From IMG/VR virus record IMGVR_UViG_3300042453_003699, positions 14,034-78,033 of that record: a stretch of DNA of 64,000 nucleotides; one strand, given 5' to 3'. A program made the translations under genes and the position numbers. The stretch is from a virus. The notes beneath the pieces were generated by a model. That model worked only from the letters and a program-made list of their open reading frames with translations. It ran no database searches and was not told the DNA's origin. Within the stretch, counting starts at the first letter, position 1. Every line of letters begins with the position of its first letter. Positions 1-64,000 of the stretch are shown in pieces.

Positions 1-17
1 TTCAAAGACATGGCGCG

Positions 18-2216
18 TTACGGGGTGTAAAGGAGTCTGAAAGAGAGGCAACCCGAAACCTTTCTCTGGTTTTGGTACAAGTTTCCAAAAGAAAACAAAT
101 GGTTGACATAGTAAACCGTCAGCGAGTTGTTGGGTGACGCGTCGGGGCTGAAAATCTTGATCCTGAGTTTCCGATTTTTTGAGTCTGGAATAGGGGTGAA
201 GGTAAATTCATTCCAATCATTATCTCTGGCGTACATCGAATCTAAGTAAGCAGACCTCAAGTGGGCTCCATTTTCATCTTCGATGTGAACGGACAGTGTG
301 CAGGTATTCTTTCTCCTGAAAGTCCCAACGAAAAGTTCCACCTTTGAAAGATTTGCCCGATCTGAAATGACCTCTTGAACGATTTGCTTGGTCCCAAATA
401 TCTCCCCGAGTTGGTGCGTATGGAACGATTGGCACATTCCGGTGATGTAGTTTTGATTGGATGCGATGGTTTGAATCCACCAATCCGATATTTTTTGGTT
501 CGCTTGATGAGTAACTTTGTGAAGCCCTTGGAACTGGGGCTTGAACATAAAGGTTTTGGCTTTAGACTTCATGGACACGCCGTTAATTAACCACTCACCT
601 TCTTCTGGGGCGCGTAGCTCTATAGCCTCAGAGCTTAGGATCTGAAGCGTTTGTGCGGTTTTGGAGGATTCCTTCGAGGTCACCTTCGGTTCGACTTTCT
701 CCTCTTCCTTGTAAAATGTTTTCAGAAGCTCCCCGTTCCAGAACCCAGTTGTCGTTACGACAGTGTTGAAAAGATTTTTCCATTTTTTGTGAACGCTCTT
801 AAACTCTCTCCAGTAGATGTCCTTGCCTTTCGACAAGGAGGAAGAGCCGTTACTGTGGTGAATCGCAGACGCGTTAATCACATAGTTCTTGAGACCCTTA
901 CTGAGAGATGAAAGACTTAGATCGACAGCGTAAAAATGAAAGTGTGTAAGGGCGCTTTCATCAAAATACAGCTTGGAGCTTTTTTTGACGATGATGCAAA
1001 GCTCGTCTACGACATCGACTTCACCCGAAGGAAATTGACCGTAAACTCTTAGAGTTTTGTCGGGTTCTGGGGTCTTCACTCCGCCCACGCAGTTGATGTA
1101 GACTTGACCGTCTACGATTGGGACCGCCAGTCTGTCTGTCTTTGTTACCTTCTTTACCCCTGCGAGCCCCGCAACTCCAAACTTGGGGAAATTCTTTAAC
1201 TGGGAGAACATCTGATCTATCCAGTCATCCGAGTATTCGACATCCTGATGAGTGAAAACCAACCAATCCGTATTGGCTACGGTAGCGCCAAGATTGAGAG
1301 CTTGGGCGGCGCTATATGTACCTTTGAAGTTGTAGACGGGTATGATCTCGTAGCGGTGTCTGTTCTTGTATAGAGATCGAACAAGGATATTGTTGAGTTG
1401 ATGAAAGTCATTTGTGCAGACAACGAAGCTCAGTTCTTTTAGTTGCGTGAATTCGTATCTTCTTGTCGGAACAGAGTCGCAGTCTGGGGTGAACAACGAA
1501 GCCCACCTAGCTTGGAACTTTCTCAAATTTTCTGGGAGGTTTGGGTTAGCTTTACTCGCGCCCTCAATGTGGATCCCCGTGCATTCGGGGGACACGACAT
1601 TTTTCTTGTTTAGATGGAAGTGTACCTTCAAGCCAAGGTCCACATCCTCATAAGCCCAGTTGTACTGAGGGTCGAATCCTTCAACACGCCAAAAGTCTTC
1701 CTTTTTTATCAGAAGGCACGCCGCTGTTACTGCGCGATGTTCCCAAGTGTCGGACATAAACACAGGGTTGACTTTGAATGCGTGCATCGAATCGGAACTC
1801 AAATTCACTGGGTCTCCGCTTGGTCCGCAAACCACCCCTGCGTGTTGTATTTTCCCATTAGGGTATCGCAACAAAGCTCCGACAGTGCCGATGTAAGGAT
1901 CTCTTGCGAGAATATCGGTCATGTTTTGGAGTGTGCGGGGGTCGAGAAACACATCATTGTTCAGGAACAATAGCCAGTCGCCACGGGCTTTCTGCGCGAC
2001 CTCGTTGTTCATCGTAGAGAAGTTACCCGTGTTCTCTTTGTGAAAAACCCGCACCCTTGGGTCTTGGATGGATTCGATCCATTCTTTAGATCCGTCGGTC
2101 GAGGTATTCTCGCGGATGAGTATTTCAAAATCTTGAAAGGTCGAGGACAGGACGGACTGAATGCACTTTTTGAAGTGCTCTCCGCCGTTTCTATTGAGAA
2201 TTACTATGCTTACCAT
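18..2216 (-). CDS. Multidomain GT2 glycosyltransferase (two GT-A domains plus C-terminal beta domains)
   Basis: N-terminal VSIVILN...STDGS...LLFLNND, TAACLL and EDVDL GT2 motifs; second GT-A domain with FTHQD and HFY.VD.SL. Confidence 0.85.
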   Translation of the reverse strand: MVSIVILNRNGGEHFKKCIQSVLSSTFQDFEILIRENTSTDGSKEWIESIQDPRVRVFHKENTGNFSTMNNEVAQKARGDWLLFLNNDVFLDPRTLQNMTDILARDPYIGTVGALLRYPNGKIQHAGVVCGPSGDPVNLSSDSMHAFKVNPVFMSDTWEHRAVTAACLLIKKEDFWRVEGFDPQYNWAYEDVDLGLKVHFHLNKKNVVSPECTGIHIEGASKANPNLPENLRKFQARWASLFTPDCDSVPTRRYEFTQLKELSFVVCTNDFHQLNNILVRSLYKNRHRYEIIPVYNFKGTYSAAQALNLGATVANTDWLVFTHQDVEYSDDWIDQMFSQLKNFPKFGVAGLAGVKKVTKTDRLAVPIVDGQVYINCVGGVKTPEPDKTLRVYGQFPSGEVDVVDELCIIVKKSSKLYFDESALTHFHFYAVDLSLSSLSKGLKNYVINASAIHHSNGSSSLSKGKDIYWREFKSVHKKWKNLFNTVVTTTGFWNGELLKTFYKEEEKVEPKVTSKESSKTAQTLQILSSEAIELRAPEEGEWLINGVSMKSKAKTFMFKPQFQGLHKVTHQANQKISDWWIQTIASNQNYITGMCQSFHTHQLGEIFGTKQIVQEVISDRANLSKVELFVGTFRRKNTCTLSVHIEDENGAHLRSAYLDSMYARDNDWNEFTFTPIPDSKNRKLRIKIFSPDASPNNSLTVYYVNHLFSFGNLYQNQRKVSGCLSFRLLYTP

Positions 2217-2772
2217 CGCCTAATTGTCGGATCTGCTTCAGCATGAGAAAGAATATCGTAGCGGTAGTCTTTACATCTGACATGGCGGTGTGTGCGTTTT
2301 TGTTCTCAACGCCGTATGCCTTTGCCAGAGCCGCTAAGTTGAACCTTTCTGTGTTGAGGATGCCCGCCTCCTTCAAAATGAAGGCGATTTGCGAAGTATC
2401 TAGGGTGTGGTAGTTCCACATTTTAGACCACCCTGAAAACCCATAGTAGCTCGTCAGCGAATCCATGAATTCTAGGTCGAACTTCAAATTTTGACCCACT
2501 AGGATCGGCTGATATTTACTCTGAGCCTGAGTTGACCATCGGATCAACTTTTGGATTTCGTACTCGTTGTTGCCCTCTCCTGACTCGCGGGAGAAGTAGC
2601 CGTTGATTGCAAGGGCTTTACAGTCCATCGGCAGGTACGGTTTGAAGGTTAGGTGCAGAGAATCTTTTTCGGAACCGTCTTCTGCGTATACTCCAGCCGC
2701 CATCTCTAGCACTGGGTTCTCTTTTGGATTGAGTCCGCCCGTTTCGGTGTCTAATACTAGGTAGTAGTTCAC
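2191..2772 (-). CDS. DEDDh 3'-5' exonuclease (DnaQ/RNase T-like)
   Basis: LDTETGG, GQNLKFD, DT and AHTAMSD motifs; probable start is the GTG at 2772 overlapping the upstream stop (GTGA). Confidence 0.85.
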   Translation of the reverse strand: MNYYLVLDTETGGLNPKENPVLEMAAGVYAEDGSEKDSLHLTFKPYLPMDCKALAINGYFSRESGEGNNEYEIQKLIRWSTQAQSKYQPILVGQNLKFDLEFMDSLTSYYGFSGWSKMWNYHTLDTSQIAFILKEAGILNTERFNLAALAKAYGVENKNAHTAMSDVKTTATIFFLMLKQIRQLGDGKHSNSQ

Positions 2773-3206
2773 GCTTTTCTCCCTGCGAGTTGGATGATCC
2801 ACACCAACAACTCTGAAAACAAAGTCGCTCCATTGAGGGTAAAATCTAGCATTTCCCAATCAAAACTAGGGTCGCTCGGCGCGATGACTCGCGTGAGCGG
2901 GATTTTTTCCTCAATCTTGCTTTCGTACATCTTAAAAACAGTTTCACCGTTGGGTCGTATTTCAACCACATTCGGCGGAAACTTTTCTCTGGCTTCCCCA
3001 GACACCCCTTTGATGAACAAAGGCTGACCTACCCGATACAAGGAGTGCGACACAAATTTGAAAGTGTGCCCGACTTTGAACGGGTACTCAGAGTCGGAGG
3101 AGGGGTTGATCTTTACGATCAACCCGTTGCTAAGACGGTAAGCCTCCCACGGCAAGGTGTGGGCTAAGTTGTACCTGTCGTATAGACCGTACAGATCAAA
3201 GGTCAT
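2769..3206 (-). CDS. Hypothetical protein
   Basis: 145-aa ORF with 4-nt start/stop overlaps to both neighbours. Confidence 0.65.
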   Translation of the reverse strand: MTFDLYGLYDRYNLAHTLPWEAYRLSNGLIVKINPSSDSEYPFKVGHTFKFVSHSLYRVGQPLFIKGVSGEAREKFPPNVVEIRPNGETVFKMYESKIEEKIPLTRVIAPSDPSFDWEMLDFTLNGATLFSELLVWIIQLAGRKA

Positions 3207-3508
3207 CGGATCAGCGGTCCTTTAGATTCTGGGGGCATATTCGTTGCGGTGATGATCCCCGTGTCTTTCTGAATCCAGAAGTTCGTGTACGATTCCCGCA
3301 TCGAATCCTTCAGGTCAGACTCTACCGCGACCTTTTCTTTTCTTACCTTCATCTTCTTCTCGAAGAGGGGGTGCAAACCAAGACCGAACTGACCCGCTTG
3401 ATTCGGAACAGCCATCAGGGGCTTGGTTAGAATCAGGTAGTCCCCTTCCTCCTGAACTTCTGAGAGAAAGATTCCAACGCCATCAATAACTAAAGTTTTT
3501 ACTTCCAT
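3203..3508 (-). CDS. Phage Sm-like domain protein (putative)
   Basis: GGAGG RBS; beta-rich L.KP motif and C-terminal TGIIT tail resembling phage Sm-like proteins. Confidence 0.5.
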   Translation of the reverse strand: MEVKTLVIDGVGIFLSEVQEEGDYLILTKPLMAVPNQAGQFGLGLHPLFEKKMKVRKEKVAVESDLKDSMRESYTNFWIQKDTGIITATNMPPESKGPLIR

Positions 3509-3549
3509 TTGGTCCTCCGCCGAAAACAGACTATCGCGCTAATCGGGTT

Positions 3550-4389
3550 ATGTCTATATTAGTATCAGGGGGCGCTTTGAAAAGATTCACAGGGGCGGTA
3601 AAGCCGTTTTTCAATCTGGATGGTCTGAATCTCACTATTAGATATGGCGAGGTTGTTTCTCTTGCGGAGTGGCAGACGAGTCACCCGAGCTTTCGTTTTG
3701 CCTTAGAGAATGGGTGGGTAGTCTCCGTGGATCGCAAAACTATCGTCTTCAACGCCGAAACCCCAAAGAAGCCAAGTAACGCTATGCGTTCTAAAAGAAA
3801 GAAATCCGCCGAAATCGTACAGGAGTTGCCAGAAAGCGGTTTAGATCCTGTGATTCTTCAAACAATCTTGGATAAGCAGGAGGGGTTCGTGCGACAAGCC
3901 CAAAAAACCTTTGAACGCCTAACGGCTCAGAAAAAAGAACCAGAGCAACCGACGGTAACGCCTGAGATGTTTGCCTCGATGCTAGAGAACCAACGCAAGA
4001 TGATGGAGATGCTCGAAAAAGAGAAACAGCAACCAGTGCCCCAAGCCCCCGCCTTGGATCAAACCGCAGTGCTGAATGCTCTCAAGCTCCTGACTAATGA
4101 GGTCAAGCGTCTTCAAGAATCAAAACCATCAGAAGCGTCTGTGAATACCGACCAGATTTTAGAGGGCGTAAAACAAGTAATGTCCCAGTTCAGTCCGTCC
4201 TCGGGTTCCTATAATGGAACTAAGAAAGACCCAAGTGGCTTTCAGATACGGGATGATTTTGAAGAGAAGTTCATTCCAAAAGTAGAAGACTTAGAAGTGA
4301 AGAACTCAAATATCGTAGCCCAAGAAAAGGACTCAGGAAGTGTTGAGGAGGCTCTCGCGGCTCTCCGAAAACTCAAGGAGAAGAAATAA
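3550..4389 (+). CDS. Hypothetical protein with coiled coil and C-terminal amphipathic helix; putative actin partner
   Basis: 279-aa ORF (alternative TTG start at 3577 with AGGGGG RBS); TAATG overlap with the actin-like gene; ends SVEEALAALRKLKEKK. Confidence 0.8.
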   Translation: MSILVSGGALKRFTGAVKPFFNLDGLNLTIRYGEVVSLAEWQTSHPSFRFALENGWVVSVDRKTIVFNAETPKKPSNAMRSKRKKSAEIVQELPESGLDPVILQTILDKQEGFVRQAQKTFERLTAQKKEPEQPTVTPEMFASMLENQRKMMEMLEKEKQQPVPQAPALDQTAVLNALKLLTNEVKRLQESKPSEASVNTDQILEGVKQVMSQFSPSSGSYNGTKKDPSGFQIRDDFEEKFIPKVEDLEVKNSNIVAQEKDSGSVEEALAALRKLKEKK

Positions 4390-5435
4390 TGGAACAGTTG
4401 CAAAACCAATCAGTCCCCGCAAGCCCTGTCGCTAAGGATAAGAAGTATCTTGTTCGCGGGTTGGATATTGGGACAGGTACAATCATCGCATCCTATCTTG
4501 ATGAAGCCTCCAATACGGTAAAAAGCAAGCGGGTTCGCGACGCATTCGTATCTCTTGCGGTCGAACAGAAGCAGATGCTCAAGCTATCAAACATTTCGTA
4601 CATTGAGGAAGGTGATCGAGTCATCATTGTCAGCGACGATGCCGCTAACATCGCCAACATCTTCAATCAGCCTCTTCGCCGTCCTCTCAGTCGAGGAACG
4701 ATCTCCCCTTCAGAGATCGAAGCACAGAAGGTTATCAAGCACCTCTTTCGTGAAGTTTTGGGGGAGGCGCAGGTGCCCGGATCGGTATGCGTGTACTCTA
4801 TCCCCGCAAATCCGCTCGACGCAGATCAAGATGTAACTTTTCACGAAATGATTATGGGGCAAATGCTTGAAAGCCTCGGTTGGAAAGCAGTCGCCGCGAA
4901 TGAAGCACAAGCCATCGTTTATTCCGAGTGCGCCGACACCATGTTCAGCGGATTTGCCATGAGCTTCGGAGCAGGGATGGTCAACTGCGCTCTTTCATAC
5001 AAGTCTATCCCTCTTATCACTATGTCGGTTGCCCGCTCTGGGGACTATGTGGATGAGCAATCCGCCAAGGCTACTGGGCTGTCTCCTGCAAAAACTTGCG
5101 CTATCAAAGAGAAGGGCGTGGATCTTCTCGCCCCGAAGGGTCGCGAGCAAGAAGCAATAGCAGTCTATTACAAGGCGCTCATCAAGTATGCTCTTACGAA
5201 CTTTATCGAAAAGATTAAGTCCCAGAATGTCATGGCGCAGATCGACCTGCCTGATTCCATTCCGGTGGTAGTCGGCGGAGGCACATCGCTCCCCATCAAC
5301 TTCCTTGCTGTGGTCAAGGAAGAGGTGAACCGCCTAAAGGGATTTCCGTTTTCTGTGACTGACATTCGCCATGCAAAAGACCCGCTGTATGCAGTTTCTA
5401 GGGGGCTTCTCATCATGGCTCAGAACCAAGACTAA
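4389..5435 (+). CDS. Actin-like ATPase, volactin-like family
   Basis: Phosphate-1 GLDIGTG, connect-1 NEAQA, phosphate-2 SFGAG, adenosine VGGGTS and connect-2 PLYAVSRG; ANIFN..LRRP and PANPLD segments match my recollection of haloarchaeal volactin. Confidence 0.85.
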   Translation: MEQLQNQSVPASPVAKDKKYLVRGLDIGTGTIIASYLDEASNTVKSKRVRDAFVSLAVEQKQMLKLSNISYIEEGDRVIIVSDDAANIANIFNQPLRRPLSRGTISPSEIEAQKVIKHLFREVLGEAQVPGSVCVYSIPANPLDADQDVTFHEMIMGQMLESLGWKAVAANEAQAIVYSECADTMFSGFAMSFGAGMVNCALSYKSIPLITMSVARSGDYVDEQSAKATGLSPAKTCAIKEKGVDLLAPKGREQEAIAVYYKALIKYALTNFIEKIKSQNVMAQIDLPDSIPVVVGGGTSLPINFLAVVKEEVNRLKGFPFSVTDIRHAKDPLYAVSRGLLIMAQNQD

Positions 5436-5445
5436 GGGAGTGTAG

Positions 5446-6801
5446 GTGTACTACTACTTATCCCGAGAGGTAAAACGACGATTCATTGAGGAGATGCGGG
5501 AAATTTTCAAAGAGTATCCCGGTCTCCAAAAGATGAAAGTATCCGATAAGTTTCCCTACCAAGAGAGACCTCAATACGGTCTTGTCGTCAAAAATGTCTC
5601 TGGAAACCCTATTCCGTTGGCAGGGGACAACTTCATCGGGACCGTCATAAGTCATTGCTTCTTAGCGAAACTCAAAGGCAAAAAAGGTCTTTTACTCGAT
5701 TGGGTTCGCGAGAACCCAGAACAAGTTACGGTCTTTGTCGAAGAGGATCTTTCCTCTCAGGTGGACGGATCTAGCCGAGAGTTTCTCCTACAGCATTTTC
5801 CTACAATCGGGTCTCAAAGTATTGAGTTGGCTCAAAGAGGGGATCGCGCCGTCGAAGTTCTTGTCAACGGAAAGCCTTTTGTCGTTCCGATGTCTTTCCA
5901 ATCTAAAAAGATCATTCTTCCGGTCGCACCTGCGATGGGAACCAACCTTGTTGCCAAGTATTATCGTCGGGGTCTGGCAGATGCGGGTCTTTATTATGTA
6001 GAGGTCATGACGACTACGGCAGGTTCGGCTACGGTGATGGTGGACACTCTTCTCGACTACGAGTCCATAATCATTGAATCCGCTACTGGGGCTGAGTCCT
6101 CGTTCAGCCTCCCTCACTTCCCTGTTCACGATAAGACTTTTTCTCTCATCGAAAACGATTCCTTCGTGATGACTGAGGGTGTTCACTACACGATCAATTT
6201 GCAGACGGGGGTTGTTACCTTTTTGAACAACCCAGAAGACCCGACTCAAAAGCTAAGACCTACCTCAAGTTACCGAGTTCAGTACAAGTACCAAGGACCG
6301 TCTTTCGGTCCCTTCACGGTTAAACCGTCATCAGCTTCGTATGATATAATTCCGGGCGTGACGCTTGCCTTCTCCAACTGGCTAGAGGTCGGGGACAAGC
6401 AAGTTGTGATCGTAAGTCCGACTCGTGAGGAGGTCTCTCAGGAGTACGGAGGTCACTTTGAGGTGAGCTTGAGTCTGGACATTTACAGCCGAGATCCCGT
6501 TCAGCGAGAACTCATAGCCGATTTGCTTGCTGTGAAAGTCTTCGGGGAGATCAAGCCAAGATTTGATTCTCAAGGATTAGCTATTGTTAGCGTATCACTC
6601 AATGGGGAATCCGAAGACATTTACGACGAAAACACAGACACCGTTTACTACATGGCAGGGATGGATGTCTCGTTCAACACGGATTGGCGACTGTACGCCC
6701 CGATGATTCCTAAGATTAAAACACTTAGCCTTGATGTTGAGGTCGTTCAATCACTGAATGATTTCAGGGTCAGCTTTAGCCAAGGGGAGTCGATAAAGTA
6801 A
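5446..6801 (+). CDS. Virion structural protein (neck/tail-terminator-like)
   Basis: GGGAG RBS and GTG start; lies upstream of the sheath; contains the EDLSSQ.DG beta module shared with the sheath. Confidence 0.6.
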   Translation: MYYYLSREVKRRFIEEMREIFKEYPGLQKMKVSDKFPYQERPQYGLVVKNVSGNPIPLAGDNFIGTVISHCFLAKLKGKKGLLLDWVRENPEQVTVFVEEDLSSQVDGSSREFLLQHFPTIGSQSIELAQRGDRAVEVLVNGKPFVVPMSFQSKKIILPVAPAMGTNLVAKYYRRGLADAGLYYVEVMTTTAGSATVMVDTLLDYESIIIESATGAESSFSLPHFPVHDKTFSLIENDSFVMTEGVHYTINLQTGVVTFLNNPEDPTQKLRPTSSYRVQYKYQGPSFGPFTVKPSSASYDIIPGVTLAFSNWLEVGDKQVVIVSPTREEVSQEYGGHFEVSLSLDIYSRDPVQRELIADLLAVKVFGEIKPRFDSQGLAIVSVSLNGESEDIYDENTDTVYYMAGMDVSFNTDWRLYAPMIPKIKTLSLDVEVVQSLNDFRVSFSQGESIK

Positions 6802-7193
6802 TGCCATTATACCAATACTACTGCGTTGAGTGTCAGTTGACCTTTGAGGAGTCTTTCAAAAAGCCGGAGGATATTACATCCCCCTGCCCCAAGTGCGCCT
6901 CAGAGTCGGATCGAATGATCTCTGCCCCTAATGTTTTGAAGTCCAATACAAGTCGTGAAAGCGTGGACATCAAGATTGGCGCGGAGTCTGAAAAGCGTTG
7001 GGCTGGCATCCGGCAGAGACAGGCGGAAAAGGAAAAGATCCGAAAAGAGTCGGGAACCACCGCCGTTGAAGTGAAACACGGAAAAGATTCCTCGGGTCAA
7101 ATAACTTACGAATACAAATCAGTGAGTAAGGAACGAGTTGCGGAAAGAAAGAACCTCTACGGAGAGTACCTCTCCTCCAAGAAGAAGCCGTGA
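6801..7193 (+). CDS. FmdB-type zinc-ribbon protein
   Basis: MPLYQYYCVEC...CPKC..R.IS.P signature. Confidence 0.75.
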   Translation: MPLYQYYCVECQLTFEESFKKPEDITSPCPKCASESDRMISAPNVLKSNTSRESVDIKIGAESEKRWAGIRQRQAEKEKIRKESGTTAVEVKHGKDSSGQITYEYKSVSKERVAERKNLYGEYLSSKKKP

Positions 7194-7265
7194 TCGCCCG
7201 ATATGTACATTCATATTTAATTTCTAACATATTGAAATAATTAACTTTAACTTGGAGGTTCAACC

Positions 7266-10016
7266 ATGAGTATTTTCAGTACATACGCCCCTCCCGGCGT
7301 ATATGTTCAAACTTTGACGGATCTTACCGCCGCGAATATCGTTGCGGGGCTCCGTATGCCTGTGTTCATCGGAGTTGGGCGCGAAAGCCTGACCCTGAGC
7401 AATTTCGAGATCATTCGCGGGTCATCGGCTACTTCCGACATCCGTATGCTTGGCGAAGATGTCAGTTCCCAGTTCACTGGGACCAACCGCCAGTTCACGG
7501 TCGCCAACTACCCCGTCGTTGACGGAAGCGGTCGCGCAGTTACTACCAATGACCCAAATGTTGTTTCTGTCACTATCGACGATCAGCCTACTGGCGTGAT
7601 CGCTGTGGACGGAGCAAGCGGTCTTGTGACCCTTGGAGCAATTCCTCCGATGGGTTCGGTGGTCAAGGTGGGCTATTTCTTTAGCCGTAAAGACCTAAAA
7701 GTCACTGACGAAGACCTCAGCTATCAAGCTGACGGCTCAAATCTTGAGTTCAAGGTCAATAAGTCCCCGATTGTAAACGGAAACAACGGTGGTATTATTA
7801 CTACCGAAGTATCTCGTGTGGTCGTTACAGTTGACGGAAGCGCCGTTGAAGTGGCTTCCCTTGATGGAATTCACGGCGTAATCACTCTCGCTTCGGCTCC
7901 TGCCGACGGCGCTGAGGTTCTGGCAACCTACTACACCAACACATTCCAAGACACTTACGATTACCTGCCACAAGACATCAACATCTTGTCGGTCAAGGCA
8001 ATCGGCAACAGCCCCGGTCGCCAAGACTACTTCCTCGGACAAGACTATGTTGTTCAGAACGGGAAGATCATTTGGGGATCTGCTTTCGACATCCGAAACG
8101 GGTCTGCGGCAACCGGAAACGCCTTCGGGTCTGAGCAGATTTCTGCAACCCTTGTGGACAATCGCTTCTTCATGAGGGAAGCAGCCGGAGCTTCCAACGG
8201 TACAAACAAGAAGTTCGTGCTTGAAGAAATCCCTGTCGCCGGAGACGGGCGCGATGTTCCAACCGACGACCTTTCTAAGATTCAGGTTTATGTGGGAACA
8301 AGTGTGGCTTCCGCTTTTGCGGCAGGTCCGGTTGATGTGATGTCCCTTAATGGCGTTTCAGGCGAGGTTGTTCTCAAGAACGCTCCGTCTGCGGGTCATA
8401 AAGTGTATGCCACTTACTACTACAACATCCTTACCGATGACATTTTCACTGTCACGAATCGCGTGGCTTCTACCTTTTCGGTAACAGGGGAGTACGATGT
8501 TATCAGCGCAAATGGGGGTGCTTGTTTTGCGGGAGAGTTCTCTGAAGCTGACTCAACTGTAGCCGCACCTGCTTTCGGAACGGAAGGAATTAAGTTTCCT
8601 GCCGATACTGCGGATGTGGTGACGGTGCCGGGCTATTCGGTGGAAGAAGATGTCACCCTTACCTTCACAAGCGCCACTCAGTACACCGTCAGTAGCTCAC
8701 TCGGAGCAGACGGTTCTTCTGGAACTGGTCATCTGAATCAAACCTATGTCGATGCGAAGACTGGTCTTCGTTTCACTATTCTTGCTCCCTCCACCTTCAA
8801 CTATGCGGCTGGGGATGAGCTAGTTTGCTATGTGACAGGTCAGCAAGAGACAGGGATTCTTCCTAAAAAGATCATTCCTGGTCTCAATCTTGTCGTCTCG
8901 AATACAACGGGTGTCACCGTTGGTTCCACAGGTCTTGTTGAATGCTTCAATAAGACTGGAGGGGAGCCTTCCATTGGTGACTCGTACTTCGTGACTCTCG
9001 ACTATGAAAAGACGGACTACAAGCCCGCTGTTTACACGAATTTCCGTGATGTGGTGACGGCTTTCGGTCCTCTCAATGTCGAAAACAGGCTGACTCTTGC
9101 GGCTTATCTTGCGTTCCTCCAAGGCGCTCCCGCTATTGCAATCTCTCAGGTGAAGAAAGCCTCCGGCGGACTTCAAGCTAGTGATGCGGCGTTCCTTGAG
9201 GCTATGACGGCTCTTGAGAATCCGCTCGAAGGTGATGTTCGTCCGAATATCCTTGTTCCTCTCACTACTTCACGCACTGTTCTTCAGGCGGCTAAGAAGC
9301 ACTGTGAGAAGGTTTCTAGCTCCCGCTATGCGATGGAACGAACCATGATGTTCGGTTTTGCTATCGGGACGCTTCCAGAGACCGCACAGGAATTCGCTAA
9401 GGCGCTCGCTTCCGAGCGTTGTTTGGGTGTCTACCCCGACGGCGCAGTGGTTGCGATCGAAGACGCTTTTGGGCGTGAGATCGAGAATACCGTGGATGGC
9501 AGTTTCTTGGCGGCGGCTCTTGCAGGTCTTGCTTGCAACCCTGTTTTTGATGTCGCTACCCCTCTGACTCGTAAGAGTTTGACTGGGTTCCGCCGATTGT
9601 TCCGCCGTCTTGACGCGGTGCAGTCTAACCAAACAGCGGTTTCGGGTCTTACCGTTATGACGGAGAACCAAGCGTCGATTCAGATTCGTCAGGCAGTTAC
9701 GACTGATCCTAGCAACATTCTGACTCGGGAGCCTTCGATTGTGTTCATCAAGGATGAAATCCAACAGCTCACCCGTACAACTCTTGAACCGTTCATTGCA
9801 GAGAAGTTCCTTCCCGGTCGCCTCACCGACATCGAAATTGCTCTCGCAAATATGTTCAAGAACCAGATTCAGGCGGAAAAAGTCGTTGCTTTCACGGGTA
9901 TCAAAGCTACCCCAAGGGCAACTGACCCTACCGTTGCGGATGTCGTGGCTTTCTACAGCCCTGTATTCCCATTGAACTGGATTCAGGTCACTTATACGCT
10001 CCGTACTACGCTCTAA
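7266..10016 (+). CDS. Contractile tail sheath protein with inserted beta-sandwich repeats
   Basis: N-terminal Y.PPGVY, PVFIG; C-terminal sheath core ending FYSPVFPLNWIQVTY; strong GGAGG RBS. Confidence 0.9.
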   Translation: MSIFSTYAPPGVYVQTLTDLTAANIVAGLRMPVFIGVGRESLTLSNFEIIRGSSATSDIRMLGEDVSSQFTGTNRQFTVANYPVVDGSGRAVTTNDPNVVSVTIDDQPTGVIAVDGASGLVTLGAIPPMGSVVKVGYFFSRKDLKVTDEDLSYQADGSNLEFKVNKSPIVNGNNGGIITTEVSRVVVTVDGSAVEVASLDGIHGVITLASAPADGAEVLATYYTNTFQDTYDYLPQDINILSVKAIGNSPGRQDYFLGQDYVVQNGKIIWGSAFDIRNGSAATGNAFGSEQISATLVDNRFFMREAAGASNGTNKKFVLEEIPVAGDGRDVPTDDLSKIQVYVGTSVASAFAAGPVDVMSLNGVSGEVVLKNAPSAGHKVYATYYYNILTDDIFTVTNRVASTFSVTGEYDVISANGGACFAGEFSEADSTVAAPAFGTEGIKFPADTADVVTVPGYSVEEDVTLTFTSATQYTVSSSLGADGSSGTGHLNQTYVDAKTGLRFTILAPSTFNYAAGDELVCYVTGQQETGILPKKIIPGLNLVVSNTTGVTVGSTGLVECFNKTGGEPSIGDSYFVTLDYEKTDYKPAVYTNFRDVVTAFGPLNVENRLTLAAYLAFLQGAPAIAISQVKKASGGLQASDAAFLEAMTALENPLEGDVRPNILVPLTTSRTVLQAAKKHCEKVSSSRYAMERTMMFGFAIGTLPETAQEFAKALASERCLGVYPDGAVVAIEDAFGREIENTVDGSFLAAALAGLACNPVFDVATPLTRKSLTGFRRLFRRLDAVQSNQTAVSGLTVMTENQASIQIRQAVTTDPSNILTREPSIVFIKDEIQQLTRTTLEPFIAEKFLPGRLTDIEIALANMFKNQIQAEKVVAFTGIKATPRATDPTVADVVAFYSPVFPLNWIQVTYTLRTTL

Positions 10017-10047
10017 TAGTGCGTAGTTTAGAGCTTTTTGTTCGAGG

Positions 10048-10082
10048 AGGGCGGGGTTCGGAAGAGCCCCGCCTTTTCTTTT
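10048..10082 (+). terminator. Rho-independent terminator after the sheath gene
   Basis: AGGGCGGGGTTC-GGAA-GAGCCCCGCCTT followed by a T tract. Confidence 0.85.
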
Positions 10083-10096
10083 AATTTTATGGGGTT

Positions 10097-10582
10097 TTGA
10101 TGCTTACCATCTATGTAAAACCTATCTTAAATGGAGTGGTCCGAAAAAACGATCTCGCGAAAGTCCTTTTAGGTAGGCTCAAGTACAGTCTTGCTCGGTT
10201 GGGGGAGAAACAAATCCGAAAAGCGACCAAAGACTCGTTTAAGGGTGGAGGTAAAAGAATCAGAAAGTCGGTATCCTACACCATAGGAAAAAGTAGTGTC
10301 ACTTTTCACATCAGCCAGATCGGTATTTACCATAACTACGGGGTACGAAGGCACAAAATGGAATACCTCAAGAAAGCCAAAAGACCGATACCGATAACAC
10401 TAGAAAACGGTGAAGTTATTTTCCGTTGGGCATCGAAGAAGTCGATGAGCAAGAGAGGCTCTTGGTATCATCCCGGAATCAAAGCCAAAGGTTTCCTAGA
10501 AAAAGGCACAGCCAAAACGAAACAGGAGTTCCGAAAAAGGTTGATTGAAGCAACCAGTCGGTACTTGCGAGGCGCTAAATGA
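10097..10582 (+). CDS. Basic virion morphogenesis protein (HK97 gp10-like)
   Basis: Very basic; YHNYG and HPGIKAKGFLEKG motifs. Confidence 0.55.
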   Translation: MMLTIYVKPILNGVVRKNDLAKVLLGRLKYSLARLGEKQIRKATKDSFKGGGKRIRKSVSYTIGKSSVTFHISQIGIYHNYGVRRHKMEYLKKAKRPIPITLENGEVIFRWASKKSMSKRGSWYHPGIKAKGFLEKGTAKTKQEFRKRLIEATSRYLRGAK

Positions 10583-11715
10583 ACATTCAAATTCTAAATC
10601 TTGAGAACTCTTTCAAAAAAGATCTGAGGATGTACGCGCAGTTCAGTGGCTCTAGCGTCTTCATTTACCCATCAAGAGCGAACAGCTCAGGGAAGAATCT
10701 CTACACAATCTTTTCAGGGGAGTCGTTCTCCAAGTTCCCAAGGAACTCCTCAGAGTCTTTTGTAAATCAAGTTACTCAGATAGATTTTTCTACGGGGTCG
10801 GTGGGGGATGGTGTCTCTTCCAGCTTTACCCCAATATCTCCCTCGGTTGGGCAAGCAGTCATCGGAGTTATCGCTATTGACCGAAACGACCGAATCTTCA
10901 TCAGAAACAACTCTGCCCAGAGCATCTCTTCTGCGGATTTTGATTTTCAAAACGCCGCTTTCCCAGTTCAGAAGGGGCGCATTCCCTTGTATGGGTTTAT
11001 GGTCTCCAATGAATCAGGGGTTTCTAAGGTAGCCAAGATTTTTGATCTTCGCCCTGATTTCAACAATGTCCCTTTTGATACAGCGGATGTGGTCTACACA
11101 AACACGGACAACTTTTCGATAGGGTCTGTTTTTAGAGAGTACCTATACGCCGATGCAGTGGCGGCGCAGAATCAAATCACAATACGGTCTACTAAGCTAA
11201 AGAGGGGAGATAGCATTTCGATTATTTCCTCAACGACGGTAGCTCAAGTGAGAACTGTTTTGTCTGTAAGCTACGGCGATGTGTTTGATACGATCACACT
11301 GGATCAAAACTTAACAAGCCCCGTCACAGTTCAAAACTGTGCTGCTATTACCATCAACACATTCTCCGACGCGTCACAGGTGTTTAACGGCGGGTACGGA
11401 AAGGTTCTTTTTGATTTTGGATGGCGTTCCTGTTCTTCGGGTTTGGCAGAAACACTTACTCACAATTTATCGCTTCCTTTAGGAACCTACTACCCTGTTC
11501 TGTACTTCAACTCCACGAGAACAATGAACGGTGCAAAAACGCTTTGTGCTTTTAATTACAGCGCGACCTCGGTTGGCGTTCAACTCATACTTACCAGTAC
11601 AACAACAGTTGTAAGATTTGCGAGCAATGGGATTTATCCCACTCTCAATAGTTCTGGTCAGGTAACAGGATTTCAAACGACTGGCTTTTACAGGCTGATT
11701 ATTTTGGGGAACTAG
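10579..11715 (+). CDS. Fibre/baseplate-associated structural protein, paralog 1
   Basis: Ser/Thr-rich beta protein; shares N- and C-terminal motifs with the next two ORFs. Confidence 0.65.
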   Translation: MNIQILNLENSFKKDLRMYAQFSGSSVFIYPSRANSSGKNLYTIFSGESFSKFPRNSSESFVNQVTQIDFSTGSVGDGVSSSFTPISPSVGQAVIGVIAIDRNDRIFIRNNSAQSISSADFDFQNAAFPVQKGRIPLYGFMVSNESGVSKVAKIFDLRPDFNNVPFDTADVVYTNTDNFSIGSVFREYLYADAVAAQNQITIRSTKLKRGDSISIISSTTVAQVRTVLSVSYGDVFDTITLDQNLTSPVTVQNCAAITINTFSDASQVFNGGYGKVLFDFGWRSCSSGLAETLTHNLSLPLGTYYPVLYFNSTRTMNGAKTLCAFNYSATSVGVQLILTSTTTVVRFASNGIYPTLNSSGQVTGFQTTGFYRLIILGN

Positions 11716-12870
11716 ATGGCAAACATAAACATTCAAACTTCGGAACAAAACAGTTTAAGGGGTGTTTCAAATTCCATCAGCTTTTTCCCAGTAGGGAACT
11801 CTCTGGTAATGAGCATTCCAGAGGGTCAGCGTGTATTTTTTGAACAGGGTAGACCTTCTCTTTTTCCAAAAAGCTCCTCTGGGGATTATTCTGGGGGCGG
11901 GTCGGTTTTCTTCAACTTTGTAAACGGAGAGGTTTCCGGCAAAGATGAGTCTTCCGATAACTTCATACCTTCAATTCCCGCGACGGGTCAGTTTCGTGCG
12001 ATTACTTTCGCTCTGGATCAAAACAGCGAACTCGTCTCGTTTTCTGGAACATCCGGCACGCAGGTTCAAGTAACTGATGGTGTTCTAAGTTCTGATCCTG
12101 TGTACTTGGGCACTCAGCCGATACAAACCACGAAACTTTTTACTGTCGTCCTGAGTTCCACGGACGGTGTATCCCTAAACGATATAGACGAGGGGCTCAT
12201 CTTCTCATATCTCAACTCGCTTAGTTCTAATCCTGTGTCCGAGGAGATTTCCTACACGGGGCAATCTCTTACCGTAAAAGAAGCAGTCTTGAACGATCTG
12301 TTTGTAGGGGCAACGAGCTACCAAACATCAAGAACATCTCTCAAAGCAGGGGACGCAGTAGTAATTGAGCGAACAGTAGGTCTGGCTCTTGAGGAGTACC
12401 CTGTCACTATCACTGGGGTTACTAATGGAGCTACCAACGATACGGTTTCTTTCTCACCTGCTCTGGTTTCACAGCACATCTTGGAGTTGAAGCCCTCTGT
12501 CAGAGTGGAATCACCCACGGCGTATAATCTCAATAGGGCTCTGTTCCAAAGGAACAAAAGGTTGGTTTTTGATTCGGGTTGGATTCAGGTTGTCCTTAAT
12601 TCAAACGGAATCGTACAAACCAATATCCCTGACCCATTGAGCGTGGTCCCGCTTGTTGTTTGGAACAGTACGAAAGATAGTTCAAATGTGACTGTTTTAC
12701 TCAACAGCTTTAGATCAAGCACCTCTAAAATAGGGGTACAGCTTTTTCCAGAAGGTGGGGGGCAGGGGACGATCTCCTACCACATCGGGGCTAACGGTGT
12801 TTTCTACAACTTTGAAACTTCCTCACTGGTCTTGGGGGGCTTTATCAGAATTTTCTTGAGGGAGATTTGA
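11716..12870 (+). CDS. Fibre/baseplate-associated structural protein, paralog 2
   Basis: Same architecture (VFDSGW ... GFIRIFL). Confidence 0.65.
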   Translation: MANINIQTSEQNSLRGVSNSISFFPVGNSLVMSIPEGQRVFFEQGRPSLFPKSSSGDYSGGGSVFFNFVNGEVSGKDESSDNFIPSIPATGQFRAITFALDQNSELVSFSGTSGTQVQVTDGVLSSDPVYLGTQPIQTTKLFTVVLSSTDGVSLNDIDEGLIFSYLNSLSSNPVSEEISYTGQSLTVKEAVLNDLFVGATSYQTSRTSLKAGDAVVIERTVGLALEEYPVTITGVTNGATNDTVSFSPALVSQHILELKPSVRVESPTAYNLNRALFQRNKRLVFDSGWIQVVLNSNGIVQTNIPDPLSVVPLVVWNSTKDSSNVTVLLNSFRSSTSKIGVQLFPEGGGQGTISYHIGANGVFYNFETSSLVLGGFIRIFLREI

Positions 12871-12871
12871 G

Positions 12872-15800
12872 ATGTCAAATATCAGAATTTTAAGCGCACA
12901 GAACTTCTCCTCTTCTGATGACTCACGGCTGTCTCTGTCCTTGATCGGCAAATCTACGGTCAGCTTGTCTCCAAGCCGAAGTGTTTCTTCAGACGGAACG
13001 GTAAAAGTCTCAAGACTCAGCCTGAACAAAGTATCCAAGTTCCCAAGGGATATGTCCGAGAATTTCCTAAATCTTGAGACTCGCATCGACTTTCAAGAGG
13101 GCTTGATTTCTGGGGGTTATCAAATTGAGAAAAGTTTCAACTTCGTAATTCCTGATACAAACAAGGCAGTTTGTATTTCGATACAAATAGACGAAGACGA
13201 TCGAATCAAGTTTGTCTATGGCAACGAAGACACCCTGACTAATTGCAGGACAGCGGCTAAGAACGCGGACACTTCAAATGGTTTAGTGAAATACGATTCC
13301 TCCTGCGCTCTCATCTGGATTGTTGTGGTAAACTCGATTGACGGGACCACTCTTGAAAACATCACCGATCAAGACCTTTTTGACATGAGGGTTTTTACAA
13401 ACACCTCTGATGTTTCAACAAAAAACCTTCAGCATAAAGACAATCAAGAGACCACAGGTCCAGTTCATTTCATCTTGGAAGATGTCGCTTCAGGTGAAAA
13501 CGACTTGTTGGTAGCGGGGTCTGTGTCTTTTGATACGGACGAAGTTTTTATTTTGAAGAGTCGTAACAGCCAGACCTCAACTGTGATTGAAGGTAGTCTG
13601 ATTGACCTCACTAATGGGTCGTACAGTGTTCGTCCGGTTTCAGAATCATCCTCCTCCAAGGCTCTGAGAAAGAGCAGTGGCGCGGATTGGGCTTTGGGTG
13701 TTGACTACAGTTATGGGAACAACCTCAAAACCGTTCCCGCAGTCGGCGATAAACTTTACGGCTCCAGTAGCGGGATCACCCTTTACAATGACTTCAACGG
13801 TCAGTCCGGCGGGTACGGAAGCCGAGAGTTATCTGAAATACTACCTGACCTACAGGTTTTTGCTCGGGATCTCAGCTCTTATGCTTCCTACACACCTTTG
13901 AATCGAGAGGTGGCGATCGACCCAGAAAGAGGAATTCTAAAGTTTGGGTCTGACCTCTACATGGGAGACGGCAGAGACGGAAATCTAATTCTTTCTAGTC
14001 CTTCCATTTTCAACCTAAACGACCCTATCGGTGGAATCACCTACTGCCGTTCAAGGAAAGTGACCAACAAGGTCAAAAAACTTGATCGGGTGATTGAATA
14101 CTCAGGGGCAGACTTAGCCTTGAACTCAGGGGACATTGTTGTCATCTATACGGGTCAAGTATCTTCCCTTTCGTCGAGCGTGGGTAATTACAGCGTACTC
14201 AAGGTAGACTCCGCAACGGCGAATGAAATCACGGTCTCTGAAAATATATCTCACAACCAGATTGGAGCTTCCTTCGATTTTGATGGCGAGTCCGATTTGG
14301 TCTTTGTGATGACCGTGCCTCAGTTCAACAATGTTACGGTTTCCGCAGGGGCAACTCTTACCTGTAGTGCTTACTCAGACACAGACGGTTTTGGTATCCT
14401 GAGCTTTTTTGCTAAAGGAACCGTTCAAACCCAAGGAACTGGAATCATCTCAGCCGATGGTAAGGGCTACAGAGGTGGTACAGTTCATGGTGGGGCGGGA
14501 GAAGGCTACTTACTATCTAGTTGGAATCAAATCAGGTCTAACTCAACCGACACCGGAGGAGCAGGTGGAACTTTCGGTCTTGATGGGGTTGATGGGGAAG
14601 TAGGTGGTTCTGACGGTTCTGGGTCTTTCCAAGCGATTGCCGGAAACGGCGGGGGTTCCGGCGGAAACGGCGGAGGCTCCGGCGGAGGAGGCGGTTACTC
14701 AGCTCTCGGTCAAACCGGAGGCTCAGGCGGTGTGGCAGGAGCCGGAGGAGGCGGAGGGGGAGCTACCTCTATTGCACCATCTCTTCCTTCAGGAACATCG
14801 TCTGACGGCGGACAAGGGGATTCAGGTTCAGGGTCATTCTCGGGCGCTAACGGTGGTGTTGGGGGATTTGGATTTACCGCAGGTTATAGCGCATCTGGCG
14901 GATCAGGGGGCGGTCTAGCGAATGCTTCCTCGTTGGGCGGGTCTGGGGGTAATTCCGAAGGTTCCGTTGATGTTGTTTCGGCTTTGTTTGGAGGGGGAGG
15001 CGGAGCCGCTGGTAAAGGCGGCGACGGAGGAGACGGTGCTTCGGCAGGGGGAGTGTCAGATAGTTCGGCAGGGGCATCAGGAGGAGGCAACACGGCGGGC
15101 TCTGGATCTTCCGGCGTAAGCTCAGGCGGGAATGGCGGGGGCTTGGTCTTGATCTTTGCCGATACAACTTCAAACCTTCGTGTTAGCTCGCGTGGATTAT
15201 CAGGTCTTGCGGGCGCGGCGGGCATCTTGGGCGGTAGCGCAGGTAATGGAAGCGTCTCTGGGACGATGTTTCCTCTAAGTGGATTAGGGGAAGGCGGACA
15301 CGGCGCGGGTGGCTCGTCAGGAGCAGGGGGCGGTGGGGGCGGTGGCGCAGGAGGCACGATACTGCTTTTTGTTAGGGACTCGTCTTCTGTCAATTTCATA
15401 AATGCTACTGGAGCGTCGGGAGGCGCAGGGGGTAGTTTAGCCTCGTCTGCCTCCGCAGGTACAGGCGCTATCAACGGATTTGCTTCCGCAGGTGGCGGTG
15501 GCGCGGGAGGGGCGGGAACCGCAGGTTCCTCTGGAGGCTTGGGGGCGGACGGTCGCATCCGGCTCAACTATTTTTGGTACTCGGGGGCATACCCATCCGC
15601 CGGATCTGGCGCTTCTGCGTGGTCTGTTTCAACCCCGACTGGATTTTTGGGCAAGATCAAACGGGTCGATGAAAGCAGATACATTCGGGCATCTTACAAC
15701 TTCTACGACGAGAACACAGACTTTGACTCAAAGTCCGAAGTGTGTGCTTTTGATTCGTTAGCGACAGAAAATTACGGGGCTATCGTAGCTTCTCGCTTAA

Positions 15801-16225
15801 CCTTGAAAGCCCCTCTCAAGCTATCCCACAGTCTTTCTGACGGAGCGTGTATCGTTAGGAAAAAACAATCCATGCCCGTGGATCGCTTGTTGAACCGCTA
15901 TCCAAACAGAATACTTTTTGACAGCGGTCTTCTCGCGGCGAGCGTAGGTACGCAGGTGAATGGTTTGAAGCACGGCGTAAAACTAAGTCCTTCCCAATAC
16001 ACTCCGCTTATCTATGTCTACCCTGCAACTTTTACCAACTATCTGGACTCTGCGCCGTTCTTCAATGACCGATTTGTGAATGGTTCCGAAGTGGTGGGGG
16101 TCTACCTCGAAGTGGAAGAAACCACTTTGTCGTACACGATAGGTCATAGCGCAATATACTATTTGTTGGAAGAGAACATCAATCTTACCAATGGGTTCAT
16201 CCGTATAATTTTTGTGAGGAACTGA
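12872..16225 (+). CDS. Structural protein, paralog 3, with a long glycine-rich insert (putative adhesin)
   Basis: Shared termini; G.G.DG.L start of a Gly-rich domain and about 370 aa of GGx repeats. Confidence 0.75.
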   Translation: MSNIRILSAQNFSSSDDSRLSLSLIGKSTVSLSPSRSVSSDGTVKVSRLSLNKVSKFPRDMSENFLNLETRIDFQEGLISGGYQIEKSFNFVIPDTNKAVCISIQIDEDDRIKFVYGNEDTLTNCRTAAKNADTSNGLVKYDSSCALIWIVVVNSIDGTTLENITDQDLFDMRVFTNTSDVSTKNLQHKDNQETTGPVHFILEDVASGENDLLVAGSVSFDTDEVFILKSRNSQTSTVIEGSLIDLTNGSYSVRPVSESSSSKALRKSSGADWALGVDYSYGNNLKTVPAVGDKLYGSSSGITLYNDFNGQSGGYGSRELSEILPDLQVFARDLSSYASYTPLNREVAIDPERGILKFGSDLYMGDGRDGNLILSSPSIFNLNDPIGGITYCRSRKVTNKVKKLDRVIEYSGADLALNSGDIVVIYTGQVSSLSSSVGNYSVLKVDSATANEITVSENISHNQIGASFDFDGESDLVFVMTVPQFNNVTVSAGATLTCSAYSDTDGFGILSFFAKGTVQTQGTGIISADGKGYRGGTVHGGAGEGYLLSSWNQIRSNSTDTGGAGGTFGLDGVDGEVGGSDGSGSFQAIAGNGGGSGGNGGGSGGGGGYSALGQTGGSGGVAGAGGGGGGATSIAPSLPSGTSSDGGQGDSGSGSFSGANGGVGGFGFTAGYSASGGSGGGLANASSLGGSGGNSEGSVDVVSALFGGGGGAAGKGGDGGDGASAGGVSDSSAGASGGGNTAGSGSSGVSSGGNGGGLVLIFADTTSNLRVSSRGLSGLAGAAGILGGSAGNGSVSGTMFPLSGLGEGGHGAGGSSGAGGGGGGGAGGTILLFVRDSSSVNFINATGASGGAGGSLASSASAGTGAINGFASAGGGGAGGAGTAGSSGGLGADGRIRLNYFWYSGAYPSAGSGASAWSVSTPTGFLGKIKRVDESRYIRASYNFYDENTDFDSKSEVCAFDSLATENYGAIVASRLTLKAPLKLSHSLSDGACIVRKKQSMPVDRLLNRYPNRILFDSGLLAASVGTQVNGLKHGVKLSPSQYTPLIYVYPATFTNYLDSAPFFNDRFVNGSEVVGVYLEVEETTLSYTIGHSAIYYLLEENINLTNGFIRIIFVRN

Positions 16226-16413
16226 TGTCCAACGAATGGAAAAAAGATCATCCTAAAATTCTGAACAAGCTGGAGGGGATACTCTTCCAAACCTCTTGGC
16301 TCATGGAGCAAGAGCTTAAAAAACAGGAAAAGAAACTCAAGCAGGTTAAGGCTGTTCTTGAACAGAGCTTGAAGAATGAGGCGGAATGTCGAGCACGAAC
16401 TGGGAAGAAATAG
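16225..16413 (+). CDS. Small coiled-coil hypothetical protein
   Basis: TGATG coupling; 62 aa. Confidence 0.55.
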   Translation: MSNEWKKDHPKILNKLEGILFQTSWLMEQELKKQEKKLKQVKAVLEQSLKNEAECRARTGKK

Positions 16414-18857
16414 CAGGAGGATTCCTGTTTGGAAAAGTATTCTCTCCCCTTGAAAGCCTAGCGACAGGCATTCAAAAGATACTCGCGCCCATCAATACTA
16501 TCCTTGGCGTTTTAAGGTCGATCCTAAAAATCATCCGAGTTTTCCTGATCGAGACCACTTCGATCATCCTTGCTTTGATAAAAACGCTAGTCAAGCAGAT
16601 CACGGATTTCATACGAAGCATAGCTAACGCGGGGATTTATTGGTTACTGATCGCCCCAGACAACACAAGCACCAAGTCGTTTTTTGAAACAGGTCGCGGT
16701 GGCTTTGACGGCTTTGTGAACAAGATCATCAACAGTTTGGATGACAGTGCTGATCCGCTTCGCCCCCAGTTTTCAGAAGCAGAAAAAGTCGGCGGTGTTG
16801 CTCTCGCTTTAAGCAGTGGGAACATCATGCAAGCGATGAATTTTCTCAGCCTAATTAGTCAGGCTTTTACAAGAACTTTCGACAAGATTTACCCTGCTCT
16901 GAGTATTACGGGGTTTTCTGGAAACAGCGCAAATGTGATTCAGTTCAAGCGCCCTTCTCTGCCCACGACCTTCTTCACGAATGTTAAGTTCATATTGGAG
17001 AGGTCAACTCAATCAGGTGGTGAGGAGCAAGCCTTTGCCGCTCAAAGATCCGCTACGAATAATGTGGTGGGACAGGACTTGACCGAAACCCGAGTAGATG
17101 ACCAAAGAAATAGTCAGACAATAGCAAAGTGGATCACGGTGAAAACCGTAGAGTATAACAATCAGCTTGTTGCGCCTGAGCAGATATTGTTTATTGACCA
17201 AAACACTTCAGGTCTTGCTCCCCACTTGGTGAAGTTTGATCTTAGTAAACAAGCTCAATCCCAAGCGTTTTTTACAAATGTGAGCACCGAGAGTCGCGGG
17301 GCTTTTATTTCATCTGTCAGAAATCTTGGCTCCCTTGGACCTAAGACCTTCGATATGTTCACCACGAACATCGCCGGATTTCCTTTAGTTGCCCCCACAC
17401 TTGCGACCATATCTCAAATAGAGACCACGATCCAACGATCGGCGATGTCAGACACATTCAAGTCGAAACTTATGGGACAGGCGTATATTGACTTCAGGAT
17501 CAATGGAGTCCCTATCCCCTTTAAGACAAAATACACGGGCTCCGACATATCTACAGCACCCGACTACTATGTAACTGATGTCACAGACACTAGAATTACT
17601 TTGAACAAGCCCGTTCCTATTGGCTCCACGATTGAACTTTACACCTATGTAATGGCATCGTCAGCCGACATATTGGTTTTGCGGGAATTCAACGCAGGTC
17701 ACTCCGTCCGTATTCCCTTCACTGGGGTCAATCTTGGGGGCGGTTACACTTCGATAGAGCTAAACAGTAATACGGGGTCTGCCGACAAGCCGTTGCTACA
17801 AAACGGTCAGCCCTATTTTTACAGACTACGCATCGAAGCTAATGGGTTCACTAGAGACGGTATCAACGGCGGTGTTTCAAACGAGATTAGACTCGTACCC
17901 AAGCAAGCGTTTGCTCCGAATCAGACTCCTGCCTTTTGCATGAGCGGTAAGCAGGGTCCGTTTATCATCCAACCCGGCGAAAACATCCTTCATTTAGAAT
18001 TATCGAACGGTAAGAAGTACGCGGTAAGCCTTCCCATTTCAAAAAGAAATGTGTTTGCTCAAACCTCTACAGAGTTCAACAACAACTTCGGTTTGATTAT
18101 CAGTGACAAGTTCAGTGGAAGAGCGACTACAGCTCTTTTAAGTGACACTCTCGAAGCCGCCATCGAAAAGTCCAGAAGAGGGGTAAACGGTTTAACCTTC
18201 GATTATGTGGATGGTGCGGGCAATCGTGTGCTGATTCTACCCGGCGACTACATACCGATTGATATTGAAGAGGTGATCTCCGAGATACAAACCCAAATCG
18301 GCGACCCCTCCGTTCTAGTAAGGGCTCACAACGGCAGAGTTTTGATTCAAGACGCTTCCAACACGGCTTCGGGTAGTATGGTTAAATTTTTGAGAGACTG
18401 CCCGTCCCTTGGATTTAGCACTGGGATTTGCATGAATGTCATCAAGCCGACACCTCCTGACTGGGCTCGTGCGGCTGTAAAAGATTTATTCCCGCAGATC
18501 AATCAAGTCGCAGACCTAATTGATGCTTTTACCAACAATGTTCTTAGTTCCGCAGAATCGGCGGTAAAAGCCATCGTTGATTTTATCGACTTGTTGGACG
18601 CAAAGATAAAGTCGATTCAAGATTTCATCACAAGAATCAACTCCCTTTTGGATGTCGTCAAGAATCTCAAGCTAGAGCTACCAAATATGTACAAGTTGGA
18701 GATCCCTCTACAGAACGGTACGAGCGGTCTTCGCAGTTTCATTGAATCGGCTATTCGACCAACTTCTAGTTCTTCTGACTACACAGTAGGGATTGTTCTC
18801 GTTTCAGGGGGGAAGGGATCAGGAACCATTGTTCCGATCCTGCACGCGATTATATGA
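16386..18857 (+). CDS. Large virion structural protein
   Basis: 823 aa; amphipathic helical termini; FnIII-like segments (GQPYFYRLR...SNEI). Confidence 0.7.
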   Translation: MSSTNWEEIAGGFLFGKVFSPLESLATGIQKILAPINTILGVLRSILKIIRVFLIETTSIILALIKTLVKQITDFIRSIANAGIYWLLIAPDNTSTKSFFETGRGGFDGFVNKIINSLDDSADPLRPQFSEAEKVGGVALALSSGNIMQAMNFLSLISQAFTRTFDKIYPALSITGFSGNSANVIQFKRPSLPTTFFTNVKFILERSTQSGGEEQAFAAQRSATNNVVGQDLTETRVDDQRNSQTIAKWITVKTVEYNNQLVAPEQILFIDQNTSGLAPHLVKFDLSKQAQSQAFFTNVSTESRGAFISSVRNLGSLGPKTFDMFTTNIAGFPLVAPTLATISQIETTIQRSAMSDTFKSKLMGQAYIDFRINGVPIPFKTKYTGSDISTAPDYYVTDVTDTRITLNKPVPIGSTIELYTYVMASSADILVLREFNAGHSVRIPFTGVNLGGGYTSIELNSNTGSADKPLLQNGQPYFYRLRIEANGFTRDGINGGVSNEIRLVPKQAFAPNQTPAFCMSGKQGPFIIQPGENILHLELSNGKKYAVSLPISKRNVFAQTSTEFNNNFGLIISDKFSGRATTALLSDTLEAAIEKSRRGVNGLTFDYVDGAGNRVLILPGDYIPIDIEEVISEIQTQIGDPSVLVRAHNGRVLIQDASNTASGSMVKFLRDCPSLGFSTGICMNVIKPTPPDWARAAVKDLFPQINQVADLIDAFTNNVLSSAESAVKAIVDFIDLLDAKIKSIQDFITRINSLLDVVKNLKLELPNMYKLEIPLQNGTSGLRSFIESAIRPTSSSSDYTVGIVLVSGGKGSGTIVPILHAII

Positions 18858-19315
18858 GCAGATTTAATTTTCTAGGTCACCCCACAAAAGATCAGATTGA
18901 CGACTTGATGGAGTATTTGGATGTCAAATACAAGCTCATCGGTCAGCAAAAAGAGGCGCTTCAACACGAACTCAACAATCTTCAAGCCGTTTTAGGAAAA
19001 CTCCTAAAAGCGGAAGCGAAACTGGCATCTCAGACCAACAAGAAACCTGCTCATTTTGCTCTTGTCTCCTACATCAAAGCCCCTGTCATAAATGAGGACA
19101 AGACTTACTTTGATACCCACCGATACGCCTCAATCGAGACGGGTGCGGTCGTAGACTCTTTGCTGAGACCTTGGGTGGACCATGTGAAAAGAGATCAGGA
19201 AGACCTCGACTACAAGATACGAAAGGTTAAGTATTTGATCGAGCAGAGAAGCCAACAGATTCAAATACTGACTCAACTAGAAAGCGAGCTTAGGGACAAA
19301 GATGCAAACGAGTAA
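18854..19315 (+). CDS. Hypothetical helical protein
   Basis: ATGA overlap within the operon. Confidence 0.65.
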   Translation: MSRFNFLGHPTKDQIDDLMEYLDVKYKLIGQQKEALQHELNNLQAVLGKLLKAEAKLASQTNKKPAHFALVSYIKAPVINEDKTYFDTHRYASIETGAVVDSLLRPWVDHVKRDQEDLDYKIRKVKYLIEQRSQQIQILTQLESELRDKDANE

Positions 19316-19844
19316 GTTACAAGAAGTCCTTATCGCTATGGCGGACAACCTACGAGGTTATCCGAACATCAATCGCGAGGCATTTACCACGCTTGAGCGA
19401 GAGCTTCAGCAATCTTGGAACTACACTTATGGGCTAAAGTCGGTCTACTCTGATCGCAATTATGTGTTCAATGGGTGGGGTTCAGCTCCAGATGGTCTAG
19501 TAGTGGAACTTGTCGTTTTAGCTGTTCATGGAACGATGCTTTCCTCGACCGTAAAAAATGACGGACCACAATCCAAAAATGAAATCATACTCTTGAATAA
19601 ATCTTGGGTTCCGCCAGAGGCGAATGATCTCCAAAACACATCTAAAACCATTACGATGACGCTGAACACTCAAAAGAACCGTAACAAAAAGGTGACGATG
19701 AATAAGGATACTTTCATCCGAGCGCCGGGCGTTTTCATCGTCAATGAGCCTTTGATAGAGGAGATTACGGATATTTGGCAGGGCATCACCAATCCAATAA
19801 GTAGCTCACCAATTTTAACCTATAAGTACGAGAAGAAAAAATGA
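19302..19844 (+). CDS. Hypothetical protein
   Basis: AGGGA RBS; operon position. Confidence 0.65.
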   Translation: MQTSKLQEVLIAMADNLRGYPNINREAFTTLERELQQSWNYTYGLKSVYSDRNYVFNGWGSAPDGLVVELVVLAVHGTMLSSTVKNDGPQSKNEIILLNKSWVPPEANDLQNTSKTITMTLNTQKNRNKKVTMNKDTFIRAPGVFIVNEPLIEEITDIWQGITNPISSSPILTYKYEKKK

Positions 19845-20608
19845 GTACAGAGGTTAAGATTGAGACATTATGTGACCACAAGATCGTTGAGGATCTAGCG
19901 TTCCTTGAAGCGGATCGTAGAACTATATCTATTCCTAGAAGAGTAGCTGTAAGCAAAAGTCTGAAACTGAAGAGAAACGGATTCTTGATTTCACCCGATA
20001 GTCCCGAGTTTGGGTTCATCGTGGAAGAGTTAGAGCCGGGCATCAAGAAAGTCCTCTTCAAGAAACCGTTGAAGTCTCAAGACGACTTCTTTGAATTGAC
20101 CTACATCACTGTGGCGGAGGATTGCCCCAAGTGTGACGGAACTTCATTCCATTTTGATTTTGCGATTGATGAGCTTGGGCGTGCGGTTGTCATCCAAGGT
20201 GAAGAAAAACTAACACAGGATGTCGTCAAAGGGACTTTAACGATCAAGGGAACAAACCCCTATCACCCTTGGTACGGCACGATCTTGAACACCCTAATAG
20301 GATCAAAGATTGCGGACTTCGAGAAGCTAAAGCTCCTTATCTCCCAAGACATTCAAGAATTGTTTAGTAATATCAAGGATTTACAGATACAACAATCCGA
20401 AGTTCAGGAGATTGCCGACAAGGAACGAATCGAACAGCTTATCTCGATTCAGAGCGCCCGCCCAGACCCCTCGAACCCATCCCTCGTTACTGTTTCGATA
20501 ACTTACAGGAATAGGGCAGGAAACATCCGAGAAATCCAACGCGTACTCGACAGAAATACGGCGAGGGTGTTCGGGACTGCCCAAGATCGCCTGAAGGGTT
20601 ACAAGTGA
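19841..20608 (+). CDS. Baseplate wedge protein, gp25-like C-terminal domain
   Basis: KL.Q...K..LT..G.NPYHPWYGT motif; CPKC knuckle; directly upstream of baseplate J. Confidence 0.75.
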   Translation: MSTEVKIETLCDHKIVEDLAFLEADRRTISIPRRVAVSKSLKLKRNGFLISPDSPEFGFIVEELEPGIKKVLFKKPLKSQDDFFELTYITVAEDCPKCDGTSFHFDFAIDELGRAVVIQGEEKLTQDVVKGTLTIKGTNPYHPWYGTILNTLIGSKIADFEKLKLLISQDIQELFSNIKDLQIQQSEVQEIADKERIEQLISIQSARPDPSNPSLVTVSITYRNRAGNIREIQRVLDRNTARVFGTAQDRLKGYK

Positions 20609-20609
20609 T

Positions 20610-23600
20610 ATGTCAGTAAGTGCTCCTCAAATCCTTTTTCCGACCTCTGAGCCAGCGTTCAGTACGAACCTGTCTCATATCTATTTGAGTGGCATATCCG
20701 AGATCGGCGTTAGTTCTATTCTTGTAAATGGGGTCACTGCCGGAACAACGGTAGATCCAAGTGGCAACTGGTCTTGGAGTGGAACTCTAAGGGCGGGAGA
20801 GAACATCTTTGTCGTTCAGTCAGTAAAAGACAATGATTTATCGACCTCGGATCAGGTTTCCATCATTTATGATGCAGGTCTCGACACAACACAACTTGTG
20901 GATCTGCCCACAGGAATACGGATTCGACAAGGCAGAAACAACATCACTCTTGCAGTGCCCCTTCTAACGGACTCTAGCTTCGTTGGTTTCAATTTTTACG
21001 GTTCTGAAAATGTAGGCGGGGGTTCAACAGGATACACCCTGTTGAATACTGCCCCTATCAGCAATGTTGTGTTTTTTGAGGATCAGAGAACGCAACTCAG
21101 TAAGGTGGTTACTAAATCGGGTTCCCAAGAAACTACAACCGTAGTTGAGAATGTAGAGAGGATCAACTTTACTCAGTTCGTACATGATCGCCTAAACCAA
21201 CCTCTCGGCAACTCGCCCATAACTGAAAAAAACCATTATGTGGTCTCTGCGGTCATCTTCGACCCTTTCAACAAGGTCTTGATTGAATCGGGTTACAGTG
21301 AAGAACTATCCGGCGTTCCAATCGTTATTGATACTCGATTGAAAGAGATCGACCAAAGGACTGAACAAGATTTCCGACTTTCCTTGATCGACCAGATGTT
21401 ACAGGCAAACGAGGGGCTAGACCTGAAGCCCGGTCAAGTCTTGCGAGATGTGGTCATCGACCCTGCTTCAAGCCTTTTTGCCAGAATGTTTACCATTCTG
21501 AGATTTATCAACACCTCCCAGTCTTTCCCGACCCTTTTGGCTTTCGATGACGCGGACGGGGACAGTGTTTCAGACCCCGTTTTGACAAGTGCGGAAAAGA
21601 ACTCCCTTCGTCTCGCTCTTTTGGTTCCTGAAGACAGCGCAGACCTAGTTCAACAACTTATCGACTCTGCTTTTGACAAGCTCGCAGGTAATGTCAACAA
21701 GACGAGGTTACCTGCTCGCGAGTCTGTCGGAGAGATCACTGTTTATACTAAGAAAAGACCCGACAAAGATGCTGTCGTTCAAGCGGGGGCAATCGTAGAG
21801 ACCTTGGCTGACCAGACCAATAACACCCCTTCTGTAAGATTCGAGTGTCTGTCTGGGTTTGTTCTCCGCGTGGCTGACCTTGAAAACTATTTCAACGCAA
21901 CAAACAACAGATACGAGTTCAAGATTCCTATAAGAGCTTCCGTGGCGGGAACCATTGGAAATGTGGAGGCGGGTAAAATCGTTTCTCCTGCTTCGGGCTT
22001 TGACCCAGTTTTTGCGGTTGTCAATGATTTCGCAACCGCGTTTGGTGAAGACCTTGAGTCAAACTCAAGCCTTGCTCAACGAGCTTTGCTTGCGTTCATG
22101 TCAGTGGATTCTGGAACCGAGGCGGGTTACTTCTCAAATACCGTTGCAGTGAAGGGCGTTACAAGGGCTAAGATTGTATCCGCAAACGCGCCCCTGATGC
22201 AAAGAGACTTGGACCCAATCCGAGAAATACACTCCTTCGGAAAAGTGGACATTTATGTTCAGGGTAAATCAAATCGTCAGGTGTCAGAGACCTTTGGTTT
22301 TGCCTACAAGAAGGTTCTCAACGAAAGGTTCTACATTCAGAACAGAAACTTCATGAGGTTTAACACCATCAACCCTTTGGTTGATGAAGTACACCCTATT
22401 TTCAAGCTCATAGAAGTTAGGAATGTGAGCCGAAACTTGGTCTATGACCTGACGAATGCTGTTATTACCAACGACGGGAATGTCATCGACCTTGACGAGA
22501 CTATTCTGGCAAACCAACTGATCGGGTTGGGTATCAACGACATCATTAGGGTCAGCTATGTTTATCGTAGGTCTGACAATATCAAGCTAAACTTTCAGCC
22601 CGTTGAGCGGATCATCTCCGTCTCCGGCTCCAAGTCTGGAGACTTAACCGAAGATAACTTCCAGCTCTATCGAAAAGACGACCCCCTTCTTTTGGGGCGC
22701 TCCACTTCTGCTACTGACGAAGTTCAGTTCACCTTCGCAAATGGAGTTCCGAATGCAGAAATGGAAGTAGTGACAAACGAGAACATCGTCCTTATTGGGA
22801 CTCAGGCTCAGGCGCTTTCAAATGTCGGGGTGGACTTATCGACGCTGTATGTAACGGACACAGACGCTAACCCTTATGTAGTGAATGTGGACTACGAGAT
22901 CATACCCGGTGATGCCAAGACCCAAACCTCCATCGCAAGGACCGAAGACTCCTCGATTCCTTCAGGCTCCGTTGTCTATGTTTCTTACGAGTCCGGCGAG
23001 TTGATGACCGTCAACTATGAAATCAACGATATTTTGACAACTGTTCAGGACAAGATCGACGAAATGAAGCATCTTACCGCAGATGTTGTCGTCAAGTCCG
23101 CGCAACCCACTTTAATTGACCTAGATTTCACCGTTTCTCTTGATTCCGGTGCTGACCCAGTAACAGTTGACCGGAACATCCGAACAGCTCTAACCAACTT
23201 CCTGTCCAGTGCGAAGTTAGGTCAGAGCATCTATCAGTCCGACATTATTTCGGTCGTAGAGAGTGTTATCGGTGTTAGGTTTGTCGTTGTACCTCTTTCC
23301 AAGATGGTTAAGAGTTCTGGAGTTCAGGTAATTCGTGAAGTTCTCGCCAATCCGCAGTTTTTTCTTTACCAGACTGGATCTGTCAGTGCTTACAGAAGCA
23401 TCGAGAAACTCAACTCGAACACGACTGATCGAGGCGGACCTGATTATGAGTTCAAGGGGGTCTTTGAAAACGATTTCCTTTTAGAGATGCAAGTTAGCGA
23501 CACCACGGTTTCCGGCGGATCAGGAAGAGCCTATATTTCCGAAAATGGAACTCTGATCGTATCTCCAAGAAAAGGCGGAGACCCCAACGGATCAAAATGG

Positions 23601-23726
23601 TCTGTGACCTATGTGGTTGGCACTGAAACAGGAGCCAAGGACATTATCATTTCTCAGATCGAGTATGTCCAGATCAAGTCGCTGTCCATCACTTACGCAA
23701 ACACTGGGCAGGTGTTTAGCTCATGA
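20610..23726 (+). CDS. Baseplate J/gp6-like wedge protein
   Basis: D..PG.VLRD..IDP, AG..GNV.AG.I, G.D.ESN..LA.R, G.VDIYV, LGQ.IYQSDII motifs. Confidence 0.85.
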   Translation: MSVSAPQILFPTSEPAFSTNLSHIYLSGISEIGVSSILVNGVTAGTTVDPSGNWSWSGTLRAGENIFVVQSVKDNDLSTSDQVSIIYDAGLDTTQLVDLPTGIRIRQGRNNITLAVPLLTDSSFVGFNFYGSENVGGGSTGYTLLNTAPISNVVFFEDQRTQLSKVVTKSGSQETTTVVENVERINFTQFVHDRLNQPLGNSPITEKNHYVVSAVIFDPFNKVLIESGYSEELSGVPIVIDTRLKEIDQRTEQDFRLSLIDQMLQANEGLDLKPGQVLRDVVIDPASSLFARMFTILRFINTSQSFPTLLAFDDADGDSVSDPVLTSAEKNSLRLALLVPEDSADLVQQLIDSAFDKLAGNVNKTRLPARESVGEITVYTKKRPDKDAVVQAGAIVETLADQTNNTPSVRFECLSGFVLRVADLENYFNATNNRYEFKIPIRASVAGTIGNVEAGKIVSPASGFDPVFAVVNDFATAFGEDLESNSSLAQRALLAFMSVDSGTEAGYFSNTVAVKGVTRAKIVSANAPLMQRDLDPIREIHSFGKVDIYVQGKSNRQVSETFGFAYKKVLNERFYIQNRNFMRFNTINPLVDEVHPIFKLIEVRNVSRNLVYDLTNAVITNDGNVIDLDETILANQLIGLGINDIIRVSYVYRRSDNIKLNFQPVERIISVSGSKSGDLTEDNFQLYRKDDPLLLGRSTSATDEVQFTFANGVPNAEMEVVTNENIVLIGTQAQALSNVGVDLSTLYVTDTDANPYVVNVDYEIIPGDAKTQTSIARTEDSSIPSGSVVYVSYESGELMTVNYEINDILTTVQDKIDEMKHLTADVVVKSAQPTLIDLDFTVSLDSGADPVTVDRNIRTALTNFLSSAKLGQSIYQSDIISVVESVIGVRFVVVPLSKMVKSSGVQVIREVLANPQFFLYQTGSVSAYRSIEKLNSNTTDRGGPDYEFKGVFENDFLLEMQVSDTTVSGGSGRAYISENGTLIVSPRKGGDPNGSKWSVTYVVGTETGAKDIIISQIEYVQIKSLSITYANTGQVFSS

Positions 23727-26398
23727 GCTTCGGTATAAACAAAGGTGTAGAAGATACCAAAGCAACGAGATTGCTTATTATCGAGAAAGCAAATCTCATG
23801 CTTAACTCTTTGTTAGCTTCGGTTGGTTCGGTCTATGTTAGGTCCAATTCTTTCCCGTTGTTCGCCACTCAGCTAAAGGCAATCGCTTTTGAAGCCGCTC
23901 GGGTTATCGTCACGGCAGAGAACATTTACAATGATCTTATCTTCAAAAACACCCGACCTGAATTTATCTTCCAGAATATCCAGTCGTTCCTCTTCCTCAA
24001 CTCAAACTATACGCACTCGGAAGAGGATGATGTTGCTCTGAGATCCTTCTTGCTCGCTCTCATTCAGTCCTATTTTCAAGGCGCTACGAAACTATCAATC
24101 CAGAATGCCTTGCAACTTGCGATCGAGAACAAAGCATCCGTTGAACTTGAAGAAATCTACCTTCAAGGTCGAGGGAACACGCTGATTGATTCCGTTCCCC
24201 TCATGCACCGCTTCTTGGTTTCTATTTTCGTAGCAAGCAACACGATTGATGTCGTAAAACTTCAGAACTCGATCACTTTTCTTGCCAGTCTAATCAAACC
24301 CGCGCACACTGCAATCACCACGCGATTTGTTTACATCGACCCTATTGATGAGCTAGGGTTCTCAAATGCTTGCGTTCTTGTAGTAGATCCATTAACAGGT
24401 AAGACGGTAGTTGGACCAGATGGATTTGAGTTGACCCAAAAACTTCGACCAAACGCCATTTGTGATGTCTTTAACATGGCTATTTTTGACTATGGCTATG
24501 GCGACATCAGGAAGAATTGCCTAGCCACAAAAGAGCTAGAGGTTTCTCAAGAAGCGATCTTGGTAGTGACTCCAACAAAACTTAAAACCCGTTACGGTCC
24601 CCTTTCTAACGGAGCTAACGGAATTCTGAGTGATGTATCTCAGGTTAAGGTCTATGTAGACGGTGACGAGGTTGAGGTAGAATCGGTCGATGCGCTCAAG
24701 GGGATCATCAACCTAGTAGATCCAATTCCATACGGTTCCGTGGTTAGAGCTGACTATACTTTCCTAAGACGGCACTTTGAGTATTTCACAATCAACAACA
24801 CGGATACCGTTCTTAATCAGTTTGACCCCTATACGGAGACCATTCATACCTTTAGGTACTCCTCTGTTTTGTGGGCACCTGAGTTCGACATACCCAACCG
24901 AGAGGCAAAAACTTGTGACTACAAGTATTCGGGGTTCGATGCTTTGAACTCATCCTTGTTGAACGATCCTAACACTCTCGTTTTCAATAAGTCTTCTGTT
25001 CGGGACAAGCTAAACGATTACAACATCTTCAAAAGCTACGGATATGATGACGGCGAGCACATCGTTTCGTTGAATTACGGAGAGTATCTTTTCCCTACGA
25101 GGATGGAAAAAACTCTCATACCCCAAGACGACACGGTAGCTCTGTTCAAGCTGAACGATCCTCTTAGCCTAATGAACACACTTACACACAACCTATTGGG
25201 CGGAAGAACAAGCCATCAGGCTTTTGGAGACACCGCCAAAAAGGTGTACGCAGATTTCACGATCGAATCCACTTGCACGAACGGTGTAGAGGATAACCTG
25301 AAACCCATTTGCGAAGATGGTCTCGACCTATTTTTCGACTTTGCTTCAAGCTCAGACACCTACAAAGGCATTGAGAAGTCCGTGGACGAGGTACTTGTTC
25401 TGAACAACTCAGGGTATGTGTTGAACCGATTTGAGTTGTTCTTCCCGCCGGAACTAGCTGTGAATAGCAGTTTTTCAAAGATCGAATTGAATCAGAGGCT
25501 ATCCGATGACTACGCTCTGATTGATGAGGTGATCTCAGGTTTCCATCAAGAGGTGGAATGGTTCGAGTTGGACTACAAAAACAAAGACCTGAACCAGATG
25601 GTGACAAATTCGGTAGATCACGGAATTGGGACCACGGGTACGCTGTTGCCTCCGAATCCTAGCTTTCCTTTTGAAGACCTTCTTATTTGGAATGTGGGTA
25701 TGTATGGCGAAGAGAACTTCCTCCTACCTAAGTTTGTTCTGAATGATTTCAGGTCACATCTGAATGATGTGGGTAGCCTGTACTCGTACATCCGACGCAA
25801 ACCCGGCAACAACGACCAGTACATTTCAGACTTCTTGCGCGAGTTTAGAACCACCCAGACATTCGAGACCTACTACAACGAGGAATTCGACATCACTGGG
25901 GGTGGCGCGACCGAGCAGGAATTCATCCAAATCAATGATTTTATTAGTGAATTTCCGATAACTGGGTACGACCAAATCCTAGAGTTCAACATGGCGATGT
26001 ACCAGAACGAACTCATCCCGCAGGTCACGGAAGATAACCCTTCTGGTTTCAGCTTCCGTTTCCAAGACGGGTTCCCAAGAGGTCATGTGGTGCTGTTCCC
26101 GTACTTCATGGCGAACTTTGCTCCTATCTTTGACATCTTGCAAAGTCAGCAAATCACCCTCTCGGGCGGTGCCTTCGAGGAAGCCTTCGCTCCGATTGAG
26201 GATCTCTACATGAACTGTTTTCATCCGAGCTACTCTGAACAGATGCCTAGAATGTTAGAGGAACTCACAAGTTTGAATATGGAAGACGGGGCATTCATGG
26301 TGAAAGCGCCCGTGGCAAATATCATCCCTTCCGAGGAGATGCTCTCCAAGTTTGACGGTTCAAATAAGTCAGACTGGGGCATTTCGGGAGGGGTATAA
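23723..26398 (+). CDS. Baseplate wedge/tail protein I-like structural protein
   Basis: LIKPAHT motif typical of gpI/gp7-like wedges; follows baseplate J. Confidence 0.7.
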   Translation: MSFGINKGVEDTKATRLLIIEKANLMLNSLLASVGSVYVRSNSFPLFATQLKAIAFEAARVIVTAENIYNDLIFKNTRPEFIFQNIQSFLFLNSNYTHSEEDDVALRSFLLALIQSYFQGATKLSIQNALQLAIENKASVELEEIYLQGRGNTLIDSVPLMHRFLVSIFVASNTIDVVKLQNSITFLASLIKPAHTAITTRFVYIDPIDELGFSNACVLVVDPLTGKTVVGPDGFELTQKLRPNAICDVFNMAIFDYGYGDIRKNCLATKELEVSQEAILVVTPTKLKTRYGPLSNGANGILSDVSQVKVYVDGDEVEVESVDALKGIINLVDPIPYGSVVRADYTFLRRHFEYFTINNTDTVLNQFDPYTETIHTFRYSSVLWAPEFDIPNREAKTCDYKYSGFDALNSSLLNDPNTLVFNKSSVRDKLNDYNIFKSYGYDDGEHIVSLNYGEYLFPTRMEKTLIPQDDTVALFKLNDPLSLMNTLTHNLLGGRTSHQAFGDTAKKVYADFTIESTCTNGVEDNLKPICEDGLDLFFDFASSSDTYKGIEKSVDEVLVLNNSGYVLNRFELFFPPELAVNSSFSKIELNQRLSDDYALIDEVISGFHQEVEWFELDYKNKDLNQMVTNSVDHGIGTTGTLLPPNPSFPFEDLLIWNVGMYGEENFLLPKFVLNDFRSHLNDVGSLYSYIRRKPGNNDQYISDFLREFRTTQTFETYYNEEFDITGGGATEQEFIQINDFISEFPITGYDQILEFNMAMYQNELIPQVTEDNPSGFSFRFQDGFPRGHVVLFPYFMANFAPIFDILQSQQITLSGGAFEEAFAPIEDLYMNCFHPSYSEQMPRMLEELTSLNMEDGAFMVKAPVANIIPSEEMLSKFDGSNKSDWGISGGV

Positions 26399-26432
26399 TG
26401 AACTATTATGATTTCGATTTAGGGAGAACAAA

Positions 26433-27014
26433 ATGAAGAAGCCGACGAGCCAAGAATTCTTTAACCAACCCGCCGAAACAGCCTCTTCGGGCTTCGGTCT
26501 TGTTGAACACGAGCGCCCGCAGTTTGGACTGGAAGGTCATCTTTTTGCGGAGATGAGACACCAAGACGGTCGTATTGAACACCGAGACTTGGGTAAAAAC
26601 ATCATCGTGAACTCCGCGTCTATTCTCCTTGCCCGCTTGGTCAAGGACAGCTCGGACCCTGCTTATGGGGCTTTCGGTCTTGCGGTCGGTCTTGGTGGAG
26701 CTTGGGACCCTCTCAACCCTCCCCCTGCCACTGCAAGCCAGACTCAACTTGAGAACGAGCTTACTCGCAAAACATTCCAGTCGGTGAACTTCATCAACGC
26801 AGGTATGGTTGTTTCCTACCCAACGAATGTTATCGACCTTACAACTTTCTTTAACGAGTCCGAAGCAGTCGGCGCTCTTATGGAAATGGGTCTTGTTGGC
26901 GGTGATGCTACCCTTGCTCCAAACACGGGAACGCTCATCAACTACCGGACTTTCGCAGTAATCAACAAACCTAATACTGCGACACTCACCATCACCTGGC
27001 GATTGACATTCTAA
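26433..27014 (+). CDS. Tail-fibre attachment/collar-like protein
   Basis: N.IVN, QTQLENEL.RK, EA.G.L.EMGL, INK....LTITW.LTF pattern; GGGAG RBS. Confidence 0.7.
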   Translation: MKKPTSQEFFNQPAETASSGFGLVEHERPQFGLEGHLFAEMRHQDGRIEHRDLGKNIIVNSASILLARLVKDSSDPAYGAFGLAVGLGGAWDPLNPPPATASQTQLENELTRKTFQSVNFINAGMVVSYPTNVIDLTTFFNESEAVGALMEMGLVGGDATLAPNTGTLINYRTFAVINKPNTATLTITWRLTF

Positions 27015-27036
27015 GGTTTTTACAAGGAGGTCTGTT

Positions 27037-27402
27037 ATGGAACAGATTGTTGCATTTGCAAATGAAGTCCTTACCGCCGTTAGCGGCTGGAAAGGTATGC
27101 CCGTCGAATTCGTTATGGCGGGTGTTGTTACCCTTTTGGTTTCAAGCCTAAAGGTCGATCTCATCCGTGCTTTTTTCTGGGATAAACTAGGAGTCGCCAA
27201 GGTTTTTGTTGCTCCTAGCCTGTCTCTGGTTGGTGCGCTGTTGGTCGTGGAGCCTTTCACTTGGGCAACCGCTTGGGTGGCGCTTTCAACAGGTGCCGGA
27301 GCTATCGCGATCTATGAGATTTTAAGTGCTGTGAAGCCTTTTGTCTCTCCGCTTCTTTCAAAGGTCCTTGATCTAGTCATGGGTCTTTTCAAAAAGCAGT
27401 AA
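27037..27402 (+). CDS. Holin-like membrane protein
   Basis: AAGGAGG RBS; three hydrophobic segments and a basic C terminus. Confidence 0.55.
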   Translation: MEQIVAFANEVLTAVSGWKGMPVEFVMAGVVTLLVSSLKVDLIRAFFWDKLGVAKVFVAPSLSLVGALLVVEPFTWATAWVALSTGAGAIAIYEILSAVKPFVSPLLSKVLDLVMGLFKKQ

Positions 27403-27407
27403 CTTGA

Positions 27408-27440
27408 AGAGGAGGGGCACACGCCCCTCCTCTCCTTTTT
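27408..27440 (+). terminator. Rho-independent terminator
   Basis: AGAGGAGGGGC-ACAC-GCCCCTCCTCT then CCTTTTT. Confidence 0.8.
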
Positions 27441-27451
27441 AGAGGATATAC

Positions 27452-28525
27452 ATGAATTTCTTAAAAGAGCTGTTGTTTCTCCAAAGCTGGTACAATCGTC
27501 TTGCCGCGCCCCCTGCGAAGAATTATCCGCCGGGCTGTGTCGCGACGGCTATTCGTACCTGTAAAGAGCTTGGTCGTGACGATCTAGCTGAACAGGTTGA
27601 GAAGGTCTGGGGCGAATGTTTCCAGAAGCACTCGACCGAAATTTTCAAATACCGTGATCGTGGCGACGGTTATATGTTCGCTACAGCTACCAACATTGCG
27701 GCTCGTTCTTTGAACAAGAATCTATTTGGTGGTCCTACTCCTTCCGCTGAAAAGGGTTCGTTCGCAAAAAACTTTGGGTGGTGGTTGGACAAGCAACTAG
27801 GCGATAAGAAAGCCCCTGCTCTGCCTCCGATGCCAGACCCGTTGGATTCTGCTCCTGCTATTGCATTGCCGAAAGCCAACGAAGATATTGACGACTGGGC
27901 GGCACAAGCTAAGAAAACTCAAGAGAGCTTGCAAGCCCTTCAAGCCGCATTTGCAGACACAGAAGACTTTATTCAGGTTCTTGAAAAAGAGATCGGTGAG
28001 ATTGGGCGTAAGATCGCCGACTACGGACCCGGAGGCTCTAAAGAAGTCACCAAGTCTGGGAAGCCTCACAAGTTGTCCTTGCGCGTTCCTAAGTGGCAAA
28101 TAGAACTTGAAATTTACAAAGCTAAACTCGCTGAAACTAAGAGCGGAGTTTCCTCGGCTAAAACTAAGATGGAATCCGCTGAAGCGGCATATCGTAAGAG
28201 TCCAGCCGTTACCGTAGCTTACGAGAAGGAAGCTCAACAATCTCTTGAAGGTGTTCTTGAAGTCATCATGGACATGAAAGACCTCAAAAAGCAGAAAGAG
28301 ATGCTCGCTAAGTTCAATGAAATGGTTAAGAACATGGAGAAGGAAGACAAGAAAGTCGCAAGTATGGAGCGTTCTGCGTCGTTCTGGGACACCATCTTCA
28401 ACGCGTTTGATTCCGTTGTTTCGTTCTTCTCTTCTGCGTGGAAGGGTCTGGTCAAGTGGACCAAATCTCTGTTCGGCGCAGTGGACAAATTTGATAAAGT
28501 TGCAACCGAACTAGGACGCTACTAG
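27452..28525 (+). CDS. Coiled-coil protein with C-terminal amphipathic helices; putative internal virion protein
   Basis: GAGGA RBS; KKVASMERSAS followed by a Phe/Trp-rich amphipathic tail. Confidence 0.7.
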   Translation: MNFLKELLFLQSWYNRLAAPPAKNYPPGCVATAIRTCKELGRDDLAEQVEKVWGECFQKHSTEIFKYRDRGDGYMFATATNIAARSLNKNLFGGPTPSAEKGSFAKNFGWWLDKQLGDKKAPALPPMPDPLDSAPAIALPKANEDIDDWAAQAKKTQESLQALQAAFADTEDFIQVLEKEIGEIGRKIADYGPGGSKEVTKSGKPHKLSLRVPKWQIELEIYKAKLAETKSGVSSAKTKMESAEAAYRKSPAVTVAYEKEAQQSLEGVLEVIMDMKDLKKQKEMLAKFNEMVKNMEKEDKKVASMERSASFWDTIFNAFDSVVSFFSSAWKGLVKWTKSLFGAVDKFDKVATELGRY

Positions 28526-28542
28526 GACCAAGGTCGAGTTGC

Positions 28543-28573
28543 GGGGCGAGCCTTCTACGCCGAGGCTCGCCCC
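28543..28573. terminator. GC-rich hairpin, possible terminator or RNA stabiliser
   Basis: GGGGCGAGCCT-N9-AGGCTCGCCCC; weak U tract. Confidence 0.55.
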
Positions 28574-28598
28574 ACCTTAAAAGAGAGGCTACGGCATA

Positions 28599-28925
28599 AT
28601 GAAGGATGTATTGGCGGAAATTCAGGTTTTGGAACGAAAGATCGCGGAAGCCTACAAGAAGAAATATGACACGCTCGCAAAGCGTATCAAAGCGATCAAG
28701 AAGCCAAATTTCATTTGGAATTTCAAGAAACCGCTTCCCAACGGAAGGACTTTCATCATTTCAAAAGGGGTCGTAAAAGAAAAAGGGAAGTACCGATTAG
28801 AGGGGGAGTGGTGGAATACTCCGTGGTTTGATTCACTAGAAAAACTTGTCAAAACTATTGATTGGGTCGATTTTGAGAGGCGAAGTAAGTACGAAGAATT
28901 CGTGAAGGGGAATAGTCCGTTCTAA
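28599..28925 (+). CDS. Hypothetical protein with EI..LE.KIA leader
   Basis: GAGAGG RBS; 108 aa. Confidence 0.7.
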   Translation: MKDVLAEIQVLERKIAEAYKKKYDTLAKRIKAIKKPNFIWNFKKPLPNGRTFIISKGVVKEKGKYRLEGEWWNTPWFDSLEKLVKTIDWVDFERRSKYEEFVKGNSPF

Positions 28926-28941
28926 TACTTTTGGATAACCT

Positions 28942-28951
28942 TTCCGCCGAA
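28942..28951 (+). promoter_or_regulatory. TTCCGCCGAA motif copy
   Basis: Exact copy 21 nt upstream of TATAAT. Confidence 0.7.
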
Positions 28952-28983
28952 AACCTAGTTGAGAGAATCTCCTATAATGGGGG

Positions 28984-29727
28984 ATGCAAAAACTCATTCA
29001 GTGGTATCAGCGTCAGGTCAAGATCGACGCAACTCTCTCCAAAGAACAACAGACAAAACAAATATACACACAGCTAAAAGCTCTCCGTGATGCGAAATGT
29101 AGGGGCGCAAAAAGCCTAAATGACATACTGCGTTACGAATATGCCTACATTTGTGCGGCACTCAATCTGCGTAACCAAGTGTGGGAATACAACTTCATGG
29201 ATTTCAGTCGGAGGTTGGGTGAATTTTGGGAGAGTTTCTGCAAAGCCGCCTTCCGAAACGCCAACCTCAGAATGTATTCTCCGCCGAAATTTGATTCAGT
29301 CCGTCAAGAGCTTAAACTGCCCAAGAAGCTAATGCCTCTGATTGGCGAAGTGAATCTCAGGCAGGATGTGTCTTTTTACTTCAACCGTAAGCTCCATGTG
29401 ATTGATCTCAAAGGCAGTTTGAACTCGAACGAGAAGGGTCATATCGAGAGGTTACTTCGAGTAGGTGTCGTCTATGAACTGTGGAAACCAAGGTCTAAAC
29501 GGCTGGTCCTCGTCCGCGAGCCTGATGAGAACAATTCTTATTTAGATAAGCTGACCGCTTGTTGGGAAGTGTATGCGGGCGACCAAGCCTACGACAAGAT
29601 CCGAGACATCACGGGAGTTGACTTGAAGGCGTGGGTTGACCGGAATGTGGACTTCAAAAAACACCTCGACCGCCGAATTTTGTCCGTTGTCCGTGACCAA
29701 AATCTTGAAAAATATCTATCATGGTAA
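28984..29727 (+). CDS. PD-(D/E)XK restriction-endonuclease-like protein
   Basis: G..WE helix, QD, and IDLK catalytic-like motif; leaderless start. Confidence 0.55.
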   Translation: MQKLIQWYQRQVKIDATLSKEQQTKQIYTQLKALRDAKCRGAKSLNDILRYEYAYICAALNLRNQVWEYNFMDFSRRLGEFWESFCKAAFRNANLRMYSPPKFDSVRQELKLPKKLMPLIGEVNLRQDVSFYFNRKLHVIDLKGSLNSNEKGHIERLLRVGVVYELWKPRSKRLVLVREPDENNSYLDKLTACWEVYAGDQAYDKIRDITGVDLKAWVDRNVDFKKHLDRRILSVVRDQNLEKYLSW

Positions 29728-29771
29728 ATAATCAAATGAATCACAACGGTCCAATGACCAAGGAGGTAACT

Positions 29772-30110
29772 ATGGCTAAGAAAGCCGTTTCTAAAGCAAA
29801 GACCAAGAGCGCGAAGAGCGCAAAACCATCAACCAAGAGCGCGAAGCCCAAGACTATGGCGGCAAGGCGTGCAGTAGCGACGACCGATAAGACGGGTGAT
29901 GTTTTCCGTTCTATCGTCGGTACTGTTCTTTCCAGCCCACAAAAGGTTTTCACTTCGGCTGATGTCGTTCGCAAGTCTAAGTCTTCGGCTCGTCACAGCC
30001 GTCGCACTCTGGCTTTCCTAGTCAAGAACAACGCCCTGAGCGTCAATCGCACAGAGCGCCCATACCGTTACCAGATTTCCTCTAGGGATCAGCTCAAGCG
30101 GTTTGCCTGA
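29772..30110 (+). CDS. Histone H1-like basic tail plus winged-helix DNA-binding protein
   Basis: AAGGAGG RBS; K/A/S-rich N terminus; FTSADV...RRTLAFLVK..AL......PYRY wHTH pattern. Confidence 0.7.
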   Translation: MAKKAVSKAKTKSAKSAKPSTKSAKPKTMAARRAVATTDKTGDVFRSIVGTVLSSPQKVFTSADVVRKSKSSARHSRRTLAFLVKNNALSVNRTERPYRYQISSRDQLKRFA

Positions 30111-30114
30111 AAGT

Positions 30115-30153
30115 TTAGGACGGGGGTGCAAATTTATTGTGCCCCCGTCCTAA
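30115..30153. terminator. Long hairpin/terminator
   Basis: TTAGGACGGGGG...CCCCCGTCCTAA perfect 12-bp stem with extension. Confidence 0.75.
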
Positions 30154-30194
30154 CCGTCTAATTTTTATTAAAATAGACAGCATAGGAGAGACCA

Positions 30195-30860
30195 ATGGCA
30201 GAACAGAAATTTCAGAGGATTCTATTAAGGCGGGGGGCTCTAGCCGACCTTCCTTCTTTGTCGGAAGGGGAACCGGGCTTTGCCACTGATTCGGAAGAAC
30301 TATTCGTAGGTACAGCTAATGGTAACCGCCGCGTTCTGGCTCCGGTGTACAACCTCATGTACACTCCATTTGACTACACAGACAAGTCTGCGAGCTTGAA
30401 GTATTGGGAGCGCGTCTCCGGCACAGGTACGATGTCTTACGAAAGCTCGGATTCTGTCATCGGTGCGGGTTGTTGGTCTGTCACAGGAACCGGAGTATGG
30501 GCTGTGAACTTCAGCATCCCTTGTAACCCTACCCTCGGTATGGGTGGTCTGGCGTATGTAAAACAGGCTTCAGGTGCCGCTACCATTTCTATTGGATTCA
30601 GGGCTTACGATAGCTCTGGGTCTGAGATTGCTTTCAATGCCTCAGCACAGAACTTTTTAGCCAACGCCGTCTCCGCTTCAGCAAGTTGGACGCAGTATCG
30701 TTCTCACGAGCTTGGAGAGGGTGCAGGTGCATCTCAGCTTCCTTCAGGTACACGATTTGTCCGCGCTCGTTTTGAAGTTTCTGCAAACACAGGAACCACA
30801 AGGCTCGACCATCTCCTGCTCATGCCTTTAGGTTTTTCAGCATACTCGTTGTACGGTTGA
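30195..30860 (+). CDS. Short fibre protein with Mtd/hyaluronidase-type N-terminal domain and carbohydrate-binding-like domain
   Basis: ILLRRG....LP.L..GEPGF.TD...LFVG motif; AGGAG RBS. Confidence 0.75.
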   Translation: MAEQKFQRILLRRGALADLPSLSEGEPGFATDSEELFVGTANGNRRVLAPVYNLMYTPFDYTDKSASLKYWERVSGTGTMSYESSDSVIGAGCWSVTGTGVWAVNFSIPCNPTLGMGGLAYVKQASGAATISIGFRAYDSSGSEIAFNASAQNFLANAVSASASWTQYRSHELGEGAGASQLPSGTRFVRARFEVSANTGTTRLDHLLLMPLGFSAYSLYG

Positions 30861-30869
30861 GGTTGAATA

Positions 30870-31421
30870 ATGTCAGTCGGTGTATTTTGGAAAAAACTAG
30901 CTGAGACCTACTTTGTTCAGGATGGATCTAACATCGTTAGAACCCCTAACCTTTTTAGCAATGGTAACGACTGGTTTTTGATTGATCCGACCGTTCTTCA
31001 GAGCAATTCAGGCGGACCTACGATAACTTCATCTACCTCTGTTTTGAATCTTTTGAGGAAGACGGACGCTACCCTTACTGCACCTACCGCAAACTGTGCG
31101 GAGGGTGCGTGGTCGGCTAATGGTTGGGATACAGGACCGCAGTTAATCATTCAACTTTCGGACTGGGTGAGCGAAAACTTTGATAATCCCGCGTTGAATA
31201 TCAACTACAACGCCATGAACCTTCTCTACACCGAAGTAATCATCTCAGGCACTAAGCACATCCTAGCCTGTTGTTATTTCGGAAATACGGGTTCTATTGC
31301 GATTGCTGATGGCGGGTCGTTTACCTATCAAGACTACTCCTATGAGCTTGTCGGGTACACATTCACTAGCACCATTGACAACCCTCAGCCTGTCGATGGC
31401 GGTCTTTTCGTTTACACCTAA
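30870..31421 (+). CDS. Structural protein carrying the shared ~150-aa domain
   Basis: KLAETY, IDPTVL, W...GW and LNIN motifs shared with 59021..59479. Confidence 0.65.
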   Translation: MSVGVFWKKLAETYFVQDGSNIVRTPNLFSNGNDWFLIDPTVLQSNSGGPTITSSTSVLNLLRKTDATLTAPTANCAEGAWSANGWDTGPQLIIQLSDWVSENFDNPALNINYNAMNLLYTEVIISGTKHILACCYFGNTGSIAIADGGSFTYQDYSYELVGYTFTSTIDNPQPVDGGLFVYT

Positions 31422-31437
31422 GCCTCTATAATGGGGT

Positions 31438-32460
31438 ATGCAGGTACTTTTCAAAAATGTGAGCGTGGAGTTGGTTTCAACCTTTCACGCAAAGAGCTTT
31501 TTCCTTTACGACATCATCCTTCTTACTGACAAGCACGACCCTTTGTTCACGGTCAATGACAAGCCCTATGTGAACAAAGAGAGTAATCTCTCCGCCTTCT
31601 TGTCAAAGGTCTACAAAGGTGATTGGGAGCCTCTTTTCCTCGACCTATTTAACTACAAACCAAATGCAGACGGTCGTCTGCTCACTCTCTTTCTGTCTGA
31701 TGAGGACTATGTAACCTTTGTAGGAAAGTTCATCTGCTCTGTGTTTCCAGAGTTGTCTGTGGCGCATAAAGCAAGGCTGATTCAAGCCGTGTGCGACGAC
31801 ACGCGGTATGTGAAAAGTGGTGTGTTTATGGAAAGGGCGGGGGCTTATTTGAATTTCAACCCTAGCCAAGAGCAGGTCATGGAGGCGGCAAAACAGGAAG
31901 CGTGTAAGCTACCCGACGGGTTTGCAGATCACCTCAGATTTGATTGGGTGGTAGGGCATCATTGGGGGGATCAGGCTCGATTCTTTCCCAAAGTGATTAA
32001 GAATATCCGGTCTATTAGTTTCCAAGAATTCCGCTCGATCGTGTTTAACGATCTGCCCGGAGCTCGCGGTCTTTTCGCGTTCAGCACGGAAAGACCTCTC
32101 CGCGATGTCATGTCAGATGCAGTATTAGCCCCGAGCTTTGATTCTAGCTTTGAATCGAAGTCTTACTATTCAGACCCCGAAGGCTCTGATGTGAAGAGCT
32201 TTATTGAAAAATACGGGGTGAGTTGGATCAGAGAACTCAGCAAAGATATGGCTGTAGGCGCGGACTATCTGCAAAAGTTTCCCGTAGAGCTGATGGTGGA
32301 CGAGAATGAGATGGTAGCTATCGCTTCATCTCCAGAAAAGATGGAGGAATGGTTCCGCCGACTTGTTCTAAACTCAAGTTTTAGGCAGTCCCTCAATTTC
32401 CCTCTCCTTGCGGAGTGGGTGAAGCTCAGGAGAGAAGGTGTTTCTGTCAAAACAGCTTGA
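31438..32460 (+). CDS. Hypothetical protein
   Basis: 340-aa ORF; TATAAT 5 nt upstream of the ATG. Confidence 0.7.
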   Translation: MQVLFKNVSVELVSTFHAKSFFLYDIILLTDKHDPLFTVNDKPYVNKESNLSAFLSKVYKGDWEPLFLDLFNYKPNADGRLLTLFLSDEDYVTFVGKFICSVFPELSVAHKARLIQAVCDDTRYVKSGVFMERAGAYLNFNPSQEQVMEAAKQEACKLPDGFADHLRFDWVVGHHWGDQARFFPKVIKNIRSISFQEFRSIVFNDLPGARGLFAFSTERPLRDVMSDAVLAPSFDSSFESKSYYSDPEGSDVKSFIEKYGVSWIRELSKDMAVGADYLQKFPVELMVDENEMVAIASSPEKMEEWFRRLVLNSSFRQSLNFPLLAEWVKLRREGVSVKTA

Positions 32461-33181
32461 TGTTCCCTACGCTACGGCTGTGGTAGTCCAACTGAAATCC
32501 CTCTTTCATCCAACGAAGGATCGCCTCTAAATCTTCCCTTTCGCTCATCGGAGGGGTCGGGACAGAGATCAAGTGGGATTGGGACTTCAGTATCGTTTCG
32601 TCGATGTGAGTTGAGTAGCTTTTGTTCACCTCTACCAAAACGGAAAAAACAAACCTTGCGCTTCTTCGATCAGGGAAGAAAAGATTCGAGCTTTTACTGT
32701 ATGTCTGGAATGTCAGGGTGGGCAAGATCCGTAAAATATGGGGTATGTCGTACAGCTTCCCAATCGCGAGCTTCTTGTTCGTCAAGTTGTCAAAAAAGAT
32801 AGTGGTGCTGTTGCAAGAAAATCGGCAATTTCTTCCGACAAAAGAATAGCTATCCGTTGTTAGATCCGAAGAGGTCTTCATGGACCTTGATGACAGATTG
32901 TTCCCCGAGATCGAGAACTCGGTGTTGGGGTAGATAGCCAAAAGGTCGCAGGGGTCTGCAACCACCTGCTTTCCATCTACTGTCGCTATTCCGCCTTCTG
33001 GGGCTAAGATAAAAACAAAATCCTCGGAGACCATGACTTCTTGAGTGAGTTCAAATGTCTTTAGAGAACTCTGATCGAAGTCCCGAAATGCGGGTTCGTC
33101 TAGGTCAACATTTGGAATGCCCAAATGCACAAGGTCATACTTATGTTCTTTGATGAAAGGTCCGTCAATAAAACAGATCAT
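32447..33181 (-). CDS. Hypothetical protein (possible cupin-like N terminus)
   Basis: 244-aa ORF abutting the upstream gene. Confidence 0.6.
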   Translation of the reverse strand: MICFIDGPFIKEHKYDLVHLGIPNVDLDEPAFRDFDQSSLKTFELTQEVMVSEDFVFILAPEGGIATVDGKQVVADPCDLLAIYPNTEFSISGNNLSSRSMKTSSDLTTDSYSFVGRNCRFSCNSTTIFFDNLTNKKLAIGKLYDIPHILRILPTLTFQTYSKSSNLFFPDRRSARFVFSVLVEVNKSYSTHIDETILKSQSHLISVPTPPMSEREDLEAILRWMKEGFQLDYHSRSVGNIKLF

Positions 33182-33631
33182 TCATATATTGTAGGAGGGC
33201 GTGTAAAGCTCCACAATTCTTTGCTCAAGCTCTGTAGTCTTCTCCTCGACATCAGGAGGATCAATCCACACTGTCAAAAAATGATTGTACTCAGAACCAA
33301 AAGCATTCTTCGTGGACTCAGATTGATCGGTCTTAGAGGAAAAAAACTGTTCTGTTTCAGTGAGGCGGTACTCCGGCACAATTTCCTTGAACCGATCAAG
33401 CTCGCTTTTTAGTTTGAAGGCGAGAGTGATCTCTCGGTTGTCGCGATCCTCTGGGTGCCCCTCGCACGATGACACCGTGCGTAAACCTTTGGATAAACAC
33501 GCCATAACGAGACGAACTACGCCATCTTCAATGTTCGACAAAAAATTAGGATCTTTCGGCGGTACGAATCTGCCCAAGTTGTCAGTGTTCGGAACCACGA
33601 TACGCCCCGATTTTTGTCTTTCATTTCTCAT
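33182..33631 (-). CDS. Tyw3-like domain protein (putative)
   Basis: IEDGV..LV...G.RTVSSCEGH motif. Confidence 0.5.
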   Translation of the reverse strand: MRNERQKSGRIVVPNTDNLGRFVPPKDPNFLSNIEDGVVRLVMACLSKGLRTVSSCEGHPEDRDNREITLAFKLKSELDRFKEIVPEYRLTETEQFFSSKTDQSESTKNAFGSEYNHFLTVWIDPPDVEEKTTELEQRIVELYTPSYNI

Positions 33632-33654
33632 GGTTCGATACTACCTTTGAGTCT

Positions 33655-33876
33655 ATGTCAGATCAAGATTTTCGGCGGATTTCTGCCATGCCGTTAGAAA
33701 AGGTTTTCAAAAACCAATCGTCTGCTCAGGACTGGATAGCTGAAAAGCTGTCCCTTGAACCTCACATGGTTCATGTAAATCGAGTAGAGGTTTTCGACGG
33801 AAAAGTGTCCACCTCGGGGAAAATCTTACTGGCGGGTGTGAAGCCCGTGAAGTTTGAGTTTGAGATGGAGCTTTAA
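33655..33876 (+). CDS. Small hypothetical protein
   Basis: 73 aa; TACCTT 7 nt upstream. Confidence 0.55.
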   Translation: MSDQDFRRISAMPLEKVFKNQSSAQDWIAEKLSLEPHMVHVNRVEVFDGKVSTSGKILLAGVKPVKFEFEMEL

Positions 33877-34139
33877 GCCCAACACTCAAATGCTCTGAGT
33901 TCTCCTTTAACTTTCATCCGGCTCACAGATACGACGAACAAGGCATTCCAAGACTTGAGGAGATAGAAGGGTTGACCTGAGATGAGGTCATGCCCCTCAT
34001 AGGCTTCTGTGGGCTCGTTATAGACGCTAGACAGGGCTCTCTTGGCAGTCTCCGCTTCACCACAAGGCTTCAGGCGTTCCAAGACTCCCCGATGCGCGTT
34101 CGGGTCTATTTCGTAGACAAACCATCGTATCTTTTCCAT
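33873..34139 (-). CDS. Small hypothetical protein
   Basis: 88 aa; tandem with the next ORF. Confidence 0.55.
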   Translation of the reverse strand: MEKIRWFVYEIDPNAHRGVLERLKPCGEAETAKRALSSVYNEPTEAYEGHDLISGQPFYLLKSWNALFVVSVSRMKVKGELRAFECWA

Positions 34140-34141
34140 AT

Positions 34142-34333
34142 TCAGTCCCAGTATTTGCAGATGCAGAAAGCATCTGGGTTATTGCAGACAGTGCAAGTTT
34201 TTACTTCTGCCCACTCCTTACAAGTCTCCATCGCGCCCGTGCTTTTGCGGTGCATCGTGCAATAGAACAGGTTGAAAGAAAGCTCCGCATGGCAACATCC
34301 TGAACAGGGCTTTTCTTTGTCGTCTTTATCCAC
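34142..34333 (-). CDS. Small Cys-rich zinc-binding protein
   Basis: 63 aa with CxxC motifs. Confidence 0.5.
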   Translation of the reverse strand: MDKDDKEKPCSGCCHAELSFNLFYCTMHRKSTGAMETCKEWAEVKTCTVCNNPDAFCICKYWD

Positions 34334-34350
34334 GAATACTAGAATTATTT

Positions 34351-35046
34351 ATGGATTTGCGCTCCTTGTTTCAGAAAGGGTATTCGGTAACAAAGATCGA
34401 AAAGTCGCTCGCTGACAAGGTTTTGGAGGCGATGCCACGGCAGACTTTCAAGTACCCCGACAAGATTACCCAGAAAGAGCACCCTATGTATCATTCCGAC
34501 ACGGGTCTCTTTTATTGCGAATGCGTCACCCCTTTCACCTCAGATCAACCGCCCTTGATGGGTAGGGGATTTCATGAGGGGGATCTCGATTTTTTCACGG
34601 AGTTCTGGGGGCTGATTTCCTATTCGGAAACCTATAAGTGGTATCGGGAATCGTTTGGACCTGTAACGAGGTTCTCAAAGCAGATGCACGATTTCAAAAA
34701 GGGGGAGTCTCTTGGGTTTCATTTTGACTACAAGGACGCAACGCCCTTCATCAACATACTGTATGTCGGGGACGATGACTTCACCGAAGGGGACGGAGGC
34801 TATTTAGAAGTTGGTAAGTGTCGGGTTACGGATGGTTTTGAAATCATCAGGGACTCGATTGAAGTCACGGGTCGGATTTTCCCGAATCACGGAACCCTTG
34901 TGACCCTGAACAATATGACTCCGTACTTCGTTCACTCCGTGGCTCGGCTGATGTCCTCAAAAAAGAGATACAGCTTCATCTGCCAGTTCGGTCACAAGGA
35001 AAACGAACTCTATTCCTTGATCTCTAAGGGTTGGAACATCCGCTAA
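34351..35046 (+). CDS. 2OG-Fe(II) dioxygenase (prolyl-hydroxylase-like)
   Basis: HFD...GGYL...H.V...KRYS facial triad and 2OG-binding Arg. Confidence 0.85.
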   Translation: MDLRSLFQKGYSVTKIEKSLADKVLEAMPRQTFKYPDKITQKEHPMYHSDTGLFYCECVTPFTSDQPPLMGRGFHEGDLDFFTEFWGLISYSETYKWYRESFGPVTRFSKQMHDFKKGESLGFHFDYKDATPFINILYVGDDDFTEGDGGYLEVGKCRVTDGFEIIRDSIEVTGRIFPNHGTLVTLNNMTPYFVHSVARLMSSKKRYSFICQFGHKENELYSLISKGWNIR

Positions 35047-35060
35047 TACTGCCCTACTGT

Positions 35061-35675
35061 ATGAAAAAGATTTATCGTAGGCTAGTTCTTAGTCTCATGC
35101 AGTCTAGGCTGTATTCTTGGGCGTTACTCCATGTGATCCCTTACATTCGATTTACGACTTACTATACCTCACTGCGTGGGTGGAAATACCAAAGGGGCTA
35201 TCGACTTCTTCAAGCAGGAGACATCCTTCTAACGATTGATCGGAAAAAGCTGACGACGGTTCTGATACCGGGCGAGTTCAGTCACGCCGCCTTGTGTGTA
35301 GACAAAGGGTCTGAATTTGAGATCGCTGAGATGACCCACTCCCACTTCACCCGAAGCACTTTTTTTGACATCTGCAAGGAGTCAGACCGAGTTGTGATTC
35401 TCAGGTGTAAGACTTTCGATTACCCCTACATCCAAAAAGTAGTCGAGAAATGCCTGAGCTTTTCTGAAGCGAGTTACGACATCGGATTCGAGTTGGGTAT
35501 CCAATCTCTCTATTGCTCGGAACTCGTGTACCAATCGGATTTTGAACGAAGGATTGGAGCTGACCTTACTGACTTGGCAGGGTTAGGGAGACCCTACATT
35601 TCCCCGACAGGGCTTCGGCAAGCTGATAATGTCGAAGTGGTCTGGGACAGTGACTTGGAAGTTAAGGCTCAATGA
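35061..35675 (+). CDS. Permuted papain-like NlpC/P60 amidase (YiiX/YaeF-like)
   Basis: GDILL, FSHAAL, YD and LYCSELV motifs. Confidence 0.85.
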   Translation: MKKIYRRLVLSLMQSRLYSWALLHVIPYIRFTTYYTSLRGWKYQRGYRLLQAGDILLTIDRKKLTTVLIPGEFSHAALCVDKGSEFEIAEMTHSHFTRSTFFDICKESDRVVILRCKTFDYPYIQKVVEKCLSFSEASYDIGFELGIQSLYCSELVYQSDFERRIGADLTDLAGLGRPYISPTGLRQADNVEVVWDSDLEVKAQ

Positions 35676-36321
35676 CATTTCGGATGTCTTTGAGTCTCGC
35701 TTTGGTGAGGGTGTGCTCGACATAACCCAAGTGAAAAAGGAGGGTATTCCTTTCCTTCTCCGCCTTCACGGGGTCAACCCTGTGTTGGTTCGTGGGGTCT
35801 AGGTTGTTGATGACTACGAGGGTTCCGTGATTCGGAAGTATCCGATCGAATAGGGCGACTGAATCCCCGATAGCCCGACCCACTCCAAGCCAACCCCCAT
35901 CTTCGTATGTAAACTCATCGGGCGTTAGATACAGACAACAGGTGATGGCGGTAGCGTCCAAGGAGTCGGTATGCCAAACCATACCGTCCCCGTTTCGGAA
36001 TCGGTTAATCATAGGGCAACCCTGAGAAAACTCACCTAGAGCCTCTCTGATCGGCTTGAAGAAGGAGTGTACCTTGGCTTGGTTGTAGAAGTCGGTAAGC
36101 TCCTGCGGGGCATCCTTGTTCTCTGAGGGGATAATTTTACTGCTTTCCCATTTGGATATGAGGGGTGCGCGGAAGTTTTCACTCGCGTAAACCCCATCCC
36201 CTTCCACAAAAGGTTGCCTCTGGATCACCCCTAACAGGTAGTCGCTCATGGATTTTTCAACCTTAGCGACGCAGTAACCTTTTTTGAAAAATGATCTAAG
36301 GTTCAGATTTCCTTCAATCAT
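35662..36321 (-). CDS. 2OG-Fe(II) dioxygenase, paralog of 34351..35046
   Basis: WHTD...GGWL...HRV...ERNT. Confidence 0.85.
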   Translation of the reverse strand: MIEGNLNLRSFFKKGYCVAKVEKSMSDYLLGVIQRQPFVEGDGVYASENFRAPLISKWESSKIIPSENKDAPQELTDFYNQAKVHSFFKPIREALGEFSQGCPMINRFRNGDGMVWHTDSLDATAITCCLYLTPDEFTYEDGGWLGVGRAIGDSVALFDRILPNHGTLVVINNLDPTNQHRVDPVKAEKERNTLLFHLGYVEHTLTKARLKDIRNVIEP

Positions 36322-36343
36322 TCACCTATACTCCCGTATAAAC

Positions 36344-37306
36344 ATGATAGGCAGAAAGGCACGCACGCTATCAAATACTTTGATCGCCTTCGATGCGGAT
36401 TCCACCCAGTTCGAGAAGCTGAGTGATCGCGTCATTGCGTACCTTCGTGAAAACCAGATTATGGCTTTGCCCACGGACCGCCCGTTCCATGTATCCGTAT
36501 CGTATATCTCGAATGCCCAAGAAGAGGACGATTTGATTGGACTCATGGAAGAGGCTGAGGGTGCGGGGAGGTTCCACAGTAAGACGCTTGTTCCGTTAAA
36601 AGGGAAAAATGGTAGTACCTACATAGCGTTGCAGGTGGAAGCCTCCCCAAAGTTTTTCAATTTCAAGAGGAAGGTGGACGACCACACCAAGTCTCGGGGC
36701 TTTGCTCGTGGGTTCAAGACCCACATAAGTCTTGCGAAATTTCCATCTTGGCAAATGCGACAGGGGTTGATGGAGGAGCTAAACAAAAAGTTTAATCCAG
36801 TATTTTCCATCAACTCTGACAGGGTACTTTTGTACGACCAGTCCCATAAGATTTACAGGTCAATGGAGGCTAACTTGGAACTTGCAGATCATCTCAAAGC
36901 TCACAACCGAATGAGCTACCGTTCGATGGAAACCATGATGCGGAAGATTTTGGACCGCAACACGAAAGGGTTCTTCAAAGACAATCACTGGGCTCCCGTC
37001 CACAAGATTCAAAACGAGCTTTCGGCTGAAATGATCGACATGGACCTGATGCGTTCCAAATACTTCCACAACAAAGACTCCACCTCATCGGAACCTGACG
37101 GTAAAGAATGGGTTTTTGAGGTGTACTACGGGGATGAAGGTGGTTGGACCCTGCGCGTAGTCGCGAGTTTCGGTCCAAGCCCGACCAGCGACCCTATGTC
37201 GGTTTACGATTTGGTCTACACTCTGACATGGAGCAAAAAAATCAAAAAGGAAGCCTCTCTTTCTTCCAAGCTCCGTAAGATCGCGTCTTCCTTAAAAATG
37301 GGCTGA
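36344..37306 (+). CDS. 2H phosphoesterase (2'-5' RNA ligase/Acb1-like fold) fused to an unknown domain
   Basis: Two Hx(S/T) motifs, FHVSV and THISL, about 80 aa apart. Confidence 0.75.
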   Translation: MIGRKARTLSNTLIAFDADSTQFEKLSDRVIAYLRENQIMALPTDRPFHVSVSYISNAQEEDDLIGLMEEAEGAGRFHSKTLVPLKGKNGSTYIALQVEASPKFFNFKRKVDDHTKSRGFARGFKTHISLAKFPSWQMRQGLMEELNKKFNPVFSINSDRVLLYDQSHKIYRSMEANLELADHLKAHNRMSYRSMETMMRKILDRNTKGFFKDNHWAPVHKIQNELSAEMIDMDLMRSKYFHNKDSTSSEPDGKEWVFEVYYGDEGGWTLRVVASFGPSPTSDPMSVYDLVYTLTWSKKIKKEASLSSKLRKIASSLKMG

Positions 37307-37310
37307 CCGT

Positions 37311-37350
37311 TTCCGCCGAATCTTCAAAAATTCCGCCGAATTCACCGAAA
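37311..37350 (+). promoter_or_regulatory. Tandem TTCCGCCGAA motifs
   Basis: Exact copies at 37311 and 37331 plus a degenerate copy at 37341. Confidence 0.75.
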
Positions 37351-37390
37351 GGCGTTGACGCGACCATTTTGTTGTGTAAATTACTCTTTG

Positions 37391-37789
37391 ATGTCTGATA
37401 AGAACGACCAGAAAGAGAAGGACAAAAAGGACGGCATTGTGCTTAAAGCCATGCTCTCCCCTTCTGACATCGACGAGATGTTAGACCGATACGCTTTACC
37501 TGAAGGCAAGCGGACCAACTCTTTCGCTCGACAAGCCCAACTAGACATTCGTAGGCTTCTGTCTGAGATCGAGTTCATGAAGAGGCTACTGGACAACGGC
37601 TCCTTTTGCGGACCCGGCGTCCACGACCTCCGCATCATGACGACGAACTACTACAAGAAGATTCCGGGCACGGACGAGGACGATCGAACCTGCGCTTACG
37701 CCAGTCTATTCTGCACTAAGTGCGCGTGGACTAAGGAGATTGTGGCGGCGGACTACCGAGGTACTTACTTCACCAAGAAGGATGAGTAA
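37391..37789 (+). CDS. Hypothetical protein with a zinc-binding C terminus
   Basis: C...H and CTKC; follows tandem TTCCGCCGAA sites. Confidence 0.6.
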   Translation: MSDKNDQKEKDKKDGIVLKAMLSPSDIDEMLDRYALPEGKRTNSFARQAQLDIRRLLSEIEFMKRLLDNGSFCGPGVHDLRIMTTNYYKKIPGTDEDDRTCAYASLFCTKCAWTKEIVAADYRGTYFTKKDE

Positions 37790-37812
37790 AGATTCAATAT
37801 CCTTCGCCTTGT

Positions 37813-38952
37813 ATGGGAAAGGTAGCCGATCGGCTCCGACAGATAGCCAAAATAGCCGTAGCCAAGTATGTCACTCGTTCGGGGGACTTACTGGTAGCCT
37901 ACCCTAATAGAAGCGGTGCGACCGTTCTAGTCAAGAAATCAGGGACCAAATATGAGATCGTCTCCCTGAAGCAAAATAGGATTTGGGGGAGCTACGCAAT
38001 CTCTTACGCTCAGGCAAAGGGCGTTGCGGGTATTGTACCCAACATCAGGCTTCGCGATGTCACCAACGAAGCCGCTTTTCTTGAGGTTCTGGAAAACCCC
38101 AGTCGTGTTCTTAAAGGCGACTTGATGCAGGACATAGCACAGCTATCAAAAATACTTGGCAAGCTCAAGTATTACGAGGTGGTCGATGAGGCGAAAGCCC
38201 TCAAGCTCCTCACGCTCAAGGAAAGCATTCCCGTCGCCTATCTCAAGAGATACCTTCCAGAGCTTCCTACGGATCAGGAGGGGTCGCATCAGAAGATTGG
38301 ACCGTTTGATGTCTCCTTTGACCACGAAAATGAGGGCGAGAGGCAAGCGATCGAAAACTTGATTGAACGCGCTGTCCAGACGCTAGGGTCGGCGGGCTTC
38401 GGGGATTACCTGTACGGCAAGATATTTGTTGTAAGCAAACTCAAGGGGCGCACCGTAGCTGATTACCACCCCTCAGACGATTCTATCCGACTCAGCCACA
38501 AGGCTAAGGGCAAAGAGGATTTGAGAACCTTCATTCACGAAATTGGGCACCGCATACTTAACAAGGGTGGCGCGGATTATCCCAAGATCAAAGCTAAGTT
38601 CCGTGAAGCAGTGCAGGGTTTTTCTCTTGAGGTCAAACCGGGTACGATCCTGAAAGACAAGAAAGACGGAAAGACCTACAAATATGTGGGGCAATCTTTT
38701 CAAGCTCGTTCTACTCCATACAAGATTAAGCAGGTTTTGACTGAGAACGGCGAGACCATCGAACGAGGTGACTATAGGGTCAGCGCATTCTATTTCACGA
38801 ACTTCGAGGGAGACTTTAAGATCAACGGCGAGTGGTTTCCCACTGCCTATTCCAAAACGAACCAAGAGGAATGGTTCTGTGAGATTCTGTCTTTCGCACT
38901 CACGAGGGGAGATAAGATTTTCCTAGATTTTATCAAGGAAGTCAGGAAGTGA
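37813..38952 (+). CDS. Zincin-like metallopeptidase
   Basis: HEIGH plus distal Y..TN.EEWFCE motif. Confidence 0.75.
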   Translation: MGKVADRLRQIAKIAVAKYVTRSGDLLVAYPNRSGATVLVKKSGTKYEIVSLKQNRIWGSYAISYAQAKGVAGIVPNIRLRDVTNEAAFLEVLENPSRVLKGDLMQDIAQLSKILGKLKYYEVVDEAKALKLLTLKESIPVAYLKRYLPELPTDQEGSHQKIGPFDVSFDHENEGERQAIENLIERAVQTLGSAGFGDYLYGKIFVVSKLKGRTVADYHPSDDSIRLSHKAKGKEDLRTFIHEIGHRILNKGGADYPKIKAKFREAVQGFSLEVKPGTILKDKKDGKTYKYVGQSFQARSTPYKIKQVLTENGETIERGDYRVSAFYFTNFEGDFKINGEWFPTAYSKTNQEEWFCEILSFALTRGDKIFLDFIKEVRK

Positions 38953-38953
38953 C

Positions 38954-38982
38954 TTGATTTTGTGTCTTGCTCGTCGAATACT
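38954..38982 (+). promoter_or_regulatory. Sigma70-like promoter
   Basis: TTGATT-N17-AATACT upstream of the ORF at 38992; one-mismatch motif copy at 39001. Confidence 0.45.
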
Positions 38983-38991
38983 AAATTGGTG

Positions 38992-39333
38992 ATGTTCAGA
39001 ATCGGCGGAAAACAAGAACAACTTGTAATGACCAGAACAGGGGTCACTGCCGAATCCCTACTACGAGTTCTTCAGCTTTTCAGGGACCACTCTCCTGACA
39101 ATCAGATCCGAAGTGGCGCTAGGTTCATGATTTTATTGATTTCTCAGACACTTCGATCATCTATACGGAATGTAGGCTTGACGAAGGTCACGGTGAGTTT
39201 CAAATGGCTCCGCGAGCTTTCAACTAGAGTAAGTAGCATGGCTGTTCACAAGAATCTGCCAGCCGCTTGGTTTGTGGTTGCCTTGGTAAATGAGATAGTG
39301 CCGCAAGAAAAGGACGAGGAGCTTACTCAATGA
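38992..39333 (+). CDS. Hypothetical protein
   Basis: ORF downstream of the promoter; start uncertain. Confidence 0.5.
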   Translation: MFRIGGKQEQLVMTRTGVTAESLLRVLQLFRDHSPDNQIRSGARFMILLISQTLRSSIRNVGLTKVTVSFKWLRELSTRVSSMAVHKNLPAAWFVVALVNEIVPQEKDEELTQ

Positions 39334-39470
39334 AGTACAAAATCGTGATTGAATTTGAAGCCGACAATGTTTCCGCTACCGAGATTAAGAACTTAATCGA
39401 GACTACGGTGGATTGTTGCCCTCTTCTTATGGAAGGGGCTACTGTCGAGATGACGGAGACTACGGGTTGA
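39330..39470 (+). CDS. Small 46-aa protein absent from the ORF track
   Basis: GAGGAG RBS, ATGA overlap, MKYKIVIEFEAD... Confidence 0.55.
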   Translation: MKYKIVIEFEADNVSATEIKNLIETTVDCCPLLMEGATVEMTETTG

Positions 39471-39654
39471 GGGCAGACTTTACTAACTCGAATACAAATT
39501 CAGGAAACCCATTCTTCGAGAAGTCTCTTCGCTCGGTTTTTTCTTTAGACCACTGTAGATAGGCATTATTCTCAGGGGTCTCGTAGTTGTAGCAAGACAG
39601 GATCTTTTTCAAGACCTCCTCGTACTTCTGAGCTTTCAGCTCTAACTCTGTCAC
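39460..39654 (-). CDS. Small hypothetical protein
   Basis: GTGA overlap and AAGGA RBS. Confidence 0.55.
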   Translation of the reverse strand: MTELELKAQKYEEVLKKILSCYNYETPENNAYLQWSKEKTERRDFSKNGFPEFVFELVKSALNP

Positions 39655-39986
39655 TTTAGAATCCTTTCAAGACTGGCTATCTCTTCTAGTATAGTAGCGT
39701 ACTTCTCTTGAAACGATTCAGGGGCTCTATCGAACTTGTCGTCGTACTTCAGTTTCCGAGTGACGAAAGTTTTTGGCATCATGCCCATGTCGATTAACTT
39801 GGCTAAGTCGTCAAAGCTGACTGCTTTTCCTAGAGCGCCGAAAGTCCAGTTCACGAAAGTCGGGATAGACACTTTGCCAACATCAAGGATCATCTCGATC
39901 TGACTCTTCTTGGTGATCTTACCCTCTCGAACATAGTCCATGAGGGTCTCAAGGTACTTGTTCTCGTCGATCTTACTTGTTTTCAT
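39651..39986 (-). CDS. Hypothetical protein with C-terminal EI..LE motif
   Basis: Probable start MKTSK at 39986; ends ILEEIASLERILK. Confidence 0.6.
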   Translation of the reverse strand: MKTSKIDENKYLETLMDYVREGKITKKSQIEMILDVGKVSIPTFVNWTFGALGKAVSFDDLAKLIDMGMMPKTFVTRKLKYDDKFDRAPESFQEKYATILEEIASLERILK

Positions 39987-40212
39987 ACTCATCCCACAAA
40001 CTCTGACAGAACGCCCAAGTAGCATCATCCGAAGGGAACTTATCCTTCATCTTGTCGTGGCACTTGGTTCTCTTGTGCTTCGCGTCACCGACTAGGGTGT
40101 CCCAGAACTGCTTACGGGAGCCTTCGTTCCAACCCTCGGGCATGGAATCCCACTTAGTGGCTACTTTTGCTTCAAGAGCTTGGATCTGGGATTCGATGTC
40201 TTTTTTCTTCAT
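39973..40212 (-). CDS. Small protein with QI..LE.KVA leader
   Basis: GAGGAG RBS; 79 aa. Confidence 0.7.
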   Translation of the reverse strand: MKKKDIESQIQALEAKVATKWDSMPEGWNEGSRKQFWDTLVGDAKHKRTKCHDKMKDKFPSDDATWAFCQSLWDEYENK

Positions 40213-40265
40213 GAGGCTCCTCTATATCTCTTTAATAATAGTCGTACTTTATCAGGAGAAGTCTC

Positions 40266-40580
40266 ATGAGCATCAGTTACAGGGTCGCGAAAAGATTCGA
40301 GTTACGGCGGGAGAAGCTAATAGCGGATTTCTTGGCGGGTATCGGGACTACCTCCGAGAGTGAGGCAGCGTTTTTCCTATCAAACGAGTTTGGGATCAAT
40401 CCTTTTGATGCTCGTGATTTGATTGAAGAGTACCGCGAGTTGGAAAGTGCGGGGCACCCCTCCGAAAAAGATGTTCTCCCCCTCATTTCAAAATACGCTA
40501 CCGCTGAAAAAGTAGCCTGTGGGTGCGGATGTGGTTGCGATTGCTACAATAAATGTGACTGCGGGTGCGGGTGTCACTGA
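40266..40580 (+). CDS. Protein with RVA.RF leader and metallothionein-like Cys tail
   Basis: AGGAG RBS; ends KVACGCGCGCDCYNKCDCGCGCH. Confidence 0.7.
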   Translation: MSISYRVAKRFELRREKLIADFLAGIGTTSESEAAFFLSNEFGINPFDARDLIEEYRELESAGHPSEKDVLPLISKYATAEKVACGCGCGCDCYNKCDCGCGCH

Positions 40581-41605
40581 TGAAAAAGATAGCGCGTATT
40601 CACAAAATTGCTTGGTCGATCGCCCTTCGTTTTGCAAAGGTGAAAGACAAGTTCGAGATCACCGAGAGCGACCTTGTTAAAAACCCAAACCCCAAAGGGG
40701 TCAAGGAATGGGTTACCCAAGAATACGCGGATCAATTCCTATCAAAAGCAAAGAGTCCTAAGAGTCATGGGGAAAAGCTCAAGCAGAACCCCCCTCAGCC
40801 ATCGGACCCAGAGATGAGGTTTACACCTCCGGCGGGTAAAGAACGAGCTGAGTTTAACCGTGAGCAACTGAAGAAGAGAGACCCTAGCTCCAAGAACAAG
40901 CACAAGTTCCGTGGTCTAAGTCCTGAAGAAACAAAACGAGCCGAAGAGCTTTCAAAAAAGAAGGGTTCCGAGTGTACCTTTGACGACATTGCTGAGTTTA
41001 TAGGATTTTTTGAAAAGTCCTACGAAGAGTCCAAGAATTGGGCAAAAACCTTCCTCAAGGGTGGTGCAAAAACTTACAGCGGTCGTTGGAAGGACGAGCA
41101 GTCTCTTTTAGAAAAAATGAACGGTAAGTTTGCACACCGAACTCTTGAGACTGTCGGAGATGTAGTTGCAAATAGGTGCGTGTGCTCTTCGAGAGCCGAT
41201 CAAGCGAAACTGGTCGATTACATCTACGAAAATTGCGTCATCCTTGAGCACGACAACATTGTCGATAACCCTCGCGGGGACGGGTACAGCGCCCACCATT
41301 TTACTTTGGAAGCGCCTGACGGAAGGCTCATTGAGCTTCAAGTGAAAACTGAGAACCAACAGACCTTCTCGGGTTGGAGCCATGACGCGATTTACAAGAA
41401 CAAAGAGGTCAGTGAAAACGGCAAGCCTAAGTACCCAGAGGTGGCGAAGTATGCCCTAGATTTGGGCAACTACATCAATGAAATTGACAGTGGTAAAGAA
41501 CCATCTACCCCGCCCCCTCAACCCCCTGCTATACTGTTAAAGATCCTAAAGGGTCAAAATAAGAAACCGTTTGATCTCAAGGAAATTAAGAGGGTTGGGG
41601 CATGA
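40580..41605 (+). CDS. RelA/SpoT-family small alarmone synthetase (toxSAS, CapRel-like toxin)
   Basis: R.K...SL.EK, D....R, GY.A.H, IELQVKT..Q...W.H...YK synthetase motifs. Confidence 0.85.
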   Translation: MKKIARIHKIAWSIALRFAKVKDKFEITESDLVKNPNPKGVKEWVTQEYADQFLSKAKSPKSHGEKLKQNPPQPSDPEMRFTPPAGKERAEFNREQLKKRDPSSKNKHKFRGLSPEETKRAEELSKKKGSECTFDDIAEFIGFFEKSYEESKNWAKTFLKGGAKTYSGRWKDEQSLLEKMNGKFAHRTLETVGDVVANRCVCSSRADQAKLVDYIYENCVILEHDNIVDNPRGDGYSAHHFTLEAPDGRLIELQVKTENQQTFSGWSHDAIYKNKEVSENGKPKYPEVAKYALDLGNYINEIDSGKEPSTPPPQPPAILLKILKGQNKKPFDLKEIKRVGA

Positions 41606-41823
41606 AGAACTTTTTAGTGGTTAGAGACGAGCATAAGAATACTTTAGAAGTTTTGGAGTTTGATACCACTGCGGATGCTCGGAAAGAAAAGCTATCTCGC
41701 AGGAAGAGCGGGCACAAAGGCGAACTCGTTCTTGCATACGGTTCAGACTTGAAATCGTTTCTTGAAACTTTCACAGAGTATCGCCCCGAGAACTGGCGAG
41801 AGCTGATTAGAAAATCCCTTTAA
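41602..41823 (+). CDS. Putative CapRel-type antitoxin
   Basis: ATGA overlap with the SAS; FLVV.D...EF....A......ELVL..S.L......F.EY pattern resembling the CapRel antitoxin domain. Confidence 0.55.
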   Translation: MKNFLVVRDEHKNTLEVLEFDTTADARKEKLSRRKSGHKGELVLAYGSDLKSFLETFTEYRPENWRELIRKSL

Positions 41824-42166
41824 CGCCCGTCTTTCCACTTTTTGCTTTCTTTTGTGACGGAAGAGGGCGCTCAAATACATGGTAAAGCTGATCGGGGTAT
41901 TCCCCGACTTTGGTGCTACCCAAGTAACGAAGCCCAGCGGAGTGAACGATTTCACCTGTTCTGAAAATGTGGAATATCCGCTCTCGGTATGGGGAGTGAT
42001 CCGCGCACTCAAGGCAAATCAGATACAGTATGAAGTTCCCCTCATAGCAGACGCTCTGAATACCAATGACTTTAGTTAGGATTGGTAGAGCCACCTTGCA
42101 TTCCGGTGGTTTCAACTCATAGACGCTGATGATCTGGTTGCCCTTGGTGAGCGTTTCTTTGACCAT
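41807..42166 (-). CDS. Conserved phage hypothetical protein
   Basis: Probable start at 42166; F.TG......YLG........HVFE pattern. Confidence 0.6.
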   Translation of the reverse strand: MVKETLTKGNQIISVYELKPPECKVALPILTKVIGIQSVCYEGNFILYLICLECADHSPYRERIFHIFRTGEIVHSAGLRYLGSTKVGEYPDQLYHVFERPLPSQKKAKSGKTGVKGIF

Positions 42167-42180
42167 ACCCAAGGAGCATA

Positions 42181-42651
42181 TTACTCTGCTAACCTTTTTA
42201 GCCAGTTTTTGTAGGAGTTTGTTACCTTTTTCACATACGCACGAATATGCGAGTTGTTGGTGCAAGCCGAAACCTTCACCGCGAATCCCGCGTTGTGGCA
42301 ACAAATGATCTGCTCGGGGTCGTCGAAACGCTCCGCGCATTTCTTCAGATGCAGAACCCCTAGCCGTGTGTTCACGGAGGGGTTCATGAGTTCTTCTACC
42401 GTTCCTTTGAATCCCATCGACCGAGCGGTCGGGTAAAATAGTTGAAACAACCCTACGCTATAGGTCTTGAATTTCGGCTCGTATCTTAAAGCCTTGTGGT
42501 TGAAATTGCTCTCTACCTCCGCTACTGCCAAAACCAGAGCGGGTTCTAAACCATGAGCCTGAGCCGTTTTTTTAATCTCATCGTGGGTTTTGCTCTCTTG
42601 TGCAAAGACAGCGGAACTCACGAGGAGTAGTAAGATGGGTGTAAATTTCAT
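42181..42651 (-). CDS. Lytic transglycosylase (SLT) with signal peptide
   Basis: VES catalytic motif, GLFQL, HNAG; N-terminal signal ending AVFA. Confidence 0.9.
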   Translation of the reverse strand: MKFTPILLLLVSSAVFAQESKTHDEIKKTAQAHGLEPALVLAVAEVESNFNHKALRYEPKFKTYSVGLFQLFYPTARSMGFKGTVEELMNPSVNTRLGVLHLKKCAERFDDPEQIICCHNAGFAVKVSACTNNSHIRAYVKKVTNSYKNWLKRLAE

Positions 42652-42906
42652 TCAGTTGAGGCGAGTGGAGATTCCAGCCGCCAAGTCGAATCCGCTGAGG
42701 ATGTCTTGGTTGAACTGGATCTTGCTCGCTTGTTTAAGGCGATCGTTCTCTCGATTGAGGCGTTCCACCCTCTCGACAAGATCGCCCTGCATTGCGATGA
42801 TCCTTTGCATATCGCGCAGTCTCTCAGAGAGATGAATGTTCTCTGCTCGCAGAGTCTCATTCGCCATCTCAAGCTCGTCAATGCGTTTCGTGTAATCGGG
42901 TCTCAT
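42652..42906 (-). CDS. Coiled-coil hypothetical protein
   Basis: AGGAGG RBS; heptad pattern. Confidence 0.65.
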   Translation of the reverse strand: MRPDYTKRIDELEMANETLRAENIHLSERLRDMQRIIAMQGDLVERVERLNRENDRLKQASKIQFNQDILSGFDLAAGISTRLN

Positions 42907-42972
42907 ATTCCTCCTGATTTTAGCTCCGACTATCTTAGTCAGAGAATGTTACCTATTGTGGTTTAATCTTGC

Positions 42973-43004
42973 AAATAAAAACGCCGAGGTTGCCCTCGGC
43001 GTTT
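42973..43004 (-). terminator. Rho-independent terminator
   Basis: AAACGCCGAGG-TTGC-CCTCGGCGTTT with an A tract on the left side. Confidence 0.8.
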
Positions 43005-43026
43005 AGTAAAAACTAACTGATAGATT

Positions 43027-43302
43027 TTAGCCAGTTACGCCGTGCGTAATGCTGACAACTCCCAAATCGGAGAAAGTCTTGAGGGCACCGATAGATGCGG
43101 AGAGGAGAACTTCTCCGGTTTCTTCGACGAGAAGGTCGTCGCCGGGATTGAGGTAGAAGTCCTGTCCAAGATATTCAAGAGTGCCTACATGGTCTAAACG
43201 ACGACCAATGTCTCCAAGGTAGATAGCTCCGACGGTATCACCGACGGCAAAACCACCGCCAGCGGTGGAAACAGTTCCATTGTGTACAAGACGAGTTTTC
43301 AT
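43027..43302 (-). CDS. Small putative virion protein
   Basis: Monocistronic layout: CTAATA upstream, AGGAG RBS, own terminator. Confidence 0.7.
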   Translation of the reverse strand: MKTRLVHNGTVSTAGGGFAVGDTVGAIYLGDIGRRLDHVGTLEYLGQDFYLNPGDDLLVEETGEVLLSASIGALKTFSDLGVVSITHGVTG

Positions 43303-43336
43303 TCTGTTCTCCTGTTAGATGCGAGGTATTAGTCCT

Positions 43337-43786
43337 CTATTTGAAGATCCAACTTAGAGCTTTAGTCAAACTATTCTCGACTTCTGGCTCCAAGGTGTGC
43401 GGGGGTTCAAACGCTACCCCCACAACGAAAGTTAAGGTTACATTCTTCAGTTCGCTCATTTTCTTGGGTACTCCCCAGTAGTCCTCAAGCCATGCGGTCA
43501 GCTCAAAGTCCGTGAGCTTTCTGATTACTGAGTGAAGTTCCGAGTCGAGCTTCTTCTTGTTGGATTGACTGAAAAACAACTCCTCGAAGGCTTCGCTGAG
43601 GTTTTCATCATCCAGATGAGAGTCCGTATAGTACATCGCCTCGGCATCGAGTTCGGCGGAATGTTTGGTCATATCGCCTAGATTGACCTTGATTTCATAC
43701 AGGATTTTACCCCGTTCCTGATCTTTCTTTTGGGTACTGGTTTGGAAAGAAGCCCAACGCAAGGCTACCCTATCCGCAGTTTTCAT
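43337..43786 (-). CDS. Hypothetical protein with KTADRVALRW leader
   Basis: Probable start at 43786 with GAGG RBS. Confidence 0.65.
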   Translation of the reverse strand: MKTADRVALRWASFQTSTQKKDQERGKILYEIKVNLGDMTKHSAELDAEAMYYTDSHLDDENLSEAFEELFFSQSNKKKLDSELHSVIRKLTDFELTAWLEDYWGVPKKMSELKNVTLTFVVGVAFEPPHTLEPEVENSLTKALSWIFK

Positions 43787-43828
43787 CCGAACGCGCCTCA
43801 TCCTCTATTATTTTATTAGGTAAATAGG

Positions 43829-46435
43829 ATGTTATTCAAAGAACTAGGGCTAACCGCCCAAACAGACGCTACGGGTTCGGATCTTTTCGGGTTTTCGGTC
43901 TCATTGAACGAGATCGGGGATCTTTTTGCAGTAGGGGCTCCGGCTCATCAATCCAATGTCGGCGCTGTCTACTTGTTTCGCCGAAACCACGACGGTTCGA
44001 GAACTCAAATACAGAAGATTACGCCCTCCGACTCTCCGGCAGGAGGAAAGTTTGGTTCCTCTGTAGCTATTTCAGCGGGGGTTCTGGCAGTCGGGTCTCC
44101 CAATGTCACTGGGGTCTCCGGCAGAACCGATCATGGGGCGGTTTATCTTTACTTCTGGGACGGCTCTTCTTTTTCCAGTGAACAGAAGATCATTCCAACG
44201 GGGGGTCAAACCCCGTCATCGGGCTCCTTGAACAATACCTACTTTGGACATTCCGTTAGTCTTTCAACCGATGGGAATTATTTGGCGGTGGGAAACAACG
44301 CCTCAAACGAGGAGGGTTGCCTAGTTTACGCCTATCAAAAAACAGGCGCTTCGTTCGCACTTGCGTCGGTCTTGTCTAATCCAAGGTCTGGCGCGTATGT
44401 TTCAAAGTTTGGTAAAGCGGTGTGTTTAGATGAGCGAGGAACCACTCTCGTATGTGGCGCTCCTATGCTCGCGTCCTCGGATAATCTTTCCGTAAAAATG
44501 GGCGGGGCTTTTACCTATGTCCGAAGAACAGCGTCATTCAACCTGATGGACAGTATTTACTTCCCATCGACTGGAATCGCTTTTTCGGAATTCGGAGCCT
44601 CCGTATCAGTGAGCCAGAGAGGTAGTATTTTTACTTTTGGAGTTCCGGCTTACAACAACCAACAAGGCGCTGTCGCCCTACTGTTGTCTTCAGCTCCTAC
44701 ATTTTCAATGAATCTCAGTCAGCCTGTTGTTTTTGAAAACCACGGATTTTTGATTGAGCCTACAGTGGGCACTGGGTCTAACCTCAGATTCGGTTCAGCG
44801 CACTCCTTGGATAAGCGAGGAGGTCGTCTTTTAGTTGGCATGGACGGTTCCGCAGACACCGTGGGAAAAACTTGGGTTTTTGAGATTTTTGCTGACCTTG
44901 GGTATAAAAATTTCAGCTCAGGTCAAGCATTTGAACAAGTTTTTGAATGGAACCCGCCATCTATCACTCAATCTGGTCAAAAATACGGGCAGTCTGTCGC
45001 TATGTCGAGCGATGGGTTGGTGACCTTGGCGGGAGCGCCTTATCACAATTCAAACGGATCGGTGTTGAGTTACAAGTCAAGGCTCAACTGTTCCTTGGTC
45101 GTTCAGGACATCGCTCACAATTTCTACTCAGAGCTTGAGGTAGACACAGGAATTGACTTGTCCTCTTACGACACCCCATTCAATGCCATACCTCCTGTCA
45201 GCAAGGTTGCCCAAAAGATGGTGAACACTGTCACCTATACGGGTCGCTTGGATCTGATTCTGGAGAAGACTGGATCTCCTTCGGGTAATTTGAGTTTTCA
45301 GTTTGTGTTTGGAGATGCGGTTGGACCTTATTCCGATCCTTCAGCGGTGATAGCCTCTTCCTCGAATCTTGCGATCAGTTCAGTGTCCTCGCTAGGAACT
45401 TATTCTCTGGATGTCCCGAACAAGCTCATCCAAGAAAACGATCAGGTGTGGATTGTTTTGGAGTTTGATTCGACCTATCTTTCTTCCGCCGATGCTTCAA
45501 ACTATGCGACCCTTTACGGAATCAACGGGACCTTCCCTGAGTTTAGGTCTTACAATGGGTCTTGGTCTACAGTCCCTAGCTTCGGTCTTTGCTACAAGCC
45601 CGTATCCACATACGCAGTCGGTCGGAGTGAATACGGGTATTTGAGTGTTCCTCCATTTGACATCAACAACTCCCTCGTTACGGCAAAAGGCGCACCCTAT
45701 TCAGTAAACGGAGGCGAGAAGATCATGCTCGAAAAGAACGGGTTTCTAAAACAAACCTTGTATCTGCCTACTCCCGCCGTAGCGGGTCAGCTTACTCAAG
45801 CCGAGCTGATTAGTTTCCTGAACGCGAACTTGGATGCTCGGTTTAACTGTACCGCTCAAGCCGCAACTGTGGGGGGCAAGGATGTCGTAGTGATTAGAAA
45901 CAACGACCTTTTCACTAACTACTACGGCGCTGTAGAAGCCCAAGGCTTCATCCGTGCCGACACGGAGTGGGATCTGGCTTCAAATGGTACGAATCCCGCC
46001 GACGATGCTTTAGCTTTTACGAACGGGGCGAACATCTGGCTTTTCAAACCGGATCTCATGGAGAACTTTGGGATCACAAAAACGACAGTCGCGTCGGACT
46101 GGCACGATTGGCATGAGACGATACATAAACCCCTTCAGAGTTTCTATTTCAGCAACTCCGATGTGGGGGGACCGCAGGTCTATTTCAGACCAAAAGTATT
46201 CATCTTCCCGATGGGACCGCTCGCGGTGAATTGGAGCTTGAGAGAGCTATACGCTTTCGTAGTCAATAACTTCGTTCTGAACCCAACCCAGAAGAAGGTC
46301 TTGGATATGAATGGCAACTACGCGCCCGCGAGCTTGTCCGCTCTCACGGATCAGACCTATATCAATTTAGTCCTACTGTTTCAGTACGATAGCGCAAATG
46401 ACCAACAGTACATAGGGGCTTACTGGTATCGCTAA
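43829..46435 (+). CDS. FG-GAP (integrin-alpha-like) beta-propeller protein with C-terminal virion domains
   Basis: Seven FG.SV...VGAP-type repeats, then beta domains and the shared ~150-aa domain. Confidence 0.85.
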   Translation: MLFKELGLTAQTDATGSDLFGFSVSLNEIGDLFAVGAPAHQSNVGAVYLFRRNHDGSRTQIQKITPSDSPAGGKFGSSVAISAGVLAVGSPNVTGVSGRTDHGAVYLYFWDGSSFSSEQKIIPTGGQTPSSGSLNNTYFGHSVSLSTDGNYLAVGNNASNEEGCLVYAYQKTGASFALASVLSNPRSGAYVSKFGKAVCLDERGTTLVCGAPMLASSDNLSVKMGGAFTYVRRTASFNLMDSIYFPSTGIAFSEFGASVSVSQRGSIFTFGVPAYNNQQGAVALLLSSAPTFSMNLSQPVVFENHGFLIEPTVGTGSNLRFGSAHSLDKRGGRLLVGMDGSADTVGKTWVFEIFADLGYKNFSSGQAFEQVFEWNPPSITQSGQKYGQSVAMSSDGLVTLAGAPYHNSNGSVLSYKSRLNCSLVVQDIAHNFYSELEVDTGIDLSSYDTPFNAIPPVSKVAQKMVNTVTYTGRLDLILEKTGSPSGNLSFQFVFGDAVGPYSDPSAVIASSSNLAISSVSSLGTYSLDVPNKLIQENDQVWIVLEFDSTYLSSADASNYATLYGINGTFPEFRSYNGSWSTVPSFGLCYKPVSTYAVGRSEYGYLSVPPFDINNSLVTAKGAPYSVNGGEKIMLEKNGFLKQTLYLPTPAVAGQLTQAELISFLNANLDARFNCTAQAATVGGKDVVVIRNNDLFTNYYGAVEAQGFIRADTEWDLASNGTNPADDALAFTNGANIWLFKPDLMENFGITKTTVASDWHDWHETIHKPLQSFYFSNSDVGGPQVYFRPKVFIFPMGPLAVNWSLRELYAFVVNNFVLNPTQKKVLDMNGNYAPASLSALTDQTYINLVLLFQYDSANDQQYIGAYWYR

Positions 46436-46441
46436 ATTTTT

Positions 46442-46476
46442 GTTGCTTTCCGCCGAAAAGGGTGGAACAACTTTCT
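46442..46476 (+). terminator. Hairpin after the FG-GAP gene that contains the TTCCGCCGAA motif
   Basis: GTTG..TTCCGCC/GGTGGAA-CAAC then TTTCTT. Confidence 0.45.
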
Positions 46477-46484
46477 TGTGTGGT

Positions 46485-46800
46485 GGTCAGATCATTCTCA
46501 CTTCGTAACAAACCTCGCGGGTTCGCTCGCATCCAAAGAAGAAACCGTTCTTATGGCACGGCGCGTCAACGATCAGTGGGAATATGCTGTGGTTTTGTTG
46601 GATCACCCGAAACAAACCGCCCTGTTACTGAAAACCGTACAGGGCAATGTTAGTATGGGATACGCTGAGACATCCGTTATGACAGGATCTTGGAGCCGCA
46701 TCCCGCACTCCTCTTCTTAATCAAGGAGGACTGCGCGTGTAGCCGACAACTGAGTTTAGAAGTTTCCTGAAATCAACGACCAGAGCCTCGCTCTGGAAAA
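46485..46800 (+). ncRNA. Putative structured ncRNA or long 5' leader of the RRM gene
   Basis: At least seven consecutive or nested stems with G-U pairs and a UUCG loop; family not recognised. Confidence 0.5.
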
Positions 46801-46816
46801 ATGAGGTGTCTTTGTA

Positions 46817-47236
46817 ATGCAAACTACTGTTTATGTTTCTAATCTTCCCTACTCCGCCACAGACGCGGATCTCCAAACCTATTTCAGCGTCTTTGGAGCC
46901 ATCAAGACCATCAAAATGCTAACCGATAGGGAGACAGGTCGCCCTCGCGGTATCGCCTTTGTTGAGTATCTTGATGAAGCCACGGCTACGAACGCGATTG
47001 AAGGTACGGACAAGCGGGATTTCATGGGTCGCGCTTTGAATGTTTCTCTTGCTCGTCCAAAAGGACAAAAGCCTGAGCGCACTATTCGCGAGGCTCGCGC
47101 CCCGCGTGAGTATTCTCAGGATAACTACCGTGAGTATTCACAGCCGGAAATGTCTTGGCACGATCCGAACTTCGACAGTTACAATAAGCGCGATCGTCGT
47201 GATCGTCGCGATAATCGTCGTAAGTACGATCGCTGA
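46817..47236 (+). CDS. RNA recognition motif (RRM) protein with Arg/Asp-rich tail
   Basis: RNP2 VYVSNL, RNP1 RGIAFVEY; GAGGT RBS. Confidence 0.92.
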   Translation: MQTTVYVSNLPYSATDADLQTYFSVFGAIKTIKMLTDRETGRPRGIAFVEYLDEATATNAIEGTDKRDFMGRALNVSLARPKGQKPERTIREARAPREYSQDNYREYSQPEMSWHDPNFDSYNKRDRRDRRDNRRKYDR

Positions 47237-47241
47237 TTTTA

Positions 47242-47323
47242 TTGGGGTTCCGAGTAGGCAGGAGCAAGGGTCTACACCGTCCAGTGGGTTAAAAACCCAG
47301 AAGCCAATGGTGAACCTGCCCCA
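47242..47323 (+). ncRNA. Putative structured element downstream of the RRM gene
   Basis: Nested stems GGCAGG/CCTGCC, CACCGT/ATGGTG, TGGGTT/AACCCA. Confidence 0.4.
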
Positions 47324-47328
47324 TCAAA

Positions 47329-47676
47329 TCAACCGTCTGCATCTGTGTCTATCTTGTATCCACGAGACATCCACGGCTCCGGCTTGATGTTTCGGAACCA
47401 ATCAGAAACGGTCGGCACTCTTCCGCCACAGTCCTCTTTGATGTGTTGCTCGCAGATGTAGCGCACAGGAATCTGCTTACCGTCCGCGTTCGTGATGGTC
47501 AGACCGAACACTCGTTCAGCCTCAAAGATTCCTTGAGAGTGGTGTCGTAAGGCGCGATGCCTAAAGTCACAAAATGTTTCCTTGGTCGAGTCAAGCCATT
47601 GGTGAATAGGGGTGTAATCTTCCGCTTTACCGCCGAAGATTTTGGCTGATGTTTCCGAATGATGGCAGGGGTGCAT
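47329..47676 (-). CDS. DUF6915-like protein
   Basis: HP.HH...SA..FGG..EDY..IH.W.D.TK....D.RHRALRHH..GIF..E..FG. Confidence 0.75.
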   Translation of the reverse strand: MHPCHHSETSAKIFGGKAEDYTPIHQWLDSTKETFCDFRHRALRHHSQGIFEAERVFGLTITNADGKQIPVRYICEQHIKEDCGGRVPTVSDWFRNIKPEPWMSRGYKIDTDADG

Positions 47677-47677
47677 A

Positions 47678-48121
47678 TCAAAACTCCTCCGAGTGTGTTT
47701 CAACGGTCGTGATCCGTTGGTTGTGTTCGAGGCTTACCTTGCCTGTATCGGGGTCAATCGTTATTTCTCCGTAACCCCCGTCGTTGTTGACCCAATCAAA
47801 ACCCGCTTTTTCCAGAACTTCGTAGCAGAAGTCTCGGATGATCTCTTCCAGTTCCATGTCCTCTGTTTTTTCTTTTTCGATCCATGTGCCCTTCGAGAAA
47901 GCACCTTTCTTGGAAGTCCACTTAATCTTGATCCCGTCGATGTTGATTTTTTTCAGTTCGGGTTTACTGCCAAGTTTCTTTTTGACTTTGGTGATGTCAC
48001 AAGAACCGTAAGCCTGAACCTCGGTGATTTGACCGTCATCTCCTGATCCGTCATAGGTCACGACTACAGACCCGACATTGTTTTGTTTCAGTGCGTCCAT
48101 CAATTCCTGTTTGTTTTTCAT
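47678..48121 (-). CDS. DUF6878-like protein
   Basis: YDGSGDDGQI and W.NNDGGYG motifs; usual partner of DUF6915. Confidence 0.75.
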   Translation of the reverse strand: MKNKQELMDALKQNNVGSVVVTYDGSGDDGQITEVQAYGSCDITKVKKKLGSKPELKKINIDGIKIKWTSKKGAFSKGTWIEKEKTEDMELEEIIRDFCYEVLEKAGFDWVNNDGGYGEITIDPDTGKVSLEHNQRITTVETHSEEF

Positions 48122-49089
48122 GCTACCTCCTGATCTCTCACCCGACCCGCTTTCGCATTCTTGGTCATGTCGTCCTTGAGCTTTTGAAGCGTACAGCTTT
48201 GTGGGGACAGGTCATCGCGTAGCCGATGAAATGTCGGGTGTCGCAGTCGAGAGGATTGCATCTCTTGAGCAAACACATCGACTACCCTGCCGATAAACGC
48301 TTGCGGGTTTTGTGAAATCTCCTTGCGGAGTTTGTCGTTGAACCCACTGGCGAACCCAACCTCGATCAGTTTACCCGCCTCGTAAACAGACAGGGCAAGG
48401 GAGCCGATCTGACCTTGCGAGTATTTACCCTTGCCTTCTTTGAAGCCGGAGATCACGCACGATACATCGAAAGCCTTTTTGACTTTCGCCCAACCGCGTC
48501 CGTAAGGCGAGTCAATGCGCTTGACCACGATACCCTCACCACCTTCCGCTACAACCTTCTCAAAATACTTTTGAAGATTGCCCTGCACGGCTTGAACGAC
48601 TTTGATGTGCGGGTTGTTGAGCTTGGCTACGACATCCTTGAGAAGTTTGCGTCGTTCCATGTACGGCACACTGCGAACATCGCGACCGCATAGCATGATG
48701 ATGTCGAACGCATAGTAGTAGAGATTGCCCTGCTCCCTCTGCTTCTCAATCGCTCGCTCCGGCGAGCTGTTCATGATTGAGTTGGTCGAGAGGAAATTGC
48801 TCGCCGTGATCTCACCGTCGAGAACGGTTCCCTCCATGCCCGCGTAGTCGATGTTTGTCAGGTGAGGGACATTTCTGGAGCGGTCAACATACTTCTTGTC
48901 GCCCGTCGAAAGCCGTCTGGACAGAAGCGTGTGCCGTGTGGCGCGGTTTCGGTTGTAGGGGTCAAACCCAAGATACAGGACATACCGCGACCCATCCAAC
49001 TTCAACTCGCCCACATAGTTGGGGGACGAGAGGTCGTCTGGGGGGAGGTCTTCGCATCGAGCGGGTTCAATAGGGTCTAGCATATACAT
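48118..49089 (-). CDS. ATP-dependent DNA ligase
   Basis: KLDGSR, LDGE, FD, EGIVVK, W.K.K and OB-fold LRHP.F.R.R.D. Confidence 0.92.
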   Translation of the reverse strand: MYMLDPIEPARCEDLPPDDLSSPNYVGELKLDGSRYVLYLGFDPYNRNRATRHTLLSRRLSTGDKKYVDRSRNVPHLTNIDYAGMEGTVLDGEITASNFLSTNSIMNSSPERAIEKQREQGNLYYYAFDIIMLCGRDVRSVPYMERRKLLKDVVAKLNNPHIKVVQAVQGNLQKYFEKVVAEGGEGIVVKRIDSPYGRGWAKVKKAFDVSCVISGFKEGKGKYSQGQIGSLALSVYEAGKLIEVGFASGFNDKLRKEISQNPQAFIGRVVDVFAQEMQSSRLRHPTFHRLRDDLSPQSCTLQKLKDDMTKNAKAGRVRDQEVA

Positions 49090-49158
49090 AAAAGGACTCC
49101 TTACTGGGTAAGACGATAGTTACCAATCGTCCGAAAAGCCCTATCATTTCAATCAGTT

Positions 49159-49168
49159 TTCGGCGGAA
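49159..49168 (-). promoter_or_regulatory. TTCCGCCGAA motif copy
   Basis: Exact copy in the divergent intergenic region upstream of the ligase. Confidence 0.7.
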
Positions 49169-49203
49169 TTTCCGATGGACTTTGGGTATTCCCTTGTGTT
49201 ATC

Positions 49204-50145
49204 ATGGTTTTAATGCGCTACGACACAATCTTACACCCTGAAATGATTTTGAACAAACGCGGACCTGAGTTCGCCCGATCTTTTTTGAAGAGTGCGCTCG
49301 ACATGATCGAGGTTCGCAAGGGCGGGGTTTACTTCGAGGCTCATGATCCGACCTCGCACTTCATCGCTGAGAGTCTCCATCGGGACAAAGTGTTCCTACG
49401 ATGTCTGACGACCTGTAAAATCTTCCGCGACCAGAAACCGCCGATTTACCACATCGGGCGGGACTTCTTGCAGACCCTTCAGAAAATCGACAGGGAGATT
49501 CCAGTCGATATTTTGCCAGAGAAGTTTCTTGCCTACTTTCAGTTCGCTGAGAACGCTATCTTCGATGACGATGGCGTGGTGGAAGGGGGGTATATCTGTA
49601 TTGATAGGGGGATCAACTTAGGCATGACTGAATCCCTTCAAGACAAGAGAGTTTTGAGTTTCACCTACTTGTGCCAACCCAAAGTCGAGGGCATGAGTGC
49701 GTTTGCCAGTATGACGGTGGAGCTAGACGCAAAAAAGATCAGCGAACTCTCTTCTGGGATCATCGTCGAGGATCACCTTCTAGGCGAAACCAGAACGCCG
49801 GAACAGATCGAGAAGAGAAACAATGTGTTCAGGGCGCTCCTCAACGCGACCATCTATCTCTTTTCGGAAGACCCTGTTCTTGAGAAGACTAGACCGTTTC
49901 GTGAGATGGGGTTCTCGGTCAAAGAGATGAAGAGGCGTGGTCTTATCATCAATGAGACTCTCGTACCGATCACTTTCATCAACCGAGAATACACCCGTCC
50001 CCGAGAGCGCCATGTGGACGCTACTTGGGTTGAGTCCTTCCCTCGTTGGCAAAGGTGTGGACCGAATTTCTCAAAAGTGAAGTTGGTTTTCGTCACGGCG
50101 CATGAGCGAAGATTCACCTCAAGGGAGAGTGAATCCTCCGCATGA
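49204..50145 (+). CDS. Conserved phage hypothetical protein
   Basis: 313 aa; C-terminal basic WV..FPRWQ.CGP..KLVFV..H motif; alternative leaderless start at 49213. Confidence 0.7.
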   Translation: MVLMRYDTILHPEMILNKRGPEFARSFLKSALDMIEVRKGGVYFEAHDPTSHFIAESLHRDKVFLRCLTTCKIFRDQKPPIYHIGRDFLQTLQKIDREIPVDILPEKFLAYFQFAENAIFDDDGVVEGGYICIDRGINLGMTESLQDKRVLSFTYLCQPKVEGMSAFASMTVELDAKKISELSSGIIVEDHLLGETRTPEQIEKRNNVFRALLNATIYLFSEDPVLEKTRPFREMGFSVKEMKRRGLIINETLVPITFINREYTRPRERHVDATWVESFPRWQRCGPNFSKVKLVFVTAHERRFTSRESESSA

Positions 50146-50621
50146 AAATATCTGTATCTGGGTCTAAAATCGTTTTCCCTGTCGAACTTCTTGGGGAGCC
50201 CAACGGCAAGACCTCGTGGGTAGCGTTCGCTGACATGAGACTTGATCGGGACGATTTGCTCATACAGATTTACCGTCGCCCGTTTTCCTTTGATGCGCCC
50301 TCTCTGATCTATGAGAAAGAGAAGAGGGTTCTTTCTGAGTTCAAGGGTAGTTTCGGAAAGAACAATCTGCCCCCATTCAAGGTGAAGCGAACAGAGAAGA
50401 CAACCGTCCTGCACCACATATCCGCAGACCAGTTCTTGAAGGACAATCAAATACCCTCGGGCGTGTACGAGTACGAAAAAGCGTGGTCTTTTGATTACAT
50501 CGTCAAGGACGATTCAGGTCAGGCTGTCGAGTTAGTTTTGAGGTTGAGCCTAACTTCCGCCAGAGAGCTACAGTCTGTCAGATCACTTCTGGGGTTCAAC
50601 GGCGATGATGTGGTAAACTGA
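50142..50621 (+). CDS. Hypothetical protein
   Basis: ATGA overlap; 159 aa. Confidence 0.6.
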   Translation: MKISVSGSKIVFPVELLGEPNGKTSWVAFADMRLDRDDLLIQIYRRPFSFDAPSLIYEKEKRVLSEFKGSFGKNNLPPFKVKRTEKTTVLHHISADQFLKDNQIPSGVYEYEKAWSFDYIVKDDSGQAVELVLRLSLTSARELQSVRSLLGFNGDDVVN

Positions 50622-50900
50622 GTTCAGGGTTTTGACCTTGGCTTCTTTTTTGTCTTCAGAGACATACATGATGTCAGTCACAGGCGTAGTCGTCCATCCA
50701 TAGAACCCTACTGTCATCGAAAGCCCTACGATAATCTCGCCTTCCTCCCCTACCATATCCCATGTGCGTCTATCGACTGGGGTGAGTTTGCCCACATCAC
50801 CCTCCCCGTCTCGCTCTCGGGTGACTCGGAAATAGCCCCCTTCTAGCTTCACCCGATTGTTCGTGAGTATTTCCTTAACCTTTTTCAAGTCCTCGTCCAT
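50583..50900 (-). CDS. Hypothetical protein
   Basis: W.TTPV..I......KTLNSVY phage pattern; leaderless start. Confidence 0.65.
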   Translation of the reverse strand: MDEDLKKVKEILTNNRVKLEGGYFRVTRERDGEGDVGKLTPVDRRTWDMVGEEGEIIVGLSMTVGFYGWTTTPVTDIMYVSEDKKEAKVKTLNSVYHIIAVEPQK

Positions 50901-50932
50901 TCTACTATTTTAGTTATTAGGGGGTCTAGTAT

Positions 50933-51646
50933 ATGAGCGCACTCAAAAACAAGTTTTCGGCGGAATACAACGGCAGGGAAGTCAAGCTGAACAAGCCTAC
51001 CAAGGGCGACACAAAGAAGTACAAGGTCTATGTGAAAGACCCCAAGACTGACAATGTGAAGAAGGTGGAGTTCGGAGACCCAAACCTTGAAATCAAGCGT
51101 GACGACCCAGAGCGCCGCAAGAACTTTCGCTCACGCCACAAATGCGACTCAGACCCGAAAGCCAAAGACAAGACGAGACCGAAGTATTGGTCGTGTAGGT
51201 TCTGGGAAGGCGGTCAGTCCGTTACCGAGCTTTTGAACAAGAAGTCTTCTGTCTTCAAGGATCTGGCTGACGCGGCAGAAGAACTACATCGTATGAAAAA
51301 TTCAGGTGTAGCCCACATCAGAGGCAAAGGCATCGACTGGGAAGAATGTGAAAAAATGATCGGCAAGTACAAAAACTACAAGTCGGTTAATGTTCGACCT
51401 TACGACGATGCGGATGTGGTTTACACTAACAACAAGGTTTCCGTGTGGGTCTATTGCAAACCCGACGAGATTCAAGTCATCATTTTTAACTACCCGCTCA
51501 CTAAAAAGGTAGAAGACTTTGGGGATGACGACTTGGATGAAATGCACTCCAAGTGGAACAAGGAACTTAAAGTACGATTTAAGAAAGACTCTTCTACTGA
51601 AGAGGTCGTTGACTGGTTTAAGCACATACTTGACAAGTACGCTTAA
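50933..51646 (+). CDS. Basic protein with KK..FG...RRK.FR.RH.C...YWSC domain plus second domain
   Basis: N-terminal domain resembles a family widespread in large phages and giant viruses (DUF5754-like, from recollection). Confidence 0.65.
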   Translation: MSALKNKFSAEYNGREVKLNKPTKGDTKKYKVYVKDPKTDNVKKVEFGDPNLEIKRDDPERRKNFRSRHKCDSDPKAKDKTRPKYWSCRFWEGGQSVTELLNKKSSVFKDLADAAEELHRMKNSGVAHIRGKGIDWEECEKMIGKYKNYKSVNVRPYDDADVVYTNNKVSVWVYCKPDEIQVIIFNYPLTKKVEDFGDDDLDEMHSKWNKELKVRFKKDSSTEEVVDWFKHILDKYA

Positions 51647-51648
51647 AA

Positions 51649-51725
51649 TGGAGCGGGAGAAGGGTCTCGAACCCTCAACCCTCGGCTTGGAAAGCCGATG
51701 CTCTAGCCGATTGAGCTACTCCCGC
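51649..51725 (-). tRNA. tRNA-Gly(UCC)
   Basis: GCGGGAG/CTCCCGC acceptor stem, TCGGC-TTTCCAA-GCCGA anticodon arm, GGTTCGAGACC T arm, encoded CCA; TATAAT upstream at 51743-51738. Confidence 0.95.
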
Positions 51726-51779
51726 CCACTTGTCGGTATTATAGCCGAACATTCCACTAACACACAGCGTTAAAATGAT

Positions 51780-51808
51780 TTCCGCCGAATTTCCTTGATT
51801 CCGCCGAA
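51780..51808 (+). promoter_or_regulatory. Tandem TTCCGCCGAA motifs
   Basis: Exact copies at 51780 and 51799 between the tRNA and the methyltransferase genes. Confidence 0.75.
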
Positions 51809-51829
51809 TTCTCATCCGATTGTTGTTTT

Positions 51830-52516
51830 ATGCAGAGGATGTATCTAGGGGACTGTCTGGAGGTCATGAAAACTTTTGAGCCCAAAAGTTTTGACCACAC
51901 CTTTACCAGCCCGCCTTACAACAGAAAAAGAAACGACAAGTACGAGCATTACACCGATATAAAAGACAACTACTTTGAGTGGCAGAAGAGCTGTTTAGAG
52001 GAAATGCTTAGGGTCACTCGTAGGTATGTTATCTACAACACTCAGACAAACTTCTACAACCGTTCGGACATCTACAGCCTTATTGGTCATTTTTCTCAGA
52101 AGATCATTGATATTTTTGTGTGGGAAAAGACCAATCCCCTGCCCGCATCAGGCAAGTCAGTTACAAACGCCGTTGAATACTTCTTGGTACTCGGTGACGA
52201 GAAGTTGGTGTCGAACAGAACTTACACGAAAAACATACTCCGTACCTCGGTGAACTCAAAAATGCCCAAAAACCACAAGGCGGTAATGAAGCCAGAGGTA
52301 GCCGACTTCTTCATAGAAACCTTCACAAAAGAGGGCGAGACCGTTCTCGATCCGTTCATGGGGGTAGGTACAACGGGATTATCCTGCAAGAAGTTTAATA
52401 GGGGGTTTGTGGGAATAGAGCTGAACAACACATACTTTGAGATGGCAAGTCAGGCTATGACCGGAAAAAGTGATTTGGCTCAATCAGAGTGCCTGTTCGA
52501 CAGCGAAAAGTTATGA
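51830..52516 (+). CDS. N4-cytosine/N6-adenine DNA methyltransferase (beta class)
   Basis: TSPPY before VLDPFMG.GTT. Confidence 0.92.
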   Translation: MQRMYLGDCLEVMKTFEPKSFDHTFTSPPYNRKRNDKYEHYTDIKDNYFEWQKSCLEEMLRVTRRYVIYNTQTNFYNRSDIYSLIGHFSQKIIDIFVWEKTNPLPASGKSVTNAVEYFLVLGDEKLVSNRTYTKNILRTSVNSKMPKNHKAVMKPEVADFFIETFTKEGETVLDPFMGVGTTGLSCKKFNRGFVGIELNNTYFEMASQAMTGKSDLAQSECLFDSEKL

Positions 52517-53364
52517 GTGCCCCTTCCTTCAAAATAATTAACGCCGACTGTCTTGATGCACTAAAAACCATTCCTGACTCTTCGATTGATCTCATCGTTA
52601 CCTCGCCCCCTTACGCCGACCAGAGAAAAAACACCTACGGCGGTATCAAACCCGAAGATTATGTCGAATGGTTTCTACCGATCTCCAAAGAGATTCTCAG
52701 AGTTCTAAAGCCGTCGGGCACTTTCATTTTGAACATAAAAGAGAAAGTGGTGAAGGGGGAAAGGCACACCTATGTCTTAGAGCTTATTCTTGCTTTGAGG
52801 AAACAGGGGTGGCTGTGGACGGAAGAGTTTATTTGGCACAAGAAAAACTCCTTCCCCGGCAAATGGTCTAACCGCTTTCGTGATGCGTGGGAGAGGTGTC
52901 TTCAATTCAACAAGGAACCTAAGTTCTCCATGTACCAAGATTCAGTAAAAATACCTATCGGTGACTGGGCAAAAAGTCGGCTCAAATCTCTGAGCGACTC
53001 TGATAAATCTAGGCAAGAGTCCTCCGTTGGGAGTGGGTTCGGCAAGAACATATCAAACTGGGTAGGCAAAGAAACAGTTTACCCGACGAATGTTATTCAC
53101 CTATCCACAGAATGCGGAAACAAGAGTCATAGCGCGGCATTCCCGAGAGAATTACCTGAATGGTTCATCAAGTTGTTTTCACAAAAAGGTGACACTGTTT
53201 TAGATCCATTTGCAGGTTCGATGACGACTTTAGAGGTAGCCCTCAGTCTTGGAAGAAATTCAATCGGAATCGAAAAAAACAAAGAATATGTAGAACGGTT
53301 TCAGAAAGAGCTACTCGAAAAGTTTTCTCTTGATTCCGCCGAATCTTTGTTTCAAGCTCCCTGA
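52513..53364 (+). CDS. N4-cytosine/N6-adenine DNA methyltransferase (beta class)
   Basis: TSPPY, HSAAFP, VLDPFAGS; ATGA overlap. Confidence 0.92.
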   Translation: MSAPSFKIINADCLDALKTIPDSSIDLIVTSPPYADQRKNTYGGIKPEDYVEWFLPISKEILRVLKPSGTFILNIKEKVVKGERHTYVLELILALRKQGWLWTEEFIWHKKNSFPGKWSNRFRDAWERCLQFNKEPKFSMYQDSVKIPIGDWAKSRLKSLSDSDKSRQESSVGSGFGKNISNWVGKETVYPTNVIHLSTECGNKSHSAAFPRELPEWFIKLFSQKGDTVLDPFAGSMTTLEVALSLGRNSIGIEKNKEYVERFQKELLEKFSLDSAESLFQAP

Positions 53365-53365
53365 C

Positions 53366-54370
53366 ATGACGAACGAAGCTATCACTTTTGATGATGTCCT
53401 GCTGGTTCCTAGCTACAACAAGTACGAATCCCGCAAGATGGTTGACATTAGCAACCAAGACAAAACGGGGAAACTGAAACTAAAGCTGCCGGTTATTTCG
53501 GCAAACATGGACACCATCACAGGATCAGAGATGGCAAACTTCATGGGGTCTAAAGGTGGCATGGGGGCTTTGCACCGCTTTTGTTCCGTTGAGCAAAATG
53601 TGGAGATGTTCAAAAAGTCGAACCACCCTGTCTTTGTTTCTGTCGGCACATCGGAAAAAGAAATGGATCGCGTTGAGGCTCTTCGATCTGCGGGTGCAGA
53701 TTATTTTGTCGTAGATGTGGCGCACGGTCACGCGAAGTATGTCGGGCGTATCCTCAAGAGGATGAGGGAGATGCTTCCCAACGCTTGCATCATGGCAGGA
53801 AATGTAGCGACTTATGCGGGGGCTGATTACTTGGCTTCCTGTGGGGCAGACATTATCAAGGCGGGTGTTGGTGGCGGATCGGTCTGCACAACTCGAATCA
53901 TGACAGGATTCGGAGTGCCTATGTTGACCTGTATCAAAGAAGTGATGCGGGTTGATCGCAGTATCGTAGCGGACGGCGGAATCCGAACAGCGGGCGACAT
54001 TGTTAAAGCACTTGCTTTTGGGGCGGACTTTGTGATGATCGGGGGTATGTTAGCGGGGACTCAGCCTACTCCCGCCGAAGTCGTTACACGGGACGGCAAA
54101 CAATTCAAGGTTTTTCGTGGAATGGCGAGCAGGGAAGCCCACGAAGACTTTATGGGGACGATGCCCGATTGGAAAACCGCCGAAGGGGTCGCCACCTATG
54201 TCCCCTACAGAAACGACCAAGAAGAGGTTTTGGCTGGCATTATCGGGGGTCTCAGGTCAGGTCTAACTTACGGCGGAGCGAGTACCATCAAGGAACTGCA
54301 AAGGAAACTTGACTATCGGGTCATCACTCCTGCGGGACGGGTCGAGAGCTTGCCTCACAAAACACTATGA
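53366..54370 (+). CDS. GMP reductase / IMP dehydrogenase family, no CBS domains
   Basis: FDDVLLVP, SANMD, D.AHGH, GSVCTTR, ADGGIR..GD..KA, FRGMAS, AEG. Confidence 0.9.
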   Translation: MTNEAITFDDVLLVPSYNKYESRKMVDISNQDKTGKLKLKLPVISANMDTITGSEMANFMGSKGGMGALHRFCSVEQNVEMFKKSNHPVFVSVGTSEKEMDRVEALRSAGADYFVVDVAHGHAKYVGRILKRMREMLPNACIMAGNVATYAGADYLASCGADIIKAGVGGGSVCTTRIMTGFGVPMLTCIKEVMRVDRSIVADGGIRTAGDIVKALAFGADFVMIGGMLAGTQPTPAEVVTRDGKQFKVFRGMASREAHEDFMGTMPDWKTAEGVATYVPYRNDQEEVLAGIIGGLRSGLTYGGASTIKELQRKLDYRVITPAGRVESLPHKTL

Positions 54371-54400
54371 AAAAAAGAGCATGGGTGGTACTTTTTTATC

Positions 54401-54736
54401 ATGGCAATTCTTATAGTGGATGACGATAACCTCCTTCGCGAAACGATCAAGATGTTCGTTTCAGAGGTCAAGCAGTGCCCCGTTGACGATGCGGCGAATG
54501 GAGAGGTCGCACTCCAAAAACTATCTCAGTCAAAATACGATCTCATGGTTACGGATTGGGATATGCCTGTTATGGGCGGAAAAGAATTGGTTCAGCGTTC
54601 AATCGAACTCTACCCCGACATGAAGATCGTGGTTTTTTCGGGGTCTCACATTTCAGGGGAAGATCGAATCCCCTTCATCCAATACCTTCGCAAGCCTAAT
54701 GACCATGAAAGGCTCGCGGACATCATCTCCGGCTAA
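54401..54736 (+). CDS. Stand-alone response regulator receiver (CheY-like)
   Basis: ILIVDD, TDWDMP..GG, SG, KP. Confidence 0.9.
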   Translation: MAILIVDDDNLLRETIKMFVSEVKQCPVDDAANGEVALQKLSQSKYDLMVTDWDMPVMGGKELVQRSIELYPDMKIVVFSGSHISGEDRIPFIQYLRKPNDHERLADIISG

Positions 54737-54759
54737 TCCCCTCATTCCTACAATACGGC

Positions 54760-55125
54760 ATGAGGGATCAAGACCTTCGTGCCGTCAAAGAACTCCTTGG
54801 CATCAACCTAGAGCTTCAGAATGGGGACATCTTAGTATGTCCTAACTGTGGCGGTGCTTGCGCCATTTCTAAGGTCGGTCGCCTAAAGAATGAGTCCGTG
54901 TGTTTGAAAGAAGACCTCCTGTACCACTCCGATGATTTTGTGATCGCCGGAAATTCCGATGGAACCTGCGGTTGGTGCAAGAGAACATTCGTGAACCCAA
55001 ATAAGATGTGGGTCGCGGGGATGGACGGAACTCCCAAGCTGATCTCAGTAAACCCAGACGCGCCCTTCTATATGCCGCTCGATCCAGACAAAAATTTCAA
55101 GTTTGTCGTCTACGGGAAGAGGTAG
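54760..55125 (+). CDS. Zinc-binding hypothetical protein
   Basis: CPNC...CGWC; leaderless start. Confidence 0.65.
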   Translation: MRDQDLRAVKELLGINLELQNGDILVCPNCGGACAISKVGRLKNESVCLKEDLLYHSDDFVIAGNSDGTCGWCKRTFVNPNKMWVAGMDGTPKLISVNPDAPFYMPLDPDKNFKFVVYGKR

Positions 55126-55128
55126 ATT

Positions 55129-55138
55129 TTCCGCCGAA
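55129..55138 (+). promoter_or_regulatory. TTCCGCCGAA motif copy
   Basis: Exact intergenic copy upstream of TATAAT at 55166. Confidence 0.7.
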
Positions 55139-55178
55139 TCCTGTTAAGCTATTCTCGTTGGGAACTATAATAACGGGG

Positions 55179-55481
55179 ATGACTAGCGAAAACACAGAGT
55201 TAAAGCTATGGCAGAAGAAGGCGATTAGCCTTTACGAGAGATCCGTGTGTGATCTCTCCTTTGACCATGTTTCTGTGGAAGTAAAGACTGAACGAGGGCG
55301 TGCCTTCATTCAGGACATTCAAGAGCTTGGTTACGACTGTTGCCCTGTATGTCAGCAATTCGCTCCGATCGTGAACCTAGTGGTTGCTCGTCCTTCAGCA
55401 CTCTTCAAGATTTGTGAATGCGGTTATGAGGGTCCAGTAGACCGCCCGTATCTTTTTACTAATCTAAAGCAAACACAATGA
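55179..55481 (+). CDS. Zinc-ribbon hypothetical protein
   Basis: CPVC...CECGY; probable start at 55179. Confidence 0.6.
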   Translation: MTSENTELKLWQKKAISLYERSVCDLSFDHVSVEVKTERGRAFIQDIQELGYDCCPVCQQFAPIVNLVVARPSALFKICECGYEGPVDRPYLFTNLKQTQ

Positions 55482-56281
55482 CACAGTTGATAAAAGCGAT
55501 CCTCGAATTCATTAAAGGTCTCCATCTCAAAACGGTTACTCAACAAGAACCCCCTCGACCAAACCCACAGGATACAGCAAGTGGGATTGTAGCTCATGTT
55601 GAGAAAGAGCCGGAAGCGCCTCAAGAAGTCGTCGCTCAACCCCCGAAGGATGAACCCGCCCCCGTAGAACCCGAAAAGCTACTTTGGTGTCCTTTTGCCG
55701 TCCGCCGAAAAGAGAAAATGACTGTGCGTGGGAAGTACCGTAAGGGCTATCCAGAAGGCGCGGTGATACACTTTACCGCAGGGTCTTCTGCGGAGGGTTC
55801 CTTCCAACACGGCTTAAAAGAAAACTTCTGCTTTTTTGTGATTCACGAAGACGGGACGATCTGGCAATCTTTCCCGCTAGACTCTTGGGGCTACCATGCA
55901 GGAGAGTCCTTTCACCCGAAGTTAGGCAAAGGGGTGTCCCGATACCTAGTCGGAATCGAAGTATCCTGTGCAGGGGGTCTGACTAAAGCCAAAGATGGAA
56001 GTTTTGAGTCTTGGTTTGGTCGGAAGGTTCCAAGCTCACAGGTACGGTCTTTTCCAAAAAAGACAGGCAACATTCTGGCAGGTCACTACGCCATTTTCAC
56101 AGCCGAGCAAGAGAGAAGCCTTAAAAAACTCCTCCAATGGCTCAAGAATAACAACCCAGAGGTGTTTACTTACGACCTCGTGGTCGGGCACGACGAGGTT
56201 GCACCGAACCGGAAGAACGATCCGGGCGGCGCACTGTCGATGACGATGGATGAGTTCCGAACTGCTCTGTCTCAGGGTTGA
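55478..56281 (+). CDS. N-acetylmuramoyl-L-alanine amidase (Amidase_2), probable endolysin
   Basis: IHFTAG, HAG, GIE, GHDEVAP.RK.DPG. Confidence 0.9.
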   Translation: MTQLIKAILEFIKGLHLKTVTQQEPPRPNPQDTASGIVAHVEKEPEAPQEVVAQPPKDEPAPVEPEKLLWCPFAVRRKEKMTVRGKYRKGYPEGAVIHFTAGSSAEGSFQHGLKENFCFFVIHEDGTIWQSFPLDSWGYHAGESFHPKLGKGVSRYLVGIEVSCAGGLTKAKDGSFESWFGRKVPSSQVRSFPKKTGNILAGHYAIFTAEQERSLKKLLQWLKNNNPEVFTYDLVVGHDEVAPNRKNDPGGALSMTMDEFRTALSQG

Positions 56282-56822
56282 ACCACTTTCCACTCATCGG
56301 ATGGAACACGAACCCGTCGCCTTGATGGGTTATCCAGTATTTTTCGCATTGCTCTAGCTTCTTGGTTTCACTGCTTTCCCACTTTGGGTGCCAGACGAGG
56401 TAAGCCGTCCACAGTGGATTGATTAACATTTCGTAACCATTGAAGAATTCGATCTCAGTCCCGTGGTACACTCGATTGTTATGGGCGATCTCCCATGTGC
56501 CCTCCTCCTTCGAGGAGTGGGTGGAGATCAGCAAGATGTGCTGATGATTGAGGTTCTCCCTGTAACGATAAGGCTTGGTGCTATGCACCATATCTTCCGT
56601 GATCGGGATTGTTTTATAGCCGTGTTTCTTCAGAAACCGTCGTATCGAGGCATCGTCCCACCATCCCTTTTTGGGGCACTCCTTCTCTATTGAGGGAATA
56701 CTGATCCCTGTGAGGCAGTGGATGGCGTAGGTTCCGCAACTGCCCTTAGCGGGCGGGCACCTTTTTAGGATTTTTGGTTTGAACCGCACAGTTGCGTACT
56801 GATTCCAGTCAAATCGTTTCAC
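56166..56822 (-). CDS. Hypothetical protein, possible papain-like fold
   Basis: SCG..A...LTG motif; 3' end overlaps the amidase gene by 116 nt. Confidence 0.55.
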   Translation of the reverse strand: MKRFDWNQYATVRFKPKILKRCPPAKGSCGTYAIHCLTGISIPSIEKECPKKGWWDDASIRRFLKKHGYKTIPITEDMVHSTKPYRYRENLNHQHILLISTHSSKEEGTWEIAHNNRVYHGTEIEFFNGYEMLINPLWTAYLVWHPKWESSETKKLEQCEKYWITHQGDGFVFHPMSGKWFNPETEQFGTHPSSSTVRRPDRSSGSVQPRRARPRGRK

Positions 56823-56840
56823 TCGTTTAAGGTAGATGAT

Positions 56841-56850
56841 TTCGGCGGAA
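56841..56850 (-). promoter_or_regulatory. TTCCGCCGAA motif copy
   Basis: Exact copy 6 nt upstream of a -10-like TACCTT. Confidence 0.7.
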
Positions 56851-56913
56851 TAGGGAAGGGAGAATTCTCTAATATAATCCTCCCGTGGAAGTCCATCGAG
56901 AGAAAAGGAACTT

Positions 56914-59010
56914 ATGGCGCACAGAATCTATAACCTAGACGCATCGTATTGGCGTATTTCTGGGGGTGGTTTAACAACCTCCGGTCTTTTTTCCACAGGT
57001 ACAACGGCGTATGTACTGAATCCAGGTTTGATGACCTCATCGACCAAATCCAGTCTCCTAACTCTCGCTCAGTTTCAAGCATTCAGACAAACCTTGACTT
57101 CTAGCTTTAGCATCAGCCCCGAAGATCAGTGGCTCGTTTCAAACTGGGCGGCGATTGACTTCGGGTCGGATTTTGCGACTATCCGAGACAACTATGACTT
57201 GTTCATGGAAACCCAGATCAATAATCTTGGGCTTTCTCTGAACCCCGCTAACAACGACTTCACCACCCTTCTGGTCATGGGGCGTATCTCCGGTGGATTG
57301 GGTGGACCCGCCGACTATTTTATCCCGATCATGATTTTTGGGTCTCAGGGAACCGACATTTCTGTTGTCGATGGAACAAGTCCTACTGTCGGTACGGCTA
57401 TCTCTTTTAGTAACATCACTCTTACTTCTATTCGCGTGAACTGGGGTGCTGCGACCGACGCTATTACACCTCAAGCAAGCCTCCAATACAAGGTTGTCCG
57501 AGCAAGCAGTGCTTCTCTTTTGGACACAGTATCAAACGCTCAGTCCAACGGAACTACCGTTATGGATTGGACCGCGAACACAACGACCTATAACAACACA
57601 GGTCTCACGCTCAACACTACTTACGCTTATGCCGTTCTAGTTCGCGATTCGAGTAACAACATCGCTCTTTACTCTGCTCAAGAACAAGCGACCCTCGCTG
57701 ACACCACTGCACCGACAGTTGGAACAGGTATCCAGTATTCAAGCCTATCTGATGAGTCCGTGTACTTGAGTTGGGGTCAGGCTACGGACAATGTTACCGC
57801 GCAAGGATCGCTTGAATACAAGTTGGTTTACTCGACTTCCAATAACATTTCTTCAGTTTCGGATGCTGAGACCAACGGAACTCAGGTTTTTGATTATCAG
57901 GGTGTCATTGGACAACTTGTTGAAGGTCTTACACCTGCAACAAGCTATTACTTTGCAGTGATTGTCAGGGATTCTTCTAACAACAAGAGCCTGTACTCTC
58001 CTATCAATGTCACGACTTTGGATTTGACAGCGCCTACTGTTGGAACTGGAATCCAGACCTCGAACATTACGGACATCTCTATTGATTTGAGTTGGGGAGC
58101 GGCTACGGATGGAGTTACAGCTCAGTCCTCTCTTGAGTACAAGGTCGTTTACTCAACCTCTAACAATATCGGAACCGTCGCAAATGCTAATGTAAACGGT
58201 TATCTTGCAATGGATTGGACCGCAGACACTCTTAACTATAGCGTGACAGGTCTTTCCGCTAGTACCTCTTACTACTTTGCCGTCCTAGTGAAAGATTCGG
58301 CGGGAAATACTAGCATTTACTCTCCTGTGAATGAGAGCACAACTTCGGCTCTTGACACCACGGCTCCTACTGTCGGTACTGGTATTCAGTTTTCTAACAC
58401 CACAGACACCTCGATGGATGTTGCATGGGGTGTTGCTACTGATGATGTCACCTCTCAAGAGAACCTTCAATATAAGCTAGTGTCTTCAACCATTGATAAC
58501 CTCATCTCTGTATCTGATGCAGAATTGAACGGAAATGTAGAGATGGATTGGACCACAGACACCACAAATTACACTTTTACTGGAGCGACTCCGGCAACTC
58601 TATATTATTTCGCAGTTATTGTGCGGGATGAAGCGGGGAACAAAAACCTCTATACACAAGAGAGTAACTCTACATTAGATAGTTCTCCTCCTGCCGTTGG
58701 TACTGGAATCGTGACCTCGAATGTCACTTCAGAATCTATTGAATTTAGTTGGGGCGCGGCTACTGATGATGTGACTGCTCAACCTTCTCTTGAGTACAAG
58801 GTTGTATTTAGTGCATCGAACAACATCGGGACCATCGCAGATGCAGAACTAAATGGAACTTTGATTTACGATTGGATTCCGAACACACTTTCAGCAACAG
58901 CTTTTGGGTTGTCACCTGATACTATGTACTACTTAGCCGTGCTTGTTCGAGATGCTGCGGGGAATACGGCGCTGTACCCAGTAGTAAATGAAACCACCGC
59001 ATCCAGTTAA
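56914..59010 (+). CDS. Fibronectin type III repeat protein (five repeats) with shared N-terminal domain
   Basis: Five D...PTVGT.I...W..ATD..T.Q..L.YK...Y.FAV.V.D...N..LY repeats; AAGGA RBS. Confidence 0.9.
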   Translation: MAHRIYNLDASYWRISGGGLTTSGLFSTGTTAYVLNPGLMTSSTKSSLLTLAQFQAFRQTLTSSFSISPEDQWLVSNWAAIDFGSDFATIRDNYDLFMETQINNLGLSLNPANNDFTTLLVMGRISGGLGGPADYFIPIMIFGSQGTDISVVDGTSPTVGTAISFSNITLTSIRVNWGAATDAITPQASLQYKVVRASSASLLDTVSNAQSNGTTVMDWTANTTTYNNTGLTLNTTYAYAVLVRDSSNNIALYSAQEQATLADTTAPTVGTGIQYSSLSDESVYLSWGQATDNVTAQGSLEYKLVYSTSNNISSVSDAETNGTQVFDYQGVIGQLVEGLTPATSYYFAVIVRDSSNNKSLYSPINVTTLDLTAPTVGTGIQTSNITDISIDLSWGAATDGVTAQSSLEYKVVYSTSNNIGTVANANVNGYLAMDWTADTLNYSVTGLSASTSYYFAVLVKDSAGNTSIYSPVNESTTSALDTTAPTVGTGIQFSNTTDTSMDVAWGVATDDVTSQENLQYKLVSSTIDNLISVSDAELNGNVEMDWTTDTTNYTFTGATPATLYYFAVIVRDEAGNKNLYTQESNSTLDSSPPAVGTGIVTSNVTSESIEFSWGAATDDVTAQPSLEYKVVFSASNNIGTIADAELNGTLIYDWIPNTLSATAFGLSPDTMYYLAVLVRDAAGNTALYPVVNETTASS

Positions 59011-59020
59011 GGAGAAATAA

Positions 59021-59479
59021 ATGTCGCACTACATATACAAATTAGATGAGACCTACTGGACTAATGATTCAGGGAATTTGAAAATTTTCAATGTCCTGTC
59101 TCACAACACAGAATCTTACATCATCAACCCGACCGTTCTGGACGCAAATGGTTTCGACAAGAACTCGGTTTTGACCAAGGTTCAATTCTCAGCTCTTTTT
59201 GAAAATCTTTCTCCGCCGGATCTTATCGTTATCGGAGAATCAGACTTTTCTTTGAGCAACTGGACTGATCTCGGTTGGGGAAGTACGGCATCGGAAGTTC
59301 TTACGAACTACAAGGCGTTCATCGCGGCGAACATTGTAAACTCGCCAAACCGACTCGACATCAATCCCGGCTCCTACCCCATGACCACAGCTCTCGTTAA
59401 TGGAACCGTGAGTGGAAGCGCCTACTTCGTTCCTGTTTTGATGTTTGCTCAACAAGGGTCATCGGATGATCTATCCTGA
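59021..59479 (+). CDS. Stand-alone copy of the shared ~150-aa domain
   Basis: Clear similarity to the N terminus of 56914..59010; AAGGAG RBS. Confidence 0.75.
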   Translation: MSHYIYKLDETYWTNDSGNLKIFNVLSHNTESYIINPTVLDANGFDKNSVLTKVQFSALFENLSPPDLIVIGESDFSLSNWTDLGWGSTASEVLTNYKAFIAANIVNSPNRLDINPGSYPMTTALVNGTVSGSAYFVPVLMFAQQGSSDDLS

Positions 59480-60204
59480 TGGCGACGAGCGGATACAAAA
59501 GCTCACCGACGACCGCCTTCGGAAGTCCCGGCTCAGCCAGCTTCCGTACCGCTACCGCTGTAAGCTCAGGCGCGGATGGTCGTTCCACTCTGGGAGCCGG
59601 AGAAGGGTTGTATTCTTCTTTTTTCACAAAAAAGCAAATCACGAAACTCGCCTTGGTTGATGGCACAGGAAGCAGTTTAGACCCAACCAGTCACTCAAAC
59701 TACCTCATCTACGGTTTGGTGACGAGCACCGGAGAAGAGACCATTTACGAGATACTTTTGAGACTGGATACTTACCTCAGAGACACGCCCAGTTTCGCGG
59801 GGAATGACGGTTTTCTATCTACTAACTTTAATTCCTCAAGCGTAACAAATTTCACATCTGGGATAAATGGTTACTCGGGTCTTCTTTCTTCAAGTGGCGG
59901 ATCTGCCTTCAAGACTGAGCAGAATGCCACCCCTGATAAAATTTGTGTTATGGGGATTAACGCGGACTCGGACAACGATATTCAAGCCCTTTGTACTTAT
60001 TCAGGGGACTTGAGTACGACTTCAGGTAAGGGCGACTCTTGGAGAGAAAATAGCCCATCTCAATCTTTTTGGTCCTACTGGGGTAATGACTTCCACTCAA
60101 ACAGTCAGAGCCAAAGGATAGGCGCGGGGTGGCAGACGGCGCCCGGTATCGGCAGTAGCGTCAGCACCTACTCAGGGGCAGTCTACTTGCTCGCTTTCAG
60201 CTAA
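59479..60204 (+). CDS. Ser/Gly-rich hypothetical protein, probable virion appendage
   Basis: TGATG coupling; 241 aa. Confidence 0.65.
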   Translation: MATSGYKSSPTTAFGSPGSASFRTATAVSSGADGRSTLGAGEGLYSSFFTKKQITKLALVDGTGSSLDPTSHSNYLIYGLVTSTGEETIYEILLRLDTYLRDTPSFAGNDGFLSTNFNSSSVTNFTSGINGYSGLLSSSGGSAFKTEQNATPDKICVMGINADSDNDIQALCTYSGDLSTTSGKGDSWRENSPSQSFWSYWGNDFHSNSQSQRIGAGWQTAPGIGSSVSTYSGAVYLLAFS

Positions 60205-60206
60205 CC

Positions 60207-60434
60207 TCACTGCCCGATCAAATTGGTTTTCCACCAACCCAAGGAATCGAATGGGTGTTGCATTTGATTGTCGATGATAAGCTGACTCATCCAACTTTCA
60301 GCTAATACGGCATCAAGCATCCAGTATTTCCTGATGGTGTCCCACCTTACAGGGGTGGCTCTTTGAGTAGTGATGTACAGAACCCCGATTGCGAAGCCGT
60401 AAGGGATACCCGTGGCAAAGACAAAAGGACGCAT
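60207..60434 (-). CDS. Small hypothetical protein
   Basis: 75 aa; fills the gap between convergent genes. Confidence 0.45.
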   Translation of the reverse strand: MRPFVFATGIPYGFAIGVLYITTQRATPVRWDTIRKYWMLDAVLAESWMSQLIIDNQMQHPFDSLGWWKTNLIGQ

Positions 60435-60458
60435 AATAAACCACTACAATGGTTCTTT

Positions 60459-61049
60459 ATGGCGCTAGTTTCGTCTGGGTTACAAGGCATCATGATCGGG
60501 CAGTTCGCTTCAGCGGGGATCGTTGGAAGCTCCGCGTCACAACTTGCATCTGCCTTGTCGCAGGGTATCTGTATAAACATTCTTTCCACCGCTCAGGTGC
60601 AAACCGTAGATGCGGGGACTGCGGGCGCGGGGACTGGGGTTTCTAAAGTCATCGGCATCAATCCCGGCGCCCTCACCCCCATGATGATCGGGCAGTTCGC
60701 TTCTCAGGGGTTGATTGGACCGTATTCGGCGGGATTGGCTCGCGCCATCAGCACCGCATTTTGTACTTGGTTTCTTGCTTCAAACCAGACCAGTACGGTA
60801 CACTCAGGCGTAGGTCTAGGTGTCGGAAATGGCAAGGTTATTGGCTTATCGCCGAGTGCTATGGGGAACATGATAAGAGGAATGATGGCGGCAAACGGAT
60901 TGTTGGGAACCTATTCGCCTAAAATAGCTACAGCGGTTGGTACAGCTATAGCGTCCCATGTTCTTGCGATGGGTGTGGTGGTTACTCCAATTTTAGGACC
61001 CCCTAGCATCGCACCCGGCGCTGGCAGTGGTTTTGGAAAGGTTCTGTAA
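60459..61049 (+). CDS. Gly/Ala-rich protein with three internal repeats; possible baseplate spike-associated protein
   Basis: Start at 60459; MIGQFAS.G..G repeats; coupled to the next gene. Confidence 0.65.
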   Translation: MALVSSGLQGIMIGQFASAGIVGSSASQLASALSQGICINILSTAQVQTVDAGTAGAGTGVSKVIGINPGALTPMMIGQFASQGLIGPYSAGLARAISTAFCTWFLASNQTSTVHSGVGLGVGNGKVIGLSPSAMGNMIRGMMAANGLLGTYSPKIATAVGTAIASHVLAMGVVVTPILGPPSIAPGAGSGFGKVL

Positions 61050-64000
61050 TGCCCTATAACTTGACTCAGTTCTTCATCAGACAGCCTCGTGTTTCCTCTG
61101 TCAACGATTCGCGAACTCTTCCCCCTTACACACAGGGCACCGTCACTCTTCTCAACGCCTTTACCATTCAATACACGGGCAGTGGTTCTTCCTGCTTGAT
61201 GCACCTTACAGCACAAAAGCTGACAACCTTAGTGAACAGGGATCGAAGCCACGCCGACAACCTGAACATTTCGATGTCGGGTAAAACTCTGCAAGAGCTA
61301 GTCAATGCGATTAACGCAAATACATCCTACTCAGCGGTACTACAAGGAACGGGTTCCGACCGAGCCATGATCGTAGGCGTGACGAACCAATCTATCCTTA
61401 CCGTCTATCAAGTCACTTACGGTAAGAAGGGTGAGTACCTAGTTGAAGCCGATGTGACAGGAAAACTGGGCTCGGCATCTGTCAGATGGACGAAGAACCT
61501 GTTCTCCTTTTCTTCTACTGATTTCCAATGGGCTATCAATTCTGGAGCTTCCCCCGATCAAACAGGAATTTTGGTTCCTCTTTCTGGGATAACTCCGATC
61601 GACTCAGGCGCAGAAATCGTATTTGTAGCTAACCCTGACAACTCTATCTTCGACATCGCCTCCGATAAAACCAAGACAAACGAGTTTTTGGTGAGGAATG
61701 CGGGCGCGGGCATTCAGTTTGTGAACATGGGGGTGTTGCCCAAGATCATACCGGGCACGCTTGAAATCGTCATCAACGACGCTCCCGCGATTGAGAATGT
61801 TGATTACAGCATCTCCCTCACGGACAATCGAATAAACTTCTTGAAGGGCATCTCAGGTGAAATTCACCCGATCACCGAATCTGTGTCTTTTGTGGACACA
61901 AATGTTCAAGGAATAAATGGGGTAATCCTCGACTCCATACAAGTAACCAAGGACGGTGTGCCTCTGGTTTTGAATGTGGATTACTTTCCACAACAGACCA
62001 CCGAGTATCAAGGTAAGCAAGTTGGTTCGGGGCGTGTGTTCTTCACTAAAACGCTGTCGGAAGATCCGATCGCAGAATATGTCCTCACGACTGAATCCAG
62101 TATTTACGGTGACGACCTCATCATCAAGAAGAACGGTAGCCCAATACCAAGTGATTCTTACTTGATTGTTTACGAGGCTGGGTTTTTGAATTTGAACGAA
62201 CCTCTGTTTCCCGGCGATGTCCTCACCGCGACCTATGTCTCTTCTGAACTCGGCGAAATAACCGACGAGATTATCGCGGGTACTCCTGCCTCCATAACAT
62301 CCACCGTCGAAGGTCCGTTCACCATTCAAACCGGAATCAACGATGAACTTGTCATCGAGGCAGACGGAACCGAAGAAACCATCTACCTTCCTATTGGGGA
62401 CGAAGTTATACTGGATGATGTTATTGCCCAGTACAACGATCAAGCCTCGTTCTCAATAGCCACAAAAAACACTGAAGGCACCAAGATGGTGATTGCCTCT
62501 AAAACGGCGGGTACATCGAGCACACTTCTCGTCAAGAACGCATCGGGCAACGAAACGATGGGGTTTTTTGCAAGCTCCACCTCTACTGGGGAAGGTTCCT
62601 TGGGAGGAGAGTTTGCGTTTACTTTGGCAAATGCTCCAGTCGTCATCAGTAGCTTTTCAGCCCCATCAGGGGGCGATACTTTCATTTTGAAGGACTTCAA
62701 TCTAGCCTCCAACTACCCGACAAACTCTCTGGTAGCGATTCAGTCTGACTTGTACTTAATTGACTCAGCCACTACCGATCCCTACGCGACTCTGTATTCT
62801 TCAGTCAAAGATACGACATACCGGATCTCGGCTGACATCAACGACACTTTCATTTTCACTCTGGACGGGAGTGAGTACACCGTTACTCTCACTGAGGGCG
62901 ACAGAACTGCTCTGGAGATTTGCGACGACATCAACCTCGCCTTGATCTCTCCGATAGCTTCTGTGGTCACATTCAACGCAGGTGAAAGAATTCGTCTGAA
63001 GAGTAACACTTCCGGTCTTCTGAGTCAGATCAAAATAGGCGGAGGTACTTCTAACGACACTTTAGGGTTCAAGAACTCCGAAGAGGACACGGGGCTCTTG
63101 AATACCGTCGTAAAGATCAAGGGCTCGTTCAGGATGGATTATGAAAACCCCATTCTAAGGACCACCCGACGGTCTGTATCTTTCGTTTCAGAGACTAGCG
63201 CACACGAAAAAGCACCATCTGGGGTGTCATCCTTGTTTTTCCCTGTAGAAAACCTTACAGGGTTATATCTGCCGAACACCCTAGTAAAAATAGGAGATGA
63301 CATCTACACGGTTGTTTCTAGCCAATATCAGAACAACAAGACGGAAGTTAAGTTGACCTCTAACTTGGTCAATCCTCTATACACTACCGACACGATTCAA
63401 AGGACAGCTCGACCCGTATTCGCCGAGGGAGAAACCACATTGGTATTCTCTACTCCCCCTATTCTCGATCTACCCGTAACCATCAAGGATAACGGAGTTA
63501 CTCTTGTAAGTGGGACGGACTACACCTTGAACGAGGACGGCACGGTAACGCTTTCAGATTCTAAGAAGCTGACGGCTTCAAGCAACATCACCTCCACATA
63601 CACCATTTTTCAAAACGCGGACGCAGGGTCTAGCGTCGTTCTTTCGTATCGGTTCTTCTCTTCTTTGAACGAAGGTTCTGTGGTCACGGCGAGCTATGAC
63701 TTCTTCTCTAGGGATCAGTTCTTCTTTGACATCGTTTATCAAGCCGATCTCGGAGAAGTTTTGATCGCCAAACTCCAAGAAGAAGCCGCACAAGCCCTAA
63801 ACCCTAGTTCTACTGGGTTCACTTCATCCGCCGGAGGAGACGCGGATAATTCAGATTCCGGTAACGAAACCCCTAAGCTGTTGGAGTTCAAGCACAGGTA
63901 TAACGATAGTATTGCCTACAACATTTACCACTGGATCAATGATCGAGTTGAAGGTTTGACGAATGAGAGGGGGAGCTATAACGGGGTCAAGCCCGGTGCC
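61049..64000 (+). CDS. Giant virion structural protein, truncated by the window end (at least 984 aa)
   Basis: ATG at 61049 (TAATG overlap); in frame at both ends and absent from the ORF track, consistent with no stop in the window; G.DY and GPF.I..G.ND.L beta repeats. Confidence 0.8.
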   Translation, partial: MPYNLTQFFIRQPRVSSVNDSRTLPPYTQGTVTLLNAFTIQYTGSGSSCLMHLTAQKLTTLVNRDRSHADNLNISMSGKTLQELVNAINANTSYSAVLQGTGSDRAMIVGVTNQSILTVYQVTYGKKGEYLVEADVTGKLGSASVRWTKNLFSFSSTDFQWAINSGASPDQTGILVPLSGITPIDSGAEIVFVANPDNSIFDIASDKTKTNEFLVRNAGAGIQFVNMGVLPKIIPGTLEIVINDAPAIENVDYSISLTDNRINFLKGISGEIHPITESVSFVDTNVQGINGVILDSIQVTKDGVPLVLNVDYFPQQTTEYQGKQVGSGRVFFTKTLSEDPIAEYVLTTESSIYGDDLIIKKNGSPIPSDSYLIVYEAGFLNLNEPLFPGDVLTATYVSSELGEITDEIIAGTPASITSTVEGPFTIQTGINDELVIEADGTEETIYLPIGDEVILDDVIAQYNDQASFSIATKNTEGTKMVIASKTAGTSSTLLVKNASGNETMGFFASSTSTGEGSLGGEFAFTLANAPVVISSFSAPSGGDTFILKDFNLASNYPTNSLVAIQSDLYLIDSATTDPYATLYSSVKDTTYRISADINDTFIFTLDGSEYTVTLTEGDRTALEICDDINLALISPIASVVTFNAGERIRLKSNTSGLLSQIKIGGGTSNDTLGFKNSEEDTGLLNTVVKIKGSFRMDYENPILRTTRRSVSFVSETSAHEKAPSGVSSLFFPVENLTGLYLPNTLVKIGDDIYTVVSSQYQNNKTEVKLTSNLVNPLYTTDTIQRTARPVFAEGETTLVFSTPPILDLPVTIKDNGVTLVSGTDYTLNEDGTVTLSDSKKLTASSNITSTYTIFQNADAGSSVVLSYRFFSSLNEGSVVTASYDFFSRDQFFFDIVYQADLGEVLIAKLQEEAAQALNPSSTGFTSSAGGDADNSDSGNETPKLLEFKHRYNDSIAYNIYHWINDRVEGLTNERGSYNGVKPGA

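Follow-up and report, generated by a model that had tools for sequence, protein, structure and literature searches.

A dispersed 10- to 12-bp word beside promoters of an uncultured lake phage, a probable operator of accessory genes

Introduction

Dispersed phage operators are already known, and the system considered here is not new as a kind. The operators of phage P1 C1, from a temperate plasmid-prophage, are asymmetric and 17 bp long. The sites of KorB, encoded by plasmid RK2, are perfect palindromes and the binder belongs to the ParB family. Class II activator sites, such as those of NtcA and CRP, are centred near -41.5 at promoters that have only a -10 element. Cluster A mycobacteriophages (L5 gp71, TipsytheTRex) have operators and 'stoperators' that share an asymmetric 13-bp word, present in more than 20 copies per genome with little variation (PMC9283540). 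Promoters and short gaps between genes carry these sites, most of which run along the direction of the genes and which act on transcription by the host polymerase (PMC9283540).

Here, we describe a repeated word, TTCCGCCGAA, in an uncultured lake phage. We refer to the whole stretch of DNA analysed, 64 kb in length, as the window; it is part of a 78-kb record. The phage genome is probably of jumbo size. A protein identical to one encoded here is found on a 345-kb contig elsewhere. At least half of the phage genome lies outside the record. We conclude, with a probability of about 65%, that the full motif, W-TTCCGCCGAA-W, serves as operator for a single sequence-specific regulator, through which accessory genes are controlled at promoters of the host RNA polymerase. 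The regulator is probably encoded by the phage.

Like the cluster A sites, the motif is a short, asymmetric and near-invariant repeat (15 exact occurrences in 78 kb; the centre strictly asymmetric), found at promoters and intergenic gaps, mostly oriented with the genes and probably associated with the host polymerase. Unlike those sites, it is a quasi-palindromic word of 10 to 12 bp, with several sites that would act in reverse if they act, tandem pairs and no copy inside the long virion operon. In the cluster A system, a temperate phage encodes a monomeric repressor that combines a helix-turn-helix with a stoperator domain, and the sites stop polymerase during elongation. Pfam and PHROGs searches of the 78 kb found no such two-domain repressor, integrase, helix-turn-helix repressor or sign of lysogeny. 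KorB and P1 C1 offer a second likeness, since each is one protein with at least a dozen dispersed, near-identical sites at variable distances from promoters, and P1 C1 sites are asymmetric too. However, KorB sites are palindromic, those of P1 C1 are 17 bp long, and a homologue of neither binder was found here.

Results

Counting both strands, TTCCGCCGAA occurs exactly 13 times in the window and 15 times in the whole record. Dinucleotide-preserving shuffles of the window gave a mean of 0.18 copies, and never more than 2. For the record, Markov models of order 0 to 5 predict between 0.14 and 1.4. The word ranks first among the genome's 8-, 9- and 10-mers by k-mer count. All 13 copies in the initial annotation were found again, at every coordinate and on the same strand, and the enrichment that it reported survives a Markov background over the entire record. 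Its list of 7 one-mismatch copies was too short; we count 22 in the window, compared with about 5 expected, mostly within coding sequence. The exact copies of the window, and two of the one-mismatch copies, are as follows.

2971..2980 (-), exact copy within conserved gene 2769-3206(-)
3515..3524 (+), one mismatch (CTCCGCCGAA), at the head of the 23-kb virion operon, within a divergent region of 41 nt
28942..28951 (+), exact, 21 nt upstream of TATAAT (28973-28978) in the leaderless promoter of operon 28984-30110
33671..33680 (-), one mismatch (ATCCGCCGAA); a -35-like TTGATC follows after 4 nt, then 17 nt, TAGTAT, 6 nt and the leaderless ATG at 33631(-)
37311..37340 (+), tandem pair of period 20, beginning 4 nt past a stop codon
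43652..43661 (-), exact, within ORF 43337-43801(-) and in the same orientation
46448..46457 (+), exact, 12 nt past the stop of 43829-46435; then a 360-nt non-coding stretch and the gene of an RNA-recognition-motif (RRM) protein
49159..49168 (-), exact, in a divergent region, 69 nt upstream of the DNA ligase ATG (-)
50956..50965 (-), exact, with a TATACT 22 nt downstream and the ATG at 50900(-) 55 nt downstream
51780..51808 (+), tandem pair of period 19, flanked by tRNA-Gly(-) on one side and two DNA methylase genes(+) on the other
53334..53343 (+), exact, in the last 31 nt of a methylase gene, 22 nt before the ATG of an IMP dehydrogenase/GMP reductase (IMPDH family) gene
55129..55138 (+), exact, 3 nt past a stop codon; TTAAGC-16-TATAAT follows after 5 nt, with a leaderless ATG at 55179
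56841..56850 (-), exact, in a divergent region; gene 56914(+) has its promoter TATAAT at 56873-56878, which the copy precedes by 22 nt in reverse

Although intergenic DNA makes up 8.4% of the genome, 11 of the 15 exact copies are intergenic (p = 1.4e-9). Those at 2971, 43652, 50956 and 53334 fall within coding sequence. The word at 2971 was made in this lineage by the amino-acid changes Y>F and S>P, while relative G010 uses other codons, and the copy at 50956 occupies codons 8-11 of the opposite-strand gene 50933-51646. At 49159, the motif is intact in a 4%-diverged strain variant, despite three changed adjacent bases. At 3515, a 12-nt block is identical in relatives G010 and G006, where it is their only CCGCCGAA in 45 kb; the site is kept letter for letter in a 74%-identical relative. 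The block is absent from the orthologous region of a further relative, G008. This variant copy lies 13 nt ahead of a GCTAAT -10-like box and overlaps the Shine-Dalgarno sequence of a minus-strand gene. The virion operon had been described as free of exact copies. None lies between 2971 and 28942, but the one-mismatch site at 3515 heads the operon.

A logo of the motif holds about 20 bits within 12 positions, an A/T base at each end included, and shows no other conservation up to 20 nt on either flank. The central CGCC is invariant and strictly asymmetric, and the perfect palindromes TTCCGCGGAA and TTCGGCCGAA have 0 copies. The earlier description of an interrupted palindrome is half true: the arms are quasi-palindromic, but the centre is not. 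There are three tandem pairs, with periods of 19 to 21 bp. Two of them were known, with correct spacings of 20 and 19 bp; the third, of period 21, comprises the two copies beyond the window, 5.6 kb to its left.

Dispersed sites, and tandem pairs two helical turns apart, could also mark a set of DNA-organising or partition sites, comparable to those of KorB or Noc/ParB. Their protein would spread along or bridge the DNA and affect transcription only secondarily. The outer arms, TTTCC...GAAA, resemble those of ParB-family sites. Furthermore, one motif-headed operon encodes a winged-helix protein with a histone-like tail, and the centromere binders TubR and AspA are among its generic fold matches. 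However, sites of the ParB, KorB and Noc type are perfect palindromes with a ParB-family dimer nearby, and here there were 0 palindromic copies and no ParB-like domain in the scanned ORFs. In addition, the sites track -10 boxes to base-pair precision, and the interior of the 23-kb virion operon has none. We consider partition quite improbable, and the 'centromere-like' option of the initial annotation lacks support for the same reasons, with no ParB-like gene seen, a non-palindromic site and copies that follow promoters.

The motif adjoins -10 boxes of the sigma-70 type, many of them on leaderless genes. Measured from the end of the motif to the -10 box, the gaps are 8, 13, 21, 22, 22, 22, 27, 27, 31, 36, 36, 55 and 56 nt. 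Among the 27 TATA[AC]T hexamers in the genome, 4 are exactly 21-22 nt from a copy, one of them in reverse; p is about 1e-7 for this coincidence, uncorrected for the offset having been chosen post hoc. Two further TATAAT boxes are 27 and 36 nt from copies. At other promoters, the proximal copy of the 37311/37331 pair is followed after 14 nt by TTGACG-16-TAAATT, with a leaderless ATG at 37391. In reverse, 49159 lies 7 nt upstream of TGGACT-18-TATCAT, with a leaderless ATG at 49213(+), and the tRNA promoter has its TATAAT 36 and 55 nt downstream of the two copies of the 51780/51799 pair. Hence, the spacing is variable, as first reported, but it spans 8-56 nt rather than 6-43 nt, and 4 sites share 21-22 nt.

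These 4 sites raise the question of a core promoter element. The motif might replace the -35 element, read by a phage sigma-like factor or sigma appropriator (compare the T4 MotA box), and so define a distinct temporal class of promoters. The fixed gap of 21-22 nt to a consensus -10, without a -35 hexamer, points this way. So does the exactness of the copies, as in phage-specific promoters. Relative G008, a complete 356-kb jumbo phage, also encodes a protein with two sigma-region-4-like helix-turn-helix domains, beside a NusG-like protein. However, other loci have gaps of 8, 13, 27, 31, 36 and 56 nt, some with their own -35-like hexamer after the motif, and the logo has no conserved -10 at a fixed distance. 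By comparison, a sigma -35 element is held at 16-19 nt and a MotA box at 11-13 nt. Moreover, one of the four phase-locked sites is reversed, and a homologue of the G008 sigma-like protein is absent from the 78-kb record. Because distances to the -10 vary and one of the 21-22-nt sites is reversed, the motif is not a fixed -35 element, as the initial annotation had argued. We regard the core promoter reading as unlikely. Neither the record nor G008 yielded sigma region 2, RNA polymerase beta or a T7-type polymerase (the T7-type search, silent in every control genome too, is uninformative). The lack of sigma region 2 and RNA polymerase beta fits promoters used by the host enzyme.

The phase-locked sites also recall class II activators. 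Here too, 4 promoters have a consensus -10 (TATA[AC]T, 21-22 nt away) and no -35 hexamer, and the motif overlaps the -35 position, with its centre at about -38 to -40 in either orientation. Unlike class II sites, that centre is 2-4 bp closer than -41.5, other sites are at -25 to -75, and the word is not a true palindrome.

The initial annotation placed most exact copies 20-80 nt upstream of a co-oriented start. This fits about 8 of 12 loci, but at least 4 have their clearest promoter on the other side, in reverse: 49159, 51780/51799, 56841 and the pair beyond the window's left end. In co-directional contexts, the motif points in the gene direction in 7 of 8 cases (p about 0.035), and the exception is that same outlying pair. 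Such polarity might arise if the motif acts in RNA, where polycistronic transcripts would be processed at it or a small RNA complementary to it would bind. Consistent with this, the sense strand carries 7 of the 8 TCCGCCGAA copies that fall within genes, the single reversed locus has two complementary copies, and the phage encodes an RRM protein. Yet the copies have no common RNA hairpin or consistent secondary structure (folding z-scores scatter around 0), and Rfam has no matching family. At leaderless promoters, the motif is upstream of the start and, hence, outside the regulated mRNA. Several sites also serve promoters in reverse. A role in RNA is thus highly improbable. Note that 46448 alone among the copies pairs with its own flank.

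The copy at 28942 heads an operon whose two genes bear on what may bind the motif.

28984..29727 (+), first gene of the motif-headed operon; PD-(D/E)XK protein with a fold like type II restriction endonucleases
29772..30110 (+), protein with a Lys/Ala-rich tail and a winged helix; the visible candidate binder

The first product has 247 aa and an AlphaFold pLDDT of 89.7. Its best structural match is PspGI (Z 8.9 over 181 residues), with Cfr10I, SgrAI, Bse634I, EcoRII-C and NgoMIV also matched, and D128, D141 and K143, the residues that may form the catalytic site, do not vary. The second product has the only clear DNA-binding fold detected; Pfam and PHROGs found no helix-turn-helix regulator among the roughly 80 ORFs scanned. 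It had been proposed as the binder. In favour are its winged-helix fold and its place in a motif-headed operon, in this phage and in G008. On the other hand, 12 homologues share one unchanged recognition helix, and among them are the proteins of G010 and G008, two genomes without TTCCGCCGAA. For this reason, we treat it as a candidate and not as the favourite.

The restriction-like gene also bears on whether the motif is a site of recombination or cleavage at cassette borders, either as microhomology by which modules are shuffled, in the manner of the T4-type promoter-stem-loop (PeSL) cassettes, or as the target of the restriction-like protein or a nickase. Copies do occur 0-16 nt past stop codons, bordering accessory genes without homologues in relatives. 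The PD-(D/E)XK gene, with its invariant catalytic residues, lies directly downstream of a copy of the respective motif in both this phage and G008, and three DNA methylases and a ligase are encoded. Against this, there is no extended homology around the copies, nor the stable stem-loop on the repeat that marks PeSL-type cassettes and intrinsic terminators. Restriction targets are normally depleted, whereas the motif is enriched, and the phase-lock to -10 boxes is left unexplained. We think recombination or cleavage very unlikely.

G008 has a word of its own. The palindrome TTTAC[C/G]GTAAA occurs in 45 copies, against 2-6 expected, with 44% outside ORFs. It lies upstream of orthologues of 28984, 3550 and 33631, and the promoter orthologous to that at 28942 carries two copies. 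Neither phage has the other's word above chance. Both words have the form of an A/T-flanked TTxC...GxAA, are enriched and promoter-proximal, sometimes occur in tandem, and head the operon of restriction-like and winged-helix genes. The G008 motif differs in being AT-rich and truly palindromic over 11 bp; its central base is free, and its arms stand 1 bp closer together.

Discussion

An operator or activator site of a phage regulon, as first suggested, fits the intergenic bias, the proximity to -10 boxes, the partly phase-locked gaps, the lack of RNA structure and the analogue in a relative. What we observe is the sites, how exact they are, that they stand next to promoters and that some of them are phase-locked to -10 boxes; that a protein binds, and whether it activates or represses, we infer. 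Most likely, this is a phage control circuit of a known kind in a new lineage. The sites would act on, or just upstream of, host-polymerase promoters with TAnnnT -10 boxes, often leaderless. The regulated set would comprise DNA methylases, a DNA ligase, a nucleotide-metabolism gene, an RNA-binding protein, a tRNA and the restriction-like and winged-helix operon, with a variant site at the head of the virion operon, and occupancy would switch all of these genes together. Where a site is 8-22 nt from the -10, it overlaps the position of sigma region 4, and binding there should repress or else replace a missing -35 contact. Those 27-56 nt away, tandem pairs included, may reflect cooperative upstream binding.

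If this is correct, the sites provide a regulon map of an uncultured freshwater phage, with its co-switched genes, promoter positions and many leaderless genes. The diverged operator words, TTCCGCCGAA and TTTAC[C/G]GTAAA, would be a pair for finding the regulator and studying how operator and binder change together. It may also be, though we find this rather doubtful, that in an uncultured freshwater jumbo lineage the phage-wide operator of accessory genes co-evolves in sequence with a conserved binder, either the winged-helix protein at 29772 or the restriction-derived protein at 28984. In that case, one member would use an 11-bp palindrome as its operator, and this phage a strictly polar 10-mer. 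Were the 28984 protein the binder, a global transcription regulator would have arisen from a restriction-enzyme fold.

Two features of the word count against the operator reading. Such exactness, with 15 perfect copies and few functional variants, is uncommon for an operator set. Strict asymmetry disfavours a simple homodimer, yet reversed sites keep the same 22-nt offset.

Exact copies of the motif are over-represented and mostly intergenic

The initial annotation had counted 13 exact copies of the 10-mer TTCCGCCGAA, and we found every one of them in its place. The whole record contains 15, since two further copies form a third tandem pair to the left of the window (the left-hand pair). Shuffled sequences gave an expectation of 0.18 copies. 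Markov models up to order 5 gave 0.14-1.4, against 15 in the record, so the proposed enrichment holds. This word and its sub-words top the genome's counts of 8-, 9- and 10-mers. These counts rule out chance or composition as the source of the copies. Copies with one mismatch were under-reported; seven had been named, and the window holds 22 (about 5 expected). Other frequent words, TTCAAAAA and similar, are coding-sequence words and were set aside as non-regulatory.

Intergenic DNA makes up 8.4% of the genome and contains eleven of the 15 exact copies (p = 1.4e-9). The remaining four are in coding sequence.

Motif copies within coding sequence
2971: within a gene also conserved in G010, a relative; the word arose through two amino-acid changes
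43652: inside an open reading frame
50956: in the first 11 codons of a gene on the opposite strand
53334: in the final 31 nt of a methylase gene

Four rival explanations, all far less likely than the operator reading given below, were ranked in this order: a core promoter element, a DNA-organising site, a target for recombination or a nuclease, and a signal in RNA. A Chi-like site and a DNA methylation target were also considered; for the first the word is too intergenic, and for the second it is too long.

The motif is a strictly polar quasi-palindrome

We aligned 17 sites, comprising the 15 exact copies and those at 3515 and 33671. Information is confined to W-TTCCGCCGAA-W, perhaps plus a C three bases on, and there is no further conservation within 20 nt of the motif. 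The word had been described as an interrupted palindrome, TTC-N4-GAA. While it looks so on the outside, its centre is fixed and asymmetric. Hence, the true palindromes TTCCGCGGAA and TTCGGCCGAA have 0 copies, compared with 15 of the asymmetric form. In the three tandem pairs the word repeats after 19, 20 and 21 bp, respectively, and the spacers are rich in A/T.

A signal acting at the RNA level is a further rival. RNA folding detected no common hairpin near the copies, and an Rfam scan of the window returned tRNA only; a hairpin or terminator was rejected on these grounds.

The tandem-pair pattern was also sought elsewhere. Among 185,579 species genomes there were 111 scattered matches and no outstanding taxon, and a host-wide motif was rejected. 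Matches in the viral collection were six unrelated contigs bearing the pair alone (five of the six were checked). In the literature, the 10-mer was found inside primers only.

The motif is phase-locked to -10 boxes at four promoters

Leaderless genes are numerous, with TAnnnT 5-8 nt ahead of the ATG. Some other genes have strong GGAGG ribosome-binding sites. Classical -35/-10 pairs are not enriched.

Stretches of the window with a TAnnnT box at leaderless genes
28973-28984
31427-31438
33631-33643
34340-34351
37377-37391
49200-49213
54749-54760
55166-55179

The genome contains only 27 TATA[AC]T hexamers, and 4 of the 27 are separated from a motif copy by exactly 21-22 nt. The nominal probability of this coincidence is p ~1e-7, and still ~1e-5 when corrected for having chosen the offset post hoc. 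Such base-pair phase-locking to consensus -10 boxes is specific to this system. Elsewhere, the distances vary.

Distance between motif copies and -10 boxes
28942, 50956, the distal copy of the left-hand pair, and 56841 (reverse orientation): 21-22 nt, to TATA[AC]T
55129 and 33671: 27 nt, each with a -35-like hexamer 4-5 nt past the motif
37311/37331 pair: 36 and 56 nt
51780/51799 pair: 36 and 55 nt, reverse, before the TATAAT of tRNA-Gly
49159: 31 nt, reverse, before the leaderless ATG at 49213
Left-hand pair: 8 and 29 nt, reverse
3515: 13 nt

The initial annotation had argued against a -35 element, and we agree. The motif is tied to promoters without a single distance; hence, it is not a simple -35 element, and the pattern fits a factor bound on or beside the polymerase site. 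The best-supported reading of the sequence is a putative operator set, which one regulator would recognize, at host-polymerase promoters of accessory genes. Sites 8-22 nt from a -10 box, over the -35 region or spacer, could block RNA polymerase or substitute for a missing -35 contact. The upstream sites and pairs suggest cooperative binding.

Two further features were noted. The 10-mer TATACTAGAC occurs exactly 22 nt after a motif copy at two loci; at the second, it would send antisense transcripts into the end of a pyruvyl-transferase gene.

50928-50937, minus strand: TATACTAGAC
Genome 8433-8442, minus strand: TATACTAGAC
51649-51743, minus strand: tRNA-Gly (anticodon TCC), with a consensus TATAAT of its own, 12 nt upstream of the mature 5' end

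The phage is probably a jumbo phage from fresh water

The window spans bases 14034-78033 of a 78,033-bp IMG/VR virus record, estimated by CheckV to be 47% complete. A 345-kb contig elsewhere carries a protein 100% identical to one encoded in the record; contigs of 120 kb and 77 kb likewise carry near-identical proteins. The closest relative with a complete genome is G008, a phage of 356 kb that has terminal repeats. Given the identical protein and the size of G008, the phage is probably jumbo, with at least half of it outside the record. Public runs containing the sequence are lake and freshwater metagenomes, with no RNA dataset listed among them; contigs from four lake metagenomes, when compared, had only one informative variant site. 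Database searches found no cultured phage close to the record. Similarly, a megablast search of phages with the stretch at 28-48 kb gave 0 matches, and protein searches found distant relatives only. A 313-aa protein had a single weak metagenome match.

Two further genes were noted; the first, with its signal peptide, hints that the host has a periplasm.

42181-42651, minus strand: lytic transglycosylase (SLT domain) with an N-terminal signal peptide
55478-56281: Amidase_2 gene

A relative carries a different word at orthologous units

Relatives G010 and G006 (GC 40%) are 74% identical to our phage in the 451-aa protein encoded at 5446-6801, probably a tail component, and are syntenic with the window from -1150 to 33650. 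The 10-mer is absent from both. Across 45 kb of G010/G006, CCGCCGAA occurs only at the position exactly equivalent to 3515, heading the virion operon; there, a 12-nt identical block is followed by a second conserved block.

G008 is more distant (57% identical, GC 34%). The word is missing at the place corresponding to 3515 and is not enriched in this genome. In G008, the orthologue of gene 3550 contains TCCGCCGA, but at a different codon position, and this match was dismissed as chance. G008 has its own motif, TTAC[C/G]GTAA, extended to TTTACSGTAAA, with 45 copies in the whole genome against 2-6 expected. Of the G008 sites, 44% are outside open reading frames, in a genome that is 7% intergenic. 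They are often 10-60 nt ahead of a start, at times in tandem, and head orthologues of three motif-bearing units.

Units headed by the G008 motif
Orthologue of the 28984 operon: two copies 66-78 nt upstream and one directly before the winged-helix gene
Region preceding the first virion-operon gene
Operon with the orthologue of 33182-33631

Three of about eight comparable units thus overlap, against ~5% of genes expected near a site. This is above chance. The comparison points to an inherited regulatory circuit in which the operator word has changed.

G008 has a second oriented motif, GTGGAATCGGTATAGC (~16 nt), mainly at G008:121000-155500 (loci L145-L162). Its 9-nt core occurs 33 times and the full motif in about 28. 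Full sites lead the members of an array of small genes, each site ~25-35 nt ahead of an ATG that has a ribosome-binding site; the DNA ligase orthologue is also headed by GTGGAATCGGTATAGC. These sites resemble a promoter class specific to the phage.

The nearest described system is in cluster A mycobacteriophages

In cluster A mycobacteriophages, a monomeric repressor of two domains binds more than 20 asymmetric 13-mers, which lie in promoters and short gaps between genes and follow the direction of transcription (PMC9283540). Among described systems, we consider this operator/stoperator network the nearest; our motif set would work similarly, as an analogue rather than an established member. 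Both have dispersed, exact, asymmetric sites. Orientation is strict in the cluster A network, whereas here 7 of 8 co-directional contexts show agreement with gene direction. Because several sites face the clearest promoter in reverse, we regard this agreement as only suggestive. Furthermore, Pfam and PHROGs scans of ~80 ORFs found no classical regulator, in contrast to the two-domain repressor. Cluster A phages of this type are also temperate, while no integrase or sign of lysogeny was seen in the 78 kb here. Besides the polarity and phase-locking described above, the probable jumbo-phage setting with leaderless promoters is specific here, as is, judging by sequence comparison, the different word at orthologous promoters of a relative.

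Candidate binding proteins

Autoregulated factors are often encoded in an operon headed by their own motif. The winged-helix protein at 29772 had been proposed as the first binder to test. It has a confidently predicted winged helix (pLDDT ~90; generic ArsR/MarR/TubR-type matches) and a disordered Lys/Ala-rich tail, and its operon is motif-headed both here and in G008. However, the recognition helix, S-x-R-H-S-R-R-T-L, is invariant although the motifs differ. This invariance extends to 12 homologues, down to 41% identity and including those of G010 and G008. Differences are confined to the wing and tail.

The restriction-like gene at 28984-29727 immediately precedes the winged-helix gene in our phage, G010 and G008. 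Its 247-aa product has a high-confidence predicted type II restriction-endonuclease fold that falls in the PspGI/Cfr10I/NgoMIV group (many family members among the matches listed; Z 8.9 over 181 residues) and invariant catalytic-type residues, D...D-x-K. As the product is only 50% identical between our phage and G008, its specificity could have changed; its tie to the motif is positional only.

In a much less likely reading, the motif would instead be a core promoter element, read by a sigma-like factor of the phage. G008 encodes a protein of 210 aa that has two helix-turn-helix domains resembling sigma-70 region 4, beside a NusG/KOW-like protein with a Lys-rich tail (G008:187869-189178; L140 700-2010). 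Neither has a homologue in the 78-kb record, and searches of all three records detected neither sigma region 2 nor an RNA polymerase beta subunit. A search for T7-type polymerase gave no match, and was uninformative since 0 control genomes gave a signal.

A possible helix-turn-helix protein (39651-40028, minus strand) was discarded, with sub-threshold protein atlas leads only. Other genes related to nucleic acids or signalling were noted.

51865-53364 (two adjacent, overlapping) and genome 46-1428: three N6/N4 DNA methylase genes, one with homing-endonuclease-associated repeats
54401-54736: stand-alone response-regulator receiver domain protein
46817-47236: RRM-type RNA-binding protein, with ~360 nt of non-coding sequence ahead that matches no Rfam family

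What the first reader, a model, noticed from the sequence alone, without database searches (positions are those of the whole stretch)
3550..5435. Volactin-like actin with a coupled partner heading the virion operon: candidate phage actin cytoskeleton
Seen: 4389..5435 has all five actin-fold motifs, and segments such as ANIFN..LRRP, YSIPANPLD, FSG..SFGAGM.N and PLYAVSRG match my recollection of haloarchaeal volactin better than MreB, FtsA or ParM. It overlaps (TAATG) a gene with a small N-terminal domain, a coiled coil and a terminal amphipathic helix SVEEALAALRKLKEKK. Established: ParR engages ParM through a C-terminal amphipathic helix, and phiKZ-like phages use the tubulin PhuZ to position DNA and move capsids. 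Inference: this is an actin-based counterpart, co-expressed with neck and sheath genes, that positions virion assembly or DNA.
Basis: partly seen in the sequence, partly recalled or inferred. Interest (0 to 1): 0.88.

Follow-up and report, generated by a model that had tools for sequence, protein, structure and literature searches.

The report
Jumbo-phage volactin actin with adaptor
An uncultured lake phage of about 350 kb encodes a true actin of the archaeal "volactin" family plus a conserved partner whose tail motif also occurs in the membrane protein beside haloarchaeal volactin, so these tubulin-less giant phages probably build their own actin filaments; nobody has tested this, and no paper I could search describes it.

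Summary
ORF 4389..5435 matches Pfam Volactin over its full length (221 bits, E 2.9e-65). It is 37% identical to haloarchaeal homologues. It folds confidently as an actin whose nearest solved structures are the filament formers BeeR, crenactin, MreB and MamK.

The upstream ORF 3550..4389 overlaps it by one base. It belongs to a partner family with no Pfam match. A homologue lies upstream on the same strand in 75 of 76 related phage loci with enough upstream sequence.

Its architecture is conserved: a small beta domain, a coiled coil, a "FIP" motif and a basic amphipathic C-terminal helix. The helix motif recurs, significantly, in the cytoplasmic tail of the CdpA-like membrane protein encoded directly upstream of haloarchaeal volactin genes. 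That makes it the likely actin-binding element.

More than 540 IMG/VR contigs, many of 350-530 kb, carry the actin. Five large relatives have no detectable tubulin, and the four of them also searched have no chimallin.

The pair heads a unit with a conserved unknown protein (a tail-terminator lead), a Zn-ribbon protein and the tail sheath.

Polymerisation, partner binding and the cargo are inferred, not shown. This scan has found the same system before on other DNA (95 notes, at least 84 genomes). I found no publication on it.

The parts
3515..3524 (+). One-mismatch copy (CTCCGCCGAA) of the phage's dispersed 10-mer TTCCGCCGAA, in the 41-nt gap before the partner gene. Candidate promoter or operator element of the unit.
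   Evidence: The 10-mer occurs 35 times with up to 1 mismatch against 5.4 expected; 0 of 100 shuffles reach that count. Sequence read.
3550..4389 (+). Partner/adaptor, 279 aa: N-terminal beta domain, basic Pro-rich linker, coiled coil, FIP-type motif (EKFIPKV) and a C-terminal basic amphipathic helix.
   Evidence: ORF. AF2 model. Family alignment A2. Same-strand upstream homologue in 75 of 76 loci. C-terminal motif statistics. No Pfam or PHROG family.
4389..5435 (+). Volactin-family actin, 348 aa.
   Evidence: Pfam PF25216, 221 bits. AF2 pLDDT 88.6, pTM 0.87. Fold matches BeeR Z 27.4, crenactin 26.0, MreB 25.3. MamK is the best PDB profile hit, E 2e-8. 37% identity to haloarchaeal homologues. 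Tree.
5446..6801 (+). Conserved 451-aa protein of unknown family that follows the actin in most relatives. It carries a domain of about 80 aa also repeated in the sheath N-terminus. Lead: tail-terminator-like.
   Evidence: Strong homologue (E<=1e-120) downstream in about 73 of 86 loci. Shared domain. DUF2460 hit in 10 of 18 members. Atlas feature hit to SP10_terminator, 0.90, a lead only. No PDB or PHROG hit.
6801..7193 (+). Zn-ribbon protein (FmdB-like, CxxC...CPxC), 130 aa.
   Evidence: PF09723, E 3.5e-8. phrog_1076. Homologue in 70 loci. Four invariant Cys.
7266..10016 (+). Tail sheath, 916 aa.
   Evidence: phrog_2839 tail sheath, E 4.1e-27.
10046..10077 (+). Strong intrinsic-terminator-like hairpin ending the unit.
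   Evidence: 14-bp stem with 8 GC pairs and a T-run. It is the top-listed site, and no comparably long + strand stem lies between 3550 and 10016.

Best explanation
Gene 4389..5435 encodes a filament-forming actin of the volactin family, made by a freshwater jumbo myovirus of about 350 kb. Gene 3550..4389 encodes its cognate adaptor. The proposed mechanism is as follows. The actin polymerises with nucleotide into dynamic filaments, as H. volcanii volactin does. The adaptor dimerises through its coiled coil. Its C-terminal module (a FIP motif plus an amphipathic basic helix) binds the actin, and its N-terminal beta domain ties the filament to a phage-specific target. The pair appears to be transcribed with a tail-terminator-like protein, a Zn-ribbon protein and the sheath. 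It is a core syntenic module of a large clade of tubulin-less jumbo phages. The most likely job is therefore spatial organisation of the late infected cell: moving or positioning virion-assembly intermediates or phage DNA. Shown here: family membership, fold, conservation and linkage of the partner, and the shared motif with haloarchaeal CdpA-like proteins. Inferred: polymerisation, helix-actin binding, timing and cargo.
For: Family and fold. The jumbo-phage clade is monophyletic (SH-aLRT 95) inside a volactin group that lies far from MreB, FtsA and DnaK. Volactin forms dynamic filaments in vivo that are bound to the membrane by their tips (PMC10869688). Partner linkage: 75 of 76 loci have a same-strand upstream homologue, 43 adjacent and 32 at 331-2519 nt upstream. 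The partner diverges fast overall but keeps its C-terminal motif. The same architecture stands directly upstream of the actin on MAG contigs L087-L089. A position-specific scoring matrix (PSSM) built from 60 unique phage partner C-terminal motifs scores 17.8, 13.0 and 19.6 bits in the tails of the 4-TM proteins directly upstream of the haloarchaeal homologues. Composition-preserving shuffles reach these scores 1, 4 and 1 times in 5000. HVO_2016, next to volactin, is a CdpA-like 4-TM protein, and a CdpA pull-down recovered volactin (PMC12126565). HVO_2016 abundance tracks volactin. Spread: more than 540 viral contigs and 1480 representative clusters. No tubulin in five large relatives and no chimallin in the four of them searched for it. 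Operon: overlapping or close-set genes and a single strong terminator after the sheath. Inteins sit in the phosphate-2 motif of at least 19 of the 150 best representatives, which argues that the ATP site matters.
Against: There is no experiment on any phage member and no cultured phage carries it; INPHARED has only two uncultured records. No complex model could be made with the tools at hand. The fold gradient is shallow: the Hsp70 nucleotide-binding domain scores Z 24.4 against 27.4 for BeeR. The partner's N-terminal domain has no significant fold match, so the cargo is unknown. Synteny with tail genes may only reflect conserved core-gene order. No RNA data are available.
Confidence: 0.6

Rival explanations
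1. A ParMRC-like partition or positioning system for the phage genome. The partner would bind phage DNA and the actin would push or position genomes, for replication as AlpC/AlpA does, or for maintenance in a carrier or plasmid-like state.
For: A Planctomycetota branch of the same family fuses a ParB-type HTH domain to the actin's N-terminus (P0221 27.8 bits, above the cut-off; P0207, P0218 and P0220 weaker). AlpC/AlpA of prophage CGP3 is a precedent (PMC4446434). A basic Pro-rich linker follows the partner's N-domain.
Against: No iterated parC-like repeats lie near the operon. The partner has no recognisable DNA-binding fold or Pfam domain. The pair sits in the tail-gene unit rather than in a replication module.
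Confidence: 0.2
2. Host take-over. The phage actin and adaptor would act on the host envelope or divisome to change cell shape or size or to block division, rather than carrying phage cargo.
For: Volactin itself acts in cell-shape transitions (PMC10869688). Its haloarchaeal neighbour belongs to the CdpA division-anchor family (PMC12126565). Earlier notes of this scan, unchecked by me, report membrane-anchored partners in other phage clades.
Against: The partner in this clade has no predicted transmembrane segment. Its C-terminal helix is only weakly hydrophobic (mean H -0.19). Co-transcription with the sheath suggests late expression, not early.
Confidence: 0.12
3. A non-polymerising ASKHA ATPase that acts as an assembly chaperone for tail or sheath proteins, like Hsp70h of closteroviruses, with the partner as co-chaperone.
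For: Conserved synteny with the 451-aa protein, the Zn-ribbon protein and the sheath. The Hsp70 nucleotide-binding domain is a near fold neighbour (Z 24.4). The viral structure library returns mostly Hsp70-like proteins, at TM about 0.5.
Against: There is no substrate-binding domain; the protein is 348 aa and is all actin fold. The best matches by sequence profile and by fold are filament formers. The family's type member polymerises. The partner motif is shared with a haloarchaeal membrane protein that has nothing to do with tails.
Confidence: 0.08

Closest known systems
Volactin (VolA, HVO_2015) of Haloferax volcanii with its neighbour HVO_2016 (CdpA-like)
   Same: Same Pfam family (PF25216). 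37% identity to haloarchaeal homologues. An adaptor-like gene stands directly upstream, and its tail carries the same acidic-stretch + hDDAxxxL+xL+ helix motif. A small Zn-finger or Zn-ribbon gene lies nearby.
   Different: It is encoded by a bacteriophage. The partner has a soluble beta domain and coiled coil instead of four TM helices. It is embedded in tail genes. The phage clade is a separate branch of the tree.
AlpC/AlpA of Corynebacterium prophage CGP3
   Same: A phage-encoded actin-like protein with an adjacent adaptor. The actin is needed for viral DNA transport and replication.
   Different: AlpC belongs to a different actin family. AlpA binds DNA at alpS sites. No DNA-binding domain or repeat sites were found here.
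ParM/ParR/parC (plasmid R1)
   Same: An actin-like ATPase plus a small adaptor that (from established knowledge) inserts a C-terminal helix into the actin. The genes are coupled.
   Different: No ParM Pfam hit. ParM is a lower fold match (Z 19-22). No RHH fold and no centromere repeats. The gene order and context differ.
PhuZ tubulin spindle of Chimalliviridae
   Same: A jumbo-phage-encoded cytoskeletal polymer. This is the proposed functional analogue for organising the infected cell.
   Different: PhuZ has a tubulin fold, not an actin fold. The relatives tested here have no detectable tubulin or chimallin.
MamK, BeeR and MreB
   Same: The nearest solved structures or profiles. All are filament-forming bacterial actins.
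   Different: Only 15-19% identity. They come from different families and work with different partners (MamJ, RodZ).

Membership tests
Volactin family (Pfam PF25216) | Full-length match to the family HMM above the gathering score | tested here: met
   221.3 bits against a cut-off of 35, profile 3-321 of 321, E 2.9e-65. In 14 control genomes the model matched four and cleared the cut-off in only one; the tool does not name which.
Volactin family (Pfam PF25216) | Closer to haloarchaeal volactin homologues than to MreB, FtsA or Hsp70 | tested here: met
   37% identity, E 4e-69, to Halogeometricum, Natrinema and Haloarcula. In the tree it groups with them, and branches of 3-8 substitutions per site lead to MreB, FtsA and DnaK. 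No MreB_Mbl hit at E<=0.1. The H. volcanii VolA sequence itself could not be fetched.
Volactin family (Pfam PF25216) | Actin fold with conserved phosphate-1, phosphate-2 and adenosine motifs | tested here: met
   AF2 pLDDT 88.6. Fold matches. Invariant D26/G28/T29, S192/G194/G196 and G297/G298. Phosphate-2 reads SFGAGM here and in the haloarchaeal plasmid copies, whereas VolA is printed as DFGAG.
Volactin family (Pfam PF25216) | Forms dynamic filaments in vivo | not testable with these tools
   Needs expression and imaging or sedimentation. Only the H. volcanii member has been tested (PMC10869688).
ParMRC-type segregation system | Actin of the ParM/StbA family | tested here: not met
   No ParM Pfam hit at E<=0.1. 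ParM structures score Z 16.6-21.9, below BeeR, crenactin and MreB.
ParMRC-type segregation system | Adaptor is a DNA-binding protein (RHH or HTH) | tested here: inconclusive
   No Pfam domain in 33 members. No significant fold match for the N-domain; the best is the YqbF N-domain, Z 4.4.
ParMRC-type segregation system | Iterated centromere repeats next to the operon | tested here: not met
   No iterated repeats in 2800-4500. The upstream gap is 41 nt.
Hsp70-type chaperone | Nucleotide-binding domain joined to a substrate-binding domain | tested here: not met
   The protein is 348 aa and the actin fold spans residues 14-348. No Hsp70 Pfam hit.
PhuZ/tubulin phage cytoskeleton | Tubulin/FtsZ GTPase fold | tested here: not met
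   The protein has an actin fold. PF00091 is absent from five related large phage records.

The most novel reading that the evidence does not exclude
The FIP motif plus the amphipathic basic helix would be a universal volactin-binding module, attached to interchangeable anchors: a 4-TM CdpA-like domain in haloarchaea and a soluble beta domain in jumbo phages, with DNA-binding ParB-HTH fused directly to the actin in Planctomycetota. On this reading a very large, globally spread set of tubulin-less jumbo phages runs an actin-based cytoskeleton that organises virion assembly. That would be an actin counterpart of the PhuZ spindle, and it would also name the missing volactin membrane anchor in archaea.
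Probability: 0.35. Interest if true: 0.9.

Novelty: new variant of a known kind. Interest (0 to 1): 0.8.

Why it matters
Phage-built cytoskeletons are so far known from the PhuZ tubulin of nucleus-forming phages and from a few ParM- or Alp-type actins. The system here is a different actin family with its own adaptor. It is a core gene pair of hundreds of uncultured jumbo phages that show no detectable tubulin or chimallin. The recent jumbo-phage reviews I could search do not mention it.

The shared adaptor motif gives one testable hypothesis for two fields. It proposes how giant phages organise late infection. It also proposes that HVO_2016 is the factor that ties volactin filament tips to the haloarchaeal membrane, which can be tested in a tractable organism.

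Tried and rejected
- The ESM Atlas did not hold the window's 451-aa protein. A homologue gave only a lead.
- The single genome-contig scan used a pattern specific to the phage clade. It returned four MAG loci and no Haloferax. Haloarchaeal sequences came from the plasmid collection instead. H. volcanii VolA itself was not obtained.
- I looked for partner-actin fusions among long family members. None exist; the N-terminal extensions are a ParB-HTH domain or other domains.
- I looked for the ParB-HTH fusions in viral contigs and found none.
- The gene inserted between partner and actin in one subclade (WHDPT...DKHEEF) does not carry the helix motif.
- Partner fold searches gave nothing significant.
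- There are no parC-like repeats.
- No sigma-70 promoter-like site lies before 3550.
- Sequencing runs: no RNA holder is listed.
- The phiKZ chimallin search used one sequence only and has limited reach.
- PDB sequence search with the single protein found nothing.

Full report
**What is there**

The window is part of a 78-kb IMG/VR virus record that CheckV rates 47% complete. Its proteins recur on contigs of 345-356 kb, so the genome is probably about 350 kb. Near-identical DNA occurs in lake and freshwater metagenomes of several studies.

ORFs 3550..4389 (279 aa) and 4389..5435 (348 aa) overlap by one base. On the same strand follow a 451-aa ORF after a 10-nt gap, a 130-aa Zn-ribbon ORF that overlaps it, and a 916-aa tail sheath (phrog_2839, E 4e-27). 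Baseplate genes lie further on.

The only strong terminator-like hairpin in the scanned stretch lies at 10046-10077, just after the sheath. The 41-nt gap before the partner holds a one-mismatch copy of the phage's over-represented 10-mer TTCCGCCGAA (35 copies against 5.4 expected). I infer one transcription unit from the partner to the sheath.

**The actin**

- Pfam gives a single hit: Volactin PF25216, 221 bits, full length.
- tblastn against plasmids and chromids finds only haloarchaea (Halogeometricum, Natrinema, Haloarcula), at 37% identity over 95% of the protein.
- AlphaFold2 with a 20-sequence alignment gives pLDDT 88.6 and pTM 0.87.
- Foldseek ranks BeeR, MamK, MreB and actin first.
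- The Foldseek-independent search gives BeeR Z 27.4, crenactin 26.0, MreB 25.3, the BiP nucleotide-binding domain 24.4, actin 23.2, FtsA 22.8, ParMs 17-22 and sugar kinases 16-17.
- A profile search of PDB sequences finds MamK first (E 2e-8). The single sequence finds nothing.
- In a tree with E. coli MreB, FtsA and the DnaK nucleotide-binding domain as outgroups, all volactin-family rows form a tight group on very long branches from the outgroups. The 32 jumbo-phage rows are one clade (SH-aLRT 95). Their nearest neighbours are two MAG sequences and the haloarchaeal proteins.

So the protein groups with polymerising actins, specifically with volactin. Volactin forms dynamic filaments whose tips touch the membrane (PMC10869688). 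The fold ranking alone cannot exclude an Hsp70-like ATPase, but there is no substrate-binding domain.

**How widespread**

- 203 near-length homologues, and every one of the 120 listed carries PF25216, several on 350-480-kb contigs.
- 1480 representative clusters at 50% identity match at E<=1e-3, and 519 at 1e-30.
- INPHARED has only two uncultured huge phages. The viral structure library has no close model.
- Five large relatives were searched: four IMG/VR records of 356-529 kb (three of them rated complete) and the 485-kb INPHARED record. None has a tubulin match. The four of them searched with phiKZ chimallin, plus this fragment, gave no match either.

**The partner**

A direct search finds only ten close homologues, and the partner diverges much faster than the actin. 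Where the actin is 84% identical, the partner is 35% identical on the same contig.

An HMM built from the upstream genes finds a same-strand upstream homologue in 75 of 76 loci that have at least 1.5 kb of upstream sequence. In 43 it is adjacent (-62 to +31 nt). In 32 it lies 331-2519 nt upstream, with subclade-specific genes in between. The only exception is the most divergent actin, LR756511.

The architecture is constant:
- a beta domain of about 55 aa;
- a basic Pro-rich stretch;
- a coiled coil;
- a PxFIPSxI motif;
- an acidic Ser-rich stretch;
- a terminal helix of the form h-[DE]-[DE]-A-A-x-A-L-[KR]-x-L-[RK]-K-K.

The Leu was the anchor residue in all 64 aligned sequences, hydrophobic positions fall on one face of the helix, and the tail carries a net charge of about +4. 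Its small, mostly Ala/Leu face and low hydrophobicity look more like a groove-binding peptide than a membrane-targeting helix; that reading is my inference.

No Pfam, PHROG or significant fold match exists for the N-domain. MAG contigs labelled Thermoplasmatales, Neomarinimicrobiota and Heimdallarchaeota carry the actin with an adjacent partner of the same architecture.

**The link to haloarchaea**

In all three haloarchaeal genera a polytopic membrane protein of about 300 aa lies directly upstream of the actin on the same strand. The phage partner HMM does not detect it.

Its cytoplasmic tail nevertheless carries one or two copies of the phage C-terminal motif after an acidic linker. A PSSM from 60 unique phage motifs scores these at 17.8, 13.0 and 19.6 bits. 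Among about 1940 other ORFs of the phage loci, only five reach 17.8 bits, and all five lie upstream of the actin in loci left out of the partner set, so I take them to be true partners. Shuffling the tails reaches the observed scores 1, 4 and 1 times in 5000. The three proteins are homologous to each other, so this counts as one independent event.

Published work fits. HVO_2016, next to volactin, is a CdpA-like protein with four TM segments, and a CdpA-HA pull-down recovered volactin at log2FC 2.5, p = 0.06 (PMC12126565). HVO_2016 abundance follows volactin in the shape proteomics, and HVO_2014 on the other side is a small zinc-finger protein.

I therefore read the helix, probably together with the FIP motif, as the actin-binding element. 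The N-terminal part would be the exchangeable anchor.

**Other family architectures**

Eight representative clusters share an N-terminal extension of the actin. In four of them it matches a ParB-type HTH domain, one above the Pfam cut-off. Named members of two of the clusters come from Planctomycetota MAGs. This keeps a DNA-linked role open for the family. At least 19 of the 150 best representatives are split at the phosphate-2 motif by intein-sized inserts, and one of these was confirmed as intein plus LAGLIDADG. A few are tandem double actins.

**Context**

The 451-aa protein follows the actin in about 73 of 86 loci, and the Zn-ribbon protein in 70. The 451-aa protein shares a domain of about 80 aa with the sheath N-terminus. 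The Atlas offers a tail-terminator lead, but Pfam, PHROG and PDB give no support for it.

**Verdict**

The actin-plus-adaptor reading is well supported at the level of sequence and fold. The mechanism (filaments captured by a dimeric adaptor) is an inference with one independent line of support, the motif shared with CdpA-like proteins. The cargo is unknown. Rival readings are DNA partition, host-shape take-over and an assembly chaperone.

I found no paper describing volactin-family actins in phages. The library lacks most subscription journals. Earlier follow-ups of this scan reached the same reading on other genomes. Some of them report membrane-anchored partners in other phage clades, which I did not check.

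Noticed in passing
family-wide (P0180, P0181, P0186-P0188, P0191, P0194 and others); not in the window: At least 19 of the 150 best representative volactin-family proteins are interrupted at the phosphate-2 (GAGM) motif by inserts of 130-440 aa. P0180 carries Intein_splicing plus LAGLIDADG domains. Inteins in an actin ATP site are unusual.
   Followed up: partly
P0207, P0212, P0213, P0216, P0218, P0220, P0221, P0228: Eight representative clusters share an N-terminal extension of the actin; in four it matches a ParB-type HTH domain. A long acidic C-terminal tail follows the actin domain in the six sequences I read. Named members of two of the clusters are from Planctomycetota MAGs, which suggests a cellular branch that binds DNA directly.
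   Followed up: partly
P0177, P0185, P0193: Tandem double-actin proteins: two volactin domains in one chain.
   Followed up: no
window 10085-10095, 28973-28983, 31427-31437, 50915-50925 and others: The motif TAWWATGGGGK is enriched (13 copies against 4.1 expected; 0 of 100 shuffles reach 13). It often abuts a start codon, which fits leaderless genes with a -10 box right at the ATG. One copy directly follows the terminator after the sheath.
   Followed up: partly
window-wide, e.g. 28942, 37311, 37331, 51780, 51799; 3515 before the partner gene: The 10-mer TTCCGCCGAA occurs 35 times with up to 1 mismatch against 5.4 expected. It is a candidate phage promoter or operator element.
   Followed up: partly
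window 5446-6801 and 7266-10016: The conserved 451-aa protein and the sheath N-terminus share a repeated domain of about 80 aa (DUF2460-like). Many relatives have a third protein of about 450 aa with this domain upstream of the partner.
   Followed up: partly
L090 6261-6563, L091 6114-6587, L092 6096-6266 (minus strand); window 6801-7193: Haloarchaeal volactin homologues have a small Cys-pair (CxxC) protein just downstream, with a shared ESW..AF.RF motif. [quoted passage not shown] The phage module has a CPxC Zn-ribbon protein two genes downstream. Homology between them is not shown.
   Followed up: no
L009, L013, L019, L029, L043, L049, L061 and others, between partner and actin: One phage subclade has one or two extra genes inserted between partner and actin: a family with WHDPTxYDP...DKHEEFVYLLQQR, and another starting MHPRQA. 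Their function is unknown.
   Followed up: partly

Follow-up and report, generated by a model that had tools for sequence, protein, structure and literature searches.

The present analysis identifies a portable N-terminal leader in an uncultured lineage of jumbo phages, and we regard it as real with high confidence. Four proteins encoded in the window, that is, the whole 64,000-nucleotide stretch analyzed here, carry it (a zincin-like protein, a RelA/SpoT-type toxSAS, and proteins of 79 and 108 aa), as do at least 24 proteins of G001, a complete related genome of 355,874 bp with 523 called genes. The leader is a net-positive amphipathic helix of 16–22 residues at the N-terminus and comes in two forms whose sub-consensus is approximately M-K-K-I-x-x-K-L-x-K-[IV]-A-x-x-L-E-K and M-K-K-[IV]-L-A-E-I-x-x-L-E-x-K-[IL]-A-x-x-[YW]. 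In many cases one or two more short conserved modules come next, and then a variable linker. One of these modules, the Y module (Y.EYKK.HP.TKKT..DP.F), often lies behind the leader, another, the N module, reads LV[KR]NPN..G.K..TQ.YAD, and the N-terminal regions are mosaics of such modules, as in the 205-aa G001 protein g1_120680, which has leader, Y module, and N module. Cargo sequences show no mutual similarity once the first 25 aa are stripped, and in AlphaFold models of single proteins the leaders have pLDDT below 50 beside confidently folded cargo. In three orthologue sets the leader block is the best-conserved part, with a variable stretch behind it. The leader probably serves as an address tag for one common partner.

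Enrichment and spread of the leader

The window lies in a contig of 78 kb from a genome of about 345 kb, the head module being outside the contig, and gene starts are those of a home-made caller. An earlier note on this DNA had proposed that a tag defined by three residues, (K/R)(V/I)A, recurs in a type A and a type B form at the termini of unrelated proteins. Each of the nine strings it quoted is present, gene and coordinates included, with six at N-termini (28599, 37813, 40212, 40266, 40580, and 43786) and two at C-termini (36344 and 39651), while the ninth, KKVAS, is internal. Of the 89 proteins of the contig, 6 have [KR][VI]A in their first 20 aa vs 1.4–2.2 expected (nominal p 0.001–0.016), and significance is lost after look-elsewhere correction. 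When 39,304 tripeptide-class motifs were scanned without bias in the contig, it ranked 141st, all 100 null scans gave a better best motif, and the type B pair score of 43 was equalled in 6–22% of nulls or shuffles. The window alone therefore does not go beyond chance, and the three-residue definition is too loose.

These figures would suit an explanation by chance and composition, in which a three-residue motif was picked post hoc from Lys/Ile/Ala-rich N-termini, as would the noise-level scores of the C-terminal and internal instances and the want of profile support at 43786 and 40266. However, the motif, now pre-specified, was enriched again in the independent genome G001, where it is N-terminal in 25 proteins vs 8.9 ± 3.0 in within-terminus shuffles, a count reached in 0 of 2000 shuffles (Fisher 8e-8 vs protein interiors). 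The comparison with shuffled termini that the earlier note had named as a possible refutation favors the tag in G001 but not in the contig alone. Both controls were clean, with no N-terminal enrichment in phage T4 (6 vs 4.4 expected, P 0.27; 89% read, G+C as in G001) or in the cultured relative Tunturi_5 (7 vs 5.8 expected, P 0.37; 72% read). An iterated leader HMM found 23 N-terminal matches in G001 vs 9 elsewhere (107k aa), and none of at least 5 bits at an N-terminus in a whole-protein search of T4 (232 proteins); when HMM iterations were run on N-terminal 45-aa windows, a single T4 protein out of 232 scored as high as 5.6 bits. The zincin and toxSAS sequences are in the training set of the iterated model (17–20 bits). 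A second model, the outside leader HMM, was built only from 74 metagenomic representatives, has a T4 maximum of 10.1 bits, and recovers both type B proteins of the window.

A profile of leader plus Y module, searched against 1.84 billion proteins, matched 100 cluster representatives at E ≤ 1e-3 and 26 at E ≤ 1e-10, the latter also telling against chance, and the match fell within the first 12 residues in 74 of the 100. We accordingly give chance very little credence, and as a general explanation it is already refuted. The cargo forms at least 55 unrelated groups (55 clusters among 86 representatives with enough cargo sequence), and leaders that are almost identical head unrelated cargos in different metagenomes. 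Among the cargo are PARP-like ADP-ribosyltransferases (PARP/ART 7e-24), TopoIB, GNAT, LPD1, a DUF3293/SAM-lyase-like domain, toxSAS, and zincin; G001 itself has two PARP-like proteins with the leader, and a few cargos match PHROGs annotated as minor head, head decoration, or virion structural protein, which points to the capsid. A tblastn search with one member against 50,697 phage records gave no match, and hence no cultured phage with the module among them. The enrichment in G001, the HMMs, and the unrelated cargo together bear out that unrelated proteins carry a portable terminal tag, with types A and B as two sub-forms of a single N-terminal leader family.

Members, candidates, and rejected instances in the window

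Two members are of type B. The 108-aa protein (gene 28599–28925) has its leader at residues 1–19 (28599–28655, + strand), which score 17.6 bits with the outside HMM and of which about 16 of 19 are identical, by eye, to the leaders of representatives carrying the Y module; its gene, at the close of a tail/baseplate operon, is syntenic with the G001 leader gene g1_342909. The leader of the 79-aa protein (gene 39973–40212) comprises residues 1–21 (40150–40212, − strand) and scores 14.3 bits with the outside HMM, and its orthologue in G001 is 69% identical and reaches 11.9 bits with the iterated G001 model. The other two are of type A and are two of the three enzymes that had been described as tagged. 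In the 379-aa zincin-like protein (gene 37813–38952), in which HEIGH is invariant, the leader occupies residues 1–20 (37813–37872, + strand) and scores 17.2 bits with the iterated HMM, its sequence being in the training set. Across 7 orthologues residues 11–20 are the best-conserved block (0.81 vs 0.64 overall), beyond which the sequence is variable and rich in indels.

The toxSAS (gene 40580–41605) matches RelA_SpoT PF04607 at 9.2e-14 (52 bits vs a cut-off of 27), a domain kept in 6 orthologues, and its leader, residues 1–19 (40580–40636, + strand), scores 20.4 bits with the iterated HMM, again with the sequence in the training set. Leader residues K9, A11, A15, L16, and R17 are invariant in the 6 orthologues, and AlphaFold gives residues 1–28 a pLDDT below 50 with a lone helix at 2–19, and predicts a disordered linker at residues 56–79. 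Between these lies a second portable module, residues 31–53 (LVKNPNP.G.K..VTQEYAD.F; 40670–40738, + strand), which is highly conserved among orthologues (0.87) and recurs in g1_120680, a protein unrelated to the toxSAS, behind the leader and Y module. Behind the toxSAS gene is an overlapping 73-aa ORF that is kept in G001 at 49% identity.

Two further N-termini are candidates only. The first 13 aa of the 149-aa protein (gene 43337–43786; 43748–43786, − strand) may be a short form of the leader: they are its most conserved block (0.92), with D5 and V7–S13 invariant in 5 orthologues, and residues 1–12 have a mean pLDDT of 36 in the AlphaFold model, with 73–95 for the rest. In an hhalign comparison with the toxSAS profile this stretch was the top match, at 14 columns, E 0.026, and a probability of 1.9%, and its leader HMM score was at noise level. 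A noise-level score was likewise obtained for the 104-aa Cys-rich protein (gene 40266–40580), a possible member by its first 11 aa (40266–40298, + strand), in which is found [VI]A.[KR][FWY], a pattern common to three neighbors; 4 of the 5 matches to this pattern in 24.6k aa fall in the first 25 aa, in genes at 39973–43801.

The C-terminal tags that had been proposed score 4.1–4.9 bits, within T4 noise. The string KLRKIASSLKMG at the C-terminus of the 2H-like protein (gene 36344–37306; 37268–37303, + strand), at 4.1 bits, pairs with an internal helix of a 474-aa G001 homologue, g1_59676, and was rejected; the 2H phosphoesterase thus drops out of the tagged enzymes, and its 2H assignment is itself weak (Pfam E 0.005, below cut-off). 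LEEIASLERIL at the C-terminus of the 125-aa protein (gene 39651–40028; 39657–39689, − strand) scored 4.9 bits vs T4 matches at any position of up to 5.7–7.4 and is not supported as a tag. KKVAS (28349–28363, + strand) lies at residue 300 of the 357-aa protein of gene 27452–28525, therefore not at a terminus, and has no HMM match. Chance is the best account of these three items.

Capsid loading and other possible roles

Our best guess at the function of the leader, and a tentative one, is capsid loading. The leader would most likely bind the acidic scaffold or core of the prohead, so that tagged small unknown proteins and takeover or anti-defence enzymes would become enclosed in the head, among them the toxSAS and zincin of the window and, in relatives, PARP-like ADP-ribosyltransferases and a SAM-lyase-like protein. 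[quoted passage not shown] The case for packaging and injection is circumstantial. The cargo is of kinds seen among known injected effectors, and the architecture recalls that of the T4 capsid targeting sequence. One strong member, g1_313048, is encoded within a neck/tail operon, and both 28599 and g1_342909 close a baseplate operon. Genes just upstream of the prohead protease in G001 have leader-like N-termini, a weak resemblance at 3.1 bits or less with the leader HMM. Between the G001 protease and capsid genes is a scaffold-like protein with a net charge of −66; leaders average +2.3. As to processing, the G001 protease belongs to phrog_18299 (2e-12) and has no BLASTP similarity to gp21, the T4-type S77 protease family PF03420 was not found in G001 at E ≤ 10, and no conserved cut site, (L/I)-x-E included, could be defined in the leader. 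The proposed cleavage after K/R-x-A has no support. A search for shared upstream promoter words of leader genes found none.

Somewhat less probable is that the leader docks to another common partner, such as a chaperone of phage or host, a protease or degradation adaptor, a leader-modifying enzyme, or a phage-built intracellular compartment. What the data show is a peptide that is conserved, portable, and detached from its cargo; the Y and N modules resemble extra short binding motifs, and most leader genes form islands surrounded by non-structural genes (in G001 at 89–96, 109–113, and 168–170.5 kb). Moreover Tunturi_5, with capsid protein and protease 52% and 48% identical to those of G001, keeps head machinery while the leader is absent from the 72% read, and the tag is thus independent of that conserved head machinery. 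However, the analysis found no candidate partner gene beside the leader islands, and a cargo spectrum of ART, toxSAS, SAM-lyase-like, and LPD1 proteins is more in keeping with injected effectors. We think it improbable that the leaders are simply amphipathic helices for membrane, nucleic acid, or coiled-coil self-association, alike through shared physics and not through one receptor. Heptad-like hydrophobic spacing, positive net charge, considerable sequence variation between sub-forms, and the lone helix predicted in the toxSAS would fit such helices, but the order-specific signal is far above composition-matched shuffles and T4, at equal G+C, has no such excess. Nor are near-identical leaders on unrelated cargos from different metagenomes expected on that account, and the conserved acidic L-E-K positions and the Pro/Lys-rich Y module are unlike membrane anchors.

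An extension of capsid loading, which we consider doubtful, is that leader, Y module, and N module could form a combinable address code that loads more than 50 unrelated families into the capsid for injection. If so, the injected set would include ready-made toxSAS, ADP-ribosyltransferases, topoisomerase IB, and acetyltransferases, and the injected effectors of such phages could be read straight from sequence.

Comparison with known systems

The T4 capsid targeting sequence is a propeptide of 10–20 residues (PMC5694885), the only part common to the otherwise diverse IPI, IPII, IPIII, and Alt, the last of these an ADP-ribosyltransferase (PMC3012670, PMC5694885). The leader is similarly a short N-terminal peptide (16–22 residues) common to otherwise unrelated proteins, many of them small and some of them takeover or anti-defence enzymes, with ADP-ribosyltransferases in both systems and genes grouped in variable islands like the T4 internal-protein loci. 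The two differ in that there is no sequence resemblance, as judged on a set of 232 T4 proteins among which the internal proteins were not confirmed, and in that the S77 gp21-type protease and (L/I)-x-E site belong to T4, neither being detected for the leader. The leader region also carries the extra Y and N modules as a mosaic address region, and it is far more extensive (at least 24 proteins in the one genome G001, at least 55 metagenomic cargo groups), whereas its packaging is putative.

Among jumbo myoviruses, SPN3US gp53 and gp54, which have an identical N-terminus, and phiKZ gp93 are ejection proteins whose conserved N-terminal propeptides are believed to guide them into the prohead (PMC5694885). 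There too, a short N-terminus has stayed identical or similar in proteins that have otherwise diverged; these are, however, paralogues that a T4-like protease cuts at A/S-x-E, as proved by mass spectrometry, whereas the leader cargos are of unrelated folds, come with another protease family, and are known as predicted proteins. MuF polymorphic toxins of temperate phages include Apk2, with a RelA/SpoT-like pyrophosphokinase domain and an adjacent immunity gene (PMC5576092, PMC12226406). Both there and here a phage-borne RelA/SpoT-type domain follows an N-terminal part specifying transport in the virion, MuF in one case and, putatively, the leader in the other, and the conserved overlapping 73-aa ORF next to the toxSAS might correspond to the immunity gene that adjoins MuF toxins. 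In contrast, the toxSAS has no MuF domain, Pfam finding RelA_SpoT only, its N-terminus is a peptide of about 20 aa with short modules and not a head-morphogenesis domain, and its phage is jumbo and apparently of virulent type.

The leader may also be compared with encapsulin cargo-loading and BMC encapsulation peptides, from which it differs in its motifs and its viral context, binding of the leader to a shell being putative. Those peptides are terminal amphipathic helices that bind the inside of the shell and are joined to cargo by a poorly conserved linker, and encapsulin shells have the HK97 fold, as do phage capsids. By its pLDDT and conservation profiles the leader, too, is predicted to be a terminal amphipathic helix joined by a flexible linker to unrelated cargo.

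The source phage and a complete relative

The contig of 78,033 bp that holds the window (L001) is a fragment whose last ORF runs off the end, and identical copies of three of its products are recorded on a contig of 345,241 bp. It encodes a tail sheath (phrog_2839, 4e-27), a Volactin-type actin, glycosyltransferases and an S8 subtilase; of the contig proteins scanned, none could be identified as capsid, portal or terminase. By sheath sequence (34% identity, 99% coverage) the closest cultured phage is Tunturi_5, a 309-kb jumbo phage of Acidobacteriota (PMC11924767). The contig thus represents part of the genome of an uncultured jumbo myovirus. Blastn of the contig against cultured phages gave no match, IMG/VR searches with single proteins found no close relatives, and tblastn returned only distant RelA/SpoT matches for the toxSAS and none for the 149-aa protein or for one protein carrying the Y module described below. 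A toxSAS profile did recover from IMG/VR the genome G001 (IMGVR_UViG_3300047476_002078), which is 355,874 bp long with direct terminal repeats, is rated complete, and holds homologues of 58 of the 89 contig proteins at about 23–84% identity, with a G+C content of 34% vs 47% for the contig.

Several features of the contig stand apart from the tags. Between the neck and sheath genes lies a Volactin-family actin-like protein (window 4389-5435, + strand; PF25216, 2.9e-65) that is 84% identical in G001 and the best conserved of all proteins common to both phages, an archaeal-type actin that was unexpected inside the structural module of a bacterial jumbo phage. The S8 subtilase (L001 12451-13776, just upstream of the window; Pfam 6e-62) also lies in the structural region and is without a G001 homologue, and the small gene directly before it has a weak leader-like N-terminus (4.1 bits). 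Three paralogues of about 215–230 aa (window 34351-35046, +, and 35662-36321, -; L001 1831-2475, -) share an N-terminal block (top pairwise score 67), all match one protein of L002, a 95.6-kb freshwater metagenome contig from a third related phage, and have relatives in G001, forming a small gene family without assigned function. Bases 1-70 of L001, upstream of the window, are a perfect inverted repeat in which the first ~25 bases are the reverse complement of bases ~46-70; because this hairpin looks like an assembly artefact, the first gene called on the contig is probably truncated.

A portable N-terminal leader

The earlier note had proposed that (K/R)(V/I)A tags at the termini of unrelated proteins are a loading or processing signal for an injected payload, and that they would be commoner than in shuffled termini. 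The second proposition found no secure support within the contig and held in its relative. Among genes called with our own simple codon-score caller (89 in the contig, 523 in G001), [KR][VI]A occurs in the first 20 residues of 6 of 89 contig proteins against 1.4–2.2 expected (nominal p 0.001–0.016), but because the motif was picked after inspection of the data, all 39,304 three-position class motifs were scanned; it ranked 141st, and each of 100 null scans of pseudo-termini cut from protein interiors yielded a best motif that surpassed it. The pair of type B N-termini (28599 vs 39973; types A and B are two sub-forms of the tag) came fourth in an all-against-all comparison of N-terminal 25-mers, after three true paralogue pairs, with a score of 43, which 6% of shuffles attained, as did 22% of interior-window nulls. 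A further motif, [VI]A.[KR][FWY], has 5 matches in 24.6k residues, 4 of them within 25 residues of the start of neighbouring genes (39973-43801), but was defined post hoc. The window by itself therefore proves nothing. In G001, where [KR][VI]A was specified beforehand, it lies at the N-terminus of 25 of the 523 proteins, against 8.9±3.0 after shuffling within each terminus (0 of 2000 shuffles reach 25; Fisher 8e-8 against protein interiors). The same pipeline gave 6 vs 4.4 expected in phage T4 (35% G+C, 232 genes, P 0.27) and 7 vs 5.8 in Tunturi_5 (248 genes, P 0.37), with 150 kb (89%) and 224 kb (72%) of these genomes covered, which marks the N-terminal excess as lineage-specific.

Among the G001 N-termini a family is readily seen. 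With iteration over both proteomes, an HMM settles on about 24 proteins of G001 together with the window zincin and toxSAS, defining a leader of 16–22 residues that is amphipathic and has a mean net charge of +2.3, against +0.5 for other N-termini. At a threshold of 5 bits the T4 control yields 1 of 232 N-terminal windows (5.6 bits), and in whole G001 proteins there are 23 N-terminal matches against 8 internal and 1 C-terminal, the latter two together equalling the T4 noise rate. The leader proteins range from 63 to 663 residues, are mutually unrelated once the first 25 residues are removed, and have their genes grouped at about 89–96, 109–113 and 168–170.5 kb. In seven of them the leader is followed by a short Y module (Y.EYKK.HP.TKKT..DP.F), and in g1_120680 leader and Y module precede the N module LV[KR]NPN..G.K..TQ.YAD, which also follows the toxSAS leader; these combinations show the N-terminal regions to be mosaics, assembled from short modules that are themselves portable. 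Two large G001 paralogues (39196-41187 and 86873-89050) join leader and Y module to a C-terminal PARP-like ADP-ribosyltransferase domain, recognised by Pfam in the former (7e-24) and judged by eye from H-Y-E-type motifs in the latter. The shared tag residues are encoded by different codons, so that any signal must lie in the protein, and a DNA repeat or regulatory element beneath the motif is ruled out; a candidate promoter word near three tagged genes, TAATAATAG, was not enriched (10 vs 6.8 expected). Taken as a whole, chance is a very improbable account of the phenomenon, and we are highly confident that a real portable leader exists.

Members in the window and in metagenomes

All of the strings quoted in the earlier note are present in the genes named, but of the nine described as terminal, six are N-terminal, two are C-terminal, and KKVAS (27452) is internal, at residue 300 of 357, and so falls away as a tag. 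Neither C-terminal case survived as a tag: that of the putative 2H phosphoesterase reaches 4.1 bits and, in the alignment with a longer G001 homologue, falls on an internal helix, and that of 39651, at 4.9 bits, is within T4 noise. The type B pair, by contrast with its standing within the contig, was confirmed independently of the window: in a leader-only HMM built from 74 outside sequences, the 108-aa (28599; 17.6 bits) and 79-aa (40212; 14.3 bits) proteins are the top two matches of the contig, against a T4 maximum of 10.1. These two are leader members together with the zincin (37813) and the toxSAS (40580). The 149-aa protein (43786) is a possible member: its N-terminus is disordered, extremely conserved and similar to the latter half of the toxSAS leader, but its profile scores are at noise level. 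So, possibly, is the 104-aa protein (40266), for which the post hoc motif is the sole support. The latter (40266-40580, +), which matched nothing in Pfam or PHROG, ends in a Cys-Gly-rich tail, with C alternating with G or D, that resembles a metal-binding tail. As to the enzymes named, the toxSAS is borne out (RelA_SpoT, 9e-14), the zincin has an invariant HEIGH in seven orthologues and no Pfam hit, and the 2H phosphoesterase match is weak (E 0.005, below the cut-off).

For each of the zincin, the toxSAS and the 149-aa protein, 5–7 orthologues were found among 5.8 billion proteins. None of the three alignments varies at the tag residues, and the tag ranks with the best-conserved blocks of each protein, at a column identity of 0.81–0.92 vs 0.64–0.75 overall, followed by a dip. 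In AlphaFold2 models built on these alignments, the 149-aa protein has a mean pLDDT of 36 over residues 1-12, adjoining a confident fold (for which no PDB match was found at E≤0.001), and the toxSAS is below 50 over residues 1-28 (a lone helix at 2-19), with a disordered linker at 56-79 and then a confident catalytic domain. In these models the conserved segment outside the fold looks like a linear motif or tag. Homology of whole N-terminal domains among the zincin, the toxSAS and the 149-aa protein was rejected, as hhalign shows nothing past the 14-column tag.

The toxSAS gene overlaps a 73-aa ORF by ATGA (40580-41823), and the pair is kept in G001 (40% and 49% identity), making it a candidate toxin-immunity pair; retention of the partner is as expected if the toxin must be produced safely late in infection, and is one of the circumstantial pointers to the capsid considered below. 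In MuF toxins, phages join RelA/SpoT-like toxin domains to virion-associated N-terminal parts, with paired immunity genes (PMC12226406).

Beyond these genomes, 1.84 billion representatives were searched with a 49-position profile of leader and Y module, and 100 matched at E≤1e-3, 26 of them at ≤1e-10. The module starts within the first 12 residues in 74 of the 100, and many of the remaining matches look like over-extended gene calls. The cargos of 86 representatives with at least 40 cargo residues fall into 55 BLAST clusters. Pfam recognised a minority (PARP 4, LPD1 3, topoisomerase IB 2, GNAT 2, and one each of DUF3293/SAM-lyase-like, DnaJ and ADP-ribosyltransferase exoenzyme), the majority having no known domain, and a few match PHROGs named head decoration, minor head or virion structural protein. 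Leader and Y module matched no Pfam family, no carrier was found among cultured phages, and an IMG/VR scan with the module returned only G001 and two near-identical strains. On L002, a 293-aa protein (16360-17241, +) carries leader and Y module (44 bits).

Capsid loading and other possible functions

Whether the leader loads proteins into the capsid is a separate matter, and we regard this as a tentative reading, somewhat short of an even prospect, for which the support is circumstantial. The idea has a precedent: the T4 capsid targeting sequence is a propeptide of 10–20 residues found also on the ADP-ribosyltransferase Alt, and gp53 and gp54 of SPN3US have an identical N-terminus (PMC5694885); the cargo spectrum here resembles known injected effectors, which points circumstantially to the capsid. 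The strong leader member g1_313048 lies within the neck/tail operon, and 28599 and g1_342909 are each the last gene of a baseplate operon. A scaffold-like protein (300193-301500) encoded between the G001 protease and capsid protein (302637-303506) has a net charge of -66, whereas the leaders are basic. Leader-like starts are seen in the genes immediately preceding the G001 prohead protease (phrog_18299, 2e-12), but with HMM scores of at most 3.1 bits. Pfam on the whole G001 head module was empty, and a PDB sequence search for the family of the protease and the scaffold-like protein was uninformative.

Three observations count against capsid loading. Tunturi_5 is without the leader despite having the capsid protein (52%) and the protease (48%) in common; no common promoter signal was found for leader genes, with no 7-mer enriched upstream of the 24 in G001, most of which lie tightly within operons; and neither an S77 protease nor a definable cut site was found. 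Docking of the leader to another common partner is unlikely but deserves serious consideration, and even so a peptide common to at least 55 cargo groups and absent from Pfam would mark an undescribed hub in phage biology. That so amphipathic and basic a peptide is a generic membrane, nucleic-acid or coiled-coil helix seems improbable. If, on the other hand, the leader is a head-loading signal, it would mark proteins injected with the DNA by an uncultured jumbo phage and so give a listing, from sequence, of candidate takeover and anti-defence effectors; the toxSAS would be delivered as a protein, as opposed to being expressed from a toxin-antitoxin locus; and foreign proteins might be packaged into large capsids by means of the leader, as a tag that would be new, modular and longer.

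Two features of the G001 head region, within its stretch L024, may be added. The prohead protease (G001 298039-299670, L024 18039-19670) has about 15 tandem PEQAQ repeats linking the protease domain to a C-terminal domain of ~170 aa. Three genes upstream of it, a small HEIGH metalloprotease-like protein (G001 295114-295635, L024 15114-15635) has a leader-like N-terminus and may be a distant counterpart of the window zincin.
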